This document shows, one piece after another, positions 1-64,000 of a stretch of DNA of 64,000 nt. The stretch comes from an uncultured Gemmatimonadales bacterium (GTDB lineage Bacteria > Gemmatimonadota > Gemmatimonadetes > Gemmatimonadales > GWC2-71-9). Within the stretch, counting starts at the first letter, position 1. The number at the start of each line of letters is the position of its first letter. The notes beneath the pieces are model-generated. The model made no database searches and was not told where the DNA came from. It saw nothing but the letters and a program-made list of their open reading frames with translations. Location: assembly GCA_963817575.1 (NCBI GenBank), contig CAWFOY010000001.1, positions 44,548 to 108,547 of the forward strand. Direction: 5' to 3'. The position numbers were made by a program, and so were the translations under genes.

Positions 1-16
1 CATCTGCCCATCTATG
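1..16. repeat. Octamer array (CATCTGCC orientation), truncated by window edge
   Basis: The sequence reads catctgcc catctatg and sits directly upstream of the uvrA ATG at 25. It uses the same unit as the other arrays in the window. Confidence 0.7.
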
Positions 17-18
17 TT
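13..18 (+). promoter_or_regulatory. -10-like TANNNT (TATGTT) 6 nt before the uvrA ATG; possible leaderless promoter
   Basis: The context is TATGTT-tcccgc-ATG with no Shine-Dalgarno sequence. The same geometry recurs at four other genes in the window. Confidence 0.3.
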
Positions 19-24
19 TCCCGC

Positions 25-2826
25 ATGCCGCCTCCCGTCATCCGCATCGTCAACGCCCGCCAGAACAATCTGAAGGGCATCACCGTCGATCTCCCGAGGC
101 GCGCAGTGGTGGTGATCACCGGCCCCTCGGGATCGGGCAAGAGCTCGCTCGCCTTCGAGACCCTGTATGCCGAGGGGCAGCGCCGCTATATCGAATCGCT
201 CTCCACGTACGCCAAGCAGTTCCTGGACCGGATGCCGAAGCCGCTCGTGGACCGGCTCGACGGGATTCCGCCCGCCGTGGCGATCCAGCAGCACAATCCG
301 ATCGTCTCGAGCCGGTCCACCGTCGGCACGGCCACCGAGATCTACGACTACCTTCGCCTCCTGTGGGCGCGGGTCGGCACGACGTACTGCCGGGCCTGCG
401 GCGCCCTCGTCCGCCGCGACACGACCGATTCGGCGGCCGAGGCGACGCTGGCGCTCGGCGAGGGCCGGCTGCAGGTCACCTTTCCCCTCCCGGCTTCCGC
501 GCGACACAGCCACGCCGCGATCGTTGAGAACCTGCGGGCGCTGGGCTTCGTCCGGGTGCTCGCCGACGGCGAGGCGCTGCACCTGGAAGAATTGCCGGCC
601 AACACCGACCTGACTCGCGCGGGCGACCTGCTGGTTGTGGTCGATCGTCTGCGGGCCGAGCCCTCCGCCCGTGGCCGCCTGGTGGACGCGCTCGCAACCG
701 CGTTCCAGGAAGGCGAAGGCGTCGCGATCACGGTGCACGACGCCGGCCGGCTCCGGTTTACCGTGTTTCCAAGCTGCAGCCGTTGCGACACGCAGGCACG
801 CGCGCCGACACCAGCGTTGTTCTCCTTCAATAATCCGCGCGGCGCGTGCGCGGCTTGCAACGGGTTCGGCGCGGTGCTCGAGTACGATGAATCACTGGTC
901 GTCCCCGATCCGTCCCGGAGCCTGGCCGAGGGCGCCATCGACCCGTGGACCAAGCCGCGCTACGAGGCGCGGCGCCGCCTCCTGCTGGAAACAGCGAGGA
1001 AACTGGCTGTTGATCCCCATCGCGCGTGGTCCCGCCTCAAGGCCGCCGACCGCCACACGCTGCTCCACGGCAAGTCGGGCCGGTACCTCGGCATCTTCCC
1101 GTTCCTCAAGGGTCTGGAGGAGAAGCGATACAAGCAGTATATCCGCGTCTTCCTGCGGCAGTACCAGCTCGCGCTCACCTGTCCCACCTGCCTGGGCACC
1201 CGGCTCAATGAGCACGCGCTGGCCGTGCGGATCGGCGGCGAAGACATCGCCGCGGTCAGTGCCCGATCGGTGGACGCGGTGCACGAATGGCTCGGCCGTC
1301 TGGCCCTTACCGACACCGAGCGCACCATCGCCCAGTCCATTCTCGACCAGCTGGCAGCCCGGCTCGAGTATCTCCGCGACGTCGGCCTCGGCTACCTCAC
1401 CCTGAACCGTCAGGCGCGCACCCTCTCCGGCGGCGAGGCCCAGCGCATCGCCCTCGCCAATGCCCTCGGCTCCCGTCTGGTCGACTCGCTGTACGTGCTC
1501 GACGAGCCCTCGATCGGTCTCCACCCGAGGGACACCGACCGCCTGCTCGCGCTGCTCCGGCGGCTCCGGGACCTCGGCAATACGGTGGTCGTCGTGGAAC
1601 ACGATCTCGCCGCGGTCCAGCAGGCCGATTTCATGCTCGAGCTGGGGCCGGGCTCCGGCGAGCATGGCGGGCAGATCGTTCACGCCGGGCCGCTGGAAAC
1701 GGCGGGTGACTCCCTGACCGGGCAGTACCTGAGCGGACGCAAGCGGATCGCCGTTCCGAGCGTCCGGCGGCGGGCTGGGCCGCACTGGCTCCGGGTCCGT
1801 GGCGCCACCCTTCACAATCTGCGGGGCGTGGACGCGGACATTCCCCTCGGCACGCTGACGGCGGTCACGGGGGTCTCGGGCTCGGGCAAGAGCTCGCTGG
1901 TGCACGACGTGCTCTACCGCAATCTGGAGGCGAAGCTCCACGGTTCCCATTCCGCCAAGTCGCACCTCGGCGAGGCGGTGGGCGACGTGGCCTCTCTGAC
2001 CGGGGCCGGACTGCTCGACGATGTACTGCTGGTCGACCAGTCCCCCATCGGCAGGACGCCGCGTTCGAATCCGGTCACCTACGTGAAGGCGTTCGACGAG
2101 ATCCGCGAGCTCTTCGCGGCCCAGCCGCTCAGCCTGGCGCGTGGTTACACCGCCTCCACATTCTCGTTCAACCTGCCCGGCGGACGGTGTGAGGAGTGCG
2201 AGGGGGCGGGCCACGTTCAGGTGGAGATGGTGTTCCTGGCGGATGTGTACGTGCCATGCGAGACCTGCGGCGGCACCCGCTTCCGGCGCGAGGTGCTCGA
2301 TGTCCGGATAAACGGCATCTCAATCCATGATGTCCTGCAATGGACGGTCGAGGAGGCCATTACCCGGTTCCGGCACCAGCCGCGTCTCGGCGCCGCGCTC
2401 TGGCAGCTGCAGCAGGTCGGCCTCGGCTATCTGCGGCTGGGCCAGCCGGCCACGACGCTGTCGGGCGGCGAGGCCCAACGGCTGAAGATCGCCCGCGAGC
2501 TGGCCAGCGCAGGCCGTCGCGGTGGACGCAAGCTCTACATCCTCGATGAACCGACGACCGGACTTCACCTGGACGACGTGCGCGTGCTGCTCCAGGTGCT
2601 CGACCGCCTCGTGGACGCCGGCCATACCGTGCTCGTCATCGAGCATCACCCCGACGTCATCAAACGCGCGGACTGGGTGATCGACCTGGGGCCCGAGGCG
2701 GGGGACGGAGGAGGGAGAGTTGTTGCGCAAGGCACCCCGGAGCATGTTGCGGGCGTCGCGGAGTCCCACACCGGGCGCTACCTCGCGCCCCTGCTGAGTG
2801 AATTGGATGCCATGGTGACCGCATGA
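25..2826 (+). CDS. uvrA: Excinuclease ABC subunit A (UvrA family)
   Basis: 933-aa ORF with two ABC ATPase halves (Walker [13 protein letters not shown] and [11 protein letters not shown]; LSGGEAQR signature twice). Cys-rich zinc modules are present (CRACG, CAACNG, CPTCLG, CEECEG..CETCGG). The protein is collinear with E. coli UvrA. Confidence 0.93.
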
Positions 2827-3452
2827 GCCTGTCCTTCGATCCGCGCGATGCGATCCGCCACTTGCGGCGCGCCGATCCCGCCCTGGCGCGAGTCATCCGC
2901 CTGGCGGGCCCTTTCCCGTTGGAACCTGCCCGCCGGATGTCGATCTTCGAGGCCCTGCTCGTGTCGATCGTCCACCAGCAGTTGAGCGGTAAGGCGGCGG
3001 CGACCATCCACGGCCGCGTCGTCGCGCTCTATTCGCCGCGACGCGCCCCGCGGCCCGAGGAGCTGCTCGCCACTGCGGACGAGGAGTTGCGCCGCGCCGG
3101 GCTCTCGCGGAACAAGACGCTCGCGGTGAAAGACCTCGCGGCCAAGTGCGCCTCCGGAGTCGTGCCGAGCATGGCCCAGCTCCGACGGATGCCCGATGAG
3201 ATGGTCGTCGAGCGGCTGACCGCGGTGCGTGGAGTGGGCCGCTGGACGGCGGAGATGGTGCTGATGTTCCGGCTGGTGCGGCCCGACGTCCTGCCGATCG
3301 ATGATCTGGGCATCCGGAAAGGATTCCAGCGGGTGTACGGCCGGCGGCGGCTGCCAACGCCGCTCGCCGTGGCGCGCCACGGGGAGCGGTGGCGCCCTTA
3401 TCGGACCGTGGCGTCCTGGTACTTGTGGCGCTCGCTCGAATCCCCGCCCTGA
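2823..3452 (+). CDS. DNA-3-methyladenine glycosylase II-like HhH-GPD base-excision enzyme
   Basis: 209-aa ORF with an HhH-GPD signature (LTAVRGVGRWTAEMVLMF) and a catalytic Asp context (LPIDDLGIRKG). Its start overlaps the uvrA stop by ATGA. Confidence 0.8.
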   Translation: MSLSFDPRDAIRHLRRADPALARVIRLAGPFPLEPARRMSIFEALLVSIVHQQLSGKAAATIHGRVVALYSPRRAPRPEELLATADEELRRAGLSRNKTLAVKDLAAKCASGVVPSMAQLRRMPDEMVVERLTAVRGVGRWTAEMVLMFRLVRPDVLPIDDLGIRKGFQRVYGRRRLPTPLAVARHGERWRPYRTVASWYLWRSLESPP

Positions 3453-5491
3453 AGCAGATCGGTCGCTGCCGCGATCGCCTCGTGGGTTCCGGTGAGCGCC
3501 AGCACGTCGCCGTTGCGCAGGTGTTCCCGCGCGGACGGAAAGACCATCCGCTCGTCACCCCGCCTCAGCCCGACCACTGACGCCCCGGTCAGGCCGCGCA
3601 GGTTGAGCTCCGCCAGGCTCTGCCCCGATCCGGGGCTCCCCGCCCCGATCGTGACCTGAGTGAGATCGCCGATGCCGGGCAGGATCTTTCGCACCTCTTC
3701 CAGCATGCCGTCCTCACCCGTCGTCCGGCGATTCTGCCGCGCCAGCGCCTCGACGATCATCGTCGCCCCGGCCCGTACGTGGCCCTGCAGGTCGCGCGCG
3801 GAGCGCCAGAATGCGAGACCAAGCAGGAGCAGCAGCACGCCGAGGAACGCGGGGCCGCCGTAGGCCGGCAGGAACGGAAGCGTCACCGCGACGAGGGGGG
3901 CGCCGACGATCAGCACGATGCCGATCTGAATGCTGAGCCGGAGCGCGCGGCGCGGGGCGAGACCGAGGTCGGCCTTGCCGGGATTCGGCAGGGGCACGGC
4001 CATCGTGGAGAGCAGGGTTCCCAGGGCACGCGCGGCGCGGGCGATGCCATACAGGAGCGGAAACAGCACGGCGAGGGCCAGGGCCACGGCGCCGAGACGG
4101 ATCGCGGGCGGATCGAATCCGGTCAGCGTCGCGAGGTGCGCGGTGCCGCGGGTCACCGCCAGGGTCGAGCCCGCCACGATGGTCGCGAGCAGGACCGCGT
4201 CGAGGACGATGAACCGGGTGAGGCGGCGGATCCGGGCAGCCGGGGTGTTCGCTCGGGCGGCAAGCCGCGCCGATTCGACCCACGAGCCGTAGAGCGTGGC
4301 ATAGGTCTGCAACGCCCGGGGGAGCCGCCGGTCGGCGTAGTTCGCGACGGCGCTCGACTGCCCTACCAGCCAGTGCGTCGAGAGGGCCGTAATGGCCGCG
4401 ACCGCGACCGCCACGGGCGGAATGAAATCGCGTACGGCTCCGCTGGCGACACCGATCCCGGCGATGATGAAGGAGAACTCGCCGATCTGCGCGAGCGAGA
4501 GCCCCGCGCGCACGGCGGTGCGCGTTCCGAGGCCGGCGAGGAAGGTTCCGGCGGTGACGCCGGCGAACTTGCCGAGCAGGACTACAATCGTGAGAACAAC
4601 GATCGCGCCCCAGTGAGCCGGAATCGCGCCGGGCTCGATGGACATGCCGACCGCGACGAAGAAAATCGCGGCGAACATGTCGCGCAGCGGCCGCACCAGC
4701 GGTTCGACCTGGCGGCCCGCCCCGCCCTCCGCCACGAGCGCGCCGGCGAGGAATGCCCCGAGGGCGACCGAGTAGCCGGCAGCATGAGCCAGGAGGGCCA
4801 GGCCGAAGCAGAGCCCGACGCTTGCCACCAGCGTCGTCTCGTCCCGCCGGAGCCGCACCACCCAGCGAATCCAGCGGGGGACAATGAAGAGCCCCACGAC
4901 CATGACCCCCGCCAGGAAGGCCACCAGCCGAGTCAGCGTGCCGGCCACAACGTCGGCGGAGGGTCCCACGCCGGTCGCAACGGCGGTGAGCACCGCGATG
5001 AAGAGGATCGCGACGAGGTCCTCCACGACCAGCACCCCGTACACCACCTCGGCCAGCTTTCCTGCGATGTGCCGCTCGTGAAAGACCTTGGCAATGATCA
5101 TCGTGCTCGAAATCGACACGATCGCGCCGGCGAAGAGACTCTCCAGCCGGGTCCAGCCCATGAGCTGCCCGGCGATGAAGCCGAGTCCGAGGCACAGCCC
5201 CACCTCGATGGCCACAATGAGGCCGGCCGTGGAGGCGAGCCGCCCGAGCTTCCGCACCGTGAAGCCGAGCCCGAGGGAGAACATCAGCAGGATGACGCCG
5301 AGCTCGGAGAGCGTGCGCACGGTTTCGACGTCGGCCTGGACTGGCGGAAAGTCGTGCGGGCCGAGGGCGATCCCCGCCACCAGATAGCCCAGGACCGGGG
5401 GCAGCCGCAGGCGCTGGAAGAGGACGCTCGTGACGGCGGCGATGCCGAGGACGAGGGCCAGATTGGTCAGGAAGGCGGCGGCGGAGTCCAT
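3398..5491 (-). CDS. Monovalent cation:proton antiporter (CPA2/Kef-type) with C-terminal RCK/TrkA-C domain
   Basis: 697-aa ORF with a polytopic N-terminus (LVLGIAAVTSVLFQRLRLPPVLGYLVAGIALGP) typical of KefB/YbaL. The C-terminal TrkA-C-like segment reads GQSLAELNLRGLTGASVVGLRRGDERMVFP. The 3' end overlaps the glycosylase gene by 55 nt in convergent orientation. Confidence 0.85.
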   Translation of the reverse strand: MDSAAAFLTNLALVLGIAAVTSVLFQRLRLPPVLGYLVAGIALGPHDFPPVQADVETVRTLSELGVILLMFSLGLGFTVRKLGRLASTAGLIVAIEVGLCLGLGFIAGQLMGWTRLESLFAGAIVSISSTMIIAKVFHERHIAGKLAEVVYGVLVVEDLVAILFIAVLTAVATGVGPSADVVAGTLTRLVAFLAGVMVVGLFIVPRWIRWVVRLRRDETTLVASVGLCFGLALLAHAAGYSVALGAFLAGALVAEGGAGRQVEPLVRPLRDMFAAIFFVAVGMSIEPGAIPAHWGAIVVLTIVVLLGKFAGVTAGTFLAGLGTRTAVRAGLSLAQIGEFSFIIAGIGVASGAVRDFIPPVAVAVAAITALSTHWLVGQSSAVANYADRRLPRALQTYATLYGSWVESARLAARANTPAARIRRLTRFIVLDAVLLATIVAGSTLAVTRGTAHLATLTGFDPPAIRLGAVALALAVLFPLLYGIARAARALGTLLSTMAVPLPNPGKADLGLAPRRALRLSIQIGIVLIVGAPLVAVTLPFLPAYGGPAFLGVLLLLLGLAFWRSARDLQGHVRAGATMIVEALARQNRRTTGEDGMLEEVRKILPGIGDLTQVTIGAGSPGSGQSLAELNLRGLTGASVVGLRRGDERMVFPSAREHLRNGDVLALTGTHEAIAAATDLLQGGDSSERHKYQDATVR

Positions 5492-5497
5492 GGAGGG

Positions 5498-5503
5498 AAG
5501 ATA
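5498..5503 (-). promoter_or_regulatory. -10-like TANNNT (TATCTT) 6 nt before the antiporter ATG
   Basis: The minus strand reads catctgcc catctgcc cgtctgtc caTATCTTccctccATG. No SD sequence is present. Confidence 0.3.
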
Positions 5504-5504
5504 T

Positions 5505-5536
5505 GGACAGACGGGCAGATGGGCAGATGGGCGGGA
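5505..5536. repeat. Octamer array, about 4 units (GGACAGAC GGGCAGAT GGGCAGAT GGGCGGGA)
   Basis: Read directly from the sequence. It lies between the divergent antiporter and C-N hydrolase genes. Confidence 0.85.
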
Positions 5537-5606
5537 GAACGTTGGCGCCGGGCCCAGGCACCACTATGATGGGAGGAGGTGGCGCACCCGCACTCGGGAG
5601 CTCGGC

Positions 5607-6494
5607 ATGGAACGGCTTCGCGTGGCGTCGATGCAGTACTACATCCGGCCGGTCCAGACATTCGAGCAATTCCGGGACCAGGTTGAAGCGCTGGTCCTGA
5701 CCGCCGCCGATTACGACTGCCGCCTGGTCGTGTTCCCGGAGTACTTCACCGTCCAGCTGCTTACTCTGGGCGATATCAAGCGCCCAATCCGCGATCAGAT
5801 CCGCGACCTCGCCCGCCAGCAACCTCGCTACCTGGAGCTCTTCACGGACCTGGCGAAACGCGCCGGCGTGTACATCGTCGGCGGCACCATTCCCGTGGTC
5901 GACGAGGCCGATGACATGGTGTACAACCAGTGTTACGTCTTCGGGCCGTCCGGCGGGCACGACACGCAGGGGAAACTGCACACGACCCGCTTCGAATCGG
6001 AGGAGTGGGACATCCGGCCGCGCTCGACGGTCAAGGTGTTCCAGACAGAATTGGGTCCGATTGCCGTGGCGATTTGCTACGACGTCGAGTTTCCGGAAAT
6101 CGCGCGGGTGGCCGCGCGGGAGGGCGCGAATATCCTCGTGGTTCCCAGTTGCACGGATGACCGCCAGGGGTTTCTTCGGGTCAGGTATTGTGCGCACGCC
6201 CGCGCCATCGAGAATCAGATGTATGTGATTCAATCGGCCACGGTCGGGTCGTTGCCACAGGTCCCTGCGGTGCACCTCAACTACGGGCAGGCCGCGATTC
6301 TCACGCCGAGTGATTTCCTGTTTTCGCGGGATGGAATCCTGGCGGAAGGAAACCCGAACCAGGAAATGATGGTCATCGGAGACCTGAACATGGTGACGAT
6401 CAACAACACCCGGACGTCCGGCACCGTGCTGCCCCTGCTCGATAGCCGGCGCACGGCTGAGATCACGGCGAAGGTGGAGGTGAGCCGCATATGA
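5607..6494 (+). CDS. Carbon-nitrogen hydrolase (nitrilase superfamily) protein
   Basis: The Glu-Lys-Cys triad contexts are present (VVFPEYF, GKLHTTRFE, IAVAICYDVEFPE). I prefer ATG 5607 (MERLRVASMQYYIRP) because the track start at 5430 runs through the octamer array. Confidence 0.85.
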   Translation: MERLRVASMQYYIRPVQTFEQFRDQVEALVLTAADYDCRLVVFPEYFTVQLLTLGDIKRPIRDQIRDLARQQPRYLELFTDLAKRAGVYIVGGTIPVVDEADDMVYNQCYVFGPSGGHDTQGKLHTTRFESEEWDIRPRSTVKVFQTELGPIAVAICYDVEFPEIARVAAREGANILVVPSCTDDRQGFLRVRYCAHARAIENQMYVIQSATVGSLPQVPAVHLNYGQAAILTPSDFLFSRDGILAEGNPNQEMMVIGDLNMVTINNTRTSGTVLPLLDSRRTAEITAKVEVSRI

Positions 6495-7210
6495 ACGCGG
6501 TCGAGGCGCTGCCCGCCGTGGATGTCAGGGTCACGCTGGACTCGGACATCCCGGGCGTCATCGAACTCAGTCGCGACGTATACCCCAGCTCCGCGCCCTG
6601 GGCGGAGAAGCAACTGGCCTCCCATCTCGCCGTGTTCCCGGAGGGGCAGTTTGTCGCCATCGAGCGATCATCCGGTCGGGTGGTCGGCATGGCGGCCAGC
6701 CTCATCGTGCTCTGGGATGATTACGACACGGTAGGTACCTGGCGCGACTTCACCGATGGCGGGTACTTCCGGAACCACGACCCGATGCGGGGGCGGACGC
6801 TCTATGGCGCGGAGGTGATGGTCGCACCGGACATGCAGGGCAAGGGGGTCGGCTCCGCGCTCTACGCAGCCCGTGAGGCGCTCGTGCGCTGGCGGAAACT
6901 GCTCCGGATCCGGGCTGGTGCGCGACTGCGCGGCTATCACCGCGTGGCATCCAGAATGAGTCCGGCGGAGTACGTGACGCGAGTCCTACGGAACGACCTG
7001 ACGGATCCAACGCTCTCGTTCCAGCTGGCCCACGGATTTCGGGTGCTGGCGGTCGTGGCCGGTTACCTGCGCCACGATCCGCAGAGCCTGGGGTTTGCGG
7101 CGGTGATCGAATGGATCAACAAGGAAGTGGCGACGCCCTCGGACTACCAGGCGCACTCGGTGTGGCACAAGACAGCTCCCGAGGAGGGACTCGAACCCCC
7201 GACCCGCTGA
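6491..7210 (+). CDS. GNAT family N-acetyltransferase
   Basis: 239-aa ORF with an acetyl-CoA-binding-type motif (VAPDMQGKGVGSALYAAREALV). Its start overlaps the hydrolase stop by ATGA. The last 35 nt overlap tRNA-Asn on the opposite strand. Confidence 0.75.
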   Translation: MNAVEALPAVDVRVTLDSDIPGVIELSRDVYPSSAPWAEKQLASHLAVFPEGQFVAIERSSGRVVGMAASLIVLWDDYDTVGTWRDFTDGGYFRNHDPMRGRTLYGAEVMVAPDMQGKGVGSALYAAREALVRWRKLLRIRAGARLRGYHRVASRMSPAEYVTRVLRNDLTDPTLSFQLAHGFRVLAVVAGYLRHDPQSLGFAAVIEWINKEVATPSDYQAHSVWHKTAPEEGLEPPTR

Positions 7211-7249
7211 TTAACAGTCAGCTGCTCTAACCAACTGAGCTACTCGGGA
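7176..7249 (-). tRNA. tRNA-Asn (anticodon GTT)
   Basis: I folded it by hand. The acceptor stem is TCCCGAG/CTCGGGA, the anticodon arm is GCTGA-CTGTTAA-TCAGC, and the T-loop is GGTTCGAGTCC. CCA is not encoded. Confidence 0.9.
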
Positions 7250-7440
7250 AGGTGCTGCTACGCGGTGCAATCTTAATCAGCTGGCAGAAGGCGGGGAAGC
7301 GGGAAAGCGGGGACTTCCCTGCCTTGCCCCTTCCCGCCCGTTTTCCACCCTACCCACGCTCCTATCCACCCGTTTTCCGCTCTTTCCACATCCGGGTGCC
7401 CGAAAATCGACCCTCACGGTCGATGTGACAGGTCACTCGA

Positions 7441-7680
7441 TTGATGTCCCAGTCCCACAACATGTGTGACCCGAAACACAAAGCTATCACACTCGTAATA
7501 AATGAGTTATGCCACAGATGAGTGCCTGCTCACATAAATTTCATTGCGAGTAAGTGCTTACATAAGTTCCCGGGTCGGTCCAGGTGCCAAATTGGCGCAA
7601 TTCCGGACCTCAAGAACGCATCTAAGTCGTTGTTGAAAAAGATGTTACACTTCAGGCGCTTCCCATCTGCCTCCCGCGTT
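7441..7680. other. Low-GC non-coding island upstream of holB
   Basis: My hand count gives 114 G+C in 240 nt, or 47.5%, against about 70% in adjacent coding DNA. It contains the palindromes GTGACagGTCAC (just upstream, near 7430) and GCCAAaTTGGC (near 7586), and has no credible ORF. Confidence 0.6.
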
Positions 7681-7681
7681 T

Positions 7682-7687
7682 TACCTT
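7682..7687 (+). promoter_or_regulatory. -10-like TANNNT (TACCTT) 6 nt before the holB ATG
   Basis: The context is cccatctgcctcccgcgttt TACCTT cgtacc ATG. One CATCTGCC unit sits at 7664-7671, and there is no SD sequence. Confidence 0.25.
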
Positions 7688-7693
7688 CGTACC

Positions 7694-8785
7694 ATGACAC
7701 TGAAGCCCCTGGTGGGCCACGCCGACTCCCGGTCCCGTGTATCACGGGCCATCCGAGAAGGCCGGCTTCCCCAGGTGCTGCTGCTGACCGGGCCCGCAGG
7801 CGTCGGGAAGCAACGCCTGGCGCTCTGGATCGCGCAGTTGCTGTACTGCGAGCGGCCCGGCCTGGAGCCGTGCGGGGACTGTCGAGGCTGTCGGCTGGTA
7901 CTGGGGCTCGGGCATCCGGACCTCCATTGGATCGTCCCGATTCCCCGCCCCAAGGCGGCGGAGCCGGACAAGCAGGTCGAGGAGGCGGGCGAGGCCATCG
8001 CGGAAGCGCTGGCGGAGCGGCGGGCAGCGCCGCTGTACTTGCCTCCCGATGGGCTCTCGGCGCACGGGATGGCCACGGCGCGGCTGATCGCGCGACGGGC
8101 TGCCCTCACGCCGGTCGAAGGCAAGCGGAAGGTGTTCGTCATCGGCGAGGCCGAACGGCTCGTTCCGCAGGAGGCGAATCCGGAGGCGGCGAACGCCCTC
8201 CTCAAGCTTCTCGAGGAGCCGCCCGGTGATACGACGTTCGTCCTCACCACTGCGGACCCGGCGCGCGTGCTGCCGACCATCCGGTCTCGCGCGGTGCCGC
8301 TCAGGCTCGGGCGATTGACCGACGCTGAGGTGTCGGGGTTCCTGGCGGCGCACCTGGAGCCGCCACCGCCGCCCGCCGAGTTGGGACGTATCGTGACTCG
8401 GGCGGCCGGCTCCATCGGCGCGGCGCTCACACAGGGAGACGAGGCCCAGGCCGCGCAGGTGGCCGCGAACGCCTATCTGGAGTCGGTGTTGAGCGGACCC
8501 GCCGCGCGATTCGAACGGGCGCTGGCGCAGGGACCTTGGCAGGCGCGGGGTGATTTCACGGGGATGCTCGATGCGCTGGCCGAGACCCTGGACGACGCGG
8601 CTCGCGGTGCGGTGGGAGTCGCCGAGCGGCGCGCGGTCCCGGCGGCGCTCCGGGAGCGCACCTCGCCGGAACGCCTGCTTAAGGCGCTTGGCCTGGTCGC
8701 CGAGGCCCGGGAGGCAGCGCAGGGAAACGTGAACCCGCAGCTGCTGCTGGCGAGTCTGGGCGAGGATCTGGCGGAGGCCCTGTGA
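7694..8785 (+). CDS. holB: DNA polymerase III subunit delta-prime
   Basis: 363-aa ORF with an AAA+ clamp-loader N-terminus ([15 protein letters not shown]). It also has the zinc module CGDCRGC and the SRC-type motif TIRSRAV. Confidence 0.85.
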
Positions 8786-9240
8786 AGCTCACGCATGTCG
8801 ACGCCGAAGGCCGGGCCCGGATGGTAGACGTGGGCGACAAGCCGGTTTCCGTGCGCAGGGCCGTCGCGGAAGGCAAGGTGCGGATGTCCGCCGGGGCGTA
8901 TGAGCTCGTGGCCCGGCATGAAGTGGCCAAGGGAGATGTCCTGGCAGTAAGCGAAGTGGCCGGCACGATGGCGGCCAAGCGCACGGGGGAGTTGATCCCC
9001 CTGTGTCACCCGCTCATGCTCGACCTGGTTCAGGTCGAGGCGCGGCTCGAGCCCGAGCTGCCGGGGGTACGGGTGACGGCGACGGTGCGGTCGGAAGGAC
9101 GCACCGGCGTCGAGATGGAGGCCCTGACCGCGGTAGCGGTGGCCTGCCTGACCGTGTACGACATGGTCAAGGCGGTCGACCGTGAGATGACCGTCGAAGG
9201 GGTGCGGTTGCTGGAGAAGACCGGCGGGACGCATGCATGA
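8782..9240 (+). CDS. moaC: Cyclic pyranopterin monophosphate synthase MoaC
   Basis: 152-aa ORF carrying the MoaC motifs [22 protein letters not shown] and [10 protein letters not shown]. It overlaps the holB stop by 4 nt. Confidence 0.92.
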
Positions 9241-9979
9241 CGGCGTCTCACCGGCCACTCGAGACAGGAGGAACGACATGACGACCCGAACCGACTCCCA
9301 GACCGACGGCATGCGTCCGCCGGCCCGGCTGTTCATGCGGGGAGGTTTGCTCCTCGGTGCGGCCGTGCTGGTGAGCGCACTCGCGGGCTGGCCGCGGCGG
9401 GCCGGCGCAGATGACTCGGCGCCCTCGCCATCGGCCGAGTTCGTCTCGCGCGAGATTCAGGACCTGACCGGCCGTCTTCAGGCGGCGCAGGGCGAAGCTG
9501 CATTGCTCAGAATCCAGCTGGAGCGCGCGGAGGCGGTGCACGGCTACTCCACGCAGTACCAGATTCCGGCCGACCTGGCCGCCTCGATCTACGATATCGC
9601 GCTGAGCGAGGGGATCGAGCCTGCGCTGGCGTTCCGGCTGGTGAAAGTGGAGAGCAACTTCAAGCAGACCGCGCGCAGTAACAAGGCGGCCATCGGCTAC
9701 ACGCAGCTCCGGCTGGCCACCGCGCGCTATTACCAACCCGGCATCACCGAGACCGAACTGGCCAACCGTGACGTGAACCTGCGGATTGGCTTCAGGTTCC
9801 TGAAGGACCTGCTCGAGCGGTTCGACAACAACCTGAACCATGCCCTCCTGGCCTATAACCGGGGGCCCACCATCGTGGCCGGGATCCTGGCCCAGGGCGG
9901 GGATCCGGCGAACGGGTATACGACCAAGGTACTCCGTGGAGACCCGCGCGCCGGGAAGCTCCCGACGACGCTGAACTGA
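9233..9979 (+). CDS. Lytic transglycosylase (SLT domain) protein
   Basis: The SLT motifs [21 protein letters not shown] and LLAYNRGP are present, with an N-terminal hydrophobic signal/anchor. The start is uncertain; alternatives are ATG 9278 or later. Confidence 0.75.
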
Positions 9980-9982
9980 TCA

Positions 9983-10044
9983 CAGATGGGCAGATGGGCA
10001 GATGGGCAGTCGAAGGTGCTGACCGCCTGTCCGACTGTCCGACG
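9983..10044. repeat. Composite repeat: (CAGATGGG)x3 + core TCGAAGGTGCTGAC + (CGCCTGTC/CGACTGTC) array
   Basis: Read directly from the sequence. It lies between the convergent SLT and ctaA genes. The same core follows arrays at 16079-16093 and 22986-22998. Confidence 0.85.
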
Positions 10045-10046
10045 CT

Positions 10047-11111
10047 TCAAGAGACGACGGCTGGCGCCCTGCGCCGGCCGTTCGTCGTTTGGAGCCCGTG
10101 GAGCGCCAGCACCGCGGCCGTGAGCACCAGAACCGCGCCCGCCTGGTGGAGCGCCGCGATGGGAATCGGCACGGCGAGCAGCAGGGTCGTCACGCCCAGG
10201 CCCGCCTGGGCCGCGGCGAGAAGTGCCAGTGCCCCCAGTGCCCGTCGCGTCGACGGGGGGGCGCTCCGCCGCCCACCCGTCCACAGCGCGAAGGCTCCCA
10301 GCAGCACCCCAAGCCCCAGCAGGCGGTGATGGAATTGCACCGCCCCCGGATTCTCGAACAGGTTGAGGTACCACGGGGTGAGCGCCGTGTACCCGGGTGG
10401 AATCACCCGGCCGCCCATCAGAGGGAACGTGTTCCACGCCTTCCCGGCGTCGAGCCCAGCCACGAAGGCACCCGAGAGAACCGTCAGGAACACGTAGAGA
10501 GCGAACCCTGCTACAACGCGGCGCAGCGCAGATTCCGCCTGTCCGCCTGACCGTCCGTCCGCCTGTCCGACGCCAAGCAGATCCGCCGCAGTCCAGACCG
10601 TGATGACGTAGATGACCAGCGCCAGTGCCAGGTGGGCGGCGAGGCGGTACTGGCTCACGTCCGTGCGCACGGTGAGGCCGCTCTCCACCATGTACCACCC
10701 CATCGCGCCCTGCAGCGCGAGCAGGACGAGGAGCAGCGCGAGGCGGCGCGCCAGAGGGCCGCTCACCATCCGCCTGGCAAGGAACGCGAGGAACGGCACC
10801 GCGAAGGCGAGCCCGACCAGCCGCGCCCAGAGCCGATGCACGTACTCGACCAGATAGATGCGCTTGAATCCGGCCAGGGTCATGCCGGGATTGTGAAGCT
10901 GATACTCCGGGATCTGGCGATACCGGGAGAACTCTGCCTCCCAATCAGCGGCGGAGAGGGGCGGAAGCGTTCCGGAGACGGGCTTCCATTCGGTGATGGA
11001 GAGGCCGGATTCCGTGAGTCGGGTGATGCCGCCGATGACGACAGTCAGGAGCACCAGAGCGGCCCAGACAGCGAGCCAGAGGCCGATGGTGCGGCGGTGG
11101 GTGGGATGCAT
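10047..11111 (-). CDS. ctaA: Heme A synthase (COX15/CtaA family)
   Basis: 354-aa polytopic ORF. The N-terminus GGITRLTESGLSITEWKPVSGTLPPLSAADWEAEFSRYRQIPEY is diagnostic of the COX15 type. Confidence 0.9.
   Translation of the reverse strand: MHPTHRRTIGLWLAVWAALVLLTVVIGGITRLTESGLSITEWKPVSGTLPPLSAADWEAEFSRYRQIPEYQLHNPGMTLAGFKRIYLVEYVHRLWARLVGLAFAVPFLAFLARRMVSGPLARRLALLLVLLALQGAMGWYMVESGLTVRTDVSQYRLAAHLALALVIYVITVWTAADLLGVGQADGRSGGQAESALRRVVAGFALYVFLTVLSGAFVAGLDAGKAWNTFPLMGGRVIPPGYTALTPWYLNLFENPGAVQFHHRLLGLGVLLGAFALWTGGRRSAPPSTRRALGALALLAAAQAGLGVTTLLLAVPIPIAALHQAGAVLVLTAAVLALHGLQTTNGRRRAPAVVS
10535..10572. repeat. Octamer array (CCGCCTGT type, about 4.5 units) inside the ctaA CDS
   Basis: The sequence ccgcctgt ccgcctga ccgtccgt ccgcctgt ccgacg encodes the loop GVGQADGRSGGQAE on the minus strand. 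Confidence 0.75.
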
Positions 11112-11116
11112 GCAGG

Positions 11117-11122
11117 AAAATA
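11117..11122 (-). promoter_or_regulatory. -10-like TANNNT (TATTTT) 5 nt before the ctaA ATG
   Basis: The minus strand reads ctgacccg ctgacccg ctgacccg ctg TATTTT cctgc ATG. No SD sequence is present. Confidence 0.3.
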
Positions 11123-11149
11123 CAGCGGGTCAGCGGGTCAGCGGGTCAG
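11123..11149. repeat. Octamer array (CAGCGGGT)x3
   Basis: Read directly from the sequence. There are four GGG tracts on the plus strand, and the array lies immediately upstream of the ctaA start. Confidence 0.85.
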
Positions 11150-11151
11150 GG

Positions 11152-11191
11152 CCGAGAAAAAGGTGGGGCCCGAATTCATCCAGGCCCCACC
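11152..11191 (-). terminator. Intrinsic terminator downstream of the LysM transglycosylase gene
   Basis: The minus strand has a 9-bp GC stem (GGTGGGGCC / GGCCCCACC) and a 12-nt loop, followed by TTTTTCTC. Confidence 0.75.
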
Positions 11192-11221
11192 CGCATTCCA
11201 TTCGTCCGCCTGACCGCCGGT

Positions 11222-12895
11222 TTAGGCGGTCCTGCCGCCCTTGCGCACCTTGAGCTTCTGGCCGACGAGAATGCGGTCGCTCCTGAGGCTGTTCAGGCGC
11301 TTCAGCTCGGCCTGCGTCATCCCGTACTTCCGGGCGATCGTCCCGACGGTCTCACCCGAGCGCACGACGTGGACGCTCGACCGGCGCGACGGCGCCCGCG
11401 AGGCATCCTGGGTCGCGGCGATCGCTGCACGGGTTGCCGCCGAATAGCCCTCGGTGGGAATGACGATGGTCTGACCCACCCGGATCATGCCCGACTTGGG
11501 GATCTTCGGGTTCGCGTCCCGCAGGTAGCGCGTGGACACGCCGTAGCGCTTCGCGATGCCGCCCAGCGTCTCGCCACTCCTGACGCTGTGGGTCCGATAG
11601 GCAACCCGCTTCGATGGGGGCAGCTCGGCGTAGGCGACCCGGGTGGCATCACCGGTCCCGACGGGCACCCGCACGACCGCGCGGGTGCGCGGAGGAGTCA
11701 CCAGGCGGATGTAATGAGGGTTCAGGTCGCGGATGTCGCTCAGGGGAGCGCCAGCCAGGCGGGCGACCACGTCCAGGCCGGTCTGGTCGGGGACGATGAT
11801 CGAGTCGTACGCGAACGCGGGGATGTCGGGAATCGGCGCGAAGCCGTACCGCATCGGGTCCTTGGCGATCAACGCCGCGGCGATCAGCTTCGGCACGTAG
11901 TCCTTGGTCTCGCGCCGGAGGAAGCGGGTGTCGTAGAGCCGGAAGAAGTCGGCGTCCCTGTTGACCTCTTCCTCTTCCGCATCTCCCGCTCCCGACAGAT
12001 CCACCACGTCCACCACGTCCACGACCTCGGATGGATCGTCCGGAAGCCCCCGGAGTCCGCGCGAGACCTTGCCGGCACCCGCGTTATACGCCGCGGCAGC
12101 GAGGTAGATCGAACCGAAGCGGTCGCGCAGGTCGTCCAGATGCCGTGCGGCGGCCTGGGTGGCCCGCACGGGATCCCGCCGCTCATCCACCCACTGGTCG
12201 ACCCGGAGGCCGTACATCCGACCCGTGCCCTTCATGAACTGCCACATGCCCGTCGCTCGGGCCCGGCTCACGGCGGAATTCGAGAAGCCGCTCTCGATGA
12301 GCGCCAGGTAGACCATGTCGCCCGGTACATCCTCCAGCCGCAACTGCTCACGGATCATCGACTCGTAGCGCGGCATCCGGGTGAGCCAGATCGCCATCCG
12401 CTCCCGGCCCTTGCCCTGGAAGAAGTCCAGGTAGTACTGCACCCGTTCGTGGCTGGCGTAGGTCTCGACGTCGATGTCCCAGGTGAGCGCCTCACCCAGT
12501 GCATTGGCCCCGCCGTGAGTCCCGTCGGCCCCGGCGTTGCTGTCGGGACGAGCCTCGTCCAGCGCCGCGAGGGCGGCGGCATCGGCGGCCGAGTCTCGTG
12601 CACTCTCGAGCAGCGCCACGACGTCAGGCTCGGTCACACCGATGGCAGGCTGATCCTGCGGTGCAGGGACAATCGGAGCGGGAACCAGTTCGGGTGCGGA
12701 TGGGGCGGAGTTGGTAACCGGAGCGGTCGCGACCGGGGTCGGCGGCTCGGAAGCCCGCTGGCCCGCACAGGCAGGCAGGACAAGCGCAATGACAACTGCC
12801 AAGGGACCAAAGCGATGCACGGGACGGCTCTCCCGGGGTGCAGGCGAAATGTACTCCCCGCGCCCTGGGCACGGAGCCAAACGTCGGATGGACAT
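11222..12895 (-). CDS. Membrane-bound lytic murein transglycosylase D-like protein with two C-terminal LysM domains
   Basis: The SLT core is LALIESGFSNSAVSRARATGMWQFM..AAAYNAGAGKV. Two LysM repeats are present (HSVRSGETLGGIAKRYGV.., HVVRSGETVGTIARKYGM..) and there is a lipobox-like LVLPAC. The start is uncertain: the track start is 13027, I chose ATG 12895, and a GTG further in is possible. Confidence 0.85.
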   Translation of the reverse strand: MSIRRLAPCPGRGEYISPAPRESRPVHRFGPLAVVIALVLPACAGQRASEPPTPVATAPVTNSAPSAPELVPAPIVPAPQDQPAIGVTEPDVVALLESARDSAADAAALAALDEARPDSNAGADGTHGGANALGEALTWDIDVETYASHERVQYYLDFFQGKGRERMAIWLTRMPRYESMIREQLRLEDVPGDMVYLALIESGFSNSAVSRARATGMWQFMKGTGRMYGLRVDQWVDERRDPVRATQAAARHLDDLRDRFGSIYLAAAAYNAGAGKVSRGLRGLPDDPSEVVDVVDVVDLSGAGDAEEEEVNRDADFFRLYDTRFLRRETKDYVPKLIAAALIAKDPMRYGFAPIPDIPAFAYDSIIVPDQTGLDVVARLAGAPLSDIRDLNPHYIRLVTPPRTRAVVRVPVGTGDATRVAYAELPPSKRVAYRTHSVRSGETLGGIAKRYGVSTRYLRDANPKIPKSGMIRVGQTIVIPTEGYSAATRAAIAATQDASRAPSRRSSVHVVRSGETVGTIARKYGMTQAELKRLNSLRSDRILVGQKLKVRKGGRTA

Positions 12896-13068
12896 AGGTG
12901 CCGTACGTGCCAATCCTATGCCACGATTCGCAGGTTGGTAACCTGTTGCTGCGGTTCGACTTGAGACCTTCGCGGCCTGTTCGGACTGATGCGCCAGGCG
13001 GTCAACTGCCCGGATTCGGGCACCCAACCTGCCGCAGTGATGCGCGGACGCCCCATGGCGTTGCGACG

Positions 13069-13479
13069 TCAGGGGATAAAGAGCCGGTTGCCGAGGAGCC
13101 GATTCGTCGCGTTCAGGACGGCGAGGGCGGCCGCTCGTGCGGTGTCCTCCTCGGTGAGAACCGACCCAACCACGCGCCGCGGCATCCCCTCCCCGTGCGT
13201 GGACAAGGCGACGATCACCACGTTCGTATCGAATGCACGGATGGCCTTCACTCCCAGAAACTCAAAATTGATCGTGCCCTGCACCGCCTGGGTAAGCGCG
13301 GAAGTACAGGCCTGCGCCGCGCAACGCAGCTCCCCGGCCGGCGAGGAAAGGCCCTCGCACTCGGCGTGGTATCGCGTCTGCTCGCCCTGGGTCAGGACGA
13401 CCGTCGCCCGGCATCGGCCACTCGGCAGGCGATCCATCCGGAATTCGGTAAAGCGCAGGCGTGGGTGCGTGTCGTCCAT
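13069..13479 (-). CDS. Hypothetical protein (internal two-fold repeat)
   Basis: 136 aa counted from ATG 13479; the track start at 13530 would overlap the divergent gene. I recognise no family. The two halves each end in an Ala-rich helix (ELRCAAQACTSAL and DTARAAALAVLNA). Confidence 0.5.
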   Translation of the reverse strand: MDDTHPRLRFTEFRMDRLPSGRCRATVVLTQGEQTRYHAECEGLSSPAGELRCAAQACTSALTQAVQGTINFEFLGVKAIRAFDTNVVIVALSTHGEGMPRRVVGSVLTEEDTARAAALAVLNATNRLLGNRLFIP

Positions 13480-13524
13480 GCGAGGCCTTGAGAGCGTGAA
13501 GGGGAGGCTGTAGTCTCCCCAGCC

Positions 13525-14436
13525 ATGCAACGTGTGATTCGCTACCTGCCGGTGGTCCTGCTCCTCTCGGCGGCGCCCGCGAGGGCGCAGCTACCGGCCC
13601 GGCTCGGGGAGGAGCTCCGGGCTGAGGCCGCCGCCTCGGGCGCCGAGATCGGGATGGCGCTCCTCGACCTCGGCAGCGGCGATTCGCTCTTCCAGAATGC
13701 CCACTGGCGGGTCCACGCGGCCAGCACGATGAAGATACCCGTGCTGCTGGAACTCGCCCACCGGGTGGACGCTGGGGATCTGACCTGGACCAGCCGCCTC
13801 GCCGTTCGCAATCGGTTTCGCTCAGTGCTGGACGGATCGCCCTACGCGCTGAGCCCCTCCGACGATTCCGACAGCACCTTGTATCTCCGTGAGGGAGACT
13901 CGGTGCCGGTGCACGAACTCGCACGCCTCATGATCGTCCGGAGCAGCAATCTCGCCACCAACCTGCTGATGGGCCTGCTCGACCCGGCGCGGATCAACGC
14001 GCGGGCGCACGCGCTGGGAGCGGATTCGATCGACGTGCGCCGCGGCGTCGAGGACCAGAAGGCGTTCGACGCCGGCATCATCAACTCGACGACCGCTCGC
14101 GACCTGGCCGTCCTCCTGAGAGCGCTCGCCGCCGGGACGTCGGCGTCGCCGGCGTCGACGCAGGTGATGCTCGGGATCCTGTCCGCCCAGGAATTCCGGG
14201 CCGGGATCCCCGCCGGGCTCCCTGCGGGCATCCGGGTCGCGAACAAGACCGGCACGATCACCGGGATTCACCACGACGCGGCCGTTGTATTCCCGACGGG
14301 GCGTTCGCCCTATGTCCTCGTCATCCTGACCCGGGGCTTCGCCGACGAGGCGGCCGCGGATCGGTACATCGCACAGGAATCCCGGAAGGTGTGGGGGGCG
14401 CTGGGCGGGCGGGCACAGGGGTCGCCCGTCAAATAG
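13525..14436 (+). CDS. Class A beta-lactamase-related serine hydrolase, secreted
   Basis: A signal peptide is present, with SxxK (ASTMK), an SxN-like motif (RSSNL) and KTG (NKTGT) in canonical order and spacing. Confidence 0.8.
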   Translation: MQRVIRYLPVVLLLSAAPARAQLPARLGEELRAEAAASGAEIGMALLDLGSGDSLFQNAHWRVHAASTMKIPVLLELAHRVDAGDLTWTSRLAVRNRFRSVLDGSPYALSPSDDSDSTLYLREGDSVPVHELARLMIVRSSNLATNLLMGLLDPARINARAHALGADSIDVRRGVEDQKAFDAGIINSTTARDLAVLLRALAAGTSASPASTQVMLGILSAQEFRAGIPAGLPAGIRVANKTGTITGIHHDAAVVFPTGRSPYVLVILTRGFADEAAADRYIAQESRKVWGALGGRAQGSPVK

Positions 14437-14677
14437 CGTCGAATTTCACCTCGAGCTGGCGGCCCGGGTCCTCGGGCTGACGCACGACGTCCACCTCCAG
14501 GCGGGGCCGGCCGGCCTCGTCCACTTCCACCGTCAACACCATCATGAGTCCGTCGGAGGTCTCCAGCCGGAACTGGCGGAGATCCGAGCGCATCACGACG
14601 TCGGTGATCACCTTGCCGCGGAGCGCCGCGAGCGACTCCGCGACGCGCCGGAGGTCCTGCATCGAGACCTGCGTCAT
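14429..14677 (-). CDS. Hypothetical small protein (82 aa)
   Basis: Starts at ATG 14677, 13 nt after the upstream small ORF. The composition looks coding (MTQVSMQDLRRVAESLAALRGKVITDV..). I recognise no family. Confidence 0.45.
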   Translation of the reverse strand: MTQVSMQDLRRVAESLAALRGKVITDVVMRSDLRQFRLETSDGLMMVLTVEVDEAGRPRLEVDVVRQPEDPGRQLEVKFDAI

Positions 14678-14690
14678 GGGGGCGCCTGGG

Positions 14691-14930
14691 TCAGCCGAGA
14701 TGTTCGGTGAGGATCTCGGCGAGCCGGGCGACCGGGATCTGGTCGGCCTGTGTGAACAGCGCCGAGCGGGAAGTGGACTCAAGCGGATATGGTGCCCAGA
14801 AGCTCCGGCTCTCGGGGCCGGCGGCGCGGAACGAAAGCACCAGCCGCCAGTATGCGGCGTTTGGCGTGCGTTCTGCGGCCATCGAGATCTTCCACGTAGT
14901 GTCGCCGACTTCGACGACGCGCCAGGCCAT
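14691..14930 (-). CDS. Hypothetical small protein (79 aa)
   Basis: ATG 14930 is preceded by AAGGAGA at 7 nt. It lies downstream of ilvE on the same strand. I recognise no family. Confidence 0.55.
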   Translation of the reverse strand: MAWRVVEVGDTTWKISMAAERTPNAAYWRLVLSFRAAGPESRSFWAPYPLESTSRSALFTQADQIPVARLAEILTEHLG

Positions 14931-14992
14931 CGTGAGGTCTCCTTGAGATGCTCCGCGAATATCCCCGCGTATCGGAACGCGGTCAAGGGCGC

Positions 14993-15853
14993 TCATCCGC
15001 GGGTCAGCGCGTGGAAGCGGGTAATCAGCTCGCGCGTCACCAGACCGACGGGCCCTGCGCCGATGGTCCTTCCATCGAGGCTGCGGATCGGCGCGATCTC
15101 GGCAGCGGTGCCGGTGAAGAAGGCCTCATCGGCGGTGTAGACGTCGTACCGGTTGAGCGGCTCCTCGCGCGCCGGAATCCCGGCCCCTGCCGCCAGCTCG
15201 AGGATGACATCCCGCGTGACGCCCCGGAGAATTCCCGCGTAGGCCGGCGGCGTGCGCAGCTCGCCGCGCTTCACAATGAACAGATTCATTCCGGAGGCCT
15301 CCGCCACGTATCCGGCGCTGTCGAGCATCAGCACCTCGTCCACCTGGGCCTGGATGCCTTCGACCTTGGCCAGGATGTGCGGGAGGTAGTTGAGCGACTT
15401 CACCCGCGGAGACAGGGCCTCGCGATGCGGGATGGGCGTGCCAGCAGTGAGCACGGTGAGGCCCTGTTCGTAGCGCTCCGGCGGCCACAGCGAGATGGAA
15501 TCGAAGATGATGATGACGGTGGGCCGGGCACATTTCCGCGGGTCCAGGCCGAGATCGCCGGCTCCGCGGGTGATGATGTGGCGCAGATAGCCCTCGGCCA
15601 GGTGGCCGCGGCGGACACCCTCCTCCGTCACCCGGATCATCTCATCTTTGGGGAAAGGGACTGTCATCCAGATCGCGTGGGCGGAGTCGTACAGCCGGTC
15701 CACGTGCTCCTCGAGCCGGAAGACCTTTCCGCCGTAGACCCGCATCCCTTCAAACACGCCGTCGCCGTAGAGGAGACCGTGATCGAACACCGACACCTTG
15801 GCCGAGTCGCGGTCGTACCACTGGCCGTCGATCCAGATCAGGGACACGGTCAC
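14993..15853 (-). CDS. ilvE: Branched-chain amino acid aminotransferase (fold type IV PLP enzyme)
   Basis: 286-aa ORF with a GTG start. It carries the motifs HGLLYGDGVFEGMRVY, SPRVKSLNYL and EAFFTGTAAEIAPI. Confidence 0.88.
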   Translation of the reverse strand: MTVSLIWIDGQWYDRDSAKVSVFDHGLLYGDGVFEGMRVYGGKVFRLEEHVDRLYDSAHAIWMTVPFPKDEMIRVTEEGVRRGHLAEGYLRHIITRGAGDLGLDPRKCARPTVIIIFDSISLWPPERYEQGLTVLTAGTPIPHREALSPRVKSLNYLPHILAKVEGIQAQVDEVLMLDSAGYVAEASGMNLFIVKRGELRTPPAYAGILRGVTRDVILELAAGAGIPAREEPLNRYDVYTADEAFFTGTAAEIAPIRSLDGRTIGAGPVGLVTRELITRFHALTRG

Positions 15854-15887
15854 TCCAAGGCAGAACGCGGGTGAGTTGTGAGGGGGA

Positions 15888-15960
<73 letters not shown>

Positions 15961-16000
15961 GAAGCGGAGGAAAGGTTGCATCGGGGGAGGGGGGATTCAA

Positions 16001-16080
16001 GGGCGGATGGGCAGATGGGCAGATGGGCAGATGGGCAGATGGGCAGATGGGCAGATGGGCAGATGGGCAGATGGGCAGCC
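16001..16080. repeat. Octamer array, 10 units (GGGCGGAT, 8x GGGCAGAT, GGGCAGCC)
   Basis: Read directly from the sequence; it contains 8 perfect consecutive copies. It begins 41 nt upstream of the tRNA-Lys 5' end and is followed by the core CGAAGGTACTGAC. Confidence 0.95.
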
Positions 16081-16107
16081 GAAGGTACTGACAGCCCGTA
16101 TGCCGTT

Positions 16108-16680
16108 TTATGACAGGAACAGTTTCGCTATCAGCGCTCCTCCTGCACCCAGGAGCTGGCCCGCGAGGACATCGGTCACATAGTGCACTCGGAGGTAGAC
16201 TCGGGAGGCGCCGACGATGACGGCCAGGGCGAGGAGTGCCGCGCCTAGGAATCCCGGCCCTGTCAGGAGGACCGCCAGGGCAATCGAGATGCTGGCGGCG
16301 GCGTGGCCCGAGGGAAACGAGAACGCATCCGGGATGTGCACCAGTACGTCGAGCGAATCCACCGAAAGATGGGGTCGCGCGCGGACAACCGTTCGCTTGA
16401 GCGTTTGCACCGCGAGGTGGGAAGCGAGGTTGGCCAGTGCCGTCGCGATGCCGAGGGGGCGGGTGGCTGGATGTATCAGGAGAAACGCGGAGAAGAGGAT
16501 CGTCGCCCGGGCCCCGCCCGCGTGGGTGAGCGCGCGGAACCCGCGGTCGAGCCAAAGCGGCGCCCGCCGGGCCGCGATCCCTGCGAGCCACGCCCGATCC
16601 CAAGTGCCGACCTGCTCAACGATCATCCGCATCGTAGTGTCCCCCGTGAGGACGAGCGAATGATCCGCGGCAGGGGTCAC
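16108..16680 (-). CDS. PAP2-family phosphatase (phosphatidic acid/undecaprenyl-PP phosphatase-like)
   Basis: The tripartite PAP2 motif is present: KRTVVRARP, PSGH and SRVYLRVHYVTD. The start is GTG, with an alternative ATG a little downstream. Confidence 0.85.
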   Translation of the reverse strand: MTPAADHSLVLTGDTTMRMIVEQVGTWDRAWLAGIAARRAPLWLDRGFRALTHAGGARATILFSAFLLIHPATRPLGIATALANLASHLAVQTLKRTVVRARPHLSVDSLDVLVHIPDAFSFPSGHAAASISIALAVLLTGPGFLGAALLALAVIVGASRVYLRVHYVTDVLAGQLLGAGGALIAKLFLS

Positions 16681-16712
16681 GCGGGGCGGACGGATGTGTA
16701 ACAGGAGGGTGA

Positions 16713-16821
16713 CGGGGGACAGGTTAGGAAGTTGGGAAGTCAGGCAGTTGGGATGTCAGGAGGTCGGGAAGCTAGAGGGCAGGTCGTCCCACCTGTCCGC
16801 CTGTCCGCCTGTCTGCCCGCC
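16713..16821. repeat. Two adjacent 8-bp-period arrays (GGGAAGTY-type, then CCTGTCCG x3)
   Basis: The first array is aggttagg aagttggg aagtcagg cagttggg atgtcagg aggtcggg. The second is cctgtccg cctgtccg cctgtctg cccgcc, which abuts the rnhB stop. Confidence 0.8.
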
Positions 16822-17450
16822 TACAGTAATCCCAGCTGAGCTACCGGCCCGAAGCTCCTGCGGTGATGCGGGGTGGGGCCCCGCTCGGCGAGGGCGAGCA
16901 GGTGGCCCTCGCTGCCGTAGCCCTTGTTGGAATCCCAGGCGTAGCCGGGATGGCGGAGCGCGAGGCGCCGCATCAGCCGGTCCCGTACCGTCTTGGCGAT
17001 GATGCCCGCAGCCGAGACGCTCTGGCAGTGGGAATCGCCCTCGACCAGCGCCTCGTGGAGGAAGCCGATTTCCGGCATCTGCAGGCCGTCGAGGAGCAGG
17101 CGGGGAAGCGGGTCAGCGGGACAGCGGGTCAGGATGCGGACAACAGCCCTTCGCATGGCCAGCGCGGTGGCCACCCGGATGTTGAGCCGGTCAATCTCGG
17201 CCACGGAGGCGGCCCCAAGGGCCAACGCCAGTGCCGCCCGGCGGATCGTGACCGCAAGGGCTTCCCGCTGCGGGGCGGAGAGCGTCTTGCTGTCGCGGAG
17301 CCCGGCGAGGCGGTGGGCGCCGGCCGGAAACACGACGGCCGCGGCAACCACTGGACCCGCCAGTGGGCCGCGGCCCGCTTCGTCCACTCCGATGAGCAGC
17401 CGTCCCTCCGCCCAGACGGCCGCCTCACGGGACAGCGTCGGACGGCGCAC
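16821..17450 (-). CDS. rnhB: Ribonuclease HII
   Basis: The motifs IGVDEAGRGPLAGPVVAAAV, DSKTLS and SAAGIIAKTVRD are present. I chose GTG 17450 as the start because the track ORF (16821-18122) runs on through rplS and trmD in another frame. Confidence 0.88.
   Translation of the reverse strand: MRRPTLSREAAVWAEGRLLIGVDEAGRGPLAGPVVAAAVVFPAGAHRLAGLRDSKTLSAPQREALAVTIRRAALALALGAASVAEIDRLNIRVATALAMRRAVVRILTRCPADPLPRLLLDGLQMPEIGFLHEALVEGDSHCQSVSAAGIIAKTVRDRLMRRLALRHPGYAWDSNKGYGSEGHLLALAERGPTPHHRRSFGPVAQLGLL
17107..17133. repeat. Octamer array (AGCGGGTC type, 3 units) inside the rnhB CDS
   Basis: The sequence agcgggtc agcgggac agcgggtc encodes LTRCPADPL on the minus strand. Confidence 0.65.
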
Positions 17451-17461
17451 GGCGAGGTGCC

Positions 17462-17824
17462 CTAGTTCTCGCGCTGTTCCTTGATGCGCGCCGCCTTGCC
17501 CGACAGCGCGCGCAGGTAGTAGAGCTTGGCGCGCCGCACGCGGCCTCGCCGCACTACGTCCACGGACGCGATGATCGGGCTCTGCATCGGGAAGATGCGC
17601 TCGACACCGACACCGGCAGAGATCTTCCGCACGGTGAAGTTCTCGCTCACCCCACCGCCGCGCTTGCCGACGACCACGCCCTCGAAGGCCTGGAGCCGCT
17701 CCTTGTCGCCCTCGCGAACGCGCACCATCACCCGCACCGTGTCGCCCGGATCGAAGGCCGGGAGGTCTGTGCGCAGGGTTCCATGGGAAACCGCCGTCAA
17801 CCGTTCCATCGTCGTCTCCTCCAC
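17462..17824 (-). CDS. rplS: 50S ribosomal protein L19
   Basis: The motifs [29 protein letters not shown] and RRAKLYYLR are present, in the conserved trmD-rplS context. Confidence 0.93.
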
Positions 17825-17860
17825 TGTGGGCCCCGTGGACCCCGTCTGCCGATGCCGCCG

Positions 17861-18565
17861 CTATTCGTGCGACGCGAGAAACCGCTGCCACAGATCCGGC
17901 CGCCGCTCCCGCGTGAGCCGCTCCGCCTGATCCTGCCGCCACGCCGCGATCTTCGCGTGGTCGCCGGAACGCAAGATCTCCGGCACATCCCATCCCCGGA
18001 ACTCGGGGGGCCTGGTGTAGCTCGGCGGGCTCAGCAGCCCGTCGTAGTGCGAATCCGTGCTGGCCGATTCGTGGTCGCCGAGCGCGCCCGGCAACAGCCG
18101 CACGACCGCATCGAGAACACACAGCGCGGCCGGCTCGCCGCCGCTCAGGACGAAATCGCCGAGCGAGATCTCCTCGGTGGCGAGATGCTCCGCCACCCGC
18201 TCGTCCACGTCCTTGTAGTGCCCGCAGAGGAGCGTGAGATCGCGGCCCACCGCGTACCGCACGGCATCCCGGTGTTCGAACCGCCGGCCCCTAGCCGAGA
18301 GGAGGACCACCGGCCCGCTCAGCGAGCCCAGAGACTCCACCGCCTCGAAACACGGCTCCGGCTTGAGCACCATCCCGGCCCCACCCCCGTAGGGGTAGTC
18401 GTCGACGGTGTGGTGCCGGTCGTGCGTGAAGTCCCGGAGCTGCACCAGCCGGAACTCGACCCGCCCTTCCTCTCGCGCCCTGCCGACGATGCTCAGGTCG
18501 AGCCAGGGTTGGAACGCTTCCGGGAACAACGTCACCACGTTGATCCGAAGCGGCGCCTCACCCAT
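17861..18565 (-). CDS. trmD: tRNA (guanine37-N1)-methyltransferase
   Basis: The motifs [26 protein letters not shown] and [13 protein letters not shown] are present. Confidence 0.93.
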
Positions 18566-19088
18566 CCATCAGCCCTTCCGGCGGCGCGATGACCAGCCGC
18601 CTGGCATCCCGGTCGACCTCCAGCACGAATTCCTTTCTGTACGGCAGCAGGAACTCCCGCTTCGGGCCCTGGACCTCGATGGCCACGCCGGCCGGCAGCT
18701 CGTACACATCGGTGACGAGTCCGATCGCGGTGCCATCCTCGAGCCGCACGGCGAACCCGGCGAGCTCGTGCAGGTAGACTTCCCCTTCCGCCAGTGGAGT
18801 CGCCTGTTCCGCCGGCATCCCGAAGAAGCCGCCCCGGAATCCTTCGAGACCGTCGCGGTGGTCCACTCCGCGGAACTTCAGCAGCCACTCGCGGTGATAG
18901 CCCCGGCTCCGCTCGATTTCCAGCGGCCCGCCGGTCACTTCACCCGCCAGGTCGAGCACCAGCAGCGCGCGTCCGGGCGCGAACACCGACTCGGGCGTGT
19001 CGGTGAGGGGGTAAATCGTGCACTCCCCCTTGAGCCCGTGCGGCTTGCGGAACCGCCCGACCACCAGGTGGCGGGCGCCCCCGGACAT
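18558..19088 (-). CDS. rimM: 16S rRNA processing protein RimM
   Basis: The N-terminus reads [14 protein letters not shown], and the gene sits in the conserved rpsP-rimM-trmD order. Confidence 0.88.
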
Positions 19089-19090
19089 CG

Positions 19091-19354
19091 TCAGGCCGTC
19101 GCGGCCTTGAACACGCCGGCCTTCTTGAGCAGTGACTGCACCGTCTCGGACGGCGTCGCGCCCTTCGCCAGCCAGGCCTTCGCCTTCACGGCGTCCACGG
19201 TCACCTGGGCCTTTTCAGACTTGGCCTTGGGATCGTAGGTGCCGATGATGTCGATGAACCGGCCATCGCGCGGGGCCTCCTTGTCGGCCACCACGATGCG
19301 GTACAGCGGGAGCTTCTTCCGCCCGACGCGGCGGAGGCGAATGCGAGTTGCCAT
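19091..19354 (-). CDS. rpsP: 30S ribosomal protein S16
   Basis: The sequence begins MATRIRLRRVGRKKLPLYRIVVAD. An SD sequence (AGGAAGAGAC) lies upstream of the ATG. Confidence 0.95.
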   Translation of the reverse strand: MATRIRLRRVGRKKLPLYRIVVADKEAPRDGRFIDIIGTYDPKAKSEKAQVTVDAVKAKAWLAKGATPSETVQSLLKKAGVFKAATA

Positions 19355-19377
19355 GTCTCTTCCTGTTGTGTGCGTGC

Positions 19378-20709
19378 TCAGCCCGGGAAACCGCGCCCGA
19401 ATGGCAGCCGGGCTCCCGGCTTGCCGGCCACCTTCATGAATTTCTGCATCTGCTTGAACTGCGCCAGCAACTGATTGACTTCCTGCACCGTCCGGCCGCT
19501 GCCCCGCGCGATCCGCGCGCGCCGCGAGCCGTTGATCAGATCCGGATCCTGCCGTTCCTTCGGCGTCATCGAGAGCACGATCGCCTCGACGTGCCGAAGC
19601 TTGTCGTCGCCGATGTTCGCCTGCTTGAGCGCCTGCGCATTCACGCCCGGCAGCAGCCCCAGCACGTTCTTGAGCGGCCCCATCTTCTGCATCTGGCGCA
19701 TCGCCGAGAGGAAATCCTGGAAATCCAGGCCCCGCTTGGAGGTCGCCTTCTTCGCGAGCCGCTCGGCCTCGCCCTCGTCCACCGCGGCCTGGGCCTTCTC
19801 CACCAGCGTCAGCACGTCGCCCTGCTGGAGAATGCGCCCCGCCATCCGCTCCGGAATGAACGGCTCGAGGGCGTCGAGCTTTTCGCCCACGCCGACATAC
19901 TTGATCGGCGCCTTCGTCACCCCGTAGATCGACAGCGCGGCACCGCCACGGGCGTCGCCGTCCATCTTGGTGAGAATCACGCCGGTGATGCCGAGCGCCT
20001 CGTGGAAGCCGCGTGCAATGCGCACCGCGTCCTGACCGGTCATGCCGTCGGCCACCAGCAGGATCTCGTGCGGCCGGACCGCGTCCTTGAGCCGCGTGAG
20101 CTCCGCCATCATGTCGGCGTCGATCTGGAGCCGGCCGGCGGTGTCCACCAGAACCGTCCGCGCCCGGGCCTTCCCTGCGGCCTCGATGCCGCGGCGGACA
20201 ATGCCGGCCACGTCGGTCACGCCGGGCTCCGCGTGCACGCCGACACCCGCCTGCCCCGCGACCGTCACCAGCTGGTCCACCGCCGCCGGCCGGTAGACGT
20301 CCGCCGCGACGAGGAACGGCGCCTTCTGTTCGAGCTTGAGGCGCTTCGCGAGCTTGCCCGCCGTCGTGGTCTTGCCGGAGCCCTGCAGTCCCACCAGAAG
20401 AATCACGGTCGGGGGCACCGACGCGAATACAATCGGCGCCTGCTTTTCGCCGAGCAGCGCCACCAGCTCGTCATAGACGATCTTGACGACCTGCTGCCCC
20501 GGACGAACCGACTTGAGCGCCTCGGTCCCGACCGCCTTGGCCTGCACCCGCTCGAGGAATTCGCGGGTCAACTCGAAGCTGACATCGGCCTCGAGGAGCA
20601 CCCGCCGGACCTCGCGCAGCCCTTCCTTGACGGCATCCTCGGTCAGGACTCCGCGGCCCGCGAGGCGCTGCAGCGTAGCCGAGAGTTTGGAGGATAGCTC
20701 GTCGAACAT
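19378..20709 (-). CDS. ffh: Signal recognition particle protein Ffh
   Basis: 443-aa ORF with the NG domain motifs GLQGSGKTTTAGKLA, DTAGR and LTKMDGDARGG, plus a Met-rich M domain. Confidence 0.95.
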   Translation of the reverse strand: MFDELSSKLSATLQRLAGRGVLTEDAVKEGLREVRRVLLEADVSFELTREFLERVQAKAVGTEALKSVRPGQQVVKIVYDELVALLGEKQAPIVFASVPPTVILLVGLQGSGKTTTAGKLAKRLKLEQKAPFLVAADVYRPAAVDQLVTVAGQAGVGVHAEPGVTDVAGIVRRGIEAAGKARARTVLVDTAGRLQIDADMMAELTRLKDAVRPHEILLVADGMTGQDAVRIARGFHEALGITGVILTKMDGDARGGAALSIYGVTKAPIKYVGVGEKLDALEPFIPERMAGRILQQGDVLTLVEKAQAAVDEGEAERLAKKATSKRGLDFQDFLSAMRQMQKMGPLKNVLGLLPGVNAQALKQANIGDDKLRHVEAIVLSMTPKERQDPDLINGSRRARIARGSGRTVQEVNQLLAQFKQMQKFMKVAGKPGARLPFGRGFPG

Positions 20710-20738
20710 AAGCCAAGGAACTTAAACGAGATACGACC

Positions 20739-20838
20739 GATGGGCAAGGCAGATGGGCAGATGGGCAGATGGGCAGTGGGCAGATGGGCAGACGGGCAGA
20801 TGGGCAGATGGGCAGATGGGCAGATCGGCGGGTCGGCG
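20739..20838. repeat. Octamer array, about 12 units of GGGCAGAT with one 7-nt unit
   Basis: Read directly from the sequence. It lies between the ffh start and the 3' end of the four-helix-bundle gene. The orientation is G-rich on the plus strand. Confidence 0.95.
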
Positions 20839-20886
20839 AGGTGAGAGCGGAGCCCTCGCTGCGTCAACCGATGCACGCTGCGGGCG

Positions 20887-21225
20887 TTATTGTTTGGCCA
20901 GCTTTGGGGCCGAAGTTAGTTCGCCCTGGACCGCGCGATTCAACCCCCAGGTCAGGCGACCAGCATGGTCCCTGAGCGCCTCGACCTCGCCCCATTCGGC
21001 CCGATCGAGATAGCCTAAGTCCAATGCGAGCTTCAGATAGTACGAGACTTCAGCCAGCGAACCGAGCGCCACGTCGATGAACCTCCGGAACTCACGGGAT
21101 CCCCGCTTGGCCGACCCTTCAGCCAGATTGGCCGGAGCAGAGACAGCTGCCCGACGTAGCTGCGATACGAGACCGAGGCGCTCGTCAGTCGGCCACGTCG
21201 AGGTGAGGCGATAGACTGCAAGCAC
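20887..21225 (-). CDS. Four-helix-bundle protein (23S rRNA intervening-sequence protein / Avd-like family)
   Basis: 112-aa ORF with a GTG start. The motifs GLVSQLRRAAVSAPANLAEG and REFRRFIDVALGSLAEVSYYL match this family as I recall it. The N-terminus may be slightly short. Confidence 0.75.
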   Translation of the reverse strand: MLAVYRLTSTWPTDERLGLVSQLRRAAVSAPANLAEGSAKRGSREFRRFIDVALGSLAEVSYYLKLALDLGYLDRAEWGEVEALRDHAGRLTWGLNRAVQGELTSAPKLAKQ

Positions 21226-21370
21226 AGACCTGATGGCATGCCTGCCACGCCCGGAGGCTCTCGTAGCGTTTCGTGTCCAGCGGCGATCCGACCGGGGTGG
21301 CCATCGCTTGAATCTCGGAGGCTCTGCCAGCCGTCAGATAACCGATTCGCCGCGAGCGGTAATGCGGTTA

Positions 21371-21409
21371 CCGCCCATCTGCCCATCCGCCCATCCGCCC
21401 ATCTATACT
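21371..21409. repeat. Octamer array (CCGCCCAT/CTGCCCAT x4), inverted relative to 20739-20838
   Basis: Read directly from the sequence. It ends in catcTATACT, 5 nt before ATG 21415. Confidence 0.9.
21404..21409 (+). promoter_or_regulatory. -10-like TATACT 5 nt before the DUF445 gene ATG
   Basis: The context is TATACT-ccgcc-ATG with no SD sequence. This is the closest match to TATAAT among the five cases. Confidence 0.35.
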
Positions 21410-21414
21410 CCGCC

Positions 21415-22977
21415 ATGGATTCTCCCACCCTGATCTCCGCCCTCCTCACCATCGCCGTAGGCGCTGTCGCGGGCGGCATCACGAACGCGGTGGCGATCTG
21501 GATGCTGTTCCATCCCTATGAATTGCGCGGGATCGGGCCGTTCCGGATCCAGGGCGCGATCCCCAAGAACAAGGCGCGGCTGGCCAGGAGCATCGGGAAG
21601 ACCGTTGGAGAGAAGCTCCTCACCGCGGAGGACCTGTCGCGGCGGCTCGCCGCGCCGGAGGTGCGGGCGGGATTCGACGCCGCGCTCTCCGGATTCCTCG
21701 ATGACCTCCTCGAACAGGAGCGCGGCCCCCTCCTCGACCAGCTGCCTCCCGACCTCGCAGCCCAGATCGAGGCCGGAGTGGACCGGCTGGCGGCGCGGGC
21801 AACGGAGCATCTCGCCGAGTACGCCGCCACGCCGGCATTCGCCGCAACGGTCGCAACCTGGCTCGACCGGTTGCGTACGGAGATCGGCGATCGCCCGATC
21901 GGGGAGCTGTTGACGCCGGACCGCCGCGCGTCACTTCAGGCGACGGTGGAGAGCTGGCTGCACGACCTCACCGAGGGGCCGGAGCTGGAAGCGGCGGTTC
22001 GTCATTTTGTCGAGATGCAGCTCGAGCGGCTTGGCAAGGACGATCGCCCGCTGATCGACCGGCTGCCGATCGGGCTGGTGGGCACGGTCGAGCAGTCCAT
22101 CCACGACTACCTGCCGGTGGCGATCGAGCGCATCGGCGCAGTGCTCGCCGATCCCGAGGCCAAGGGGAAGATCCATCAGGCTCTCCGGACCACCTTTGAC
22201 CGCTCCGTCCGCGATTTGCTGCTCCACGAGCGCCTGCTCGCCCGCATCGTGGTGACCGACCAGACCTTCACCCGCCTCCTGGACGGCCTCGAGCGCGAGG
22301 GGTTCGAGCGATTCGCCGAGTCGCTCTCGGCCCCGGACATGCGCGCCCAGTTGACCCGCGCCGTCAACGACGGGCTGGTGCACTTCCTCCGCATTCCGCT
22401 TAGCGAGCGGCTGGCGCGCATGGGTCCCGAGAAGCGCGCCGCCCTGGCCGGCACCCTGGGCGACTGGGGTATCGCGATCGTCCGGGACGAAACGACCCGG
22501 CGGGTCGCCGGCCGCGCGGTGGACCGCCTGCTTGCCGCGACGGAGCGTCGGACGTGGAACGACCTCCTCGGCAACGTGCCGCCGGAGCGCATTGCGAAAC
22601 TCCTCGCCGAGGCGCTCGCCGCGGACCGAGGGCGCCGGTGGGTCGAGGAGGCCGTGCGAAGCACGGCTCACGCGGTGCTCGCGCGCCCGGTCGGGCGTCC
22701 CTCGCGCTGGCTGGGCGCCGAGACGACCGGAGCCGTTCGGACGAGCATCATCCGCGCGGCATGGGAGTGGACCCACCGGCAGATCCCCCGCGTGGTGGAG
22801 CAATTCAACGTACAGGAGATGGTGGAGCACAAGGTGCTTGGCTTCTCCACCGAGCGGATGGAGCAGATCATCCGGGGCGTCACGCAGCGGGAGCTGACGC
22901 TGATCGTGCAGCTGGGGTACGTGCTCGGAGCGATTGTCGGCGTGGTGGCGTTCGGAGTGGGGTTGTTGTTCAGGTAG
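21415..22977 (+). CDS. DUF445 family membrane-anchored protein
   Basis: The N-terminal GGITNAVAIWMLFHP motif and a long helical body are present. I prefer ATG 21415 because the track start at 21238 reads through the repeat array. Confidence 0.75.
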   Translation: MDSPTLISALLTIAVGAVAGGITNAVAIWMLFHPYELRGIGPFRIQGAIPKNKARLARSIGKTVGEKLLTAEDLSRRLAAPEVRAGFDAALSGFLDDLLEQERGPLLDQLPPDLAAQIEAGVDRLAARATEHLAEYAATPAFAATVATWLDRLRTEIGDRPIGELLTPDRRASLQATVESWLHDLTEGPELEAAVRHFVEMQLERLGKDDRPLIDRLPIGLVGTVEQSIHDYLPVAIERIGAVLADPEAKGKIHQALRTTFDRSVRDLLLHERLLARIVVTDQTFTRLLDGLEREGFERFAESLSAPDMRAQLTRAVNDGLVHFLRIPLSERLARMGPEKRAALAGTLGDWGIAIVRDETTRRVAGRAVDRLLAATERRTWNDLLGNVPPERIAKLLAEALAADRGRRWVEEAVRSTAHAVLARPVGRPSRWLGAETTGAVRTSIIRAAWEWTHRQIPRVVEQFNVQEMVEHKVLGFSTERMEQIIRGVTQRELTLIVQLGYVLGAIVGVVAFGVGLLFR

Positions 22978-22985
22978 GATGGCCA

Positions 22986-23014
22986 GCCGAAGCTACTGTC
23001 CGCCTGTCCGCCTC
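22986..23014. repeat. Core GCCGAAGCTACTG + (TCCGCCTG)x2
   Basis: This is the third copy of the conserved core with an attached CGCCTGTC-type array, just after the DUF445 stop. Confidence 0.7.
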
Positions 23015-23128
23015 GCGCGTAGCACTGCTCCTGCCGGCGGTGAGATGGTGACGCCACGAGTTGGTCCTGCCCTACCGTGGAGGTGGCGCGCGGCGGGTGC
23101 CGGGCGCGTCATCACCATCGGAGGTCGC

Positions 23129-23419
23129 ATGGGGCTCTTCCCGCTGCCAGGGAACGTGGAGGCCGATCTCGAAACTGCGGCACGCGTCGCGGATGCGCTG
23201 GCCGATGCCGTGGCGCGCGGACCGCGGCACTCGCTGATCGTTGCCCGATCCTATACCGAGGAGGAGGTGACGCTCGGCCTCGCCTTCCTGGCGCGCGTCA
23301 TCGAGATCGCCGCGATGTCCCAACGGGCGCTCGCCGATGTGCAGCGTGAACGAACGCGGGAACGCGCACGCCTCGGGGAGCCGCTTCCGATGACCTCCCC
23401 CCGCGCCCCCTTCAATTGA
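23129..23419 (+). CDS. Hypothetical protein (96 aa)
   Basis: ATG 23129 has GGAGG 5 nt upstream. I recognise no family. Confidence 0.45.
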   Translation: MGLFPLPGNVEADLETAARVADALADAVARGPRHSLIVARSYTEEEVTLGLAFLARVIEIAAMSQRALADVQRERTRERARLGEPLPMTSPRAPFN

Positions 23420-24623
23420 GCCCCGCCCACCCCTCCCATCGCTCTGGTGCCACCACGACGCGAACGCCCGGGTGGCCCATCACTCCAAGCGCGCGGACTT
23501 CGGTGCGGTAGCCCGGGCGGGAGCGGGCCGCCAGGCGTGCACCCGCCCCTGTGCGAAAGCGTTCTGCGGCGCGCGCATCGTCCCACGCCGTGAGCCACAC
23601 GAGCGCGGGACCCGCATCCGACCGGTACAGCCGGTAGCGGTCGCCTGCCCAGCCGATGGGCACGGTCGTACTCACGACGTCGGCCCCGGAGAGCTCCGCC
23701 TCGAGGATGCGGATCTCGAGCTCGCCGAGGACATCGCTCTCACCGGGACGGGCACCGGAATCGGCCGGCGGAAGGTCGACCGGCGCGTCTCCCGCGGCAT
23801 ATCGCGACGGATGCAGCACCTGCTCCGTCGAGACCGGCATCGCCGAGCCGAACGGGGGCGGCTCTCCCGGATGCTCGCGGGCCCACCATCGCATGAAGGA
23901 CGCACCCGACACATACGGGAACAGGAGGCCCTCCTGAATGATCCTCGGGGCTCTCGCGAATACGGCCATCGAGCCCCGGGCGGCACTCACCTGCTCCCTG
24001 AACAGCTCCCAGACGGCGTCGTCCGCGAGGAGATCCTGTCCCGGCATCATCATGCGCATCGACGCGAGGGTGGCCTGCCCTTCCAGCACCGCCTGCGCGG
24101 CGGCGAGGCGGTCATTGTTCCACCGCTGCTTCATGATGGAGTCGAGCGGGAGGTACTGGTGCTGCAGCGCGTGGACCAGCTCGTGGGCGACCACAAACCG
24201 GAGCTCGGGAGACCGGGGATCGCTCTCCGCGAGTACGAACAGCATGCCCGAGTCCGGTTCGTAGAACCCGGCGACCTGCTCCTCATAGAGCGACATGAGG
24301 AGTTGCTGCAGGTCCAGCGAATCCGGAATCAGGCCGAGGAGCCGATAGGTGTCCCGCATGGCGGCAAGCCGCTCGGGCGGGAGTTCCTGCGCGATCTTGG
24401 CCACCAGGTAGGCCCGAACCTGTGCGCGGGATCGCGTGGCGAACCGCGGCGGTTGTTTGAAGGGCAGGCCGGTCGCGCGCTCAACAGACGGACGGAGGCT
24501 GTCCACCAGCCGGGCGATCGGATCGGCCGCGGCATCCTGGGCGCGGCCGCGGCAGGCCGCGCCGGCCAGTAGTAGGCCCGCGAAGGCGAGCCCCCTCAGA
24601 ATCCGAGGTAGTGTCGATACCAT
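23412..24623 (-). CDS. Putative secreted zinc metalloprotease (HExxH)
   Basis: 403 aa counted from ATG 24623, with a signal peptide (MVSTLPRILRGLAFAGLLLAGAAC). The motif VAHELVHALQH is present. The track ORF (to 25358) is an out-of-frame read-through across pilD. Confidence 0.65.
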   Translation of the reverse strand: MVSTLPRILRGLAFAGLLLAGAACRGRAQDAAADPIARLVDSLRPSVERATGLPFKQPPRFATRSRAQVRAYLVAKIAQELPPERLAAMRDTYRLLGLIPDSLDLQQLLMSLYEEQVAGFYEPDSGMLFVLAESDPRSPELRFVVAHELVHALQHQYLPLDSIMKQRWNNDRLAAAQAVLEGQATLASMRMMMPGQDLLADDAVWELFREQVSAARGSMAVFARAPRIIQEGLLFPYVSGASFMRWWAREHPGEPPPFGSAMPVSTEQVLHPSRYAAGDAPVDLPPADSGARPGESDVLGELEIRILEAELSGADVVSTTVPIGWAGDRYRLYRSDAGPALVWLTAWDDARAAERFRTGAGARLAARSRPGYRTEVRALGVMGHPGVRVVVAPERWEGWAGLN

Positions 24624-25369
24624 GTGATGATCGCGGGGCCCACGAGCCAGGCGGCGGCTCCGCCAATGGAGAGGAAGACGCCAAAGGGGACCTGTTTCTT
24701 CCGTCCCAGCAGCGTCAGGGGCAGGAAGATCATCGTGCCGAGCAGGGCGCCGAGGAAAATGGTCAGCAGCACGCCCGGCCATCCGACAAACGCGCCGACC
24801 ATCGCCATCATCTTGATATCCCCACCGCCCATCGCCTCCTCCTTCAGCGCCAGCGTGCCGACGAAGCCGACGAGCCAGAGGAGCCCGAATCCCACCGCAG
24901 CGCCGATCAGGGCCTGAATCGGGCCGATGCCCATTCCCCCCGGCAGGCTGAGCACGATGCCCAGCACGAGGCCGCCCCAGGTGAATTCGTCGGGAATGAT
25001 GTACTCCCGGGCGTCGGTGAGGGCGATGCCGAGGAGCAGCGTGAAGTAGATCGCACCGCGGACCGCCTCGAGCTCCCACGGGTGGCGCCACGCCATGCCG
25101 GCCCAGATCAACGCGGTCAGGAGCTCGACCGCGGGGTAAAGAAACGAGATTGGCTCGTCGCAATGGCGGCACCGCCCCCGGAGTACGAGCCAGGACACGA
25201 TCGGGATGTTGTCGTACCAGGCGATCGGCCGCTCGCATCGCGGGCAGCGGGACCGGGGCCGAACCACCGACTGGTTGGCCGGAAGCCGTATGATGCAAAC
25301 GTTGAGGAAGCTTCCCAGGATCGCGCCGAGGAGCGCCGCCAACCCGATGACCAGCCACTCATCGTTCAC
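24596..25369 (-). CDS. pilD: Type IV prepilin leader peptidase / N-methyltransferase (A24 family)
   Basis: The N-terminal CPRC..CRHC zinc motif is present, followed by a polytopic body with GGGDIKMMA. Confidence 0.85.
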   Translation of the reverse strand: MNDEWLVIGLAALLGAILGSFLNVCIIRLPANQSVVRPRSRCPRCERPIAWYDNIPIVSWLVLRGRCRHCDEPISFLYPAVELLTALIWAGMAWRHPWELEAVRGAIYFTLLLGIALTDAREYIIPDEFTWGGLVLGIVLSLPGGMGIGPIQALIGAAVGFGLLWLVGFVGTLALKEEAMGGGDIKMMAMVGAFVGWPGVLLTIFLGALLGTMIFLPLTLLGRKKQVPFGVFLSIGGAAAWLVGPAIITWYRHYLGF

Positions 25370-26126
25370 GCGTCACCTCATAGAGGAGGATCCCCGCGGC
25401 CACGGCGACGTTCAGTGACTCGACGCCGGCGGCGAGCGGAATGGCGACCCGCCGCCCCGCGACCTGGTCGAGCTCGGCACGGACTCCCGCGCCCTCGTTC
25501 CCGAGCACGAGCGCCACCGGGGCGGTGGGCCGCTGCCTGCCCAGCGGTTCCCCTGCGGCGTCGGTCACCCAGATGCTCGCGCCGCACTTCCGGACCCAGG
25601 TGAGGAAGGTCGCATCGTCGGCGGAGACGGCCGGCAGGCGGAACAGGGCGCCCATGCTGCCGCGGAGCACCTTCGGATTGGTCAGTTCGGCGGTGCCCTT
25701 GAGCGCGATGACCGCGCGCGCGCCCAGCGCCTGCGCGGTGCGGGTGATGGTGCCGACATTGCCGGGATCCTGCACCGCATCGAGCACCACGACGACTTCC
25801 CCCGGAGCGGGGTGGACGTCGTCGAGCGACCAATGACGCGGCTCGATCACGCCGATTACCCCCTGCGGATGCTCGGTGTCGGCCAGCTCCGCCAGCTCGC
25901 GGTCGTCCACCTCGGTGAGCGGCACTCCGGCCCGGGTGAGCGCGCCCTTGAGTGCCGCTCCGCGCGCGGTAGCTTCCAGCGCGGGCGATACCGCGGCATG
26001 GCGAATGCCGACGCCGGCGGCGAGCGCCTCCTCGAGGAGTCGCACCCCCTCCGCGAGCGCAAGTCCCCGGCGCTCCCGCCCCCGGCGGAGACGAAGATCC
26101 CTGATAAGCGTCTGCACGGCAGCCAC
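25359..26126 (-). CDS. TrmH/SpoU family RNA 2'-O-methyltransferase
   Basis: The SpoU motifs VQDPGNVGTITRTA, LVLGNEGAGV and IPLAAGVESLNVAVAAGILLYE are present. I chose GTG 26126 as the start because the track start at 26306 overlaps thiD. Confidence 0.82.
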   Translation of the reverse strand: MAAVQTLIRDLRLRRGRERRGLALAEGVRLLEEALAAGVGIRHAAVSPALEATARGAALKGALTRAGVPLTEVDDRELAELADTEHPQGVIGVIEPRHWSLDDVHPAPGEVVVVLDAVQDPGNVGTITRTAQALGARAVIALKGTAELTNPKVLRGSMGALFRLPAVSADDATFLTWVRKCGASIWVTDAAGEPLGRQRPTAPVALVLGNEGAGVRAELDQVAGRRVAIPLAAGVESLNVAVAAGILLYEVTRER

Positions 26127-26153
26127 GTGACGCGATCCCTTCCCAGGCGGACG

Positions 26154-26942
26154 ATGAAGATTGCTCTGACGATTGCCGGTTCCGATTCCGGCGGCGGCGC
26201 CGGCATTCAAGCCGACCTCAAGACGTTCCACCAGTTCGGCGTCTACGGGACCTCGGTCATCGTGGCACTCACGGCCCAGAATACACGGGGCGTGCGGGCC
26301 GTGCACGCCGTGCCCGAGGCGATGGTCGCCGAGCAGATCGCCGCGCTCGCCGAGGACCTGCCCCCGGCGGCCCTCAAGTCAGGGATGCTCGCGACGCCGG
26401 CGCTCGTGCGGCAGATCGCCGCGGCGATCCGGGCGCTCCGCTGGGGGCCGTACGTGCTGGATCCGGTGATGGCCGCGTCCTCGGGCGACCGGCTGCTCAC
26501 TGCGGATGCCGAGCAACTCGTCCGCGACGAGCTGGTGCCGCTGGCCGCCCTGGTCACCCCGAATCTCGGCGAGGCCGCCATTCTCACCGGCATGGCCGTC
26601 GGGAGCCCGGACGCGATGGAGCGCGCGGGACATCGCCTGCTCGAGCTCGGAGCCGCCGCCGCGCTGGTGAAGGGCGGTCACCTCCCGAGTGATGAACTCG
26701 AGGATGTTCTCGTGACGCCCGGCTTCGTCCGCCGGTACCGCCACCCGCGCGTGGCGACGACCTCCACTCACGGAACCGGCTGCACGCTCTCGGCCGCAGT
26801 CACCGCCGGCCTGGCCCTTGGCCGGGACCTCGAAACGGCCGTGACTGATGCACTCGATTTCGTGCATCGCGCGCTGCTCGCCGCGCCGGGCCTCGGCGGC
26901 GGCCACGGACCGCTCGGGCACCACGTGCCGGCGCGCGCGTAG
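26154..26942 (+). CDS. thiD: Hydroxymethylpyrimidine/phosphomethylpyrimidine kinase
   Basis: The sequence begins MKIALTIAGSDSGGGAGIQADLKTF, and the C-terminal motif THGTGCTLSAA is present. Confidence 0.92.
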   Translation: MKIALTIAGSDSGGGAGIQADLKTFHQFGVYGTSVIVALTAQNTRGVRAVHAVPEAMVAEQIAALAEDLPPAALKSGMLATPALVRQIAAAIRALRWGPYVLDPVMAASSGDRLLTADAEQLVRDELVPLAALVTPNLGEAAILTGMAVGSPDAMERAGHRLLELGAAAALVKGGHLPSDELEDVLVTPGFVRRYRHPRVATTSTHGTGCTLSAAVTAGLALGRDLETAVTDALDFVHRALLAAPGLGGGHGPLGHHVPARA

Positions 26943-26965
26943 GGGCGCACCGCGGTGCGCCCCTA
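26940..26965. terminator. 26-bp perfect palindrome spanning both convergent stop codons (bidirectional hairpin)
   Basis: The sequence is TAGGGGCGCACCG|CGGTGCGCCCCTA. The thiD TAG and the PNP stop (cta on the plus strand) form the two ends. There is no U-tract. Confidence 0.6.
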
Positions 26966-27802
26966 CGCGCGCGCGACGATCCCTTCGATCAGGTCGCCGA
27001 GCTGGCGTCCCACGCGGTTGGCAATCTCGATGACCTCGCCGTGGTGGAGGGCCTGGGTCGTGACGCCCGCGGCGGGGTTCGTGATGGTCGACACGGCCAG
27101 GCACCTGATGTCGAGCGCACGCGCCACGATCACCTCGGGAACGGTGCTCATCCCAACAGCGTCTGCGCCGAGCCGCTCCAGCATCCGTATCTCCGCCGGG
27201 GTTTCGTAACTCGGCCCCAGCACCGCGGCATAGACGCCCTCCTCGAGCCGGATGCCCAACTCGCCGGCTACGGCCGTCGCGTGCGTGCGCAGCTCCCGAT
27301 CGTACGCGGCGGACATGTCGGGAAACCGTGTCTCGCCCGGGGCAACGGGGCCGATCAGCGGGTTCCGGAACATGAAATTGATGTGATCGGTGATCAGCAT
27401 CAGGGTGCCGGCGGAGAAGGCGCGCCGGATCCCGCCCGCGGCGTTCGTGAGCACGAGGGAGTTCACCCCAATGCGGGCGAAGAGACGCACCGGGAGCGCG
27501 GCTGTCGCCGCGGAATGCCCCTCGTAGAGGTGGAACCTTCCGCTCTGCACCATCACCTCGCGTCCTGCGAGCCGCCCCGCCACCAGCTCCCCCCGATGAC
27601 CTTCCACTGTGGGCAGCGGGAACCCGGGAATCTCGGCGTACGGAATGACCACCGCGCTCTGGATTCTTTCGGTGAAGCGGCCGAGCCCGGACCCGAGCAC
27701 GATCGCGATCTCGGGTTTCCGCCCGCCGAGGCGCTCACGCACCGCCGTCGCGGCCTCGGTGATCGTGCTGCCCATCTGCCCATCCGCCCATCCGGCCGTC
27801 AC
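26963..27802 (-). CDS. Purine nucleoside phosphorylase (trimeric PNP family)
   Basis: The motifs IVLGSGLG, GRFHLYEG, TNAAGG and MSTVPEV are present. The GTG 27802 start overlaps the nupC stop (GTGA). An alternative ATG at 27775 lies inside the octamer array. Confidence 0.9.
   Translation of the reverse strand: MTAGWADGQMGSTITEAATAVRERLGGRKPEIAIVLGSGLGRFTERIQSAVVIPYAEIPGFPLPTVEGHRGELVAGRLAGREVMVQSGRFHLYEGHSAATAALPVRLFARIGVNSLVLTNAAGGIRRAFSAGTLMLITDHINFMFRNPLIGPVAPGETRFPDMSAAYDRELRTHATAVAGELGIRLEEGVYAAVLGPSYETPAEIRMLERLGADAVGMSTVPEVIVARALDIRCLAVSTITNPAAGVTTQALHHGEVIEIANRVGRQLGDLIEGIVARA
27768..27797. repeat. Octamer array (CTGCCCAT/CCGCCCAT) at the 5' end of the PNP gene
   Basis: If GTG 27802 is the start, the array encodes AGWADGQMG of the N-terminus. 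Confidence 0.85.
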
Positions 27803-29178
27803 ACCAGCATCCCCGCGAGCGACGCCGACATGAAGGCCGCGAGGTTCCCGGCGATCATGGCGCGGAGTCCGAACCTGGCGATCTCGCCGCGGCGCTCAGG
27901 GGCCAGGCCTCCGATGCCGCCAATCTGGATGGCGATGGAGGAGAAGTTGGCAAACCCGAGCAAGGCATAGGTCAGGATCACCGCGCTCCGGGGCGACAGC
28001 ACGATCCCACTGCCCAGGTCGCTCGCGAATTGCGCATAGGCAACGAATTCGTTCAGCGCGGTCTTGATGCCGATGAGGCTGCCCACGTAGGCGGTGTCCT
28101 GCCACGGCACGCCCATCACGAACGCGAGCGGCCTGAGCGCCTGACCAAGCAGGAACTGGAGGCTGAGCCGGTTCTCGGCCAGGCCGAAGAGTGTGCCGAC
28201 CCACTGGAGCCCGAAGTTGAGGAGCGCGACCAGGGCCACGAACGCCATCAGCATCGCCGCCACGTTGATGGCGAGCTGGACCCCCACCGCGGCCCCGCCG
28301 GCCGCGGCCTCGATCACGTTGGATTCCGGCTTCTCCACGTGCATGTGCAGCGTGCCCTTCGTGATCGGTTCGTCCACTTCGGGCCGGATCATCTTCGAGA
28401 GCAGGAGACCGGCCGGCGCATTCATCACGCTCGCGGCGAGCAGGTGCGCGGCAATGTTGGGGAAGGACCCCTGCAGCATCCCGACATAGGCCGCCATGAC
28501 GCCGCCGGCGACGGTTGCGAAGCCGCCGACCATCACGGTGATCAGCTCCGACGGCGTGAACCCCTTGACGAACGGCTTGATCAGCAGCGGTGCTTCGGTC
28601 TGGCCAAGGAAGATGTTTCCCGCGGCTGAGAGAGTCTCCGCGCCGGACGTGCGGAGGGTCTTCTGCATCACCCACGCGATCCCCTTCACCACCAGCTGCA
28701 TGATGTTCAGGTAGTAGAGCACCGACATCAGCGCGGAAAAGAAGATGATCGTCGGGAGAACGTTGAAAGCGAAATACGCCCCGGTGTTCGCGATGAGGCC
28801 CCCGGAGGTATCGAGCGCGCCGCCGGGGCCCGGCAGGCCGACTGGCACGTTCGACTGCACCAGGTTGCCGAATACGAATCGCGCGCCCATCTCCTGAAAC
28901 GACAGCAGTCCGGTGATCATCCGGCCGAGGAAGGCGAAGACCGCCTTGCCGGGCCCGGTTTTCAATACGATCAGGCCAAAGATCGCCTGAAGGGCGAGCC
29001 CGCTCGCGACCAGCCGCCAGTCGATCCGTTTCCGGTCGTACGACAGCGCGAAGGCGATCCCCAGCATCGTCGCGATGCCGACGAGTCCCATCAGCCGGGG
29101 CAGCAACGGCGTGTCGAGGCCCGCCTGCGCCGCTGCGAGCCGCTCGGCCGCAGTCTGCAGCATCCAGAGCGCGTTCAT
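27799..29178 (-). CDS. nupC: Concentrative nucleoside transporter (NupC/CNT family)
   Basis: 459-aa polytopic ORF whose overall pattern is typical of NupC (GNIFLGQTEAPLLIKP, ELITVMVGGFATVAG). Confidence 0.88.
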   Translation of the reverse strand: MNALWMLQTAAERLAAAQAGLDTPLLPRLMGLVGIATMLGIAFALSYDRKRIDWRLVASGLALQAIFGLIVLKTGPGKAVFAFLGRMITGLLSFQEMGARFVFGNLVQSNVPVGLPGPGGALDTSGGLIANTGAYFAFNVLPTIIFFSALMSVLYYLNIMQLVVKGIAWVMQKTLRTSGAETLSAAGNIFLGQTEAPLLIKPFVKGFTPSELITVMVGGFATVAGGVMAAYVGMLQGSFPNIAAHLLAASVMNAPAGLLLSKMIRPEVDEPITKGTLHMHVEKPESNVIEAAAGGAAVGVQLAINVAAMLMAFVALVALLNFGLQWVGTLFGLAENRLSLQFLLGQALRPLAFVMGVPWQDTAYVGSLIGIKTALNEFVAYAQFASDLGSGIVLSPRSAVILTYALLGFANFSSIAIQIGGIGGLAPERRGEIARFGLRAMIAGNLAAFMSASLAGMLV

Positions 29179-30212
29179 CGCGTGGCCTCCAGCTCAGCCG
29201 AGACTTCCTCCAGCAGCGCCTGACGATCGGGCCACGGCAGGAACGAGGCGGCAAACGCGTTGAGGATCATGCGGTCGATCTCCCCGCGGGTGAAACCCAG
29301 GGCGGTATGGGCCAGCCAGTATTCGTCCGTGAGCGAGACCCCGCTCATCAGCCAGCTGTCGGTGCAAAGCGTCACAGCCAGTCCGGCGTCGAAGTAGCCG
29401 CGCACCGGATGCTCGGCGGCACGCTTGACCGCGTGCGTCTGCAGGTTGCTCGTGATGTTGGTCTCGATGAGGATTCGCCGGTCGCGCACGTAGGCCTGGA
29501 GGCCCGGGTCCTCGAAGAGCCGGGTGCCGTGTCCGATGCGATCGGCGTGGCAGGCGTGAATTGCCTCGGCCACCGACGCGGCGCCCGCGGCCTCGCCCGC
29601 ATGCACCGTGATCCCCAGGCCACCGCGCGCCGCGACGTCAAACGCGAGACGATGCACCTCGGGCGGCCGGCCCGCCTCCGGCCCTGCCAGGTCGAATCCG
29701 ACGACGCCGCGTTCCCGGAACGCCACCGACGCTTCGGCAATTTGCACCGACACGGCCGGATCGTAATGCCGGAGCGAGCAGTTGATCACGGCGGTCCGGA
29801 CCCCGAAGTCGCGCTCGCCGCGCCGAAGACCACGAAGCTCGGCGTCGATAACGTCGGCGAGTGACAGGCCGGTCCGCGTACTCAGGGCCGGGCAATATCG
29901 GACCTCCAGCAGTCGCAGGTGGTCCCGGGCCGCGTCTTCCACCATCTCGTACGCCACGCGCTCGATGGCGTCGGGCGTCTGGAGCATTGCGATGGTGATG
30001 TCGAAGCGCCGCAGGTACTCCTCGAGATCGCGGGCGTCGTCCACCAGCATGTAGCGGCGAATCGCCTCCGGGTCGCGGCTCGGCAAGGCCACGCCGGCGT
30101 CGCGCGCGAGGTCGATCACCGTTTCCGGGCGAAGCGAGCCGTCGAGGTGCACGTGCAGCTCCGCCTTGGGCAGGCGGGAGATCAGCTCACGCGTCAGCAT
30201 CGGCATCGCCAT
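29175..30212 (-). CDS. add: Adenosine deaminase
   Basis: The motifs LPKAELHVHLDGS, HAGE and a C-terminal TDS variant of TDD are present. The start is one of ATG 30212/30206/30200. It overlaps the nupC start by ATGA. Confidence 0.9.
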   Translation of the reverse strand: MAMPMLTRELISRLPKAELHVHLDGSLRPETVIDLARDAGVALPSRDPEAIRRYMLVDDARDLEEYLRRFDITIAMLQTPDAIERVAYEMVEDAARDHLRLLEVRYCPALSTRTGLSLADVIDAELRGLRRGERDFGVRTAVINCSLRHYDPAVSVQIAEASVAFRERGVVGFDLAGPEAGRPPEVHRLAFDVAARGGLGITVHAGEAAGAASVAEAIHACHADRIGHGTRLFEDPGLQAYVRDRRILIETNITSNLQTHAVKRAAEHPVRGYFDAGLAVTLCTDSWLMSGVSLTDEYWLAHTALGFTRGEIDRMILNAFAASFLPWPDRQALLEEVSAELEATR

Positions 30213-30441
30213 CGGCAGAGGTGTCCCGACGGGCGCGGCCGACCACGCGCACGATCGCTCCCGGTGCCAGCACGGCGTCCGCAGCGAGCACAATTCCCCG
30301 TGCGTCGGTCAGTGACGCGGTCCCGGCCATGACCCGATCGGCAAGAGCCGGATCCAGGTGCCGGACCGCGTCGCAGGCGGTCGCGCCACTGGGGACGTCG
30401 AAGGGGCGATCGTTGACGTACACCCGGATCGGGACGGTCAC
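30187..30441 (-). CDS. Hypothetical small protein (84 aa), possibly a beta-grasp fold
   Basis: The GTG start overlaps the 5'-nucleotidase stop (GTGA), and the 3' end overlaps the add start. The N-terminus IRVYVNDRPFDVPSGATACDAV resembles beta-grasp N-termini, and the tail is acidic. Confidence 0.5.
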   Translation of the reverse strand: MTVPIRVYVNDRPFDVPSGATACDAVRHLDPALADRVMAGTASLTDARGIVLAADAVLAPGAIVRVVGRARRDTSADGDADADA

Positions 30442-33400
30442 GGGTGGCCGGTCAGGAAACGGGCGTCGTCCGGCGGGCGGACGGGTTGCGGCAGGCGCCG
30501 GAGATAGAGCAGCACGGCATCGATGTCCTTGTAGGTGGACCGCTCCTGCCTGGTGCGCTCGAGCGCCGTGAATCCATCCTGACCGGAGGCCAGGTAGTTC
30601 TGTGTGGCCAGGGTGTACTCGCGGCCATCCTTGATCCTGCTTCCGTCCAGCAACCGGACATCGCGGACGCGCTTGCCGACGGGCCGCGCCGGGTCGTACC
30701 GCACCCGCAGCCCGGCGATGTGGGCATCGGGCTGGCCGTCACTGCTGAAGGCCTGTTCCAGGACCATCTTCAATTCGCGACCCTTCAGCCGCACGAGCAC
30801 CAGGTCGTTCTGGAAGGGCATCACGGAGAAAAGTGTCCCGTATGTGAGCGGGCCATCGGGCACGTCGGCGCGAATGCCGCCGTTGTTCACGAGGGCCGCG
30901 TCGGCGCGTAGCACGTTGCGGAAGGCATCGGCAATGAGGAAGCCGAGCCCGTACTGGTTGCCCTGCCGCAACATCGGAAGGCTCACCTGCGCGACCACCC
31001 GTCCAGTCAGTGAATCCGACTCGCGGCGCCACCGATCCACCATCGCGGTGAGTTCGGCGTCCGGTGCGACACGATCGGCCCAGACCGTCTCGACGGCCAC
31101 GTTCGCGCGTCGGGTGCCATCGGCGGCCCGAATGAGGTCCAGGATGCCCACGGCGGTTCCATTGCTCCGAGCCTGCACGATCGGAATGCCGGCCGCCTCG
31201 GCATCGAGCAGCGTGTGCGTGTGCCCGGACACGATCGCATCCACCGAACCGGGCGGAAGCTCGCGGGCGAGGTCGAGCACCTCGCCGGCGCAGGAGGTGC
31301 TGTCGCAGCGGCCACCCGAATGCGTCAGGACGATCGTGAAATCGGGGCGCTCCGCCCGCGCAGCCTCGATCGCGTCGAGTATGGACTCCGCGCCTGAGCC
31401 GAACCGCAGCCCCGCGATGTTTTCCCTGGCCACGATCTGCGCCGTCTCCGAGGTGATGTACCCCACGACCGCGATCCGGTTGATACCGGCCCGCACCATC
31501 TGCCACGGGACGGCCCATCCCGGACGGACGCCCGTCGCGGAATCGAAGATGTTGGCCGCCACCCAGGGATAGCGGGCCTCGGCCATGCGGTTGCGGAGCG
31601 TATCCGGGGACCAGTCGAGGTCGTGGTTGCCGATCGCGGCGGCCTGGATCCCGACGTGGTTCAAGGCCTCGATCGTCGTGCGGCCGTACGCGAGGTTCGA
31701 GAGCAGCGTGCCCTGCATCTCGTCTCCGGCGTCGACCCGCAGCGTCGTGCATTGGCACCGCGCTGCGAGGGTGTCCATGGTTGCCTTCAGCGCCGCCGCG
31801 CCGCCCACCGGGCGCCCGTCCGACCAGCTGTACGTCCGGGCCTCGAGCGCGCCGTGGAAATCGTTGATCGAGAGGATGCGCAGCAGGATCGAGTCTTTCG
31901 GGACTGGCGGCGGGGGAAGGAATAGCTTTCGGGCCGCGGCGGCCATCGGTGCGGGCTCGATCCGCCAGGTGACCGAGTCGAAATCCGCCGGATCGAGCAC
32001 TCCCCGGCGCCGGAGGTCCTCCACCAGAAGCTCCCGTACGCCTTCGTTTCGATCGTACACCACCGGCGCGGACTGGAGCATTGCGTAACCACCGCCCCCG
32101 CCCTGCCGGTAGCTGCTGAGCGCCAGGGTGTACGTATCCAGGGCACCGACGAAGCGGCCCCTGACCGCCAAATCGCGGATCCGGCTTCCCACAGGGCGGC
32201 TCAAGTCCACCACGTATGTCGCGCCGGAGACGATATCGAAACTGTTCCCCGGCATGGCGGGGTCGGTGCCGACGTTGCCGGCGGCGTCCACCGTGAAATA
32301 CTTCGCGGCCTGCTCGAGGTAGGCACGGAGTTGCACCCCGGTGATCCGGATGGCGCGAAGGGTGTTCTCCTCCGGATACACTCCCGCGACATCTGCCAGC
32401 CGGATCTCGCCCTGATCGAACCCGCTCCGCAGGTCGAACACCGCCGTGGAGGCCAGGTCGGCGCGGGCCTGCCGCCGCTGGACGTCGTTGATCCAGTTGA
32501 TCAGGGGCGTTGCGCCCGCGCGCCCGAGCTGAGCGGGCATCGGCGCGGCCGCGCCCGCGAGCGGGGTCGCCACCCACAGTCGCACATCCGCCTGAGCTTC
32601 GTCGAGGCGGCGGAGCCGCCCCGGGACCGGCTCGAGCCCGGCCAATTCGATCTGGTCTGCGTGAATTCGCGTCACTCGCCAGGCGGCTCCGTTCCGGGCG
32701 AGGTCCACATGCGCGATCGCGAGCGATTGCGCATGATGGCGTGGCTGTATGAAATGCACCCCGTTCAGCACCGAATCCTGGATCTGGCGATGGGAGTGTC
32801 CAACCACCACCAGGTCCGGCCGGATCGGCCCCTGCGCCAGCGTCGCCGCGACATTCTCGGGGCCGACCCCGGCAGTGTCATAGGACGAGGCGCCATCCAT
32901 CCCGCTGTGAATGAGCACGATGGCGAGGTCCGCTTCCTGCCGGAGGCGCGACAGCGCGCGCGGAGCACTGGCGCCGACCGAGCCCACCCTTCCCATCCCC
33001 TGCATGTTCGCATGGTCCCAGACCATGACGCCGGGCGTCGTGAATCCGGTGATGCCGACCCGGACCCCTTGTCGCATGATGACGGTCTGCGGGGAGAACA
33101 TCGGCGCGCCCCCGGGCAGCGCGAAGACGTTGGCGCTCACGTAAGCGAACGCCGCGCCGGAGATGGCGCGGCGCAGGAGCGGCAGGCCGAAGTTGAAATC
33201 GTGGTTGCCGGGCGTCGCGGCGTCGTACCCCAGCTGGTTCATCACGTCGACGATCGGGTGCGGATCCCGCGGCGCGACCTGCGCGAAATACGCTGAGAAC
33301 GGGTCGCCCTGCAGGAGATCTCCCGCATCCACCAGCACGACCTGGCCCGGGTATCGTTGACGCAGTGAATCGATCGCGCGCGCGGCCCGCGCGAGGCCAC

Positions 33401-33536
33401 CTGGGAACGGTCGATCGTGCACGAAGTCCCACGCTGTGGCGTGTCCGTGAACGTCCGTGGTGGCGACAACGACTATGTGGGCGGAGTCCTGGGCTGCCGG
33501 AGACGCCAGTGCCAGGGCCAGGAGGGCGCGAAGCAT
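30438..33536 (-). CDS. Tandem-duplicated secreted 5'-nucleotidase / metallophosphoesterase (UshA-like x2)
   Basis: There are two complete modules. The first has TTDVHGH..GDLLQG..GNHDFN..HSH and the second has INDFHG..GDEMQG..GNHDLD..GHTH, each followed by a 5'-nucleotidase C-terminal domain. The signal peptide MLRALLALALASPAAQ begins at ATG 33536. Confidence 0.85.
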   Translation of the reverse strand: MLRALLALALASPAAQDSAHIVVVATTDVHGHATAWDFVHDRPFPGGLARAARAIDSLRQRYPGQVVLVDAGDLLQGDPFSAYFAQVAPRDPHPIVDVMNQLGYDAATPGNHDFNFGLPLLRRAISGAAFAYVSANVFALPGGAPMFSPQTVIMRQGVRVGITGFTTPGVMVWDHANMQGMGRVGSVGASAPRALSRLRQEADLAIVLIHSGMDGASSYDTAGVGPENVAATLAQGPIRPDLVVVGHSHRQIQDSVLNGVHFIQPRHHAQSLAIAHVDLARNGAAWRVTRIHADQIELAGLEPVPGRLRRLDEAQADVRLWVATPLAGAAAPMPAQLGRAGATPLINWINDVQRRQARADLASTAVFDLRSGFDQGEIRLADVAGVYPEENTLRAIRITGVQLRAYLEQAAKYFTVDAAGNVGTDPAMPGNSFDIVSGATYVVDLSRPVGSRIRDLAVRGRFVGALDTYTLALSSYRQGGGGGYAMLQSAPVVYDRNEGVRELLVEDLRRRGVLDPADFDSVTWRIEPAPMAAAARKLFLPPPPVPKDSILLRILSINDFHGALEARTYSWSDGRPVGGAAALKATMDTLAARCQCTTLRVDAGDEMQGTLLSNLAYGRTTIEALNHVGIQAAAIGNHDLDWSPDTLRNRMAEARYPWVAANIFDSATGVRPGWAVPWQMVRAGINRIAVVGYITSETAQIVARENIAGLRFGSGAESILDAIEAARAERPDFTIVLTHSGGRCDSTSCAGEVLDLARELPPGSVDAIVSGHTHTLLDAEAAGIPIVQARSNGTAVGILDLIRAADGTRRANVAVETVWADRVAPDAELTAMVDRWRRESDSLTGRVVAQVSLPMLRQGNQYGLGFLIADAFRNVLRADAALVNNGGIRADVPDGPLTYGTLFSVMPFQNDLVLVRLKGRELKMVLEQAFSSDGQPDAHIAGLRVRYDPARPVGKRVRDVRLLDGSRIKDGREYTLATQNYLASGQDGFTALERTRQERSTYKDIDAVLLYLRRLPQPVRPPDDARFLTGHP

Positions 33537-33542
33537 CGTGAG

Positions 33543-33641
33543 AATATCCTTGCGCCACCGCAGGTTGCGCAATGTGAGCATTCGCGGCAGACCGTCTGGA
33601 ACGGTGCGGGGGTTGCGCGGCGGGTGTGGGCCGGATATTCG
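33543..33641. promoter_or_regulatory. Divergent promoter/operator region between the 5'-nucleotidase operon and arsR-like gene
   Basis: An 8-bp inverted repeat (GAATATCC at 33543-33550, GGATATTC at 33634-33641) sits close to each start codon. A direct repeat GGTTGCGC occurs twice. There is also a near-palindrome, GCGCAATGtgagCATTCGCG. Confidence 0.3.
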
Positions 33642-33652
33642 TTTACGCGCAT

Positions 33653-34027
33653 ATGGCACCCGCCTCGACGCCGACCGACCTACTGCTCACCATTGCAGAG
33701 CCCACCCGGCTCCGCATTCTCAACTGCCTCGCCGCGGCGCCGCTCTTCGTGTCGGATCTCCAGGTGATCCTCGACCTCCCGCAACCCACGGTCTCGCGCC
33801 ACCTCCGGGTGCTCAAGGAGGCCGATATCGTGCGAGATACCCCGATCGCCCAGTTCGTCCTTTACCGTCTCCGCCGTGATGGCGGCGTGCGCCAGCGGCT
33901 GCTCACCGCAATCCTCGATGCAATCGGAATGGACGAGAGAATGAAAGTCGAGCGGCATTTGGCGGCCGACCGCAGTCGGTCGAACCCGCGGGTCCGCATG
34001 GTGGCGCAGACGGAGTCGATGGCATGA
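33653..34027 (+). CDS. ArsR/SmtB family transcriptional regulator
   Basis: The winged-HTH pattern EPTRLRILNCLAAAPLFVSDLQVILDLPQPTVSRHLRVLKEADIV is present. I prefer ATG 33653 as the start. Confidence 0.8.
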   Translation: MAPASTPTDLLLTIAEPTRLRILNCLAAAPLFVSDLQVILDLPQPTVSRHLRVLKEADIVRDTPIAQFVLYRLRRDGGVRQRLLTAILDAIGMDERMKVERHLAADRSRSNPRVRMVAQTESMA

Positions 34028-34046
34028 CCTCAGCCCCCGAATCCTC

Positions 34047-34754
34047 ATGACCCACCGGATCCTGGTCGTCGACGACGAGCCTGACATCACGGCGCTCGTA
34101 GCGTATCACCTCGCCAAGGCCGGGTATCGTGTGTCCACGGCCACGACCGGCCCCGACGCGATCAAATCGGCGCGGGAGGAGCGCCCTGACATCATCATCC
34201 TGGACCTCATGCTTCCGGGGATGTCCGGCTACGACGTGCTGGCGGAGCTCCGCCGCCAGGAGGAAACGAAGGAAGTCGGCGTCATCCTCCTCACCGCGCG
34301 CCGTGAGGAAGCCGACCGGATTCGCGGCCTCACGCTCGGCGCGGACGACTACCTCACGAAGCCGTTCTCCCCCGCCGAGCTGACGCTCAGGGTCGGCGCG
34401 GTCCTGCGGCGCCTCGCCGCCCCGGCAGTGTCGGCAGGATCCACCCTCACGGCGGGCGGCATCACGGTGGATCGCTCGGCACACCGCGCCGCGCTGAATG
34501 GCCGCGAGCTGAACCTCACGGCCACCGAATACAAGCTGCTCCTCACCCTCGTTGAACGCCGGGGCCGCGTCCAGACCCGGCCCCAGCTGCTCGAGACCGT
34601 CTGGGAGGCGCAACCCGACATCCAGACGCGGACCGTGGACATGCACGTCCAGCGCCTCCGCTCCAAACTGGGTGAGGCCGGGAAGATGATCGAAACGGTG
34701 CGCGGGTTTGGCTACCGGTTCCGCGGGGCGGACCGCCCGGGCAGGTCGCGGTGA
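34047..34754 (+). CDS. phoB: OmpR/PhoB-type response regulator
   Basis: The receiver domain (ILVVDDEPDI..DIIILDLMLPGMSG) and winged-helix domain (LTATEYKLLLTL..VDMHVQRLRSKL) are present. The gene lies next to phoR and pst. Confidence 0.8.
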   Translation: MTHRILVVDDEPDITALVAYHLAKAGYRVSTATTGPDAIKSAREERPDIIILDLMLPGMSGYDVLAELRRQEETKEVGVILLTARREEADRIRGLTLGADDYLTKPFSPAELTLRVGAVLRRLAAPAVSAGSTLTAGGITVDRSAHRAALNGRELNLTATEYKLLLTLVERRGRVQTRPQLLETVWEAQPDIQTRTVDMHVQRLRSKLGEAGKMIETVRGFGYRFRGADRPGRSR

Positions 34755-36456
34755 GGTTCGCCGCCCGCCTGCTATCGGCGACGCTGCTGGTCCTCCTCCT
34801 CGGTCTAGTCGTGCTGCTGTGGACCGCGGACCGCCTTCTGCGCCGCGACCTCGAACGGGACATGGCCGTCACGCTGGAGCGCCAGGCCGTGATGGTCCGC
34901 GAAGCGGTGCCGACCGATCTGGCCACGGCCCAGCAGCAGATCCACCGCATCGCCTCGGAGGCGGGAGTCCGGATCACGCTGATCGCGCGGGACGGCACCG
35001 TCGTCGCCGAGAGCGACTACGCCACCTACCCGCTTCCCCCGCTGCAGAACCACGCCGACCGGCCCGAGGTGCGCGAGGCATTGCAGGGGCGGACCGGCGT
35101 CGCCCGGCGACAGAGCGCGACCGTCGGCCGGGCGCTGCTGTATGTCGCCATCCCGGGCGGGCCTGGGGTGGTTCGCGTCGCCTCGGACCTGAGCCAGGTG
35201 AATGCCCTCGTTCGCCGCGCCCAGGTCGCGGTGGCCACGGCGGCGCTCGTCGCGCTCCTGATCGGCACCCTCGCTTCGCTCATCACGGCACGCTCGATCG
35301 CGCGACCCCTCACCGCGCTCAGCACCGCGGCCCGGGCCATCGCGGCGGGCGATCGCCCGCGGTTCCCACGATCGGGAATCCCGGACATCGACGCGCTGGT
35401 GCAGACCCTTCGGGACATGCATCACCAGTTGGCCGACCGGTTCGACGCGCTCCGGCATGGACAGGCTGAATCGGCCGCGCTGGTCGAGGCAATGGTGGAA
35501 GGCGTGCTGGCCGCCGACGGCAAGGGCCGCATCCTGACCGCGAATTCCGCCGCTCGGCGCCTCCTCGGCTATGGACCGGAGGAGCCGCTTCCCGACCTTC
35601 AGGAGCTATTCCGGGTGAAGGGCGCGCGGGATGTCGTGAGCCAGGTGACGCAGGGCGCGGTAGTCGAGGGGCGCGAGCTCGAGCTGGATGGCCGGATGCT
35701 GCTGGTGAGCGCCCGGCCGCTCAATAGCGGAGGCGCCGTGCTGGTCCTGCACGACGTGACCAACGTCCGCCGGCTCGAGGCTGTCCGCCGCGACTTCGTG
35801 GCCAATGTCTCTCACGAGCTCAAGACGCCGCTGACGTCCATTGCCGGCTACGCTGAGACGCTGGTCAGTGACCGCCGGACGAGGCAACCAGCCGGCGATT
35901 CCTCGAGATCGTCCTGGGGAATGCGCGCCGAATGCAGCACCTGGTGGACGACCTCCTCGACCTCTCGCGGATCGAGTCCGGGGGGTGGCAACCGAGGAAG
36001 GAGCCGGTCGACATCGCGTCCGTGGCACGGGAGGCGTGGGCGCCGCTGGCGGAGCGCGCCGCGCAGCGGCATAGGGAGCTCTCGGTGGACGTCGATCGCG
36101 ACGCGTCCGTCGTTTCCGCGGACGCCGACGGACTGCGGCAGGTGCTGACGAACCTGTTCGACAATGCGCTTCGCTATACGCCGGCGGGAGGCACCGTCGC
36201 CGTGCATACCGCGAACCAGGAGGGTGGCCTGGCGGTGATGGTCAGCGACACCGGACCCGGCATCCCGCACGAACACCTGTCCCGGGTCTTCGAACGGTTC
36301 TACCGCGTCGATACCTCGCGGTCTCGCGAAGAGGGGGGAACCGGCCTGGGGCTGGCGATCGTGCGGCACCTGGTCGAAGCGCACGGCGGGACGGTGCGGG
36401 CCGAGAGCGAGGTCGGGGAAGGCACCACGATCACGTGCTGGTTTCCCCCGTTGTAG
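34751..36456 (+). pseudogene. phoR: PhoR-like sensor histidine kinase interrupted by a 1-nt frameshift near 35870-35873
   Basis: Frame 1 carries the TM/HAMP/PAS regions and the H-box ([21 protein letters not shown]), then degenerates. The continuation [37 protein letters not shown], with the N, G1 and G2 boxes, is in the +2 frame (track ORF 35932-36456). The GTG start overlaps the phoB stop. Confidence 0.8.
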
Positions 36457-36710
36457 GACGGTTGCCCGTCTGTGACGGAACCCGCGGATCCGTGACGCCG
36501 GCCCAGTAGGGTGCGGCATGACCCTGCCCCAGCTCCCTGAGCCTTCTCGACCACACCTGCACCTTCCGTTATTCCGGGCTTCGTCGCCACATCCGATCCC
36601 GCAAGCTGCGCGTGCCGGCACGGCGGATGGGGAACCAGGCGATGAGGACATCTTCCGAGACCCATTCCCAAGCCCATCGCACAGCAGCCGTTGAGCCCGG
36701 AACCCCGGGT

Positions 36711-36767
36711 GTTACCATTCCGTGACCGCGGATCAGAATGAATGTGACGGGCGAGGACGTTTGTTAC
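36711..36767 (+). promoter_or_regulatory. Candidate Pho-box-like GT(T/G)AC repeats upstream of the porin-pst operon
   Basis: GTTAC is at 36711, GTGAC at 36722 (11-bp spacing), GTGAC at 36744 (22 bp further) and GTTAC at 36763. Two more GTGAC sites are at 36472 and 36492. Confidence 0.3.
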
Positions 36768-36862
36768 TCGCAATCCGGGGAGGGTGAAGGTCCCGGAGCG
36801 GTGGCGGAGCATCCCGTTCCGCCTGAAACCCCGGGGCTCGGCCCCAGATCGAAAGGGCGGAC

Positions 36863-38032
36863 ATGGTGAGGATTACGCGGCGTTCGGCGGTGGCATTGGT
36901 GGGACTCGTGGTCATCGGGGCCGGCGCGCTGGCTGCGCAGACCACGTACCCCAATGTCAAGATCTCGGGTCGGCTGCAGGAGCAGTACTACGTCCTGGAC
37001 AATGACCCGTACCCAGCGGTGGGTCCGAACAGCAACTTCTTCACCCGCCGGGCGCGCATCGAGGCGAAAGGGAACATTGCCGAGAATGTGACCTTCATAA
37101 TCCAGCCGTCGTTTGAGGGCGGCCGGACCCTCAGCAGCCTGAGCACCACCTGCCAGGACCTGATCACCGACCCCACGGCCGTGGTCCCGGATACGCTCGA
37201 AGTAGAGTGCTCCACTACCGGCCGCGGCGGCGTCCGGCTGCGGGATGCGTACATCGAGGTCGCCTTCACCAAGCCCGAGGCCAAGAATCATTTCTCGCTC
37301 CGCGTCGGCCAGGAGAAGCGGCCGTTCGGACGCTACGAGCTGACCTCCTCCAACAATCTTCCGTCCCTCGAGCGTGGTGCTGGTCAGGGGCTCCTGCCGG
37401 TGGCAAGCAACGACCTCTTCACCGCGAACGGGTTCATGTCGCACGACGTGGGCGCGAGCCTGCTGGCCGGCCTTTTTTCGGGCAAGGCCACGGTCCAGGT
37501 GGGTGCCTACAATGGCCGGGGTGAGAGCGTGAACGACAACAACAACGCGAAGTCCTTGGGCGCCCGGGCCACGTGGCAGATCCTGGACAAGGTCAACATC
37601 GGCGCGTCGTATTTCTCACACGATGCGATCGTCGGCACTGACAGCTCGGCCACGAACGATGCGTTCGGGGTCGACGCCCAGTGGGGGAAGGTCGGCGAGG
37701 AAGGGCTGTACGTCGTGGCCGACTACATGGACGGCGAGGCGGCTAACGCGGCCAACACTCCGATCCAGGGTGTCTCGCTGGTTGCCGCGTATCACCTCCG
37801 CATGAAGAACCCGACCTCGTGGCTCTACGCCATCGAGCCCGCGGTGCGCTACGACGTTGCCGATACCGACACCGATGTCGACGACACCGGCACCACGCTC
37901 GTCAGTGCCGGCATCAACCTCTACATGAGCAGCAAGGCCCAGCTTCGGTTCATGTATGAAAACCAGAGCTTCAGCGCTTCAGGCGCCGAGAGCATCAGCG
38001 GCGTCCGGTCGGCCGTGACAGTCAACTTCTGA
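36863..38032 (+). CDS. Phosphate-selective porin (OprO/OprP family)
   Basis: A signal peptide is present. The motifs ISGRLQEQY..FFTRRARIEAKGNI and a C-terminal beta-barrel ending in VNF are present. The gene lies immediately upstream of pstS. Confidence 0.75.
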   Translation: MVRITRRSAVALVGLVVIGAGALAAQTTYPNVKISGRLQEQYYVLDNDPYPAVGPNSNFFTRRARIEAKGNIAENVTFIIQPSFEGGRTLSSLSTTCQDLITDPTAVVPDTLEVECSTTGRGGVRLRDAYIEVAFTKPEAKNHFSLRVGQEKRPFGRYELTSSNNLPSLERGAGQGLLPVASNDLFTANGFMSHDVGASLLAGLFSGKATVQVGAYNGRGESVNDNNNAKSLGARATWQILDKVNIGASYFSHDAIVGTDSSATNDAFGVDAQWGKVGEEGLYVVADYMDGEAANAANTPIQGVSLVAAYHLRMKNPTSWLYAIEPAVRYDVADTDTDVDDTGTTLVSAGINLYMSSKAQLRFMYENQSFSASGAESISGVRSAVTVNF

Positions 38033-38034
38033 GG

Positions 38035-39093
38035 ATGATCATGACGACGACGTTCAACCGCGCTGCCGCACTCGGCCTGGGTCTCCTGACCCTGGCCGGC
38101 GCTCCGGCGGCCGCGCAGAACTTGACGGGGGCGGGCGCCACATTCCCCAACCCCATATATACGAAGTGGTTCGACGCCTACAACAAGAAGACCGGCGTCC
38201 AGATCAACTATCAGTCCATCGGCTCCGGCGGCGGTATCCGCCAGTTCACCGAAGGCACCGTGGATTTCGGGGCCACCGACGGCCCGATGAGCGCCGAGCA
38301 GATCACGGCGGTCAAGGGGAATGTGCTGCATGTCCCGACGGTCATCGGGGCCGTGGTGCTGACCTACAACCTGCCGTCACTCGGCGTGACCAAGCTCCAG
38401 TTCGACGGGCCGACCATCGCCGACATCTTCCTGGGCCGCATCACCAAGTGGAACGATCCGCGCATCGCCGGCCAGAACCCCGGCGTGAAACTGCCGAACG
38501 TGGACATCATCGTGGTCCATCGGTCGGACGGGTCGGGAACGACCTATGTCTTCACCGATTACCTGACCAAGGTGTCGCGCGAGTGGCGTGACAAAGTGAA
38601 CTACGCCACGTCGGTGAAGTGGCCTACCGGGCTCGGCGGCAAGGGGAACGAGGGCGTGACCCAGCAGGTGAAGCAGCTCGAGGGCGCCATCGGCTATGTG
38701 GAGCTCATCTACGCGCTCTCGAACAAGCTGCCCTACGCCAAGGTGAAGAATGCGGCCGGCACCTACATCGATCCGAGCCTGGAGGCGACGACCGCCGCCG
38801 CCGGCAGCGCCAAGTTCGCGAAGGACACCGATTTCCGGGTCTCCATCACGAATGCGCCGGGGGCCCAATCCTATCCGATCTCGTCGTTCACGTGGCTGCT
38901 CGTGCCATTGGATGCCCGGGATGCCGCCAAGGCCAAGGTCCTTCGCGAGTTCCTGACCTGGATGATCACCCCGGAGGCGCAGGACATGGCCAAGCAGCTC
39001 GAGTACGCACCGCTGCCGGCGGAGGTCATCGGTCTGATCAAGCCCCGAATCGCTTCACTCAAGGCGGAGGGAAAGCCGATCGCGATGCGGTAG
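38035..39093 (+). CDS. pstS: Phosphate ABC transporter substrate-binding protein
   Basis: A signal peptide is followed by GAGATFPNPIYTKWF and SIGSGGGIRQF. Confidence 0.93.
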   Translation: MIMTTTFNRAAALGLGLLTLAGAPAAAQNLTGAGATFPNPIYTKWFDAYNKKTGVQINYQSIGSGGGIRQFTEGTVDFGATDGPMSAEQITAVKGNVLHVPTVIGAVVLTYNLPSLGVTKLQFDGPTIADIFLGRITKWNDPRIAGQNPGVKLPNVDIIVVHRSDGSGTTYVFTDYLTKVSREWRDKVNYATSVKWPTGLGGKGNEGVTQQVKQLEGAIGYVELIYALSNKLPYAKVKNAAGTYIDPSLEATTAAAGSAKFAKDTDFRVSITNAPGAQSYPISSFTWLLVPLDARDAAKAKVLREFLTWMITPEAQDMAKQLEYAPLPAEVIGLIKPRIASLKAEGKPIAMR

Positions 39094-39114
39094 GTGCCTC
39101 TCCCATCGCGCGAA

Positions 39115-39142
39115 CGGCCGGCCGCCTGGTTGGGGCCGGCCG
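39115..39142 (+). terminator. Strong pstS-pstC intergenic hairpin (attenuator/partial terminator)
   Basis: The stem is 9 bp (CGGCCGGCC / GGCCGGCCG) with a 10-nt loop, followed by CTTC. There is no strong U-tract. Confidence 0.5.
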
Positions 39143-39224
39143 CTTCGCGTACAGATTCGGCGTGACACATTCGTTACACGGGCGTGACGAGCCGGCCGTT
39201 ACGCACGGATACGATTCCCGGCCT

Positions 39225-40202
39225 ATGGCGGCTCCCACCACCGACCTGCCGGTACCGGAGATCCACTCGCTCGAGCAATCCCACTGGGGCGATCGCCTCT
39301 TCAAGGCCCTCCTCACCGGGGCGGCGCTGGCGATCCCCGTGCTGCTGGCATTCCTGGTCTACGAGCTCTGGTCGGGTTCCCGCCTCGCCATCGACCGGTT
39401 CGGCCTCGGCTTCATGACGTCGAGCAACTGGGACCCGGTGACCGGCGAGTTCGGCGCCCTGCCCCTGATCGTGGGCACGGTGGTCTCGTCCGTGCTGGCG
39501 CTGCTTATCGCCGTGCCGCTCTCCCTGGGCGTCGCCATCTACCTGACCGAATTCGCCCCGAAGGCGGTCCGCGGCCCGGTGGCCTCCATCATCGGGCTGC
39601 TCGCGGCCATTCCGAGCGTGGTCTATGGCCTCTGGGGCATCTTCGTGATGATCCCCTTCCTCCGGCCGACGGTCTTTCCCTTCCTCAAGAAGGTCTTCGG
39701 GTTTCTCCCGTTCTTCCAGGGCCCGATCTACGGCCCGTCCATGCTGGCCGCGGCGATCATCCTCGCCATCATGGTGATGCCGTACATCATGTCGGTGAGC
39801 CGTGAAGTCCTGCTGGCGGTGCCCAACAGCCAGCGGGAGGCCGCGCTCGCGCTGGGCGCGACCCGCTGGGAGGCCGTCACGGGCGCCGTGCTGCCCTACG
39901 CCCGGTCCGGCATCATCGGCGCGGTGATTCTCGGCCTCGGCCGGGCGCTGGGCGAGACCATGGCGGTCACGATGGTGATCGGCAACCGGCATGAGATCGC
40001 CGCCTCCCTCTTCGCGCCGGGTTACACGATGGCGGCGGCGATCGCCAACGAATTCACCGAGGCCGTCGAGGACATTCACCTGTCGGCGCTGGCCTACGTG
40101 GCGCTCACGCTCTTCGTCGTGACGGTTCTCATCAACGCGATCGCGCGGCTCCTCATCTGGCGGGTGGCACGTGGCACAGCCGCCGGCAGCAAGGCGCTCT
40201 GA
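39225..40202 (+). CDS. pstC: Phosphate ABC transporter permease PstC
   Basis: ATG 39225 gives 325 aa with the permease EAA-type loop ([13 protein letters not shown]). The track ORF start at 38619 overlaps pstS. Confidence 0.9.
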   Translation: MAAPTTDLPVPEIHSLEQSHWGDRLFKALLTGAALAIPVLLAFLVYELWSGSRLAIDRFGLGFMTSSNWDPVTGEFGALPLIVGTVVSSVLALLIAVPLSLGVAIYLTEFAPKAVRGPVASIIGLLAAIPSVVYGLWGIFVMIPFLRPTVFPFLKKVFGFLPFFQGPIYGPSMLAAAIILAIMVMPYIMSVSREVLLAVPNSQREAALALGATRWEAVTGAVLPYARSGIIGAVILGLGRALGETMAVTMVIGNRHEIAASLFAPGYTMAAAIANEFTEAVEDIHLSALAYVALTLFVVTVLINAIARLLIWRVARGTAAGSKAL

Positions 40203-41047
40203 TGAACCGCCGTTTCCTGCGCCGCCTGTACAGCGATGCGATGGTCGGGCTGATGATCCTGGCCGTCGTGCTCGCGGTCCTGCCGCTCCTGCTCATCCTC
40301 GGCACCCTGATTTCCAAGGGCGCGAGCAACATCAGCTTCGAGTTCTTCACCCGGCTGCCGGTTCCCGCCGGCGAGACGGGCGGCGGGGTCGCCCACGCGA
40401 TCATCGGGACTCTCGTGATCGTCGGCACCGCCTGCATCATCGGCCTCCCGCTGGGCATCGGCGCCGGCATCTATTGCGCCGAGTACCCCGCCGCCCGGCT
40501 CGCGTGGGTGACCCGCTTTGTCGCGGACGTGATGAACGGCACCCCGTCCATCGTGGTGGGCGTCTTTGCCTGGGCCTGGATCGTGGCCCGGCAGGGGCAC
40601 TTTTCCGCGCTGGCCGGCAGCGCCGCGCTCGCGATGCTGATGATCCCGATGGTCATGCGAACGACGGAGGAGATGATCAAGCTGGTGCCGCACTCGCTGC
40701 GCGAGGCGGCGCTGGCGCTCGGTTATTCGCGCTGGCGGACCAGCCTCACGGTGGTGGTGCGGACCAGCCTGTCGGGGATCGTCACCGGAAGCCTTCTGTC
40801 GGTGGCGCGCATCGCGGGCGAGACGGCGCCGCTCCTGTTCACGACCCTGGGGAGCCAGTTCTTCACCCGGAGCCTGAACGAGCCGATGGCAGCCCTGCCG
40901 CTGGTCGTGTTCTCGTACGCCACGGGCCCCTATGAGGAGTGGCACCAGATGGCCTGGGCAGCGGCCCTCGTCCTCATCGTCGTGGTGCTGGTGCTGAGCG
41001 TCGCGGCCCGTTTGGCCACGCGGCGGAAGTTCGACCTCAATGGCTGA
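40202..41047 (+). CDS. pstA: Phosphate ABC transporter permease PstA
   Basis: 281-aa ORF with the motif [14 protein letters not shown]. It overlaps the pstC stop. Confidence 0.9.
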
Positions 41048-41807
41048 CGCGACACCGCGGCTCCAGACGGAGAAGCTCACGGCCATGTACGGAAAATTCA
41101 CCGCCGTGAAGGGCGTCTCGCTCGAATTTCCGCCCAACCGGGTGCACGCCCTGATCGGTCCGTCGGGATGCGGAAAGTCCACGTTCCTCCGGGCCCTCAA
41201 CCGGATGCACGAGCTGACGCCCGGTGGCTGGATCACGGGCAAGGTGCTGCTCGACGGCCAGGACGTGTACGCGCCCTCAGTGAGCGCGATGCGGCTCCGG
41301 CGCCGGGTCGGGATGGTCTTCCAGCGCCCGACTCCCTTCCCGACGATGTCCGTCTACGACAACGTGGCGGCAGGGCTCAAGGTGAACGGGCGGCCGGCGC
41401 GGGGAGAGGTGGATCAGACTGTCGAGCACGCGCTACGGCAGGCGGCCCTGTGGGACGAGGTGAAGGACCGGCTCAAGGCGAGCGCGATGGCCCTCTCCGG
41501 CGGGCAGCAGCAGCGCTTGTGCATCGCGCGGACCATCGCGCCGAAGCCGGAAGTGATCCTGCTTGACGAGCCGACCGCGTCGCTCGACCCGCAGGGCACC
41601 CAGCGGATCGAGGAGCTCCTCTTCGAGCTCAAGCGGGAATTCACGATCATCATCGTGACCCACAACATGCAACAGGCCGCGCGGGTGTCACACACGACAT
41701 CGTTCTTCTACCTCGGAGCGATGGTTGAGACTGGCCAGACCGCCCAGATCTTCACTGCCCCGACGCAGGAGCAGACCGAGGCCTACATTACAGGACGGTT
41801 CGGATGA
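41040..41807 (+). CDS. pstB: Phosphate ABC transporter ATP-binding protein PstB (copy 1)
   Basis: The motifs [32 protein letters not shown] and the C-terminal YITGRFG are present. Confidence 0.92.
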
Positions 41808-42655
41808 CCACCCTCCTCGAGGGGCCGGGCATGACCCAGCCGCCAATGTTCCGTCCGACGCTGGTACCCCGCGCGTCGGCGCCCCATATCGCCCAGCCGG
41901 GCGGTCCGGTGGTGGAAGCGAAGGACTTCCACTTCTACTATGGGCCGAGCGAGGCGCTCAAGGGAATCAACCTCGCGTTCGCCCGGCATGCGGTCACGGC
42001 CATCATCGGACCCTCGGGCTGCGGGAAATCCACCTTCCTGCGCTCGATCAACCGGATGAACGAGCTGATTCCGGGCATCCGAACCACGGGGGATATCCAG
42101 ATCGAAGGCGTTTCGATCTACCGGGCGCACACGGACCTGGTCGACCTTCGCCGCCGCGTCGGCATGGTCTTCCAGCGGCCGAATCCGTTTCCGAAGTCGG
42201 TCTTCGACAATGTGGCATATGGTCCGGACCGGAATCGACTCGTAGCCCGGCGGGACTTGCCCGACCTCGTGGAGCGTTGCCTCCGCCGGGCGGCGCTGTG
42301 GGACGAGGTGAAGGACCGGCTGGACGAGTCGGGAACGAGTCTGTCGGGCGGGCAGCAGCAGCGGCTATGCATCGCGCGGGCGCTGGCCAACTCGCCGGAC
42401 GTGCTGCTGATGGACGAGCCCTGCTCCGCGCTCGACCCGATTGCCACGCAGAAGGTCGAGGAGTTGATCTTCGAGCTGAAGCGGGACTACACGATTGCCA
42501 TCGTTACCCATAACATGCAGCAGGCCGCGCGGGTCTCGGACTTCACGGGGTTCTTCGATAGCGGCCAGCTGATCGAGTTCGGCGCGACCGAGCGGATGTT
42601 CACCGCCCCGACGCAGGAGCGAACGGAGGCTTACATCACGGGGAGATTCGGATGA
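41804..42655 (+). CDS. pstB: Phosphate ABC transporter ATP-binding protein PstB (copy 2)
   Basis: This copy has the same motif set ([39 protein letters not shown]). It is a tandem paralogue with a longer N-terminus. Confidence 0.9.
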
Positions 42656-43365
42656 CCGATGCGCATCGTCACTTTCACGACGAGCTGAGCCACGTGAAGG
42701 TGCGCCTGCTGACCATGTCCGGCGAGGCCGAGGCCGCGCTGGGAATGGCGGTGGAGGCACTGCTCGAGCGGGATTCCGCCAAGGCGCGCTCCGTCATCAC
42801 CGGAGACCGGGTGATCGACGAGATGGAGGTCGAGATCGAGGAGATGTGCATCAGCCTCCTCGCCCTCCAGCAGCCGATGGCCCGGGATCTCCGCATGCTC
42901 ACCTCCGCGCTCAAGATCGCCAACGACCTCGAGCGGGTGGGCGACCACGCGGTGAACATCGCCCAGTCGGCAGAGCGCCTGCTGGAGGATCGCCCGATCG
43001 CGCCGGAGCCCGAGATCGTCGAAATGGCGCGGCTCACGCGCGACATGCTGTCCGACGCGCTCGAGGCCTTCATCCGCGGCGACGCGCACGCGGGGCGCGA
43101 GGTGTGCCGCCGGGACGACAAGGTGGATGCCCTTCACAGGTCGGTGTTCCGAATCCTCCTCACCCACATGATGGAAGATCCGCACATGATCGGCGCGGGC
43201 ATGGAGCTCTTCCTGGTGAGCCGGAATCTCGAGCGGGTGGCCGACCTCGCCACGAACATCGGGGAGGACGTGGTCTTCCTGGTCGAGGGCAAGTCCATCA
43301 AGCATCACGCGGAAGACCGCGGAGACCCACCGGTGTTCGGCGCCAGCGTCCGGGCCGGCAAGTGA
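42652..43365 (+). CDS. phoU: Phosphate signalling complex protein PhoU
   Basis: Two PhoU repeats are present, with [13 protein letters not shown] and [14 protein letters not shown]. Confidence 0.92.
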
Positions 43366-45017
43366 CGTCCCCGGCCAGCGAACCGCGGGAACGTCTCGGC
43401 GCGATCGACGTCGGCTCGAACTCGATCCGCCTGCTCGTCGCCGAGTACGATCCCACCACCGGCCTGACCCCCATCGACGAAGTGAAGGACCAGCCTCGCC
43501 TCGCGGCGGGGCTCGCGTCGACCGGCCGCCTGGATCCTGCCGCGATCGATCGCGCCATCCTGGCGCTCCGGCGCATGGCCGACGTGTGCCAGCGGCGCGG
43601 AGCCCGGCGGATTTCGGCCGTCGCGACGGCCGCCGTCCGCGAAGCCAAGAACGGCGAAGAGTTCGTCCAGAGGGTGCGGGCCGAAGTCGGCGTGCCGCTC
43701 CGGATCATCGACGCCGACACCGAGGCCCAGCTCTCCTATCGCTCCGTCGCGCATCATTTCCGTCTCGCGAACACCAAGACGCTCATCGCCGACATCGGCG
43801 GCGGAAGCCTGGAGCTGGTCGGCGCGGTGGACGGACTGGTGGAATTGACCCGGTCCCTGCCGTTCGGCGCGGTGCGGCTGACGGAACTTTTCCTCGCGGG
43901 CGCCAAGAACCAGCGGAAGGCAATGGGCGACCTGCGGAAACACCTCCGGAAGCGCCTTGTCCGGGCGCTGCCCCGCACCCAGTGGGTCGGCGCGCGCATC
44001 ATCGGGTCCGGTGGGACGTTCACCAACCTCGGCCGGATGGTCATGGCGCGGCGGGGCTTGTCGCCCGCGGATGCCGTGCACGGGCAGGACGTGTCGGCCG
44101 CCGAGGTGGAACAGCTGCTCGAGTGGCTGGGCACGAAGACGCCGACCGAGCGAGGCGCAGTGCCGGGACTGAGCCCCCAGCGCGCCGATATCATCCTGGC
44201 CGGCCTTGCCGTGACCGCGGCACTGCTCGAGCGACTCGAGGCTCCGGGCGTCACGATCAGCGCATTCGGCCTTCGCGAGGGCCTTCTCCTCGAGATGGTG
44301 GGTGATGCGCCGGCCCCCGTGGCCCCGGATCCAATGCGGCTGGTTCGCGAGTTCGCCGAGCGGTGCAAGACCGACCGGCGCCATGTTGAGCACGTGCGAC
44401 TCCTCGCGCTCTCCCTGTTCGCGAAGCTGGGCGACGAGCTCGGTTGCGGACCCGAGGAGCGGTGGCTGCTCGAAGCGGCGAGCCTGCTGCACGATGTCGG
44501 CCAGCTGGTGAGCTACCAGCGCCATCACAAACACAGCTACCAGCTCATCATGCACGCCGACCGCGTCGGACTTGGCGCGCGGGAACGGACGCTGGTCGCG
44601 CTGATCAGCCGGTACCATCGGAGGCGCGGCCCGCGAAAGAGACATCCGGAATTCGCGGCGCTGTCGGCGCCGGATCAGGCGATCGTCCGGCGGGTGAGCG
44701 GCCTCCTCCGCGTCGCCGACGGGCTCGATCGCGGTCACACCGCCATCGTCGAGAGCGTACGGGTGACGCTGGCGGATGACCGGCTGGTTCTCCACGTGGT
44801 GCCGCGCCTGGCGGGCGCGGATTTGTCGCTCGAGTGCTGGGCGGCGGAACGGAAGGGAAACGTGCTGGCGAAGCTGCTCGACCGCGAGATCGAAATCCGG
44901 CAGGGGCTCAAGATGGGGCGCAGGCGGAAGGATACTCCGGAGGGGCCGCGGGCGAGCCGGCCGGAGCCGGCACCCAACGGGCGGAGTCGTCGCGGGCGGA
45001 TCCCCCGCGACGTCTAG
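43362..45017 (+). CDS. ppx: Exopolyphosphatase / guanosine pentaphosphate phosphohydrolase (Ppx/GppA) with HD-type C-terminal domain
   Basis: The GTG start overlaps the phoU stop (GTGA). The motifs GAIDVGSNSIRLLVAE, ADIGGGSLEL and LLHDVGQLVSYQRHHKHS are present, followed by a basic C-terminal tail. Confidence 0.88.
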   Translation: MTSPASEPRERLGAIDVGSNSIRLLVAEYDPTTGLTPIDEVKDQPRLAAGLASTGRLDPAAIDRAILALRRMADVCQRRGARRISAVATAAVREAKNGEEFVQRVRAEVGVPLRIIDADTEAQLSYRSVAHHFRLANTKTLIADIGGGSLELVGAVDGLVELTRSLPFGAVRLTELFLAGAKNQRKAMGDLRKHLRKRLVRALPRTQWVGARIIGSGGTFTNLGRMVMARRGLSPADAVHGQDVSAAEVEQLLEWLGTKTPTERGAVPGLSPQRADIILAGLAVTAALLERLEAPGVTISAFGLREGLLLEMVGDAPAPVAPDPMRLVREFAERCKTDRRHVEHVRLLALSLFAKLGDELGCGPEERWLLEAASLLHDVGQLVSYQRHHKHSYQLIMHADRVGLGARERTLVALISRYHRRRGPRKRHPEFAALSAPDQAIVRRVSGLLRVADGLDRGHTAIVESVRVTLADDRLVLHVVPRLAGADLSLECWAAERKGNVLAKLLDREIEIRQGLKMGRRRKDTPEGPRASRPEPAPNGRSRRGRIPRDV

Positions 45018-45036
45018 CCGCGGGGTGGACGGCGAA

Positions 45037-45189
45037 TCAGATGCTCGGCTTGCGGAGGCGGTCCCACACGAATCCCGCGATCAACAGCCCGACCCCGATC
45101 ATCAACCACTTATCGAAGTCGTACTGCAGCGCCCAGGTCTTCATGCTCTGAAACGCTTCCCGGCCGTTCAGCATTGCGTATTCGGTCAT
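45037..45189 (-). CDS. Possible 50-aa single-pass membrane protein (below the ORF-track size cutoff)
   Basis: My translation is MTEYAMLNGREAFQSMKTWALQYDFDKWLMIGVGLLIAGFVWDRLRKPSI. GGAG lies 10 nt upstream. It is on the same strand as the ALDH gene, 74 nt downstream of its stop. Confidence 0.35.
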   Translation of the reverse strand: MTEYAMLNGREAFQSMKTWALQYDFDKWLMIGVGLLIAGFVWDRLRKPSI

Positions 45190-45202
45190 AGGGAACTCCG
45201 TT

Positions 45203-45262
45203 GGTCAGTCGGATGGTCGGTAAGTCGGACGGTCCGACTGCCCGACGGTCCGACGGTCCGTC
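45203..45262. repeat. 8-bp-period array (GGTCAGTC..GGACGGTC..CGACGGTC, about 7 units)
   Basis: Read directly from the sequence. It abuts the ALDH stop codon at 45263-45265. Confidence 0.85.
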
Positions 45263-47665
45263 CTACTCCCCGTACGGGACCCAGATGTTCTTCACTTGCG
45301 TCGCGTGGCGCAGGAATGGCTCACCCTCGCCCCGGTCCGGGTCGTCCCAGGCCACCTGATGCCCGTGGTTGACCCAGGTCTGCTTCAGATTGCCGGCTGA
45401 CAGCTTTTCGACCTGGGTGCTTCCCTCCGCCGTGCCCCAATACCACATCGCATCCACATCGTCGTGGGCGGCCAGCACCGCCGATAGCTCTTCCCGGGGT
45501 CCGGTCACCAGGTTGATCACGCCCCCCGGCAGGTCCGAGGTGTCGAAGACCTGGTAGAGGTCGGTGGCGAGGAGCGGCCACCGGGCGGAGGGAATCGCCA
45601 CCAGGGTGTTGCCCATCGCGACCGGTGGGATCACCGTGGAGAGGAAACCGAGCAGGGGCCAGTCCTCGGGAGCCACGACGCCCATGACGCCCAGGGGTTC
45701 GGGCATCGCGAGCGTGATATTGCGATATGGCGTGTGGTGGACGCGGCCGTCCCACTTGTCGGCCCACGCGGCGTAACTAAACAGGCGCGAGAGCGAGAAC
45801 TCAACTTCCTTCTGCGCATCGGCGTGCGAGCGGCCGGTGAGCGCCTCGAGTCGCGCGGCGAACTCTGCCTGGCGGACGGCGAGGTTTTCGGCGAGATAGT
45901 ACAGCACCTGCGCGCGGTTGTGGGCCGTCGCGCGGGCCCATCCCGCCGCCTTGTGCGCGGCCTCCACGGCGTTCCTGATGTCCTTGCGATTGCCATGCCC
46001 AACTTCGGCGATGAGCCGCCCGCCTGCATCGTGCACCGGCAGGCTGTAGCCGGAATCGGGACGCGCCTGCTTGCCGCCGATGTAAAGCTTGGGAGAGCGG
46101 TCTATCGAGGGATGGGCAGATGGGCGGATGGGCCGTGGGATCACCGCAGCGGCTGCCTGCGCGTACGCCTGAGTTGCCGCCCCGCTGCCCATCTGCCCAT
46201 CCGCCGTGCCGTCCTTCACATACTCCCACAACCCTTCCTTGCCGCCCTCCCGTCCGAATCCGCTCTCGCGGTAGCCGCCGAAGCCCGAGGCGGCGTCGAA
46301 GACGTTCGTGCAATTGATCCAGACCGACCCCGCCTTGATGCGAGGGGCGATGTCGAGTGCGAGGTTGATGTTCTCGGTCCAGACGCTCGCGGCGAGGCCG
46401 TACCTGGTGTTGTTGGCGAGCTCGACCGCCTCATCGGGCGTGCGAAACGTCATCATGACGACGACCGGGCCGAAGATCTCCACCTGCGCGATCGTCGCCG
46501 ACGGGGACACGTCGGTGAAGAGCGTCGGCGGGAAGAAGTAGCCCTCCTTCGGGCAGCTCCACGACGGCTGCCACATCGTGGCGCCTTCGTCCTCGCCCTT
46601 CTGCACCAGCTCGCGGATCTTGTCGAGCTGAACCGGTGCGATGATGGCGCCGATGTCGATCGCCTTGTCGAGCGGGTCGCCCACGCGAAGGGTCTCCATC
46701 CGGGCGCGGAGCCGCGCCACCAGCCGGTCCGCCACGCCCTCCTGGGCCAGGATCCGGGAGCCGGCACAGCAGACCTGCCCCTGATTGAACCAGATCGCAT
46801 CCACGACACCCTCGACCACGCTGTCGAGGTCGGCATCCGAGAAGACGACAAAGGGCGACTTCCCGCCCAGCTCGAGCGACAGCTTCTTGCCGGTGCCGGC
46901 CGTGGTCGCGCGGATGATGCGGCCGACGTCGGTGGATCCGGTGAAGGCGATCTTGTCCACGTCGGGGTGCTTGACGATCGATTCGCCGGTGCGCCCGTCG
47001 CCGGTGAGGATATTCACGACGCCGGGCGGGAGACCGACCTCGTCGCACAACTCGGCGAAGAGCAGCGCCGTCAGGGGTGTGAACTCGGCCGGCTTCAGCA
47101 CGACCGTGTTCCCCATCGCGATGGCCGGCGCGATCTTCCAGGACAGCATCAGGAGCGGGAAGTTCCACGGGATGATCTGCCCGGCCACGCCGACCGGTTC
47201 CATTCCGGGCATCTCACGCTCCATCAGCTGGGCCCAACCCGCATGATGGTAGAAGTGCCGCGCCACCAGCGGCACGTCGATGTCGCGCGATTCGCGGATC
47301 GGCTTCCCGTTGTCCAGCGATTCGAGCACCGCGAGGAGCCGCGTGTGCCGCTGCACGGCGCGCGCGAGGGCGTAGAGATAGCGCGCGCGCCCGTGTCCCC
47401 CGAGAGCGGCCCAGTCCGGCTGGGCCGCTCGGGCCGCTCCGACGGCGCGGTCCACGTCCGCTGCCGACGCCTGCGTCACCTGCGCGAGGACCCGCCCTGT
47501 GCCTGGATTCACGGTGTCGAAGAGCTCGCCGGGCGCAGTCCACTGCCCGCCGATGTAGACGCCGAAGGCCCGGCGGTGGCGGTCGAGCCATTCCTCCGCC
47601 GGCTTCGCCGATTCGGGCGCCGGGCCATATGACATGCTCGCGAAGATCTCGGGTATGGATGCCAT
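45263..47665 (-). CDS. Double-domain aldehyde dehydrogenase: complete ALDH + repeat-derived linker + truncated ALDH-like (NAD-binding half only)
   Basis: The N-terminal ~500 aa carry LELGGKSP and FNQGQVCCAGSR (catalytic Glu and Cys). The C-terminal ~255 aa align to the first half of an ALDH (KLYIGGKQ..AMGNTLV..GVINLVTG) and stop where LELGGK would be. The linker is encoded by octamer arrays. Confidence 0.85.
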   Translation of the reverse strand: MASIPEIFASMSYGPAPESAKPAEEWLDRHRRAFGVYIGGQWTAPGELFDTVNPGTGRVLAQVTQASAADVDRAVGAARAAQPDWAALGGHGRARYLYALARAVQRHTRLLAVLESLDNGKPIRESRDIDVPLVARHFYHHAGWAQLMEREMPGMEPVGVAGQIIPWNFPLLMLSWKIAPAIAMGNTVVLKPAEFTPLTALLFAELCDEVGLPPGVVNILTGDGRTGESIVKHPDVDKIAFTGSTDVGRIIRATTAGTGKKLSLELGGKSPFVVFSDADLDSVVEGVVDAIWFNQGQVCCAGSRILAQEGVADRLVARLRARMETLRVGDPLDKAIDIGAIIAPVQLDKIRELVQKGEDEGATMWQPSWSCPKEGYFFPPTLFTDVSPSATIAQVEIFGPVVVMMTFRTPDEAVELANNTRYGLAASVWTENINLALDIAPRIKAGSVWINCTNVFDAASGFGGYRESGFGREGGKEGLWEYVKDGTADGQMGSGAATQAYAQAAAAVIPRPIRPSAHPSIDRSPKLYIGGKQARPDSGYSLPVHDAGGRLIAEVGHGNRKDIRNAVEAAHKAAGWARATAHNRAQVLYYLAENLAVRQAEFAARLEALTGRSHADAQKEVEFSLSRLFSYAAWADKWDGRVHHTPYRNITLAMPEPLGVMGVVAPEDWPLLGFLSTVIPPVAMGNTLVAIPSARWPLLATDLYQVFDTSDLPGGVINLVTGPREELSAVLAAHDDVDAMWYWGTAEGSTQVEKLSAGNLKQTWVNHGHQVAWDDPDRGEGEPFLRHATQVKNIWVPYGE
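46108..46205. repeat. Inverted pair of octamer arrays inside the ALDH CDS
   Basis: The left arm is gggatgggcagatgggcggatgggc (46108-46133) and the right arm is gctgcccatctgcccatccgcc (46184-46205). Together they are translated as ..ADGQMGSG..IRPSAHPS.. on the minus strand. Confidence 0.9.
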
Positions 47666-47680
47666 GCGCTCTCTCCGCCC

Positions 47681-48685
47681 CTAGGCCATCGGATGCCGGT
47701 GCGCTGCCGAGTACCGCCCCGTCACGAAGTGCTCGAGCTGGCGCTCGATGTCCGTGAGGAGGCTGCTGGCCCCGAACCGGAAGAGCTCGGGCCGGAGCCA
47801 GGCATCGCCCAGCTCCTCCTTGATCAGGGCGAGCCATTCGAGCGAATCCTTCGCGCTGCGGATGCCGCCTGCCGGCTTGAAGCCGACCCGGGTGCCGGTG
47901 CGCTCCAGGTATTCGCGAATGGCGCGGACCATCACGAAGCCGACCGGCAGCGTGGCATTCACGCTCTCCTTGCCGGTGGACGTCTTGATGAAATCGGCGC
48001 CCGCCATCATCGCCACGAGGCTCGCGCGGGCCACGTTCCGGAGCATGCCGAGCTCGCCGGTGCCGAGGATCACCTTGATGTGGGCATCGCCGCATGCCTC
48101 GCGGAACGCCTTCACCTCGTCGTACAGCGCCGGCCAGTCCTCGCACAGCACGTGCGCCCGGGTCACCACGACATCGATTTCATCCGCGCCCGCCTCGATC
48201 GACGCGTGGATCTCCGCCAGGCGCTGCGGGAAGGGTGAGAGCCCCGCGGGGAAGCCGGTGGAGACGGCCGCCACCGGGATCCCGGTTCCCCTGAGCGCCT
48301 CCACCGCCGTCGGGACCATGGCGTGGTAGACGCAAACGGCGGCGGCGCGGATCCCGAGGTGTTCCGCACCGAGCGTTTGCAGCAGGTCCGCCCGCACCGG
48401 CTGACGCGCCTTGGCGCAGAGGCGGCGCACGCGGCCGGGGGTGTCGTCGCCCTGGAGTGTCGTCAGGTCCATCAGGGTCACGGCCCGGAGAAGCCAGGCG
48501 GCCTGCCATTCCTTCTTGACGGTCCGGCGGCGGCCGAGCGTCACGGCCCGCCGCTCGAGTGCGCTCCGGTTGGCGCGCGCCGCGCGGACCCAGCCCAGGT
48601 CCAGCGGCATCCCGGCATTCCGGGGCTGCACCGGGATCGGCAGCTCGGTGGCCGGTGTGCCCGGTCTGGAGGGAATGGAGGCCAT
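47681..48685 (-). CDS. deoC: Deoxyribose-phosphate aldolase (long form)
   Basis: 334 aa counted from ATG 48685. The Schiff-base Lys context FIKTSTGK is present, along with VAAVSTGFPAG and KPAGGIR. The track ORF extends upstream through the rhomboid gene in another frame. Confidence 0.88.
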   Translation of the reverse strand: MASIPSRPGTPATELPIPVQPRNAGMPLDLGWVRAARANRSALERRAVTLGRRRTVKKEWQAAWLLRAVTLMDLTTLQGDDTPGRVRRLCAKARQPVRADLLQTLGAEHLGIRAAAVCVYHAMVPTAVEALRGTGIPVAAVSTGFPAGLSPFPQRLAEIHASIEAGADEIDVVVTRAHVLCEDWPALYDEVKAFREACGDAHIKVILGTGELGMLRNVARASLVAMMAGADFIKTSTGKESVNATLPVGFVMVRAIREYLERTGTRVGFKPAGGIRSAKDSLEWLALIKEELGDAWLRPELFRFGASSLLTDIERQLEHFVTGRYSAAHRHPMA

Positions 48686-48702
48686 GACGATGCTCCAGTA
48701 CG

Positions 48703-49470
48703 TCAGCGGATGCGTCCGTACTGCGGGTGAGCGGCCAGCACCGCACGATGCTGCGCCACCAGCGTCGGGTTCTGGAAGAAGAACACGAACAGCATGCCGG
48801 CGGCAAAGCCGCCGATGTGGGCCCAGAACGCGGTCCCGCCCATGTCGCCATGCTGGCTCAGTGCCGGCAGGCCGCTCAGCACCTGCAGGAGGAACCAGTA
48901 CCCGAGCATGAAGTACGCCGGCACCGCGTACCGGAAGAAGAACAGCCCCAGGAAGATGAACATGTGCACCCGGACGAGCGGGTACAGGATGACGTAGGCG
49001 CCCATCACGCCGCCGATGGCGCCGGACGCGCCGAGCATCGGGATAGTGCTGCCCGGGTGCACCAGCGTCTGGGTCGCCGCCGCCACGAGCCCACAAAGAA
49101 TATAGAAGGCCAGGAACCGGCCGTGGCCCATGGAATCCTCCACGTTATTCCCGAAGACGTGGAGGAACCACATGTTCCCGATGAGGTGGAGCCAGCCCCC
49201 GTGCAGAAACATTGATGTCAGGGGCGTATACCACGTCACTGCCTCGCCCAGCGCACAGGAGGCGTCCGGCCCGATGCGGACGACGGTGCCAGGCCCGACA
49301 CGTCCGAGGAGCTCAGCGGGAATGAGCGCGAGCTCGCAGACCGACTTTGCCAGCGCCGGATCGGTGCCCATGCCCTGCACCAGGACCCAGACTGCGGCAT
49401 TGGCCGCGATGAGCAGCCAGGTCACCACCGGGGTGCGGAGGGTCGGGTTGTCGTCGCGGTAGGGGAACAT
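48703..49470 (-). CDS. Rhomboid family intramembrane serine protease
   Basis: The motifs HGGWLHLIGNMWFL and GASGAIGGVMGAY (catalytic Ser) and a downstream His are present in a polytopic body. I prefer ATG 49470 as the start. Confidence 0.88.
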   Translation of the reverse strand: MFPYRDDNPTLRTPVVTWLLIAANAAVWVLVQGMGTDPALAKSVCELALIPAELLGRVGPGTVVRIGPDASCALGEAVTWYTPLTSMFLHGGWLHLIGNMWFLHVFGNNVEDSMGHGRFLAFYILCGLVAAATQTLVHPGSTIPMLGASGAIGGVMGAYVILYPLVRVHMFIFLGLFFFRYAVPAYFMLGYWFLLQVLSGLPALSQHGDMGGTAFWAHIGGFAAGMLFVFFFQNPTLVAQHRAVLAAHPQYGRIR

Positions 49471-49573
49471 TCCCCGGAATATACGACTTGGCGACCGACT
49501 GGCGTAACCGTGTCCGGGACGGCATCTTACGTTGGTTATCCCCCTTCCAGTCGCGAGGCACCGCCCCACCGAC

Positions 49574-52273
49574 GTGACGATCGGCACCGAGGAACGTCTC
49601 CGGTCCGCCCTGGCGGACCGCTACCGCATCGAGCGTGAAATCGGCGCCGGTGGGATGGCCACTGTCTACCTCGCACAGGACCTCCGCCACGATCGCAGGG
49701 TAGCGCTGAAGGTCCTCCGGGCGGAGCTGGCGGCGGTCATCGGCGCCGAGCGCTTCCTCGCCGAGATCAAGCTCACCGCCAATCTCCAGCATCCGCACAT
49801 CCTTCCGCTGCTCGACAGCGGGGAGGCGGGCCAGCGCGAAGACGGGTCCGGGATCTTCCTCTGGTACACCATGCCGTATGTGGAGGGGGAATCCCTCCGT
49901 GCACGGATCTCCCGTGAGAAGCAGCTCCCGGTCGACGAGGCGGTGCGGCTCGCCACCGAGGTGGCAAGCGCGCTCGACTACGCTCACCGCCACGGCGTCA
50001 TCCACCGCGACATCAAGCCCGAGAACGTCCTGCTTCACGATGGACAGGCCCTGGTGGCCGATTTCGGCATCGCGCTCGCCCTGAGCAGCGCCGGCACCCG
50101 GATGACCGAGACCGGGATGAGCCTCGGCACGCCGCACTACATGAGCCCCGAACAGGCGATGGGCGAGCGCGAGCTCACCGCCCGCAGCGACGTGTATGCA
50201 CTCGGCGCAATGCTGTACGAGATGCTGGTCGGCGAGCCGCCGTTCACGGGCCCCACGGCACAGGCCATCGTGGCGCGGGTGGTCACCGAGTCGCCGCGGC
50301 CGCTCCTGCCCCAGCGGCACACGATTCCGCCGCAGGTCGAGGCCGCGGTGATGAGGGCTCTGGAGAAGCTGCCGGCGGACCGATTCGGCAGCGCGGCCGA
50401 CTTTGCAGACGCGCTCACCAACCCGATGGCGGCCCTTGCGGTCGCGCGCGGCGGCACGACCGCACTGCGGCCGGTGTTTCGGGGGCGTGGCCTGTGGAAT
50501 CCGCTTGCCATTGCAGCAACCGCCCTCGCCGTTGTGGCAGGAACAGCCGCCCTTCGGATGGCGCTCAAGACCACGCCCCGGCCGGTGACGCGGGTGAGCC
50601 TGGCTTTCGCCCCGACCGAGCGGCCATCTCAGATTGGATTCCTGCGCCTCGCGATCGCACCGGACGGACGGCGGTTCGTGTACGCCGGGCCGGGTGAAGG
50701 CGGATCGCAACTCTGGCTCCGGGAGCTGGACAAGCTCCGCGCGACACCGATCGTCGGCACCGAGGGCGGGGTCAACCCCTTTTTCTCTCCCGATGGCCGC
50801 CAGATCGGCTATTTCGATGCCAATACCTTCGCCCTCCGGATCGCCTCGCTGGCCGGCGGCCCGCCGGTGACGCTGGTCGAGCGGGGGAATTCCGGTGGAG
50901 GCGGGGCGTGGTCCCTGGATGGCTACATCTACTTCGACACCAACGACGGGCTGAGGCGGATCAAGGCGACCGGCGGCACAATCGAGCCGGCGGTCGCGCT
51001 GGACTCGAGCCAGGCAGAGCTCGGGCATGCCTGGCCCGATGTGCTGCCGAAGGGCCGCGGCCTGATCTATCGCCTGCGGCACGTGGGCCAGGACCCCCGT
51101 GAGTACGACATCAAGGCAACGGACCTCCGTACCGGGAAGTCGAAGGTGCTGGTCCGCGGCGTGCTCGGGCGCTATGTCGAACCGGGATACCTCGTCTACG
51201 TCACGGCGGAAGGCGACCTGCTCGCGGCGCCCTTCGATGAGGACCGTCTCGAGCTGACGGGATCGCCGACACCCCTCCTCGAGGGCATCGGAGTCCGCGG
51301 GCTGGGCGGGACGGACGTCGTGATCTCCCGGTCGGGGGACCTCATGTACATCACCGGCGCCTCCGGCGGCATCGCCGAGATGGTCTGGGTGGGGCGGGAT
51401 GGTGTGGCCCGCCCGGTCGACCCTGGGTGGAATGCGACCGGCGTGCTCGCCTCACTGGCGCTCTCGCCCGACGGCCGCCAACTGGCTATCGGGGTCATCG
51501 GCGGTGTCGGTGGGGAGGACCTCTGGGTGAAGCAGCTCGACACTGGCCCGCTCTCGCGGCTCACGTTCGAGGGGGGCACCAACCTCAGGGCGTCGTGGAG
51601 CCCGGACGGACGCTTCGTACTCTACACCGGTGCGGACTCCAGTCTAGGGCTTCTCAGGAAGCGCGCGGACGGGAGTGGCGCGGCGGAAGTTGTGGTCCGC
51701 TTCCCGACCGAGATGGCCGAGAACCTCATGTCGCGCGACGGCCGCTGGATCGTGACCCGAAGCATCACGGGCATCGCCGGTGAGGGCGACATCTACGGAT
51801 TCCGGCCCGGGCTGGACACCGCGCCGACTCTCCTGGTCGCCACGAAGTTTCGTGAGACCAGTCCAGCACTGTCGCCCGACGGGCGATGGCTTGCATACAC
51901 CTCCAACGAATCGGGACGGCTCGAGGTCTACGTCCGGCCGTTTCCGGACGCCGCCACCGCACGGTGGCAAGTCTCGGTCGCAGGAGGGACGGAGCCGCGC
52001 TGGGCGCACAGCGGGCGCGAGCTCTTCTACCGGAACGGCGCCGGGGACCTGATCGCCGCGGAGGTGCGCGGCGTTCCTGCGTTCTCCGTCGTGCAGCAGC
52101 AGCGGCTCTTTTCCGCCTCGCCGTTCTTCTCGCTTCCCCCCCACTTCGGCTACGAGGTCGGGCCGGACGACCGGCGATTCCTGATGGCCCGGATGGAGCG
52201 GAGCGAGGAGGGAAGCGAAGTCGTGCTGGTGCAGAACTGGCGTGAGGAACTCAAACAGATCGGGAAACGATGA
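49574..52273 (+). CDS. Ser/Thr protein kinase with TM helix and C-terminal TolB-like (PD40/WD40-like) beta-propeller
   Basis: The kinase motifs GAGGMATVYLA, VALKVL, HRDIKPEN, DFGIA and SPEQ are present. A TM segment is followed by repeated SPDGR motifs. I prefer GVG 49574 by analogy with the paralogues; the track start is TTG 49532. Confidence 0.88.
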   Translation: MTIGTEERLRSALADRYRIEREIGAGGMATVYLAQDLRHDRRVALKVLRAELAAVIGAERFLAEIKLTANLQHPHILPLLDSGEAGQREDGSGIFLWYTMPYVEGESLRARISREKQLPVDEAVRLATEVASALDYAHRHGVIHRDIKPENVLLHDGQALVADFGIALALSSAGTRMTETGMSLGTPHYMSPEQAMGERELTARSDVYALGAMLYEMLVGEPPFTGPTAQAIVARVVTESPRPLLPQRHTIPPQVEAAVMRALEKLPADRFGSAADFADALTNPMAALAVARGGTTALRPVFRGRGLWNPLAIAATALAVVAGTAALRMALKTTPRPVTRVSLAFAPTERPSQIGFLRLAIAPDGRRFVYAGPGEGGSQLWLRELDKLRATPIVGTEGGVNPFFSPDGRQIGYFDANTFALRIASLAGGPPVTLVERGNSGGGGAWSLDGYIYFDTNDGLRRIKATGGTIEPAVALDSSQAELGHAWPDVLPKGRGLIYRLRHVGQDPREYDIKATDLRTGKSKVLVRGVLGRYVEPGYLVYVTAEGDLLAAPFDEDRLELTGSPTPLLEGIGVRGLGGTDVVISRSGDLMYITGASGGIAEMVWVGRDGVARPVDPGWNATGVLASLALSPDGRQLAIGVIGGVGGEDLWVKQLDTGPLSRLTFEGGTNLRASWSPDGRFVLYTGADSSLGLLRKRADGSGAAEVVVRFPTEMAENLMSRDGRWIVTRSITGIAGEGDIYGFRPGLDTAPTLLVATKFRETSPALSPDGRWLAYTSNESGRLEVYVRPFPDAATARWQVSVAGGTEPRWAHSGRELFYRNGAGDLIAAEVRGVPAFSVVQQQRLFSASPFFSLPPHFGYEVGPDDRRFLMARMERSEEGSEVVLVQNWREELKQIGKR

Positions 52274-52331
52274 GCGACCAGACGAGCCGCCTCACGGCGG
52301 CGTTGGCCGACCTCCAACGCGGACGCGGACA

Positions 52332-54191
52332 ATGACCGGTTTGGGACTTCGCCTCACGATTGCGGTGATCCTGGCCTCGGGCCTCGCGGCCTTGGCGAAG
52401 TCGGCGCCGCGGGATCTGCCCACACGTGACGGCCTCCCCGAGGTCCGTCCCAACGACAACCGGAAACCAGCCGGCGAGTTGATCGGCAATGTGCTCATGC
52501 TTCGCCTCGAGGTCCGGATGGGGCGCTGGTGTCCGGAGCGGGAGAATGGGCCGTTTGTGATTGCCCCGGTCCTGGCGGAGGAAGGGAAGGCGCCTGAGGT
52601 CCCCGGCCCGCTCATCCGGGTGTGGACCGGCACGACGATCGTCGCAACCGTCAGGAACGCTCTCGCCGACTCCACTGTCACCCTCCACGGGCTGGCGACG
52701 CGGCCGAGTTCCCCGTCCGACAGCATCGTGCTCCAGCCTGGCGAGTCCCGCGTGGTCCGCTTCGGAGTCGGCGCGGCCGGCACCTATTTCTATCGGGCGG
52801 TGGTGGGCACGATCGACCACGACAAGGACGAGCAGGAACAGCTCGCGGGCGCCTTCATCGTCGATCCGCCGGGGGCACGGCAGGACGATCGGATCTTCGT
52901 GATCAATATCTGGGGCGACCAGGTGGATTCAACGCATTACCGGAACGCCCTGGCGATCAACGGACGGTCGTGGCCATACACCGAGCGACTCACGGCGACC
53001 GAGGGGGACAGCGTCCGCTGGCGCTTCATCAATGCCAGCGACCGGGTCCACCCGATGCATCTGCACGGCTTCTACTATCAGATCCAGAGCAAGGGTACGG
53101 TTTCGCGCGATACCGCCTATGCGCCGGCGGACCGAAGGCTCGTCGTCACGGAGGACCTCCGGCCGTATCAAACGATGTCGCTCGTGTGGCAACCGATGCG
53201 GGAGGGCAACTGGCTCTTCCACTGTCACCTGGCGTTCCACGCGGTCCCGGAGACCCGGCTCGAGCCGATGGATCATCACGCCGACAACATGGCCACCGAT
53301 CCGCGGCGGCACATGGGCGGACTGGTGCTCGGCGTGACGGTGCAGCCGGGTGCCGGATGGCGGGATGCGGCCCCGCCGGACCGGCGCGCGCTGCGCCTTC
53401 TGGTTCAGGAGGGGCGGCCGCACGGACACGCGGCACGAGGCCTGAGCTTCATTCTGCAGGACGGGGCCACGCCCCCGGCACCGGACTCGGTCCGGACCCC
53501 AGGCACCGTCATCGTGCTCACGCGCGGCCAACCGACCGACATCACGGTCGTCAACCGGCTCCCCGAGCCGACCTCCGTTCACTGGCACGGCATCGAGCTC
53601 GAGAGCTGGTCGGACGGTGTCGCCGGCTGGAGCGGCACCGGCAACAAGGTCGCGCCGGCGATCGCCAGTCAGGATTCGTTTACGGCCCACCTCATCACCC
53701 GGCGGGCGGGAACGTTCATCTACCACACCCATCTCAACGATCTCGAGCAGCTGACCGCGGGCCTCTATGGGGCGATCGTCGTCCTCGAGCCGGGGCAGCG
53801 GTTCGACCCCTCGACGGATCACGTGTTTGTAGCCGGGTGGGACGGGCCGGCGGAGCCCCCACGTTTCGTCGTCAACGGCGACACCACCGCGCCGGCTCAG
53901 GTGCTCGAGGCCGGGCGGTTGCACCGCTTCCGTTTCGTGAACATCGGACCGGCGGCGGGAGTGACGTACCGGCTCCTTCGCGATTCCACCCTCGTGAACT
54001 GGCGTCCGGTCGCAGTGGACGGGGCGGATCTCCCGGCCTCACAGACGGCTGAGCGCCCGGCCCGCCGGTTCGTGCAGATCGGCCAGACATTCGACGCCGA
54101 GTACACGCCCCCTTCCGCAGGGGACTACACTCTGACAGCCAGCGTGCCTGGCGGAGCGGTAGTCTTCGCTCAACGATTGATGTTCCGATGA
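52332..54191 (+). CDS. Atypical multicopper oxidase with permuted copper-motif order (four cupredoxin-like segments)
   Basis: 619 aa counted from ATG 52332, with a signal peptide. HPMHLHG is at aa 240-246 and HCH at aa 297-299. These precede HWHG at aa 417-420 and YHTH at aa 464-467. The first and last segments lack copper ligands. Confidence 0.8.
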   Translation: MTGLGLRLTIAVILASGLAALAKSAPRDLPTRDGLPEVRPNDNRKPAGELIGNVLMLRLEVRMGRWCPERENGPFVIAPVLAEEGKAPEVPGPLIRVWTGTTIVATVRNALADSTVTLHGLATRPSSPSDSIVLQPGESRVVRFGVGAAGTYFYRAVVGTIDHDKDEQEQLAGAFIVDPPGARQDDRIFVINIWGDQVDSTHYRNALAINGRSWPYTERLTATEGDSVRWRFINASDRVHPMHLHGFYYQIQSKGTVSRDTAYAPADRRLVVTEDLRPYQTMSLVWQPMREGNWLFHCHLAFHAVPETRLEPMDHHADNMATDPRRHMGGLVLGVTVQPGAGWRDAAPPDRRALRLLVQEGRPHGHAARGLSFILQDGATPPAPDSVRTPGTVIVLTRGQPTDITVVNRLPEPTSVHWHGIELESWSDGVAGWSGTGNKVAPAIASQDSFTAHLITRRAGTFIYHTHLNDLEQLTAGLYGAIVVLEPGQRFDPSTDHVFVAGWDGPAEPPRFVVNGDTTAPAQVLEAGRLHRFRFVNIGPAAGVTYRLLRDSTLVNWRPVAVDGADLPASQTAERPARRFVQIGQTFDAEYTPPSAGDYTLTASVPGGAVVFAQRLMFR

Positions 54192-54214
54192 CGTCTCACG
54201 TTCACGTCGCGTCA

Positions 54215-54340
54215 GCTCGCGGCTCAAAGCCGCGGCTCGGCAGACGTCGCTAGAGCGACGGCTCGGCTGAAGTCCCTGAAGGGGCGCGAGGACCCCTTGG
54301 TCGCTTCAGCGACACCAGCCGAGCCGTGGCTTCAGCCACG
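54215..54340. repeat. Cluster of short GC hairpins, including a 23-nt element repeated at 57968-57990
   Basis: The stems are CGCGGCT-caa-AGCCGCG (54218-54234), CGTCGC-taga-GCGACG (54245-54260), AAGGGG-N8-CCCCTT (54279-54298), GTCGC-ttca-GCGAC (54300-54313) and CGTGGC-ttca-GCCACG (54325-54340). Confidence 0.6.
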
Positions 54341-56498
54341 TGCAATCAGCGGCTCCTTGGCGCTCCTCGCCTCGCTGGCGGCCGCCAGTTCGGCGATTGC
54401 CCAGGGCGCCTGCGAAACGCCGGCCGGCGTTCCGGGCGTGAGCCGCGACCTCTATTGTATCGAGCTCGTGCCGGCCGCCGGCGCGGGCGCCGCCCGCGGC
54501 ACGGCCCAGCTCGATTGGATTCCATCGCCATTCACGGTCGGCGTCGCTCCGGATGGCACCCACCGGTGGGACCTGACCTTCACATTGGAAGACCTGCCGC
54601 TGTTGCCGACCGGGCGACGGGCGGGTTTTGTGGCCTGGGCCACATCGCCATCGATGACCCCGATGGTCCGGCTCGGGACCGTCCGACCCGGCACCACCCG
54701 GGTCGGGCCGGTGGCCTTCGATCGCTTTCTGATCCTGATCTCGGCGGAGTCCGATACCACCACCACTGAACGCCGCGGGCCGCTGGTGCTGCGAGGCGAG
54801 TCCGCAGGCCTCCGGATGCGGCCCGCCGACACCTACCAGTTCTTCCTCGGCGCCCTGGGAGCACCTCCCACTCGATCCGACTCGAGTGGACACGCCGGGC
54901 ATCACGCCGCGGGACGTGACTCGGCCGGCTGGACCGATGTCCCGATGTATCCCGGCCTGGACATGCTCCCGTCGGAGATGGCGCTCCGGCCGCCGGTCCG
55001 GCCCTGGCGGCCGGAGGACGACCCAGCCGCGCCGGGTGCGCGGACGCGCGAGGTGGTGCGGGTGGCTGACGGGGACTCGCTCGAGCTCACCGCGGGTGTC
55101 GTGAACCGCACGATCGCGGGGCGCCGCTACACGATGTTCGGCTTCAATGGGCAGTATCCCGGTCCGCTGCTGATGGTTCCCGAGGGCGCTGAGATCACGG
55201 TCCGGTTCACGAACCGCCTCCCCCTCCCTTCCACGGTCCACTGGCACGGCCTCCGGCTCGACTCCCGGTTCGATGGGGTACCCGAGGTGAGCCAGGCGCC
55301 CGTCGAGCCGGGCGGGACGTTCACGTACCGCCTGCGCTTCCCGGACGGCGGCATCTTCTGGTATCACCCGCACGTGCGGGACGACGTGCAGCAGGACCTG
55401 GGGCTTTACGGCAACATCTTCGTACGGCCCAGCGACCCGGACGCCTACGGGCCGGCGCATCGCGAAGAGTTCCTGATCCTCGACGACCTGCTGGTGGGGA
55501 CCGACGGATTGGTGCCGTGGGGACTGGAGGCACCGACGCATGCCGCGATGGGGCGATTCGGCAACGTGATGCTGGTGAACGGCGAGCCGGATTGGCGGCT
55601 CCGCGTCAGGCCCGGCGAGGTCGTGCGCTTTTTCCTGACCAACGCCTCCGGCACGCGGACGTTCAACCTCAGTTTCGGCCCCGGCGTGCGGATGAAGGTC
55701 GTCGGCTCCGACCTGGGCACCTACTCGCGCGAGACGTGGGTCGAGAGCGTAGTCATCGCGCCCGCCGAGCGGTACGTTGTGGAGGCGCGCTTCGGGGCGA
55801 AGGGGAGCACGGCGCTGGTAAACCGCGTGCGGGCGATCGACCACCTCTATGCGCGTTTCCTTTCCGAGGTCGATACCCTCGGCGTGGTCGCCGTGGAGGG
55901 GGCAGATGCCTCGCCCGACCTTGCCGCTGACTTCGCGACCATCCGTGAGGCGGTGCCGGGGCAGGCTGAGATGCTCGCGCTTCTCCGTCAGCATCAGGGC
56001 CGCCCCCCCAACCGGACGCTCGAGCTCCGGGTCGCCTTCTCGGGGCTGCCGTTCGTCAGCGAGCGGCTGATGCGGATCGATTCGGCGTTCTTCAACCCGG
56101 TCGAGTGGGCCGGCACCATGCCGGGGATGAACTGGGCGACGACCGGAACCCAGGCCCGCTGGATGCTCCGCGACCCCGCCTCCGGTGCGGAGAACATGGC
56201 CCTCGATTGGCGATTCAAACGGGGAGAGAAGGTCCGGATCCGCCTGGTCAACGTACGGGAAGTCCTGCATGGGATGCAGCATCCGATACACCTGCACGGG
56301 CAGCGATTCCTGATTCTCGCGGTCAACGGCACCCCGAACCCCAATCCGGTCTGGAAAGACACGGTACTGGTGCCCGCAGGCGGCGCGGTGGATCTTCTGG
56401 TGGACATGTCCAACCCCGGCCGCTGGATGCTCCACTGCCACATCGCGGAGCACCTGCAGGCCGGCATGATGACCGTGATCAACGTGGAGGAGTCCTGA
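54297..56498 (+). CDS. Three-domain multicopper oxidase with ~250-aa N-terminal extension
   Basis: The canonical motif order holds: HWHG (55239), WYHPH (55359), HPIHLHG (56280) and HCHIAEHLQAGMM (56433). The N-terminal extension belongs to no family I recognise and contains the His/Met-rich stretch SGHAGHHAAG..MYPGLDMLPSEM. The TTG start is uncertain, with an alternative at TTG 54357. Confidence 0.85.
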   Translation: MVASATPAEPWLQPRAISGSLALLASLAAASSAIAQGACETPAGVPGVSRDLYCIELVPAAGAGAARGTAQLDWIPSPFTVGVAPDGTHRWDLTFTLEDLPLLPTGRRAGFVAWATSPSMTPMVRLGTVRPGTTRVGPVAFDRFLILISAESDTTTTERRGPLVLRGESAGLRMRPADTYQFFLGALGAPPTRSDSSGHAGHHAAGRDSAGWTDVPMYPGLDMLPSEMALRPPVRPWRPEDDPAAPGARTREVVRVADGDSLELTAGVVNRTIAGRRYTMFGFNGQYPGPLLMVPEGAEITVRFTNRLPLPSTVHWHGLRLDSRFDGVPEVSQAPVEPGGTFTYRLRFPDGGIFWYHPHVRDDVQQDLGLYGNIFVRPSDPDAYGPAHREEFLILDDLLVGTDGLVPWGLEAPTHAAMGRFGNVMLVNGEPDWRLRVRPGEVVRFFLTNASGTRTFNLSFGPGVRMKVVGSDLGTYSRETWVESVVIAPAERYVVEARFGAKGSTALVNRVRAIDHLYARFLSEVDTLGVVAVEGADASPDLAADFATIREAVPGQAEMLALLRQHQGRPPNRTLELRVAFSGLPFVSERLMRIDSAFFNPVEWAGTMPGMNWATTGTQARWMLRDPASGAENMALDWRFKRGEKVRIRLVNVREVLHGMQHPIHLHGQRFLILAVNGTPNPNPVWKDTVLVPAGGAVDLLVDMSNPGRWMLHCHIAEHLQAGMMTVINVEES

Positions 56499-57952
56499 TG
56501 TCCTGCATGTCGCACGTTCTCCGAATCGGCACGGGCGCGACGCTGATCACGCTCCTGGCCACAGGGACTGCCCCGGCGCAGGCCCCTGCCCCGGCCACGC
56601 TGGCGCCGGCGGTGACCCGCTACGTCAGTGTCAACGCGCCGGTCGTCGCGATCACGAATGTTCTGGTCATCGACGGCACCGGCGGGGCGGCCAAGCCGGG
56701 ACATACGGTGGTCATCCGCGACGGCCGCATCGAGGCCGTCGGGCCGACGGCGAAGGTCACGCCTCCGGCGGGCGCCACGATTATCGACGGGGCCGGGCAT
56801 ACGCTGATTCCCGGGATAATTGGGCTGCACGATCACCTGTACTACTCCGCGTCCGGCGGGCGCTCGCTGCAGATGAGCTTCACCGGGCCGCGGCTCTACC
56901 TGGCCGGCGGCGTCACGACCGTCCGCACCACCGGGAGCCAGTCGCCCTACGCGGACATCAATCTCAAGCGGAATATCGACGCGGGGAACGTTCCCGGGCC
57001 CCGCATCTTCGTGACGACGCCGTATCTCACCGGACCGGGCGGCGGCGGCGCGATGTCCGTGGCCACCACGCCCGAGGAGGCCCGCCGGTTCGTGGCCTAC
57101 TGGGCGGAGGAGGGGGCGGCGTGGATCAAGTTCTACGCGAGTATTTCCCGCGAGGCGATGAAGGCGGCGATCGACGAGGGTCACAAGCGCGGCATGCGGG
57201 CGACGGGGCATCTCTGCTCGGTCACCTTCCGCGAAGCGGTGGACCTCGGCATCGACGACCTGGCCCACGGGGCGCTGACGGCGACCGATTTCCATCCGCG
57301 GAAGGAGCCGGACAAGTGCCCGCAGGACGCCTACGCAGCGGTGGACACGGCGGTCTCGGCGCAGGGACCGATCGCCACCTCGCTGATCGAGCACATGGTC
57401 AAGCACAAGGTGTCGATGACGACCACCATGGCCGTGTTCGAGCTGTTCTATCCCGGCCGGCCGGTGACTGACGAGCGCGTGCTGGACCTCATGGCGCCGG
57501 AAGTGCGCACGGCCTATGTGGCGGAACGGGCCTATATCGACACCATGAAGAACTCCCCCCTGCAGGAAGCCGGGTTCAAGCGGGCGCTTGCGTTCGACAA
57601 GGCCTTCTACGACGCGGGCGGCGTGCTCGCCAGCGGCGTGGATCCCACCGGCAACGGCGGGGCGCTGCCCGGCTTCGGCGACCAGCGGGGATACGAGCTG
57701 CTCCGCGAGGGCGGTTTCGGCACCGAGCAGGCGGTACAGGTCGTGACGCTCAACGGTGCCCGGGTGCTGGGAGTCGCCGACCAGTGGGGTTCGATCGAGA
57801 AGGGCAAGAAGGCCGACCTCGTGCTCCTCAAGGGCGACCTCACCGCCGAGACGACGGTGATCCGGAATCCGATCACCGTTTTCAAGGACGGTGTCGGCTA
57901 CGACTCGGGAAAGCTCATCGCCGCCGTGCGCGGACGGGTCGGGATCAACTGA
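56498..57952 (+). CDS. Secreted amidohydrolase family protein
   Basis: The ATG overlaps the oxidase stop (TGATG). A signal peptide is present. The metal-binding motif LIPGIIGLHDHLYY and a C-terminal GSIEKGKKADLVLL motif are present. Confidence 0.82.
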   Translation: MSCMSHVLRIGTGATLITLLATGTAPAQAPAPATLAPAVTRYVSVNAPVVAITNVLVIDGTGGAAKPGHTVVIRDGRIEAVGPTAKVTPPAGATIIDGAGHTLIPGIIGLHDHLYYSASGGRSLQMSFTGPRLYLAGGVTTVRTTGSQSPYADINLKRNIDAGNVPGPRIFVTTPYLTGPGGGGAMSVATTPEEARRFVAYWAEEGAAWIKFYASISREAMKAAIDEGHKRGMRATGHLCSVTFREAVDLGIDDLAHGALTATDFHPRKEPDKCPQDAYAAVDTAVSAQGPIATSLIEHMVKHKVSMTTTMAVFELFYPGRPVTDERVLDLMAPEVRTAYVAERAYIDTMKNSPLQEAGFKRALAFDKAFYDAGGVLASGVDPTGNGGALPGFGDQRGYELLREGGFGTEQAVQVVTLNGARVLGVADQWGSIEKGKKADLVLLKGDLTAETTVIRNPITVFKDGVGYDSGKLIAAVRGRVGIN

Positions 57953-57967
57953 TCGTGACGCGGACTT

Positions 57968-57990
57968 GCTCGCGGCTCAACGCCGCGGCT
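57968..57990. repeat. Second copy of the GCTCGCGGCTCAAnGCCGCGGCT hairpin element
   Basis: It is 22/23 identical to 54215-54237. Both copies lie just downstream of a stop codon. Confidence 0.7.
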
Positions 57991-58025
57991 GGGGCCGAGG
58001 CGTGCCTTGGGCCACTGGCAAAGCC

Positions 58026-59612
58026 ATGACGATGGATCGCCGGGAGTTCATCGTATCGGGCGCCGCGGGCCTTGCGGCCGTGGGTCTGTCGCGGCCGGGC
58101 GATCACCGCCCGCCGGATTTCGATCCCACCGTGCGCGAGCTCTGCCAACGCGCGCTGGACGCGGCGCGTTCGGCAGGCGCGAACTACGCCGACATCCGCG
58201 TGATCCGCCGGCGGAGCCAGTCGGTGAGCACGCGGGAGCATCAGTTCGTGAGGGCGACCGACAGCGAGTCCCTCGGCTTCGGCGTGCGGGTACTGACACA
58301 GGGTGCCTGGGGATTCGCCGCCAGCCGCGAGCTCACGCGGGATGAGGTTACACGGGCGGCCCAGGCGGCGGTCGCCCAGGCCCGGGCGAACCGCCGCGCC
58401 ATGACGCGGCCCGTCGTGCTCGCGCCGACGCCGCCGGTCAAGGACGGACGCTGGAGTAGCCCGATCGAGATCGACCCCTTCACCGTTTCCATTGAGGACA
58501 AGGCGGCGCTGCTGCTCCAGGCCAACGGCGAGGCATTGAAGGTCGCCGGGGCTCGCTACGTCTCGTCGTCCATGGCGTTCGTGCTCGAGGACAAGACCTT
58601 CGCCTCTACGGACGACATCTTCACGGTGCAACAGGTCTATCGCTGCCTGCCGGAGGTCTGGGTCACCGCGGTCGATCCGGCGACGGGAGATTTCCAGACC
58701 CGCTACTCCGCCGAGGTCGCGCCGATGGGGTTGGGGTACGAGTGGGTCCGGAAGGCCGACCTGCCCGGGCGGGCTCCGCGCTGGGCGGAAGACGCCGTTC
58801 GGAAGCTGACCGCGAAGCCGGTGGAGCCTGGACGATACGATCTCGTGCTGGAACCGCACCACCTCTTCCTCACAATCCACGAGTCGATCGCCCACCCGAC
58901 CGAACTGGACCGCGCGCTCGGTTACGAGGCCAATTACGCAGGGACCAGCTTCTGCGCCCCGCCCGAGAAGATGCTGAATCGGCTCCGGTATGGGCCCGAG
59001 TTCATGCAGATCGAGTGCGATCGCTCGCAGCCCGGCTCGCTGTCGGCCTGCGGGTGGGATGACGACGGGGTAGCGCCGGAGACGTATCCCCTCATTCAGA
59101 ACGGGGTCCTGGTCGATTACCAGACCACCCGCGACCAGGTCGAGTGGATCCGGCCGCTCACCGGGCGCACCCGCTCGCACGGCTGCTCCTATGGCGCGTC
59201 CTGGTCGGAAGTGCAATTCCAGCGCATGCCCAACATCTCGCTGCTCCCCGGCGAGCAGGATCTCACCGCCGAGGATCTGATCGCCGCCACCGATCGCGGG
59301 ATCTACATCGCCGGTCACGGCTCGTATTCGATCGATCAGCAGCGCTACAACTTCCAGTTCGGCGGCCAGGCGTTCTACGAAATCCGCGGCGGGAAGATCG
59401 CCGGCATGCTGAAGGACGTGGCCTACCAGGCGCGCACCATCGATTTCTGGAACTCGATGGACATGATCGGCGGGAAGCGATCCTACGAGATGAACGGGAC
59501 GTTCTACGACGGGAAGGGCCAGCCGGGCCAGAGCAACGCGGTGAGCCACGGCTGCGTGCCCGCCCGTTTCCGGGGCGTGAACGTGCTGAACACCGGGGCG
59601 GACCGTGGCTGA
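58026..59612 (+). CDS. TldD/PmbA family metallopeptidase with twin-arginine signal
   Basis: The sequence MTMDRREFIVSGAAGLAAVGL is a Tat motif. The HExxxH-type motif IHESIAHPTE and the TldD-like C-terminus (GGQAFYEIRGGK..) are present. Confidence 0.85.
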   Translation: MTMDRREFIVSGAAGLAAVGLSRPGDHRPPDFDPTVRELCQRALDAARSAGANYADIRVIRRRSQSVSTREHQFVRATDSESLGFGVRVLTQGAWGFAASRELTRDEVTRAAQAAVAQARANRRAMTRPVVLAPTPPVKDGRWSSPIEIDPFTVSIEDKAALLLQANGEALKVAGARYVSSSMAFVLEDKTFASTDDIFTVQQVYRCLPEVWVTAVDPATGDFQTRYSAEVAPMGLGYEWVRKADLPGRAPRWAEDAVRKLTAKPVEPGRYDLVLEPHHLFLTIHESIAHPTELDRALGYEANYAGTSFCAPPEKMLNRLRYGPEFMQIECDRSQPGSLSACGWDDDGVAPETYPLIQNGVLVDYQTTRDQVEWIRPLTGRTRSHGCSYGASWSEVQFQRMPNISLLPGEQDLTAEDLIAATDRGIYIAGHGSYSIDQQRYNFQFGGQAFYEIRGGKIAGMLKDVAYQARTIDFWNSMDMIGGKRSYEMNGTFYDGKGQPGQSNAVSHGCVPARFRGVNVLNTGADRG

Positions 59613-60957
59613 CTGGCTCTCCCGGGAGGAGGCAAAGCGGCTCGCCGACCGGGTGCTCGGCTTCTCCCGCGCCGAGGGATGCCAGGTCAACCTGGCCTCG
59701 GGTCTCAATGGAAACACCCGATCGGCCGTGGACGGCGTCTCGACCTCAGGTGAAGTGCGGGACACGAGCGTGACGATCACCGCCCGCTTCGGGAAGCGGG
59801 CCGCATCCGTGTCCACCAATCTCCTCGACGATGCGGCGCTCCGCCGCGCGGTCGAAATCAGCGAGCAGCTGGCACGGCTCGCGCCGGAGAACCCGGAGCA
59901 GATGCCGCTGCTCGGCCTGCGGCGCTACGCCGGGGTGCCTGCCCTGTCCCGGGCAACGGTCGAGCTGGATGCCGGGGCGCGCGCGGAGGCCGCGGGCATT
60001 ACCCACGCCGCCTGTACGCGCGCCGGGCTTCGCGGCGCCGGTTTCATCCACCGCAGCGCCGGCGCGACCGCTGTGGCCAACTCCGCGGGACTCTTCGCGT
60101 ACCACGAGTCGAGCGAGGTCTCCCACACGCTGAGCGCGCGGACCCCTGCGGGCGACGGTGCCGGATGGGCCGGGACGTGGCACAACGACTGGGCCCGGAG
60201 TCGCCCGCCTGCTGTCGTGGCGGAACGCGCGATCGCGCGCGCGCTCGAGAGCCGGGGCGCAGCCCCGCTCGAGCCGGGCCGGTACACAGTAGTCCTCGAG
60301 CCTACCGCGGTGGCCAATCTGCTCGGGCTGCTGGCGGGGTCGCTCGATGCGCGCGCCGCGGATGAAGGCCGGAGCTTCTTCAGCCGGCGGGGCGGCGGCA
60401 ACCGGATCGGAGAGAAGGTCGTGGACGACCGGGTCACGATCCTGTCGGATCCCGGGGATCCCGACCTGTTGCAGGTTCCGTTCACCCCGGAGGGGGAACC
60501 GATCGGACGGACCGTGTGGCTCGAGAACGGCGTCGTGCGGAACCTCGTCTACAACCGGTTCTGGGCCGACAAACAGGGTGTGGCAGCCCGGCCGCAGGGC
60601 GGCGGTGTCCGGATGGCCGGCACCGAGGCGACGGTCGATGAGCTCATCGCCCAGCTGGATCGCGGGCTGCTGGTCACCCGGTTCTGGTACATCCGGAGCG
60701 TGGATCCGCGCACCATCACCCATACCGGGCTCACCCGCGACGGCGTGCTGCTGATCGAGAACGGCAAGGTGACTCGTGCCGTGCAGAATTTCCGGTTCAA
60801 TGAGAGCCCGGTCACCATGCTCCGCAACCTGGTGGCGCTCGGGAAGCCGGAGCGCGTGTCGAGCTCCGAGGACGGCGGCCTGGGCGGCACGGCGATGGTG
60901 GTCCCTCCGATCGTGACGCGGGAGTTCAACTTCACGTCGGTCAGCGAGGCGGTATGA
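59605..60957 (+). CDS. TldD/PmbA family protein (PmbA-like partner), no signal peptide
   Basis: 450-aa ORF that overlaps the upstream TldD-like gene by 8 nt. The C-terminus LVTRFWYIRSVDPRTITHTGLTRDGVLLIENGK is PmbA/TldD-like. Confidence 0.85.
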   Translation: MADWLSREEAKRLADRVLGFSRAEGCQVNLASGLNGNTRSAVDGVSTSGEVRDTSVTITARFGKRAASVSTNLLDDAALRRAVEISEQLARLAPENPEQMPLLGLRRYAGVPALSRATVELDAGARAEAAGITHAACTRAGLRGAGFIHRSAGATAVANSAGLFAYHESSEVSHTLSARTPAGDGAGWAGTWHNDWARSRPPAVVAERAIARALESRGAAPLEPGRYTVVLEPTAVANLLGLLAGSLDARAADEGRSFFSRRGGGNRIGEKVVDDRVTILSDPGDPDLLQVPFTPEGEPIGRTVWLENGVVRNLVYNRFWADKQGVAARPQGGGVRMAGTEATVDELIAQLDRGLLVTRFWYIRSVDPRTITHTGLTRDGVLLIENGKVTRAVQNFRFNESPVTMLRNLVALGKPERVSSSEDGGLGGTAMVVPPIVTREFNFTSVSEAV

Positions 60958-63587
60958 GCACCACACGCCTCAGTGCCGCCCTATCCGACCGCTACCGGAT
61001 CGAGCGCGAGCTAGGGGCGGGTGGCATGGCCACGGTATACCTCGCGCGCGACCTCAAGCATGACCGCGAGGTGGCGCTCAAGGTGCTGCGGCCCGAGCTG
61101 GCCGCGGTGATCGGCGCCGAGCGATTCCTGAGCGAGATCCGCATCACCGCGCGACTCGACCACCCCCACATCCTCACCCTCATCGACTCCGGCGAGGCCG
61201 ACGGCATGCTGTATTATGTGCTGCCGTTCGTGCGGGGCGAGTCGCTCCGCACGCGGCTCGAGCGGGAGAAGCAGCTGGGGATGGAAGAAGCGCTGGCCAT
61301 CACGCAGCAGATCGCGGGTGCCCTGGAGTATGCGCACAAGCACGGCGTGGTGCACCGGGACATCAAGCCGGAGAACATCCTGATCCACGAGGGCGAGGCG
61401 GTGCTGACCGACTTCGGCATCGCGCTGGCGGTCAAGGAGGCCGGCGGCAACCGGCTGACCGAAACCGGGCTCTCGCTCGGTACGCCGCAGTACATGAGCC
61501 CGGAGCAGGCCACCGGCGACCGCACCCTCGACGCGCGTTCCGACGTCTACTCGCTCGGCGCGGTGTTGTACGAAATGCTGGCGGGGGAGCCGCCCGTGAC
61601 CGGCCCGAACGCGCGGGCGATGATCGCCAAGCTCATGACGGAGCGGCCGACCAGGCTCCGAACCGTGCGGGACACGGTGCCGGAGGGCATCGACAACGCG
61701 GTCGCGAAGGCGCTGGCCAAGGTGCCGGCTGACCGCTTCGCAGGGGCGGCCGCCTTCACGGCGGCGCTTACCGCCGGCAATCAGCCGCCCCAGACAGCGG
61801 CGCGTCGCGCGCCGCCGCTTTATTGGATGGCCGGGACCGGTGTGCTCGTCGTCGTCGCGGGCTTGTTCCTGATACGAGACCGCGGTGCCGCCAGGGCGCC
61901 ATCCCCGTTCGCGGCAGCGGTGCCGGTCCAGCTCACGACGTCGGGAGAGGCCTTTGAGCCGCTGATGTCGCCCGACGGCTCGCTGGTCGCGTACGTCGAG
62001 CGGAGATGTGAGTCGGAGCGGGTCTGTCGCGGCGAGCTGGTCGTGCGCGAAGTGTCCGGCGAGGGCGTCAGCACAATCCATTCCGAGCCTGGCGTCGCCG
62101 CCAGTCCAGTGGCGTGGAGTGCCGATTCGCGGTACATCGTCGTCTCGATCTGGGAACTGGAAAGTAACCGGGGACTCGGCACCTCCGTGCTCCCGCAGCG
62201 CGGGGGCACCCTTCGGCGCCTCGTCCCCGAGAGCTTCGTGACCGGCGGATTTGTCGCCCCGGACACGATCGTCCTGGCGCCGTTCGAGGGTGAGTCCCAT
62301 TGGCTCCGCCGGATCGTGGTATCGACCGGACAGGTGGTGGACAGCGTGCTCCTGCCCGTGGGCACCTATCTGGACCGACTGGAGCCGTCCGGCGATGGGA
62401 GCCGCCTGCTCGCTTCGCACTATAGGGCGAGTGACGACGAGGGGCAGGTCGCGGTGCTGGACCGGACGGGCGCGGTACTCGACACCCTCCGCGGCGACGC
62501 GATCGCGCGATGGACCGGCCGGCCCGGGGAATTGATTCTCAACCGCTGGCTGGGCGCGGGCGGGCGCCAGTTCATCCGGCGGCGGCTCGATGCGCGAGGG
62601 CGGTTCCTCCCGGAATCGGACACGCTGCGTGCAGTGCCGGAAGACGGGAAGATCGGCGGCATCAGTCCCGATGGCACCGCGCTGGTGTACGGCGCCGACC
62701 GGCTCGGCGAGACCGGGATCTGGACCGCCATTCGCCCGGGCCCCAGCGGGCCATTCAGCCGGGGACGGCGCATCGGAACGTCCACCGGGCGGCTCATCGC
62801 TCGGATTTCGCCCGGCGGGCGGTGGCTCATGCTGAGCGAGCAGACGGGCACGCCCGGCGGTCCCCGGACCCGGCTGACTGTGGAGCCGTTCGAGGGCGGC
62901 GCGCGCCAGGTGATCGAGCCCTCGGCGCCACAGCGCAACGACTTCGCCTTTGCCCCGGCGGACGACAGCATCGCCGTGTTCACCGGCCCGACGCCCGGGC
63001 AGGTCGATCTGACCGTCTACCCCCTGCCCTCCGGAAGGCCGGTGCGTCGCGGCACCTACCGCGCCACCGTGAACGACGCCGAGTGGCTGAGCGACGGGCG
63101 ACTGACGATGGTCGGCGACGACCGCCGGCACATTCGAGTGTTCGAACGCGACGGCTCGGTCACCAAGTTCGCCATACCGGATTCGTTCGGGCTCGTGGAT
63201 CAGGCCGGGAGGTCGCCGTCGATTCCGGCTCTCGCGCTGAGCAGCCGGAACAACACCGGGGACCGGGAGGAATCGCTGCTCACCTGGCTGGATCTCCGCT
63301 CCGGCCACGTCACGCTCATCACCCGAACCACTGCCCATCGCATTCAGGGCGGCCTGTGGTGGACGCGCGACGGCTGGGTCCACACGCCGGTGTGGGATCC
63401 GCGGGACCGTACGCCACACGTCCACCGGGCCCCGGTTTCCGGAGGCGCGCTCGAGGAAGAGCCGCCGATCGACTTCGAGACCGACGGACGGGTGACCTCC
63501 CTGGCGCACGACGGGCGCCGGGCGGTGGTCGAGGCCCAGCGCTCCACCAGTGACGTGTGGGTGCTTCGCGCGGCGGGGCCGAAGTGA
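60954..63587 (+). CDS. Ser/Thr protein kinase with TM helix and C-terminal beta-propeller-like domain
   Basis: The ATGA start overlaps the PmbA-like stop. The kinase motifs GAGGMATVYLA, VALKVL, HRDIKPEN and DFGIA are present. A TM segment (WMAGTGVLVVVAGLFLI) is followed by SPDG repeats. Confidence 0.88.
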   Translation: MSTTRLSAALSDRYRIERELGAGGMATVYLARDLKHDREVALKVLRPELAAVIGAERFLSEIRITARLDHPHILTLIDSGEADGMLYYVLPFVRGESLRTRLEREKQLGMEEALAITQQIAGALEYAHKHGVVHRDIKPENILIHEGEAVLTDFGIALAVKEAGGNRLTETGLSLGTPQYMSPEQATGDRTLDARSDVYSLGAVLYEMLAGEPPVTGPNARAMIAKLMTERPTRLRTVRDTVPEGIDNAVAKALAKVPADRFAGAAAFTAALTAGNQPPQTAARRAPPLYWMAGTGVLVVVAGLFLIRDRGAARAPSPFAAAVPVQLTTSGEAFEPLMSPDGSLVAYVERRCESERVCRGELVVREVSGEGVSTIHSEPGVAASPVAWSADSRYIVVSIWELESNRGLGTSVLPQRGGTLRRLVPESFVTGGFVAPDTIVLAPFEGESHWLRRIVVSTGQVVDSVLLPVGTYLDRLEPSGDGSRLLASHYRASDDEGQVAVLDRTGAVLDTLRGDAIARWTGRPGELILNRWLGAGGRQFIRRRLDARGRFLPESDTLRAVPEDGKIGGISPDGTALVYGADRLGETGIWTAIRPGPSGPFSRGRRIGTSTGRLIARISPGGRWLMLSEQTGTPGGPRTRLTVEPFEGGARQVIEPSAPQRNDFAFAPADDSIAVFTGPTPGQVDLTVYPLPSGRPVRRGTYRATVNDAEWLSDGRLTMVGDDRRHIRVFERDGSVTKFAIPDSFGLVDQAGRSPSIPALALSSRNNTGDREESLLTWLDLRSGHVTLITRTTAHRIQGGLWWTRDGWVHTPVWDPRDRTPHVHRAPVSGGALEEEPPIDFETDGRVTSLAHDGRRAVVEAQRSTSDVWVLRAAGPK

Positions 63588-64000
63588 CCGACGCCGTCGA
63601 CCGCCTCAGTGCCGCCCTCGCCGACCGGTACCAGGTCGATCGCGAGATCGGCCGCGGCGGAATGGCCACGGTCTACCTGGCCCAGGACATCAAGCATGAC
63701 CGGCGCGTGGCCCTCAAGGTGCTTCACCCTCATCTCGCCTCCACCCTCGGCCCCGAACGGTTCCTCCGCGAGATCCAGATCGCTGCCCGGCTCCAGCATC
63801 CGCATATCCTGCCGCTGTTCGATTCCGGCGAGGCGGACACGCTGCTGTACTACGTGATGCCGTTCGTGGATGGCGAATCCCTGCGGGACCGACTCAATCA
63901 GGTGCGGCAGATCCCGATCGACGAGGCGGTGAAGATCGCGCGCGACGTGGCGGCCGCGCTCGACTACGCGCATCGCCACGGCGTGGTGCATCGCGACATC
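63584..64000 (+). CDS. Ser/Thr protein kinase, N-terminal part (runs off the window)
   Basis: The GTG start overlaps the upstream kinase stop (GTGA). My translation is VTDAVDRLSAALADRYQVDREIGRGGMATVYLAQDIKHDRRVALKVL..HRHGVVHRDI. This ORF is not in the track because it is open-ended. Confidence 0.8.
   Translation, partial: MTDAVDRLSAALADRYQVDREIGRGGMATVYLAQDIKHDRRVALKVLHPHLASTLGPERFLREIQIAARLQHPHILPLFDSGEADTLLYYVMPFVDGESLRDRLNQVRQIPIDEAVKIARDVAAALDYAHRHGVVHRDI

Follow-up and report, generated by a model that had tools for sequence, protein, structure and literature searches.

Tandemly repeated heptamers have been known in cyanobacteria since 1990, and we know of no established function or generating mechanism for them or for the heptamers of Xanthomonas. 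Among other repeat classes, REP, BIME and REPIN elements are fixed, hairpin-forming extragenic palindromes of 20-40 nt present in hundreds of copies; the Rickettsia palindromic elements (RPEs), reportedly described by Ogata et al. in 2000, form fixed families of 100-150 nt; and the contingency simple sequence repeats (SSRs) of host-adapted pathogens have units of 1-5 nt, belong to surface or restriction-modification genes, and are placed inside 5′ coding regions or between the -35 and -10 boxes. The heptamers, characterised in Xanthomonas in 2015 (GGGAATC) and also present in Nostoc and Anabaena as STRR (GGGGA(C/T)T), form a class in which a G-rich unit of 6-9 nt is repeated head to tail at very many loci, about 90% of them non-coding, with 3-4 units being commonest and many arrays arranged as convergent inverted pairs (Rehm et al. 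2015, PMC4692102). Their G-rich strand lies antisense at most 50 bp upstream of ORFs or sense at most 50 bp after stops, and their length and sequence differ among close relatives in which the flanking genes are conserved (PMC4692102).

The window analysed here, a 64,000-nt stretch of DNA from an uncultured Gemmatimonadales bacterium taken as a whole, holds previously undescribed arrays that correspond, with octamer units and in a phylum new to such repeats, to the Xanthomonas GGGAATC and Nostoc STRR heptamers. The preliminary description had named no described class that matched, but these G-rich long-unit SSRs do (PMC4692102). Like them, the Gemmatimonadales arrays are head-to-tail tandems with a unit within 6-9 nt (period 8 here, 7-9 in relatives), biased to non-coding DNA, often paired convergently, subject to the same strand rule and variable between relatives. 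Unlike the heptamer class, with its single GGGNATC/GGGGAYT consensus, one Gemmatimonadales genome holds many unrelated unit families, most arrays have no four-tract G-quadruplex (G4) motif, and the host phylum Gemmatimonadota is new. Since the units are octamers (7-9 nt across the phylum) and not heptamers of that consensus, the arrays represent a variant of the class and not a member of it. A strict G-then-C polarity could be quantified in them, and their arm pairs in protein linkers and the wholesale covariation of arms across lineages are unreported for heptamers. Gemmatimonadota is a third, independent case beside cyanobacteria and Xanthomonas and is internally far more varied, with several periods, dozens of unit families, a strict polarity of the arms and in-frame copies in conserved proteins, which makes it testable by comparison what sets the period, what maintains arm complementarity, and why the G-arm comes first.

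Using Tandem Repeats Finder and a custom lag-match scan of the window, we recovered every locus of the preliminary description, together with two that it lacked, a G-arm/C-arm pair at 7287-7340 and a two-unit remnant at 11196-11221. About 15 loci lie within 46 kb, 11 of them intergenic or at gene junctions and 4 in tolerant coding segments, and most sizeable spacers are occupied right up to the edge of a promoter box. Arrays are contiguous and head to tail, with 2.2-12 units, and their families include GGGCAGAT, CAGCGGGT, GGGAAGTY and GCGGACAG. To the GGGCAGAT/GGGCGGAT type belong the loci at 1-16, 5503-5537, 9983-10009, 16001-16078, 20748-20838, 21371-21408, 27768-27797, 46111-46133 and 46185-46205. 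Period 8 was the sole enriched tandem period: at the strict threshold of the lag-match scan there were 9 runs of period 8, one of period 9 and none of periods 4-7 or 10-15, and at a looser threshold 16 period-8 runs were found compared with 0-2 (mean about 0.7) in 20 order-3 Markov shuffles. The common 8-nt period across differing units is real, and the density of arrays is well beyond chance. CRISPR, with direct repeats of 21-48 nt and unique spacers of similar length, was ruled out, as had been proposed, because the octamers are contiguous and have no spacers. Some earlier claims held in part. The window edge truncates the locus at 1-16 to about 1.5 units; that at 22999-23014 is present as 22996-23013 with 2.2 copies; and GGGAAGTY at 16713-16784 is degenerate, matching at 65% at period 8 and 80% at period 16. 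The label of G-tract repeats is not general, since the CTGTCCGC and GGACGGTC families have no GGG and a four-tract motif occurs in 27 of 116 arrays of this clade. An 8-nt unit is indeed not codon-based, but three units make 24 nt and in-frame arrays exist inside genes; likewise, single arrays are not palindromes, but most are one arm of a complementary G-arm/C-arm pair.

On the sense strand, the C-rich strand lies just upstream of promoters or starts and the G-rich strand just after stops, a rule that all intergenic arrays of the window obey. The edge-truncated (ATCTGCCC) array at 1..16 (- strand), C-rich on the + (sense) strand, runs into TATGTT (13-18), 6 nt before the ATG at 25 of uvrA, whose product has UvrA domains. 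At 5501..5537 (+), 3.8 copies of GGGCAGAT are C-rich on the sense strand of a Na+/H+ exchanger gene (3398-5491, -) and abut the TATCTT box of that gene, which precedes the ATG by 6 nt. Next, at 5542-5570, comes a promoter-like site of the divergent CN-hydrolase gene. On the sense strand of ctaA, the (CAGCGGGT) array at 11123..11149 (+, 3.4 copies) reads as three C-rich CTGACCCG units adjoining TATTTT, which lies 5 nt ahead of the ATG at 11111. About 12 copies of GGGCAGAT, one of them 7 nt long, occupy 20739..20840 (+), are C-rich on the ffh sense strand, and abut the conserved promoter of that gene (TTGCCC-N17-TAAGTT), which stands 9 nt ahead of the ATG at 20709. At 21369..21408 (-), four (CCCATCYG) units on the + (sense) strand run into TATACT, and the likely start of DUF445 follows 5 nt later, at 21415.

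The DUF445 stop is followed after 5 nt by an element at 22982..23013 (+) made of a collapsed G-arm (GGATGGCCAG), the loop core CAGCCGAAGCTACTG and (CTGTCCGC) x2.2. The array at 27764..27801 (-), with three (CCCATCYG) units on the + strand and thus G-rich on the - sense strand, takes up the short gap that separates the stop of the nucleoside-transporter gene (27799-27801) from the PNP gene. An in-frame ATG at 27772 falls inside one of its repeat units. Other loci hold both arms. Between tRNA-Asn (7175-7249, -) and the next + gene, a (GCGGGRAA) x3 G-arm precedes a CTTCCCNG-type C-arm (7287..7340, +). A composite hairpin at 9983..10046 (+) separates the convergent SLT gene and ctaA, its (CAGATGGG) x3.4 arm (9983-10009) beginning 4 nt after the SLT-gene stop, its loop core CAGTCGAAGGTGCTG lying at 10007-10021 (+), and its (CTGWCCGM) x3 arm of CTGTCCGC type (10019-10046) stopping a single nucleotide short of 10047, where the ctaA stop codon has its last base. 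In the composite 16001..16100, (GGGCAGAT) x9.8 (16001-16078, +, 98% match) is followed by the loop core CAGCCGAAGGTACTG (16076-16090) and a partner arm collapsed to ACAGCCC. Read on the - strand, the composite is C-rich and lies 7-30 nt past the PAP2 stop (16108) and 40 nt upstream of tRNA-Lys (15888-15960). The pair at 16713..16824 (+) consists of a degenerate (GGGAAGTY) x6-9 arm (16713-16784) and a (CCTGTCCG) x3-4 arm of CTGTCCGC type (16785-16824); on the - strand, the RNase HII stop is immediately followed by a G-rich arm, and 33 nt separate a C-rich arm from the PAP2 start. Between convergent genes at 45203..45263 (+), a GGTCRGWH-type G-arm (GGTCGGAY/GGACGGTC) and a C-arm (CCGACGGT) abut the stop codon of the double aldehyde dehydrogenase gene, which begins at 45263. 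Finally, the two-unit G-arm remnant (GGCGGTCAGGCGGACG) at 11196..11221 (-), directly after the LysM/SLT gene stop, pairs with the arm at 11123-11149 around a canonical intrinsic terminator (11161-11192, -; 14 pairs and T5). Since this terminator lies in the loop between the arms, transcripts ending there never include the C-arm.

Across the window and 80 ffh loci, the array nearest a start was C-rich on the sense strand in 25 cases and G-rich in 9, while that nearest a stop was G-rich in 28 and C-rich in 8. Inverted pairs had the G-arm first in 21 cases and the C-arm first in none, and this polarity holds inside ORFs too. Complementarity between neighbouring arms extends to 89% of unit positions, compared with 63% in cross-locus pairings, and none of 5000 permutations reached the observed mean. 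The basic element is an inverted G-arm/C-arm pair, which places G-rich units after stops and C-rich units before promoters or leaderless starts on the sense strand. Many arrays are solo or strongly unbalanced, for example 10 units against about one, as one arm has often collapsed and left a solo array. Pairs of the window fold at -28 to -66 kcal/mol: -32 to -33 kcal/mol on either strand for 7287..7340, which is not clearly more stable than shuffles (z -1.05, -1.68); -28.2 on the + compared with -19.3 on the - strand for 9983..10046; -55.4 (+, z -2.3) for 16713..16824; -38.4 (z -3.0) for 45203..45263; and -59 to -66 for 46108..46206. The whole spacer upstream of ctaA, arms and terminator together, folds at -52.2 kcal/mol (z -3.9). 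Pairs in the aldehyde dehydrogenase linkers of other lineages fold at -69 to -126 kcal/mol. The arrays have no U-tracts, and none was called as an intrinsic terminator. The only recurring non-array part is a 15-nt loop core, CAGYCGAAGSTRCTG, which comes after a GGGCAGAT arm at three array loci of the window and a fourth in L016, forming the composite (GGGCAGAT)n-CAGYCGAAGSTRCTG-(CTGTCCGC)n. Its recurrence suggests copying between loci, as in REP, BIME and REPIN elements; a fifth match, at window 51137-51151, has no adjoining array.

Inside ctaA, an in-frame array at 10534..10569 (-), GGCGGACA-type on the sense strand and of the CTGTCCGC family, encodes GVGQADGRSGGQAES, residues about 180-193 of 354, in the central segment between hydrophobic stretches. 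Another, (CGGGTCAG) x3 of CAGCGGGT type at 17098..17134 (+), lies in frame inside the RNase HII gene, where the sense strand CTGACCCG CTGTCCCG CTGACCCG encodes LTRCPADPLP. This loop is missing in distant relatives and made of other octamers in close ones, and of the relatives with in-frame insertions, L037 carries a full inverted pair. In the gene of the double aldehyde dehydrogenase (800 aa), the pair at 46108..46206 (-; arrays 46111-46133 and 46185-46205) reads on the sense strand as (GATGGGCR) x3, about 50 nt, and (CCCATCYG) x3, and it sits in the interdomain linker, whose length ranges from 31 to 76 aa. No consistent fold advantage of the sense over the antisense strand was seen in these in-ORF hairpins, which gives no support to selection at the RNA level.

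The window has about 94% nucleotide identity to the Gemmatimonadales MAG SMAG_U785, which, together with the names of its protein hits, fixes the taxon. Compared with L017 (94% identity), its ffh-upstream array has about 12 units as against about 4.4, and the G-arm downstream of DUF445 has about one unit as against 11, a contrast that includes six GGGCACAT variant units in one block. Upstream of DUF445, all four units are identical in the two. Such whole-unit gain and loss between close relatives and block-wise variant units are marks of replication slippage. L028, at 91% DNA identity, has other unit families in the ffh-upstream, DUF445-upstream, PAP2-upstream and RNase HII-loop arrays. Lineages whose Ffh proteins are 78-98% identical keep arrays in the same spacer, and the aldehyde dehydrogenase linker has them throughout the order, while unit sequence and preferred period (7, 8 or 9) vary by lineage across Gemmatimonadota. 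In the longer run, units are replaced completely, and the two arms nonetheless remain complementary. Unit families, like the loop core, are common to several loci and genomes, and a 2.3-kb indel between L034 and L035 has arrays at its borders.

The arrays share further traits with other repeat classes. Like REP, BIME and REPIN elements they are dispersed, mostly extragenic, found just after stops, hairpin-forming and often in inverted pairs, but their arms are tandem units of variable number, their sequences differ between loci and lineages, and they also occur inside ORFs. A fixed REP/REPIN palindrome was ruled out by the variable unit number, the several families and the restriction of recurrence to the 15-nt core. 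As with RPEs, palindromic repeat DNA stands in frame in conserved genes, where its translation yields a loop or linker that the protein tolerates (RNase HII, aldehyde dehydrogenase); this is a likeness of behaviour with no sequence relationship, and, unlike in RPEs, what is inserted is a pair of microsatellites with a unit that depends on the lineage. Copy number changes by slippage as in contingency SSRs, from which the arrays differ in unit length (not 1-5 nt), placement and gene linkage.

The arrays are long-unit simple sequence repeats filling the spacers between transcription units. As a whole, the best explanation, which we favour tentatively and which falls a little short of probable, is that slippage-maintained pairs of octamer SSRs act as hairpin or cruciform spacers insulating transcription units. 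A polymerase entering the spacer from either side would copy the G-arm first and then its complement, and at the pair read-through RNA may fold into a long hairpin, or supercoiled DNA may extrude a cruciform, either of which would insulate the neighbouring units; intrastrand (hairpin-templated) correction or selection could keep the arms complementary, and a G-quadruplex would be possible only in the minority of arrays with at least four GGG tracts. The insulator function is our best guess from the geometry of the pairs. Weighing against it are the missing U-tracts and terminator calls, the canonical terminator placed in the loop upstream of ctaA, the in-ORF hairpins' lack of a consistent sense-strand advantage, and the many solo or lopsided arrays. 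Simple slippage explains neither the strict G-then-C polarity nor the lineage-specific period. A joint reading, which we consider unlikely, combines active copying that imposes polarity, a lineage-specific "ruler" of 7, 8 or 9 nt, hopping unit families and universal hairpins at transcription-unit boundaries. Palindromic microsatellites would then be written and homogenised genome-wide, with nascent-strand fold-back after a G-rich array or a dedicated enzyme as candidates, a shared repertoire of unit families would hop between spacers, and the G-then-C hairpins would be boundary elements of Gemmatimonadota carried along in protein linkers.

Array persistence could also stem from mutation pressure rather than selection. 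The arrays may be a pure by-product without cellular function, continually made and homogenised in unconstrained sequence (spacers, protein linkers and loops) by slippage of 7-9-nt units and fold-back or hairpin-templated copying, with the strand rule and polarity imposed by whatever generates the repeats or by the purging of harmful orientations; we judge this account, with both its parts, somewhat unlikely. It accommodates the whole-unit indels and block-wise variants between 94%-identical genomes, the full turnover of units at fixed positions, the use of tolerant coding segments (RNase HII loop, CtaA centre, aldehyde dehydrogenase linker), the filling of most sizeable spacers up to the promoter box and the separate canonical terminator present where one is needed, and the heptamer analogues likewise have no function found (PMC4692102). 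However, it requires an unknown mechanistic asymmetry for the 21 to 0 polarity that extends into ORFs, and it is at odds with the persistence of arrays at the same spacers and linker and with the unit families and loop core common to loci and genomes. Mobile miniature elements of REPIN, MITE or RPE type, arm-loop-arm hairpins copied by a transposase or dedicated enzyme and altered by slippage only afterwards, would suit the recurring composite, the same unit families at different orthologous spacers in close relatives, the in-frame RNase HII insertions including the full pair in L037, and the array-bordered L034/L035 indel. Such elements are nevertheless quite improbable here, as the differences from L017 and L028 consist of whole units inside arrays and not of bounded gains or losses, and units are too divergent between lineages for a single conserved recognition sequence; neither target-site duplications nor fixed termini were noticed in passing in the L017 and L028 alignments, and a Pfam scan confined to about 25 array-adjacent ORFs brought no transposase or RAYT-like gene to notice.

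We give equally little weight to G-quadruplex or i-motif regulation, in which GGG-N5 repeats would modulate transcription through G4 folding, ahead of promoters on the template strand and, after stops, on the sense strand or in RNA. GGGCAGAT, CAGCGGGT and GGGAAGTY do give G3-N5 spacing, at least four G3 tracts occur in the arrays at 16001-16078, 20748-20838 and 21371-21408, and the heptamer analogues, which share the strand rule, form G4 in vitro, a G4 reading having been proposed for both Xanthomonas and Nostoc (PMC4692102). In contrast, most window arrays have three tracts, the canonical motif is confined to the 27 arrays counted above, the families CTGTCCGC, GGACGGTC, GGTCGTA, CACAGAGG and GAGGACT have no GGG, and with a complementary arm adjoining, a duplex hairpin is favoured rather than G4. 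Phase-variation (contingency) repeats or tandem regulator-binding sites are disfavoured as very improbable. Copy number does differ between relatives and arrays adjoin promoters, but the neighbours are housekeeping genes (uvrA, ffh, ctaA, tRNAs, and rnhB for RNase HII), unit changes leave promoter spacing unaltered since they occur ahead of the -35 or -10 box, and in-ORF arrays stay in frame in conserved proteins; units also differ by lineage, and an 8-bp period sets successive sites on different helix faces. The chance of an assembly or sequencing artefact is negligible. Short tandem repeats are prone to mis-assembly and copy numbers in short-read MAGs are uncertain, but independent assemblies, produced by different projects, show the same arrays at orthologous sites and reading frames are conserved through the in-ORF arrays, which shows that the arrays themselves do not result from assembly.

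Arrays of this kind will fragment short-read assemblies, and because ORFs run through C-rich arrays, the calling of gene starts is misled. They could be used as strain-typing (VNTR) markers in an abundant soil phylum. They also generate hypervariable protein linkers.

Tandem Repeats Finder recovered period-8 arrays at all coordinates listed in the preliminary description, and the units followed one another without spacers, confirming that the arrays are not CRISPR. The largest were located at 16001-16078 (9.8 units, 98% match) and 20748-20838 (approximately 12 units). The array at 1-16 exists but is truncated by the edge of the window and retains only about 1.5 units, that at 22996-23013 has only 2.2 units, and the GGGAAGTY array at 16713-16784 is present but degenerate. 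The original list lacked the pair at 7287-7340 and the remnant at 11196-11221. A strict lag-match scan returned nine runs of period 8, one of period 9, and none of periods 4-7 and 10-15. With a looser threshold, 16 period-8 runs were found in the window, compared to 0-2 in 20 order-3 Markov shuffles. The observation holds up and is striking. Two tRNAs were the sole Rfam matches to the window at the gathering threshold.

On a gene map built from Pfam, with tRNAs taken from ARAGORN and Rfam, all intergenic arrays of the window adjoin a gene end. At four genes (uvrA, the Na+/H+ exchanger gene, ctaA, and DUF445), the upstream array is C-rich on the sense strand and leads directly into a TATNNT box 5-6 nt 5′ of the ATG, a leaderless-type layout (box and ATG at 13-27, 5489-5503 (-), 11109-11122 (-), and 21405-21417, respectively). 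These four genes have no space for a Shine-Dalgarno sequence. The arrangement suggests that this Gemmatimonadales genome commonly uses leaderless mRNAs. The C-rich arrays that precede ffh and tRNA-Lys adjoin a TTGNNN -35-like hexamer. A promoter-like ffh element, TTGCCC-N17-TAARYT, situated 9-10 nt 5′ of the ATG, is kept in the window (20710-20745 (-)) and in the related locus L028 (953-995), while all sequence upstream of it, namely the array, has been replaced between the two. The possibility that arrays donate the -35 hexamer was not supported: CTGCCC has a spacing of 17 nt in the promoter of the Na+/H+ exchanger gene, whereas DUF445 and ctaA have spacings of at least 19 nt.

Immediately after the stop codons of seven window genes, it is the G-rich arm that lies on the sense strand. 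It begins 0 nt past the stop of the RNase HII and double aldehyde dehydrogenase (Aldedh) genes, about 1 nt past that of the LysM gene, 4 nt past that of the SLT gene, and 5 nt past that of the DUF445 gene, while it adjoins the stop codon of ctaA and overlaps that of the nucleoside transporter gene. Array makes up the entire spacer, about 30 nt long, that separates the nucleoside transporter and PNP genes. The in-frame ATG at 27772, which sits within a GGGCAGATGGGC unit, is the likely PNP start codon, because it best fits the Pfam domain boundary. When the strand count was extended with a crude gene caller to the window plus 80 metagenomic loci with ffh orthologues, the sense strand was C-rich in 25 start-nearest arrays versus 9 otherwise, and G-rich in 28 stop-nearest arrays versus 8 otherwise.

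Where arrays of opposite G/C skew lay within 200 nt of each other, the G-rich arm came first in 21 cases and the C-rich arm in none. Since a G-then-C pair reads G-then-C on either strand, this polarity and the gene-relative strand rule are a single fact. The arms of a pair were complementary at 89% of unit positions, compared to 63% in cross-locus pairings, and in 5000 permutations the mean never came up to the observed value. Predicted folding energies of window pair examples ranged from -28 to -66 kcal/mol. The spacer upstream of ctaA (-52 kcal/mol, z -3.9) has a canonical U-tract terminator enclosed by both arms. This intrinsic terminator at 11161-11192 (-) is of textbook form (stem of 14 bp, loop of 4 nt, T5) and shows that U-tract terminators are in use in the organism. 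The loop core CAGYCGAAGSTRCTG is flanked by GGGCAGAT and CTGTCCGC arms at four loci, three of them in the window and one in the related MAG, and matches once more at 51137-51151, where no array adjoins it.

The window has a G+C content of 69%. No exact record of its own Ffh exists. A search of one genome per species for exact (GGGCAGAT)x4 yielded 27 loci, 8 of which were in the Gemmatimonadales MAG SMAG_U785 and 2 in another Gemmatimonadota MAG. One of the 27, L017, is 94% identical to window positions 18998-26966, and the best protein relatives likewise carry Gemmatimonadales names, so the window belongs to a Gemmatimonadales bacterium close to SMAG_U785. Between the window and L017, the array upstream of DUF445 is identical, whereas the one upstream of ffh has 12 units in the window and about 4.4 in L017, the difference being a clean 57-nt indel within the array. 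The G-arm downstream of DUF445 amounts to about 1 unit in the window versus 11 in L017, where it contains a block of six GGGCACAT variants. Such unit changes are slippage dynamics. L028 (98% Ffh and 91% DNA identity) retains the array positions with different unit families, having CTTCCYAA upstream of ffh in place of ATCTGCCC, and CCGCCCAT upstream of PAP2 in place of a CTTCCCAA-like unit. Both families are present in both genomes and are used at different spacers.

Over the 80 loci, only periods 7 (33 arrays), 8 (43), and 9 (26) were common, and periods 5, 10, and 11 were represented by 2 arrays each. The preferred period follows lineage when arrays are binned by Ffh identity to the window: at 87% or more, all 13 arrays had period 8 and none had period 7 or 9; at 78-85%, periods 7, 8, and 9 accounted for 17, 27, and 16 arrays; and at 66-72%, for 16, 3, and 10. 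A heptamer family, GAGGACT/AGTCCTC, occurs alongside octamers in the sister MAG SMAG_U785 and reaches 14 units in a more distant relative (L013 758-814, L016 5834-5890, L012 3017-3055, and L035 16544-16642), which indicates that arrays of two periods are possible within one genome.

Arrays were also found inside genes. The RNase HII loop between AMRRA..RL and ..LxDG has 3-4 residues in distant relatives, and in the array-rich clade it bears an insert of three octamers with a lineage-specific unit: CTGACCCG in the window (17098-17134), CTTCCYAA in L028, CGTCCCCG in L030 and L029, and CTGCCCSA in L075. In L037, a whole inverted pair is inserted in frame. Across the window and the L028-L091 orthologues, octamer-built inserts in this surface loop vary by lineage from 0 to 25 residues. 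In CtaA, an array is translated as GVGQADGRSGGQAES in a central segment of the protein. The double Aldedh (45263-47665 (-), 800 aa) is a fusion conserved at 789-835 aa in Gemmatimonadales and Longimicrobiales. It combines a complete aldehyde dehydrogenase with another Aldedh-like module, about 280 aa in length (window, P0001-P0120, and L108-L111). The interdomain linker, taken from 120 proteins by regular-expression extraction, is hypervariable (31-76 aa) and resembles a translated array pair, its DGRT- and RPSA-type motifs (such as DGRTDGRADGR and VRPSARPS) being array-pair translations. In the linker DNA of four other lineages, array arms are directly visible, with predicted folding of -69 to -126 kcal/mol; the arms are lineage-specific and mutually complementary in three of the four, the C-arm being reduced in the fourth. 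This shows that the arms covary wholesale and that the protein merely tolerates them. The fusion may have been born by stop-codon loss in an array-filled spacer between two genes.

The preliminary description could name no matching class, yet a known if obscure one exists. Rehm et al. described heptamer repeats of Xanthomonas (GGGAATC) and of Nostoc (GGGGA(C/T)T, STRR) (PMC4692102). The Xanthomonas heptamers number about 185 per genome in two genomes, are approximately 90% intergenic, and form 70-75 convergent inverted pairs. Among the heptamer repeats, the G-rich strand is antisense within 50 bp 5′ of ORFs or sense within 50 bp past stops, four units are the mode, arrays vary among close relatives, and the repeats fold into G4 in vitro (PMC4692102). 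Leaving G4 aside, the window arrays share these features but differ in unit length and sequence. The G4 motif is not a general property of the window clade: four G3 tracts occur in only 27 of 116 arrays and several unit families have no GGG at all, so G4 was rejected as a general explanation. Neither repeats of this kind in Gemmatimonadota nor the unit itself was found in the literature searched, and Gemmatimonadota do not feature in the survey by Huang and Mrazek. That literature contains no description of an octamer, multi-family form from Gemmatimonadota, or of its strict polarity, lineage-specific period, and in-frame linker hairpins.

The arrays change by whole-unit slippage, maintain arm complementarity, keep a fixed polarity, lie at gene boundaries, and are tolerated in coding linkers. 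Arm likeness could be kept by hairpin-templated correction or by selection, and the pairs, as hairpins in RNA made by read-through or as DNA cruciforms, would insulate neighbouring transcription units from one another. A purely mutational origin of the pairs is nearly as likely; the 21:0 polarity, which includes ORF-internal pairs, and the lineage-specific period would then point to some asymmetry in pair generation. A role of the arrays as intrinsic terminators was rejected: they lack U-tracts, none was called, and one genuine terminator lies between arms. The ORF-internal pairs, which show no sense-strand folding advantage, also speak against a simple terminator role. The + strand does fold better at 9978-10048 and 16700-16825, but strand-specific G-U pairing was rejected as proof of RNA-level selection, because the + strand of 16700-16825 is antisense to both neighbours and in-ORF hairpins have no consistent sense-strand advantage.

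On the question of whether GGGCAGAT is especially favoured across phyla, scans of viral contigs gave 0 matches to GGGCAGAT and 1 match to each of two permuted controls, an uninformative result. A 648-aa ORF at 23412-25358 (-) has a weak IrrE/Peptidase_M78 N-terminal-like match (E 8e-5), and its coding strand is ambiguous by GC3. Between the approximately 91% identical contigs L035 (16448-19027) and L034 (16447-16696), an insertion of about 2.3 kb carries several small ORFs, one resembling a LuxR-type HTH protein, in a spacer flanked by (CCTCAGT)x14 and, on the other side, (TGCGACT)/(CCCAGCT). Array spacers may be hot spots of gene gain and loss. Arrays of four or more (GGGCAGAT) units occur singly in Actinomycetota, Beta- and Gammaproteobacteria, Desulfobacterales, Planctomycetota, Acidobacteriota, and Cyanobacteriota (L002, L004, L006-L009, L014, L018, L021, L022, and L024-L027); these are intergenic and obey the strand rule where gene ends are clear.

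Follow-up and report, generated by a model that had tools for sequence, protein, structure and literature searches.

Three short composite sequences lie in intergenic DNA of the 64-kb window, which is the whole stretch of DNA that was analyzed (GC content 68%). Locus 1 fills most of the 67-nt gap between two convergent genes assigned by Pfam; one encodes an SLT-domain protein and stops at 9979, the other is ctaA (10047-11111, minus strand, stop at 10047). The last array of locus 1 ends 3 nt short of the ctaA stop. Locus 2 is bordered on one side by the stop codon of the gene for a PAP2 phosphatase (16108-16680, minus strand) and on the other by a tRNA-Lys gene (15888-15960, minus strand), and locus 3 directly follows a DUF445 gene, which ends with TAG at 22975-22977. 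The best named homologues of the flanking CtaA, PAP2, and DUF445 proteins all belong to Gemmatimonadales MAGs. The initial annotation had reported these three sites as a first array, a conserved core, and a second array, and each of the three sequences was confirmed in place (Table 1).

Table 1. Positions of the composite loci and of other period-8 arrays in the window.
Feature	Sequence or unit	Position	Strand	Remarks
Locus 1, arm A	(GATGGGCA) x3.4, 100% match	9983..10009	+	TRF; starts 4 nt past the TGA (9977-9979) of the SLT-domain gene
Locus 1, described core	TCGAAGGTGCTGAC	10010..10023	+	unique tip 10010-10018 (9 nt, TCGAAGGTG)
Locus 1, arm B	CTGACCGC CTGTCCGA CTGTCCGA C = (CTGTCCGA) x3.1, 88% match	10019..10043	+	TRF
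Locus 2, arm A	(GATGGGCA) x9.8	16001..16078	+	TRF
Locus 2, core	CCGAAGGTACTGAC	16079..16092	+	
Locus 2, decayed complement of ~1.5 A units (9/12)	AGCCCGTATGCC	16093..16104	+	sequence reading
Locus 3, A part	GATGGCCAG	22978..22986	+	one degenerate A unit, GATGGCCA (22978-22985)
Locus 3, core	CCGAAGCTACTG	22987..22998	+	
Locus 3, arm B	(CTGTCCGC) x2.2	22996..23013	+	TRF
Context array	ATGGGCAG x3.8	5503..5532	+	TRF; minus strand adjoins TATCTT-6 nt-ATG of Na/H exchanger gene
Context array	(CAGCGGGT) x3.4	11123..11149	+	TRF; minus strand (CTGACCCG)3 adjoins TATTTT-5 nt-ATG of ctaA
Context array, tip-less here	(GATGGGCA) x10	20748..20838	+	TRF; upstream of ffh (minus strand)
Context array	(CCGCCCAT) x4	21371..21403	+	TRF; adjoins TATACT-5 nt-ATG of DUF445 gene; kept in L218
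Array-armed hairpin	GATGGGCA-type arm / 51-nt insert / CTGCCCAT-type arm	46111..46205	+	TRF, folding

The module shared by the three loci consists of a G-rich array (GATGGGCA)n (arm A), a short tip with the consensus CCGAAG-N-TA, and a roughly complementary array (CTGWCCGN)m (arm B). That the core follows a GGGCAG-type array is correct for loci 1 and 2 and not for locus 3, where the A part in this genome is not an array because only one degenerate unit is present (its orthologues carry two to five). A second array was said to occur at two of the three sites, and arm B is indeed found at loci 1 and 3; at locus 2, neither TRF nor sequence reading detected it. The stretch AGCCCGTATGCC that follows the locus-2 core pairs with the last A units in both RNA and DNA folds, and on the minus strand arm A of this locus reads (CTGCCCAT)9 directly upstream of the promoter-like TTGAAT-17 nt-AACCTT of tRNA-Lys. 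The description of the core as a non-repetitive sequence of 13-14 nt that joins two arrays stands only in part: a tip of 9-14 nt is common to the window loci, but the 3' part of the described core already belongs to the first B unit. At locus 1, TRF begins arm B at CTGACCGC, so that the array shares 5 nt with the end of the described core and leaves no more than 9 nt outside the repeats. The 3' third of the described core is the seed unit of array B. Among the aligned copies, similarity ends at approximately 25-30 nt.

The specific core is a small detail of a larger, lineage-wide period-8 picture. The window contains 12 period-8 arrays, against zero or one at each of the other periods from 5 to 12, and 278 kb of related DNA contains 60 period-8 arrays (37 of which were picked by our own query) against at most nine at any other period. 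Arrays of the GATGGGCA type occupy at least nine sites within the 64 kb and coexist with other unit types, including GATGGGCG, CAGCGGGT, GGACAGGC, GGAAGTTR, and GACGGAAC. When read on the C-rich strand, 10 of the 23 distinct units fit the pattern CTKNCCNN, for which 2.0 would be expected. Stop codons are followed by the G-rich strand in 21 cases and by the C-rich strand in 8, and C-rich arrays adjoin TAnnnT hexamers 5-6 nt before the ATG of four genes, a leaderless-promoter geometry. Arrays are also found in frame, in the variable loop of ctaA (two genomes, with differing units), in rnhB, and in the linker of an 805-aa Aldh-Aldh' ORF, which favors a genome-wide mutational process filtered by selection. 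In syntenic contigs with 64-68% CtaA identity, period-8 arrays are almost absent; in both of these distant contigs there is no spacer at locus 1 because ctaA and the SLT-domain gene overlap.

Some members of this population form strong hairpins. The RNA fold of the window hairpin at 46100-46215 reaches -67 kcal/mol (z = -4.2), the intact two-arm hairpins upstream of ctaA reach -74 kcal/mol in L119 (z = -7.6) and -65 kcal/mol in L218 (z = -7.4), and a hairpin at locus 2 of L219 reaches -51 kcal/mol (z = -6.8). The ctaA-upstream hairpins are followed by a UAGUUUUCC-type sequence with the start codon immediately after it, and a GC-rich stem-loop with a U tract, as in intrinsic terminators, is found in these array-armed hairpins of L119 and L218. 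No intrinsic-terminator-like site was called at the three window loci, and the palindromy of the three window copies is weak. A G-quadruplex motif, defined as four runs of at least three G spaced by 1-7 nt, is present at locus 2 (10 runs) and in the arrays at 20748 and 21371; locus 1, with three runs only, and locus 3 lack it.

The physical linkage of array and tip exceeds chance. The 12-mer YCGAAGSTRCTG has four exact matches in the window against 0.04 expected, a count that none of 100 shuffles reached, and 14 matches against 3.7 expected when one mismatch is allowed; this count test is partly circular because the pattern was taken from these same loci. Three of the four exact matches stand directly after the G[GC]CAG of a GATGGGCA-type A unit, and the fourth (51140) lies inside a Ser/Thr-kinase/PD40 gene with no array beside it. 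By our own arithmetic, the probability that a 12-of-14 match would abut another of the approximately 10 arrays is near 1e-4. In approximately 300 kb of related high-GC DNA, which yielded 80 period-8 arrays of any unit, [CT]CGAAG occurs at the 3' end of the G-rich strand of six arrays (0.97 expected, P ~5e-4) and at the opposite end of none. Among 60 non-redundant metagenome arrays collected without bias, C[CG]AA[AG]G immediately follows three or more GATGGGCA units in four (0.7 expected, P = 0.006). The full 14-mer core with at most one mismatch was found at the three window loci only, in 254 kb scanned, and a search of metagenomes with a stringent pattern of two A units and the core returned no match, the relatives deviating by one base or an inserted G. 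A scan of genome contigs with ATGGSCAGYCGAAGSTRCTG gave 117 loci, all of them coding and none with an array, most of which represent the GyrA motif D-G-Q-P-K-L/V-L. In the window and the related DNA, the core therefore shows neither the chance frequency nor the independence from arrays that the initial annotation had named as counting against its proposal.

The loci were compared with eight syntenic contigs (L118, L119, and L216-L222, less two distant ones) and with two metagenome contigs, L166 and L179, which are locus-3 orthologues; for the source genome, the comparison covers 64 kb, and for the relatives a small number of short contigs. At locus 3, the window has one A unit, CCGAAGCTACTG, and 2.2 B units, and L218 has two A units, CCGAATCTACAG, and three copies of CYGTCCGA. 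L179 and L166 carry five and four A units, respectively, followed by CCAAAGATACTGAC and without arm B. The octamer CTGACCGC is present as a single copy at locus 3 of L179 and L166 and is duplicated locally in the window. In L222 (DUF445 identity 89%), the same gap contains another G-rich array, GCGGGGAW, and then a partial tip, GTCGAAGAG, and in L221 (74%) it contains neither array nor tip. Five genomes thus keep the locus-3 tip, four of them (window, L218, L166, and L179) beside GATGGGCA-type units and L222 in partial form beside the other unit. From this comparison it follows that the numbers of units in the arms change at a fixed locus, that arm B was born by duplication of the 3' octamer of the tip, and that the tip outlasts the arrays. 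Two further sites vary in the same way: the array upstream of ffh has 10 units in the window and 5 in L218, and L126 and L164 have 8 and 6 units, respectively, between near-identical flanks. The tip is under no detectable extra constraint, with 67-83% identity between locus-3 orthologues against 72-85% for the adjacent non-coding DNA.

Among the three window loci, locus 3 is the only one at which orthologues keep the combination of A and tip. The locus-1 orthologues of L118 and L119 (CtaA identity 91% and 85%) lack the tip and have spacers of 23-26 nt built from other octamers (TCCGCTTT and AACTTCCC). The tip is likewise absent from the locus-2 orthologues of L218, L219, and L220 (PAP2 identity 87%, 93%, and 84%), where C-rich period-8 arrays, with units that differ from one another and from the window, sit between the PAP2 stop and the conserved TTGAAT-17 nt-AACCTT of tRNA-Lys. 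Conversely, the tip is found at gaps that lack it in the window, upstream of ffh in L218 (…GAGTAGCTTCGGC(CTGCCCAT)5, reverse complement) and in the rnhB-PAP2 gap of L219 ((GATGGGCG)4-G-CCGAAGATACGGAC-CGGCGGTCGGCCCGTCCGTC). Gain and loss of the composite have thus taken place within a short evolutionary time, and it turns over between loci. The complete arrangement of A, tip, and B recurs outside the window in two places, locus 3 of L218 and the gap between rnhB and PAP2 in L219. Arrays with other units, GAAGCGGG in L221 and GCGGGGAW in L222, are likewise followed by a tip of the CGAAG type, as are arrays in the 60%-GC contigs L184 and L181.

The initial annotation had suggested a structured element such as a MITE, a protein-binding module, or an RNA. 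A MITE- or REP/BIME-like miniature element mobilized in trans, with arms A and B as imperfect terminal inverted repeats, would agree with the several dispersed copies, the presence or absence of copies among close relatives, the roughly mutual inversion of the two arms, and the GTAG in the reverse complements of some tips. However, no terminal inverted repeats were found in the copies beyond the complementarity of the array units (9 nt); a 13-nt inverted pair at locus 1 lies within the flanking genes and is found also in relatives without the element. Comparison of occupied with orthologous sites revealed no target-site duplications, and whole spacers were replaced rather than interrupted. The aligned copies have neither common ends nor a common length, arm B is missing at locus 2, and, as noted above, similarity stops after some 25-30 nt. 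We therefore do not retain the MITE, which appears very improbable. An RNA hairpin, non-coding or cis-regulatory, in which the conserved core would serve as the functional loop is hardly probable either. The plus strand of locus 1 can be folded into a hairpin of the A and B arms with the use of G.U pairs (-29 kcal/mol), and the L219 copy, the only clearly structured one, reaches -46 kcal/mol (z = -3.8), but the better-folding strand of the latter is antisense to both neighboring genes. Relative to shuffles, the RNA and DNA z values were -1.4 (plus strand) and -0.5 for locus 1, +2.0 and -1.4 for locus 2, and -0.3 and +0.1 for locus 3, so that none of the three window copies folds better than shuffled sequence in either form. 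No Rfam family matched the element; the window yielded two tRNAs only, and 20 related loci yielded RNase P RNA only, located elsewhere. RNAalifold on eight copies gave two invariant pairs, -0.78 kcal/mol, and no compensatory pairs. When the locus-1 hairpin was imposed on the alignment, 66% of the cells were paired, against 68% in column shuffles and 27-45% in slid registers, with no double changes; this pairing at shuffle level reflects shared ancestry, with no detectable selection. The copies occur in both directions relative to the upstream gene, with no consistent strand. CUUCGG, the complement of the tip, is a classic RNA tetraloop with its closing pair, and C(GAA)G is likewise a hyper-stable loop sequence. 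The CGAAG of the tip matches the C-G-N-A-G loop core of mini-hairpin DNA (GCGNAGC; PMC13037366), a match that may be a reason for the position of the tip in a hairpin. CGAAG is present in seven of the eight aligned copies; the outer Watson-Crick pair that a stable mini-hairpin requires is present in the CCGAAGG-type copies only, such as those of locus 2, L184, and L164.

A chance likeness of the flanks beside independently arisen microsatellites is of almost negligible probability. In its favor are the shortness of the unique part, the post hoc definition of the pattern, the frequent use of AAG, GTG, and CTG as codons, and the position of one exact YCGAAGSTRCTG match within a gene. Nevertheless, the excess of YCGAAGSTRCTG, the direction-specific association reproduced in independent contigs, and the retention of the tip at locus 3 in five genomes speak against it, and the view of the initial annotation that the three sites are not independent slippage products is upheld: they are copies of one composite sequence. 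The main rival to the explanation that we favor is that the period-8 arrays are functional punctuation, selected as transcription insulators or terminators, with the tip as an inner boundary. The C-rich strand (CUGCCCAU, 4 C : 1 G, poor folding) could load Rho on transcripts that enter the neighboring gene, the G-rich strand (G3N5 repeats, (GGGCAGAU)n) could fold into G-quadruplexes or give rise to R-loops downstream of stop codons, or CTKNCC could be recognized every 8 bp by a protein. The arrays stay at the same gaps even though the unit sequence changes, the G-rich strand prevails after stop codons, and the CTKNCCNN pattern is enriched among the units. The C-rich arrays adjoin not only the -10-like TAnnnT of four leaderless-type starts but also the -35 elements of the tRNA-Lys and ffh promoters, and a transcript of the locus-2 array on the strand of PAP2 would contain an unstructured C-rich segment of 72 nt (z = +2), with the G-quadruplex motif on the opposite strand. 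On the other side, the in-frame arrays in ctaA, rnhB, and the Aldh fusion fit a mutational process filtered by selection, the more distant relatives do without any spacer, the orientation rule is broken in 8 of 29 cases, and the tip is without detectable extra constraint. We consider selection of the arrays as punctuation unlikely.

The reading that we favor, with a confidence slightly above even, assigns the three sites to a single sub-family of dispersed VNTR elements with octanucleotide units, changed by slippage and spread by recombination. Arms A and B lengthen, shorten, and arise de novo; the changes are seen at orthologous loci, and replication slippage would be their cause. Most likely, the array with its tip spreads when identical arrays, of which there are many, recombine ectopically or serve as alternative templates during synthesis, and not by transposition; 10-20 adjacent bases would be dragged along in such events. 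The arrays constitute a lineage-wide population in gene 3' flanks and promoter-upstream gaps, the well-formed members of which are predicted to be hairpins of great stability with U-rich sequence behind them. The three window copies probably represent array-armed hairpins that are weak or have decayed, and they would have hardly any function that depends on their sequence. The persistence of the tip is probably due to recent common descent, and a sequence-specific role of the tip itself is improbable; its CGAAG/CUUCGG may favor hairpin nucleation. A hairpin or insulator role of the module is weak at most. Slippage leaves the period of 8, the CTKNCCNN bias, the 21:8 strand bias, and the recurrence of a CGAAG-type tip after other units and in 60%-GC contigs unaccounted for; these points hint at selection or a dedicated mechanism. 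A mechanism specific for period 8 might produce the octamer arrays at gene boundaries and keep them there, with the tip as the leader or nucleation point for complementary arms, a proposal that we rate as decidedly improbable. Such a mechanism could consist in a factor that recognizes CTKNCC at intervals of 8 bp, or in synthesis by fold-back or template switching that starts from the CGAAG/CUUCGG tip. If it existed, this Gemmatimonadales lineage would possess a self-renewing system of terminator and insulator hairpins.

Several known repeat families resemble the favored VNTR elements in part. The STRRs of heterocystous cyanobacteria are lineage-specific heptanucleotide tandem repeats scattered through intergenic DNA. 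Their likeness to the present arrays lies in lineage-specific short tandem repeats of a single odd period in intergenic DNA, whereas their period is 7 rather than 8 and their units are AT-richer; to our knowledge, neither a shared unique tip nor paired complementary arrays have been reported for STRRs. REP/BIME sequences of enterobacteria and BOX elements of Streptococcus pneumoniae are modular intergenic repeats that often follow stop codons and can form hairpins. Their modules are palindromic or unique units of 20-45 nt, and RAYT transposases are associated with REPs. The present elements, too, combine few types of module in varying number, but the modules are 8-nt microsatellites. In Geobacter metallireducens, multicopy elements of four tandem octanucleotides (GTTGCTYN and TWGTTGAY), some of them paired on opposite strands, were proposed to be sites for a global regulator (PMC2700814). 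In those elements, the number of approximately four copies per site is fixed and the units are conserved, in contrast to the variable copy number and rapid unit turnover of the present arrays.

The closest architectural parallel is provided by the HOOF-Prints of Brucella, in which the octamer AGGGCAGT is tandemly repeated at eight, mostly intergenic loci with hypervariable copy number (PMC7589603, PMC1183211, PMC9416531). The eight loci have a common flank, so that two common reverse primers serve all of them (PMC9416531 and its supplement; PMC1183211). As in HOOF-Prints, an 8-bp unit is repeated here at several loci (at least nine GATGGGCA-type sites in 64 kb), copy number differs at the same locus (one, two, four, or five A units at locus 3), and a common flank is found on one side (the 12-14-nt tip at three window loci and in relatives). 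The Brucella unit and the unit described here have GGGCAG in common and agree at six of eight bases (GGGCAGTA vs GGGCAGAT). Unlike these units, the Brucella flank (…AGTATGTT…) is unrelated to CCGAAGGTAC, the phylum is a different one, and the Rev-1 and Rev-3 flank sequences (PMC9416531 supplement) bear no resemblance to CCGAAGGTACTGAC. The three architectural features are shared and sequence homology is not; the module is therefore an analogue in another phylum and not a homologue. In the HOOF-Print papers compared, neither a second, complementary array type nor a hairpin arrangement is described, and the module reported here differs in this respect. Furthermore, many octamer units coexist in the present DNA and replace one another at orthologous gaps, unlike in HOOF-Prints. 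The features for which no description was found among known octameric VNTRs are the two complementary array types around a common tip, the multiplicity of units, and unit replacement at orthologous gaps. No description of octamer repeats in Gemmatimonadota or Gemmatimonadetes was found in the literature searched.

If the VNTR reading is true, this Gemmatimonadales lineage remodels its intergenic DNA mainly via 8-base microsatellites, which would expand and contract, swap unit type, be copied between gaps, and sometimes land in frame in proteins or fuse genes. Strains in metagenomes could then be typed by these hypervariable arrays, in the way that HOOF-Prints have been used for Brucella, and caution would be needed in the annotation of promoters, terminators, and small ORFs in such genomes. 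The period of 8, the G-rich strand after stops, and the recurring CGAAG tip could point to an unrecognized mutational or regulatory mechanism.

Other candidate roles and origins of the tip and arrays were considered. A link to tRNA was suggested by a tRNA-5'-half-like sequence at 16833-16853 (minus strand) after the core-like CAGGAGCTTCGG, which is actually conserved C-terminal coding sequence of RNase HII, and a 10-mer in common with the tRNA-Asn leader is probably due to chance. The tip as a Shine-Dalgarno-like GAAGGTG and the tip as the end of a small ORF (ATG GGC AGY CGA AGG TRC TGA) both fail at locus 3 and in L218 and L219. That the array supplies the -35 element was rejected on account of inconsistent spacing to the -10 (17, 19, and 5/13/21 nt). 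An origin of unit and tip from a gene fragment would become plausible if gyrA of the same genome reads GATGGGCAGCCGAAGGTRCTGAC at DGQPKVL.

Arrays of at least three (GATGGGCA) units were found in metagenome contigs of 35–75% GC (L120–L215), and many of these arrays form hairpins consisting of a G-arm, a loop, and a C-arm in contigs of 55–60% GC, such as L150, L154, and L212. The GGGCAG-NN octamer repeat thus extends beyond Gemmatimonadales. Three of the metagenome contigs, L164, L126, and L149, share a long, conserved hairpin (approximately 110 nt, GCGAGCCGAGCGGTGAGTCCAGAGGGCAC…GGACTCACCGCTGGCGAGCGC) that comes after the (GATGGGCA)n array. In L164, this hairpin is followed by a GTCGGTCC array, at the place of which L149 possesses only an imperfect CTGACTGTCCGTCAGTCC stretch. 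The hairpin had no match in Rfam and therefore may be an unannotated RNA.

Octamer arrays also abut promoter-like sites. In four genes of the window, a TAnnnT hexamer lies exactly 5–6 nt upstream of ATG, which corresponds to a leaderless-type promoter geometry, and a C-rich octamer array directly reaches the hexamer in 4/4 of these genes. A C-rich octamer array is located upstream of the tRNA-Asn promoter as well.

Within coding regions, an imperfect period-8 array is present in-frame in ctaA (codons 180–192), where it occupies the variable loop linking the two halves of the protein; the array is found at the same position in the window and in the syntenic contig L119, with different units. 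The RNase HII coding region carries a period-8 array, AGCGGGTC/AGCGGGAC, at an identical site in the window and in the syntenic contig L220. An 805-aa ORF encodes a complete aldehyde dehydrogenase domain joined to another such domain of which only the N-terminal half is present, and the linker between the two parts is an array-armed hairpin that is read in-frame (…ADGQMGSGAATQ…RPIRPSAHPS…). This ORF looks like either two genes fused via a formerly intergenic hairpin or a pseudogene.

Positions of arrays and related sequences (window coordinates unless a contig is named)
Feature	Position	Strand
Last A unit + tip, GATGGGCAGCCGAAGGTRCTG	10001-10021; 16070-16090	
GGGAAGTCGAAGGTGCTG	51131-51151	
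tRNA-Asn 5' leader, CAGCACCT	7250-7257	minus
First tRNA-Asn bases, TCC	7247-7249	minus
C-rich octamer array, tRNA-Asn	7287-7311	
TAnnnT-ATG site	13-27	
TAnnnT-ATG site	5491-5509	minus
TAnnnT-ATG site	11111-11127	minus
TAnnnT-ATG site	21404-21417	
ctaA array	10534-10569	minus
ctaA array, L119	3781-3807	
RNase HII array	17103-17132	
RNase HII array, L220	758-774	
805-aa ORF	45263-47680	minus
Array-armed hairpin in 805-aa ORF	46111-46205	
(GATGGGCA)n array and ~110-nt hairpin region, L164	about 2316-2440	

The last G-rich A unit together with the tip that follows it, GATGGGCAGCCGAAGGTRCTG, reads D-G-Q-P-K-V-L at 10001-10021 and 16070-16090, the conserved GyrA motif, and because of this resemblance, the genome-wide pattern scan (L001–L117) returned gyrA of many phyla. 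The resemblance may be coincidental or may reflect how the element arose. The tRNA-Asn leader and start share a 10-mer, CAGCACCTTC, with the locus-1 core when the latter is reverse-complemented, and this sharing is probably due to chance. Elsewhere, a Ser/Thr kinase-PD40 gene contains GGGAAGTCGAAGGTGCTG, which encodes G-K-S-K-V-L; compared with GGGCAGTCGAAGGTGCTG, the junction at locus 1, this sequence agrees in 17 of 18 positions.

What the first reader, a model, noticed from the sequence alone, without database searches (positions are those of the whole stretch)
11112..11149. C-rich octamer arrays sit directly upstream of TANNNT-N5-6-ATG at five genes, suggesting repeat-embedded leaderless promoters
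Five genes share one geometry on their sense strand: an octamer array, then a -10-like hexamer, then 5-6 nt, then ATG, with no Shine-Dalgarno. For ctaA it is (ctgacccg)x3 ctg TATTTT cctgc ATG at 11111. For uvrA it is catctgcc catc TATGTT tcccgc ATG at 25. For the antiporter it is (catctgcc)x2 cgtctgtc ca TATCTT ccctcc ATG at 5491. For the DUF445 gene it is (catccgcc)n catc TATACT ccgcc ATG at 21415. For holB it is one catctgcc unit ..TACCTT cgtacc ATG at 7694. In Actinobacteria and Deinococcus, TANNNT 6-7 nt before the start codon is the hallmark of leaderless mRNAs. Here the spacer and -35 region would consist of the repeat itself. Other genes in the window, such as rpsP and the ORFs at 14930 and 23129, use clear SD sequences, so the pattern is not universal.
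Basis: partly seen in the sequence, partly recalled or inferred. Interest (0 to 1): 0.7.

Follow-up and report, generated by a model that had tools for sequence, protein, structure and literature searches.

The report
Leaderless promoters flanked by polar octamer repeats
Five genes of an uncultured Gemmatimonadales bacterium most likely start their mRNA at the ATG from a lone -10 box, and the 8-base repeats next to that box belong to a fast-changing repeat class that lines both ends of genes in one fixed orientation, so they are not part of the promoter.

Summary
All five geometries are in the sequence as described. TANNNT-N5/6-ATG occurs 6 times in the window, which equals the shuffle expectation. 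However, 5 of the 6 sit exactly on the starts of long, Pfam-supported genes.

The hexamer and its distance to ATG are conserved in orthologues of ctaA, holB, uvrA and the antiporter, while the surrounding sequence changes. This supports -35-less, leaderless promoters.

The arrays are a separate matter.
- The window comes from a Gemmatimonadales MAG with many period-8 arrays of a few unit families (9 at period 8, 0 at periods 5-7 and 10-12).
- Arrays abut stop codons about as often as -10 boxes. They also abut -35-like boxes (ffh, tRNA-Lys) and an SD, and they occur in protein loops.
- Their C-rich strand reads into the adjacent gene in 17 of 18 cases. Paired arrays are always ordered [G-rich][C-rich].
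- Array-free relatives keep the same -10/ATG geometry for holB and uvrA.
- Close relatives change copy number or swap the unit family at the same promoter.
- holB has a single unit-like sequence, not an array.

The arrays are therefore polar gene-boundary repeats. They are an octamer counterpart of the quadruplex-type heptamer repeats of Xanthomonas and Nostoc, which show the same polarity and have no known function.

The parts
1..12 (+). Truncated CATCTGCC array upstream of uvrA, cut by the window edge. In relative L159 the full form is cccatctg x2.75, with a G-rich partner array 55 nt further upstream.
13..27 (+). uvrA -10-like TATGTT (13-18), spacer tcccgc, ATG (25-27).
   Evidence: TATGTT is kept in L159 and TATCTT-N6-ATG in array-free L157.
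5504..5532 (-). CATCTGCC-family array (about 3.5 units) upstream of the CPA2 antiporter. It carries four G3 tracts on the template strand.
   Evidence: L159 has 4 units and L156 has (CTTCCYRA)x9 at this site.
5489..5503 (-). Antiporter -10-like TATCTT (5503-5498), spacer ccctcc, ATG (5491-5489).
7664..7671 (+). Single catctgcc unit upstream of holB. It is not an array and aligns to non-repeat sequence in relatives.
7682..7696 (+). holB -10-like TACCTT, spacer cgtacc, ATG.
   Evidence: Conserved in L152, L159, L157 and L158.
11153..11192 (-). Intrinsic terminator of the upstream LysM/SLT gene: 14-bp stem with 9 GC pairs, then TTTTTCTC. It ends just before the ctaA array.
11123..11149 (-). CTGACCCG x3.4 array abutting the ctaA -10. 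With the flanking GGG it gives four G3 tracts on the template strand.
11109..11122 (-). ctaA -10-like TATTTT (11122-11117), spacer cctgc, ATG (11111-11109).
   Evidence: Orthologues.
21371..21403 (+). CATCTGCC/CATCCGCC array (4.1 units) abutting the DUF445 -10.
   Evidence: Identical in L048.
21404..21417 (+). DUF445 -10-like TATACT, spacer ccgcc, ATG.
20748..20829 (-). CATCTGCC x10 array upstream of ffh. It abuts a -35-like TTGCCC (20747-20742), followed by a 17-nt spacer, TAAGTT (20724-20719), 9 nt, and ATG at 20709.
   Evidence: About 4 copies in L048.
16001..16078 (-). CATCTGCC x9.8 array upstream of tRNA-Lys. It abuts TTGAAT (16000-15995), followed by a 17-nt spacer, AACCTT, 11 nt, and the tRNA.
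9983..10043 (.). Two arrays between the convergent SLT and ctaA genes. GGGCAGAT x3.4 begins 3 nt after the SLT stop. CTGTCCGA x3.1 ends 3 nt before the ctaA stop. The order on the top strand is [G-rich][C-rich].
16726..16817 (.). A purine-rich array (16726-16771) toward the PAP2 start, and CTGTCCGC x3 (16792-16817) ending 3 nt before the rnhB stop codon.
27768..27794 (+). CATCYGCC array 4 nt from the stop of the nucleoside transporter gene, overlapping the putative N-terminus of PNP.
45203..45260 (.). Pair of arrays. One is C-rich on the minus strand and lies directly upstream of the SD (GGAG) and ATG at 45189 of a 50-aa ORF. The other is C-rich on the plus strand and ends 2 nt before the ALDH stop codon.
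10534..10569 (-). Degenerate octamer array inside ctaA, in the loop after TVWTAADLLG. The same loop carries arrays of other units in L075, L153 and L155.
46111..46205 (-). Inverted [G][C] array pair forming the linker of a two-domain aldehyde dehydrogenase ORF.
17107..17132 (-). CTGACCCG-type array inside the RNase HII coding region.
22996..23013 (+). CTGTCCGC x2.2, 18 nt after the DUF445 stop. This is the one window array that breaks the polarity rule. L048 has (TGCCCATG)x11 at this site, and that array obeys the rule.
7287..7311 (-). CCGCTTTC x3 array, 13 nt upstream of TAAGAT and tRNA-Asn.

Best explanation
Two separate things coincide at these sites.

(1) Promoters. The hexamers are -10 boxes of -35-less promoters whose transcripts start at or within a base of the A of ATG, giving leaderless mRNAs. 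This geometry is older than the repeats and does not depend on them.

(2) Repeats. The octamer arrays belong to a lineage-specific class of long simple-sequence repeats. The period is 8, occasionally 9. There are a few unit families: CATCTGCC, CTGACCCG, CTGTCCGC/A, CTTCCCAA, TTCCGTC and GACCGTCC. They occupy otherwise unconstrained intergenic DNA and stop where constraint begins. That boundary is the -10 box at leaderless genes, a -35 box or SD where one exists, and the stop codon at 3' ends.

The arrays are strictly polar. The C-rich strand reads 5'->3' into the adjacent gene, so the G-rich strand is the template upstream of a start and the sense strand after a stop. They turn over fast, by unit gain or loss and by replacement with another unit family.

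Because these promoters need no -35 box, an array can sit flush against the -10 box without harm.

Inferred, not shown: the polarity reflects selection at gene boundaries. The most plausible effect is transcriptional insulation.
- Same-family [G][C] pairs fold into long hairpins that end in the T-rich -10 box and look like terminators for the upstream gene.
- Arrays with four G3 tracts could form quadruplexes.
- Any transcript entering a gene from outside would carry a C-rich, G-poor stretch.
For: Leaderless promoters.
- Placement and spacing statistics.
- Conservation of the hexamer and its distance to ATG amid unalignable flanks for ctaA, holB, uvrA and the antiporter.
- A terminator immediately upstream of the ctaA array.
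- Experimental precedent that a lone TANNNT next to an ORF suffices as a promoter in Deinococcus-Thermus, where most such genes lack a -35 box (PMC12340547). TSS maps in M. tuberculosis and D. deserti show the same (PMC3898074, PMC4007540).

Arrays as a general polar boundary repeat.
- 9 strict period-8 arrays in the window, against 0 for periods 5-7 and 10-12.
- 10 of 13 arrays lie in the 7% of the window that is intergenic (p about 1e-9).
- Polarity holds in 17 of 18 cases in the curated sample and in 29 of 33 by my reading of the table. Binomial p is 7e-5 and 5e-6.
- Pairs are always ordered [G][C], in all 13 pairs I counted across.
- Five window arrays lie 2-7 nt from stop codons. Arrays also abut -35-like hexamers and an SD, and they sit in CDS loops.

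Dispensable and labile.
- L157 and L158 (22 kb each) have no arrays but keep the holB and uvrA geometry. L154 lacks the ctaA array.
- Copy number differs between close relatives: 10 versus about 4 at ffh, and 3 versus 4 at the antiporter.
- Unit families are swapped at the same site: the antiporter promoter in L156 at 95% aa identity, the ctaA promoter in L152, L153 and L155, and the DUF445 3' end in L048.

Known class. Rehm et al. 2015 (PMC4692102) report the same polarity rule.

Insulation.
- The [G][C] hairpins in L152 and L153 fold at dG -62 and -71 kcal/mol, with z scores of -5.8 and -7.1.
- Ten of the 14 canonical quadruplex motifs in the window are arrays.
- Terminator-like sites number 18 observed against 27 expected in the array lineage, and 27 against 13 in array-free relatives.
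Against: - No transcription start site data exist for this lineage, so leaderless initiation rests on geometry and conservation only.
- Four of five ctaA orthologues carry some array flush with the -10 box, and the unit differs among them (the two nearest the -10 in L153 and L155 are alike). This persistence could instead mean the array is selected for at that position.
- A pure filler model does not explain the polarity. It also does not explain why a few unit families recur at many unlinked loci.
- Not all families have G3 tracts, and quadruplex motifs are not enriched overall (14 against 10 +/- 3).
- The [G][C] pair at 9983-10043 does not fold better than shuffles (z 0.24).
- Orthologous arrays in several genomes are not fully independent observations.
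- The relatives are metagenome contigs, and L157 and L158 show fragmented genes.
- The terminator comparison uses a crude scan.
Confidence: 0.7

Rival explanations
1. The arrays are functional upstream halves of the promoters. The C-rich non-template and G-rich template repeat would replace the -35 box and spacer. It could do so by binding sigma region 4 or the alpha-CTD, or by forming a template-strand quadruplex that favours opening. On this view selection keeps some array at these promoters.
For: Arrays end within 0-5 nt of the hexamer at about 11 of about 19 leaderless-type starts (my reading). Four of five ctaA orthologues keep an array there even though the unit sequence has been replaced among them. 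The ctaA, antiporter and DUF445 arrays each give exactly four G3 tracts on the template strand. The terminator leaves no other promoter DNA for ctaA. Rehm et al. note that the effect of a quadruplex in E. coli promoters depends on strand and position.
Against: The same arrays, with the same polarity, abut stop codons, -35 boxes and an SD. Array-free relatives keep the -10/ATG geometry. No unit gives a TTGNNN hexamer at 16-19 nt. Families such as TTCCGTC and GACCGTCC have only GG tracts. The phase of the unit relative to the -10 box varies.
Confidence: 0.15
2. The genes are not leaderless. Transcription would start upstream, the C-rich arrays would be part of a 5' UTR, and translation would start without an SD. 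The T-rich hexamer would serve another purpose, such as the U-tract of a terminator for the upstream gene.
For: In Xanthomonas most such repeats are transcribed (PMC4692102). Only about 22% SD usage is tabulated for Gemmatimonadetes (PMC10783764). In L152 and L153 the hexamer directly follows a long hairpin, like a terminator tail.
Against: The strict 5-8 nt distance of an A2/T6-invariant hexamer from ATG is conserved in divergent and tandem contexts alike, including divergent gene pairs with no upstream co-directional gene (antiporter, uvrA). A separate strong terminator precedes the ctaA array. The placement enrichment is the signature of leaderless genes.
Confidence: 0.1
3. The arrays are contingency loci. 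Changes in repeat number would switch or tune expression of the downstream gene (phase variation).
For: Copy number differs between genomes that are 93-97% identical.
Against: The genes are housekeeping genes (uvrA, ctaA, ffh, tRNAs). Adding or removing an 8-nt unit leaves the 20+ nt next to the -10 box unchanged, and there is no -35 box whose spacing could change. Half of the arrays lie at 3' ends. Rehm et al. reached the same negative conclusion for the heptamer class.
Confidence: 0.05
4. The arrays are dispersed by a copying or insertion mechanism aimed at gene boundaries (mobile cassettes). On this view they do not arise by local slippage.
For: A few unit families recur at many unlinked loci. 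Family replacement occurs at orthologous sites between near-identical genomes. Some arrays share a distal flank, CCGAAGGTNCTGAC.
Against: No transposase, terminal inverted repeat or target duplication was seen. Shared flanks occur at only about 4 of 33 arrays. Copy-number steps of one unit fit slippage.
Confidence: 0.1

Closest known systems
G-rich quadruplex-type heptamer SSRs of Xanthomonas (GGGAATC) and Nostoc (GGGGAYT), Rehm et al. 2015, PMC4692102
   Same: They are tandem 6-9 nt units with one G-rich strand, and they are strongly intergenic. They lie close to the ORF, with the G-rich strand antisense upstream of starts and sense after stops. They also occur as inverted pairs. Length and sequence vary extensively between close relatives, and they flank housekeeping genes. 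Their function is unknown.
   Different: Here the unit is 8 nt, several unrelated unit families coexist, and some families have only GG tracts. The phylum is different (Gemmatimonadota). The arrays sit flush against the -10 boxes of leaderless genes and against stop codons (0-11 nt). Repeats between divergent genes are not obviously avoided here. Quadruplex formation was not tested.
-10-only leaderless promoters of Deinococcus-Thermus and Actinobacteria (PMC12340547, PMC3898074, PMC4007540, PMC3160421)
   Same: A TANNNT hexamer lies a few nt before the ATG or GTG, there is no SD, and usually no -35 box. The hexamer alone suffices as a promoter in D. radiodurans.
   Different: In the searched full-text library I found no study of leaderless promoters in Gemmatimonadota, and no paper combining 'Gemmatimon' with 'TANNNT'. 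TSS data are lacking. The DNA upstream of the -10 box is tandem repeat here.
Paired tandem octa- and heptanucleotide repeats of Geobacter metallireducens, annotated as 'predicted global regulator binding sites' (PMC2700814)
   Same: They are intergenic tandem 7-8 nt units, mostly in pairs on opposite strands, with multicopy families.
   Different: The unit sequences differ. The polarity relative to genes was not described in the passages read. No link to promoters or leaderless genes was made.
Phase-variable promoter SSRs of host-adapted pathogens (for example Haemophilus, PMC12721329)
   Same: They are tandem repeats in promoter regions with variable copy number.
   Different: Those have 1-7 nt units that alter -35/-10 spacing or UTR structure at contingency genes. 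Here there is no -35 box, the genes are housekeeping genes, and equal numbers of arrays lie at 3' ends.

Membership tests
Leaderless, -10-only promoter | [quoted passage not shown] | tested here: met
   All five sites have N5 or N6.
Leaderless, -10-only promoter | No Shine-Dalgarno sequence between the hexamer and the start codon | tested here: met
   The spacers are tcccgc, ccctcc, cgtacc, cctgc and ccgcc.
Leaderless, -10-only promoter | The hexamer is positionally enriched at true gene starts | tested here: met
   5 of 6 matches lie on gene starts, against about 0.4 expected. Spacer 5-6 occurs at 6 of 71 first starts, against about 0.13% background.
Leaderless, -10-only promoter | Hexamer and spacing are conserved in orthologues | tested here: met
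   ctaA in 5 genomes, holB in 5, uvrA in 3, and antiporter in 3 (one of them CATCTT).
Leaderless, -10-only promoter | The transcription start lies at or within 1-2 nt of the start codon | not testable with these tools
   No transcriptome data are available.
Polar G-rich long SSRs (Rehm 2015 class) | Head-to-tail units of 6-9 nt, over-represented relative to other periods | tested here: met
   9 arrays at period 8, 1 at period 9, and 0 at periods 5-7 and 10-12.
Polar G-rich long SSRs (Rehm 2015 class) | Strong bias toward non-coding DNA | tested here: met
   10 of 13 arrays lie in the 7% of the window that is intergenic (p about 1e-9).
Polar G-rich long SSRs (Rehm 2015 class) | The G-rich strand is antisense within 50 bp upstream of an ORF, or sense within 50 bp after the stop | tested here: met
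   17 of 18 and 29 of 33 (my reading). Pairs are always ordered [G][C].
Polar G-rich long SSRs (Rehm 2015 class) | One G3+ tract per unit and a preference for four tracts (quadruplex potential) | tested here: inconclusive
   The CATCTGCC and CTGACCCG families meet this, and the ctaA, antiporter and DUF445 arrays have exactly four tracts. Other families have GG only. Some arrays have three tracts. Overall quadruplex-motif count is 14 against 10 +/- 3 expected.
Polar G-rich long SSRs (Rehm 2015 class) | Length and sequence vary between close relatives at the same intergenic site | tested here: met
Polar G-rich long SSRs (Rehm 2015 class) | Quadruplex or i-motif folding in vitro | not testable with these tools
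   This needs CD spectroscopy or polymerase-stop assays.
Phase-variable promoter SSR | The repeat lies between -35 and -10 (or in the UTR or ORF), so that copy number changes expression | tested here: not met
   There is no -35 box at the four array-bearing sites, and a unit change leaves the -10-proximal sequence unchanged. At ffh and tRNA-Lys the array lies upstream of the -35 box.
Phase-variable promoter SSR | Association with contingency or surface genes | tested here: not met
   The genes are uvrA, ctaA, ffh, a CPA2 antiporter and tRNAs.
REP/BIME or MITE | A conserved imperfect palindrome or terminal inverted repeats with a target duplication | tested here: inconclusive
   Same-family [G][C] pairs fold well and mixed pairs do not. 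A shared flank occurs at about 4 of 33 arrays. No target duplications were looked for systematically.

The most novel reading that the evidence does not exclude
The arrays are selected, orientation-dependent gene-boundary modules. They would act as one-way transcriptional insulators placed flush with the first functional base at both ends of genes. Their activity would depend on strand composition and 8-nt periodicity, not on sequence, so unit families can be swapped freely. In this lineage they would partly take over the role of intrinsic terminators and would shield leaderless genes, which cannot be translated from read-through transcripts, from incoming transcription.
Probability: 0.2. Interest if true: 0.75.

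Novelty: new variant of a known kind. Interest (0 to 1): 0.5.

Why it matters
Promoter architecture and translation initiation in Gemmatimonadota, a major soil phylum, are essentially uncharacterised. These data point to -10-only, leaderless expression of core genes such as uvrA, holB and ctaA.

The repeats extend a puzzling class of polar G/C-skewed long SSRs from Xanthomonas and Nostoc to a third phylum and to an 8-nt period. Three features sharpen the open question of what these repeats do:
- They abut -10 boxes and stop codons exactly.
- Unit families are swapped between near-identical genomes.
- There is a hint of an inverse relation with intrinsic terminators.

Practically, gene callers will mis-start such genes. 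Examples are the longer ORF from 21238 for DUF445 and the PNP start inside an array.

Tried and rejected
- Rfam (gathering threshold on the whole window, E-value threshold on 7240-7700) found only the two tRNAs. The arrays match no known RNA family.
- I looked for a -35 box supplied by the repeat, checking hexamers at 16-19 nt upstream. For CATCTGCC these are GCCCAT, TGCCCA and CTGCCC. For CTGACCCG, CTGACC falls at 13 or 21 nt. Rejected.
- I first read TACAGT after the array at 16792-16817 as a promoter. It overlaps the rnhB stop codon, so that array is a 3' array.
- ctaA relatives from the metagenome scan (45-69% aa, 784 kb) were too distant. They had no arrays except in L075, and ctaA there has longer leaders or sits in an operon.
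- The replication-strand explanation for orientation was rejected, because both orientations alternate along the window.
- The transcription-strand mutational bias was rejected as the sole cause, because arrays inside coding regions have no fixed orientation.
- FtsK KOPS (GGGNAGGG) and Chi-like octamers were considered from memory. They were rejected because those motifs are dispersed, skewed with replication and not tandem.
- The exact look-up of the ctaA protein returned only a short Logan contig without DNA.
- My first gene map mis-called 43305-44795(-). The real gene there is a plus-strand Ppx-like ORF ending at 45017.
Full report
**Observation.** The five geometries are in the sequence exactly as described.
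- ctaA, minus strand: (ctgacccg)x3 ctg, TATTTT, cctgc, ATG at 11111.
- uvrA: catctgcc catc, TATGTT, tcccgc, ATG at 25.
- Antiporter, minus strand: (catctgcc)x2 cgtctgtc ca, TATCTT, ccctcc, ATG at 5491.
- DUF445: (catcYgcc)x4 catc, TATACT, ccgcc, ATG at 21415.
- holB: one catctgcc, 10 nt, TACCTT, cgtacc, ATG at 7694.

Pfam confirms UvrA, a CPA2 Na/H exchanger, DNA pol III delta', COX15/CtaA and DUF445. A codon-usage score that ignores start codons places the onset of coding signal at 37, 5491, 11102 and 21427, at or just after four of the proposed ATGs. For holB the signal begins later, at 7772.

**Is it more than chance?** The bare pattern is not enriched. TANNNT-N5-ATG has 3 matches against 2.9 +/- 1.8 expected, and the N6 version has 3 against 3.0 +/- 1.8. 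Placement is what is non-random. Five of the six matches fall on the starts of real genes, where about 0.4 would be expected among about 50 starts (p about 7e-5). In the window plus ten unrelated loci of a sister MAG, TANNNT at spacer 5-6 precedes 6 of 71 first start codons, against about 0.13% per position at other in-frame starts. A list of all TANNNT-N4-8-start sites in good ORFs gave about 19 leaderless-type starts. About 11 of them have a period 7-9 array directly upstream (my reading).

**Origin.** A scan of 185,579 species genomes for (CATCTGCC)x3 gave 71 loci. Fourteen come from one Gemmatimonadales MAG (DASTCF01, SMAG_U785) and six from a Gemmatimonadota MAG (JBGPJS01). Locus L048 of DASTCF01 is 93-97% identical to window 18998-26966. 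The exact CtaA protein sits on a 158-kb NCBI/ENA contig, and cluster members are named Gemmatimonadales bacterium.

**The hexamers behave as -10 boxes of leaderless genes.** Syntenic contigs with CtaA at 91, 87, 85 and 83% identity (L152, L154, L153, L155) align only at the hexamer and the ATG:
- window: ...ctgacccgctg TATTTT cctgc ATG
- L154: ...cccacccactg TATTTT cttctcca ATG
- L152: ...gccttttccgtc TAGCTT tccacc ATG
- L153: ...cgtcttttccgtc TAGTTT tcctcc ATG
- L155: ...cgtcttttccgtc TAGTTT tccccc ATG

Other genes show the same conservation.
- holB keeps TACCTT or TAGCTT with N6 in the window, L152, L159, L157 and L158. The last two are relatives whose antiporter is only 69% identical.
- uvrA keeps TATGTT-N6-ATG in L159 and TATCTT-N6-ATG in L157.
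- The antiporter keeps TATCTT-N6 in L159 and has CATCTT-N6 in L156.
- A at position 2 and T at position 6 are invariant throughout.

With N6 the A of ATG falls 7 nt after the hexamer, which is the canonical +1 distance (established knowledge). With N5 it falls one base closer.

On the minus strand, a 14-bp, 9-GC hairpin followed by TTTTTCTC (11192-11153) terminates the upstream LysM/SLT gene and ends just before the ctaA array. Any ctaA promoter must therefore lie in the roughly 40 nt that consist of the array plus the hexamer.

There is experimental precedent. In D. radiodurans a lone TANNNT next to an ORF acts as the promoter of leaderless genes, and most such genes lack a -35 box (PMC12340547). 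TSS maps in M. tuberculosis and D. deserti show the same geometry (PMC3898074, PMC4007540). Transcription start sites could not be tested here.

**The arrays are not a promoter feature.**
- The window holds about 20 period-8 arrays. With one strict criterion there are 9 at period 8, 1 at period 9 and none at periods 5, 6, 7, 10, 11 or 12.
- Ten of 13 arrays in the annotated part of the window lie in the 7% of it that is intergenic.
- Contexts in the window:
  - Four abut a -10 box (uvrA, antiporter, ctaA, DUF445).
  - Two abut a -35-like hexamer. At ffh: array, TTGCCC, 17 nt, TAAGTT, 9 nt, ATG. At tRNA-Lys: array, TTGAAT, 17 nt, AACCTT, 11 nt, tRNA.
  - One lies 13 nt from the TAAGAT of tRNA-Asn.
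  - One is followed directly by GGAG and the ATG at 45189 of a 50-aa ORF.
  - Five lie 2-7 nt from stop codons (SLT, ctaA, rnhB, nucleoside transporter, ALDH).
- Arrays also sit inside coding regions. One is in a CtaA loop, which also carries arrays of other units in L075, L153 and L155. Another is in RNase HII. A third forms the linker of a two-domain aldehyde dehydrogenase.
- holB has only one unit. It aligns to ccaatagcca and ccaattccac in L157 and L158, so it is not a repeat.

**Polarity.** In intergenic arrays the C-rich strand read 5'->3' points at the nearer gene boundary, whether that boundary is a start or a stop.
- This holds in 17 of 18 arrays in the curated window and synteny sample. 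By my reading of the table it holds in 29 of 33 arrays in the wider Gemmatimonadota sample. The binomial p values are 7e-5 and 5e-6.
- The sense strand is therefore C-rich upstream of starts and G-rich after stops.
- When two arrays share an intergenic region, the top strand always reads [G-rich][C-rich]. This held in all 13 pairs I counted.
- Both orientations alternate along the window, so replication direction is not the cause.
- Arrays inside coding regions show no fixed orientation, which argues against a purely transcription-linked mutational bias.

**Turnover and dispensability.**
- At ffh there are 10 units in the window and about 4 in L048.
- At the antiporter there are 3 units in the window and 4 in L159. 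L156, with 95% protein identity, has (CTTCCYRA)x9 at that site.
- At ctaA there are three distinct unit types among five orthologues (L153 and L155 share the -10-proximal unit), and no array in L154.
- At the DUF445 3' end the window has CTGTCCGC x2 and L048 has (TGCCCATG)x11.
- L157 and L158, each 22 kb and syntenic, have no period-8 arrays at all. They nevertheless keep the -10/ATG geometry of holB and uvrA.
- Among 784 kb of more distant ctaA loci, only L075 is array-rich, and its units are again different.

The promoter geometry is therefore older than the arrays and independent of them.

**Comparison with known systems.** Rehm et al. 2015 (PMC4692102) described G-rich heptamer SSRs in Xanthomonas and Nostoc.
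- They are intergenic and variable between close relatives.
[quoted passage not shown] This is the polarity found here.
- Four units are preferred, and quadruplexes form in vitro.
- They are not linked to contingency genes, and their function is unknown.

The present arrays fit that class on period range, non-coding bias, polarity and variability. They differ in several ways. The period is 8 nt. Several unit families coexist. The arrays abut -10 boxes and stop codons exactly. Some families lack G3 tracts.

On quadruplex potential, canonical motifs number 14 in the window against 10 +/- 3 in Markov simulations. Ten of the 14 are arrays, and the ctaA, antiporter and DUF445 arrays each provide exactly four G3 tracts on the template strand.

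Geobacter metallireducens has paired tandem octa- and heptanucleotide repeats that were annotated as putative regulator sites (PMC2700814). In the searched full-text library I found no study of Gemmatimonadota promoters, leaderless genes or such repeats.

**Mechanism.**
- Shown: the geometry, its conservation, the polarity, the turnover and the dispensability of the arrays.
- Inferred: these promoters need only the -10 box, so repeats that fill unconstrained intergenic DNA can extend right up to it. At promoters with a -35 box they stop there, and at 3' ends they stop at the stop codon.
- The polarity, and the recurrence of a few unit families at unlinked loci, are not explained by neutral filling.
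- My preferred functional reading is insulation, held at modest confidence. Three observations bear on it.
  - In L152 and L153 the G-rich array after the LysM stop and the C-rich array before the ctaA -10 box fold into hairpins of -62 and -71 kcal/mol (z -5.8 and -7.1). Each ends at TAGCTTT or TAGTTTT and resembles a terminator. The window has a classical terminator at that site.
  - The mixed-family pair at 9983-10043 does not fold (z 0.24).
  - Terminator-like sites are at or below expectation in the array lineage: 5 against 7.1, 5 against 6.6, 6 against 7.0, and 2 against 6.1. They are about twofold enriched in array-free L157 and L158: 12 against 6.4 and 15 against 6.7. This is a crude scan and only a hint.

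**Verdict.** Leaderless -10-only promoters are likely, and the repeat does occupy the -35 and spacer positions. However, the repeat is a general, polar, fast-evolving gene-boundary SSR and not a promoter element. This is a new variant of a known kind.

Noticed in passing
window 45263-47665 (-), arrays at 46111-46133 and 46185-46205: An 800-aa ORF carries two aldehyde dehydrogenase domains joined by a linker (..DGTADGQMGSG...IPRPIRPSAHPS..) that is encoded by an inverted [G][C] pair of octamer arrays. The pair folds at -57 kcal/mol (z -3.7). It looks like a former intergenic region of two tandem genes that has been fused in frame.
   Followed up: partly
window 10534-10569 (ctaA codons about 181-193); L075 7157-7230; L153 3781-3807; L155 662-684: The same CtaA loop, after TVWTAADLLG, carries octamer arrays of different units and lengths in four genomes. 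This is a coding-region hot spot tolerated between the two four-helix halves of the protein.
   Followed up: partly
window 7623-7649, within the non-coding stretch 7320-7690: The 27-nt block TAAGTCgTTGTTGAAAAAGATGTTACAC is almost invariant (one variable position) in four genomes, down to relatives with 69% antiporter identity. It lies 31 nt upstream of the holB -10 box. The roughly 370-nt AT-richer spacer between tRNA-Asn and holB has several more conserved blocks and no Rfam match.
   Followed up: partly
window 27768-27802: The G-rich strand of CATCTGCC arrays contains an ATG every 8 nt. The PNP gene may start at an ATG inside the array that follows the stop of the upstream nucleoside transporter gene. 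The annotated-style GTG at 27802 would translate the array.
   Followed up: no
L010, L033, L021, L007 (Terriglobia and Acidobacteriota MAGs); L009, L017, L038, L054, L057 (Cyanobacteria): CATCTGCC-like arrays (GATCTGCC, CACCTGCC, TACCTGCC), together with other period-7 and period-8 arrays, cluster in some Acidobacteriota MAGs. Cyanobacterial loci combine them with heptamer arrays. The phenomenon is wider than Gemmatimonadota.
   Followed up: partly
window 10010-10023 and 16079-16092; L035 127; L040 1509: The motif CCGAAGGTNCTGAC directly follows the gene-distal end of four (GGGCAGAT)n arrays. In the window there are 4 matches against 0.8 expected, of which 2 are clearly genuine. Three JBGPJS01 loci share another distal flank. 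This hints that some arrays were copied together with their flanks.
   Followed up: partly
window 5542-5606 (+): The divergent neighbour of the antiporter, a CN hydrolase, has a conventional TTGGCG-17-TATGAT promoter-like site and a GGGAGGAGG SD-like stretch. Classical and leaderless architectures therefore sit back to back in one 115-nt intergenic region.
   Followed up: partly
L159 10984-11147 versus L157 15467-15517: The divergent uvrA/LPG-synthase spacer is 164 nt in the array-bearing genome, with two arrays and 55 nt between them. It is 51 nt in the array-free relative. The arrays are net additions to very compact intergenic regions.
   Followed up: no
window 20887-21225 (-): A free-standing gene for a 23S rRNA intervening-sequence protein family member (four-helix bundle, PF05635) lies between the ffh and DUF445 arrays.
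   Followed up: no
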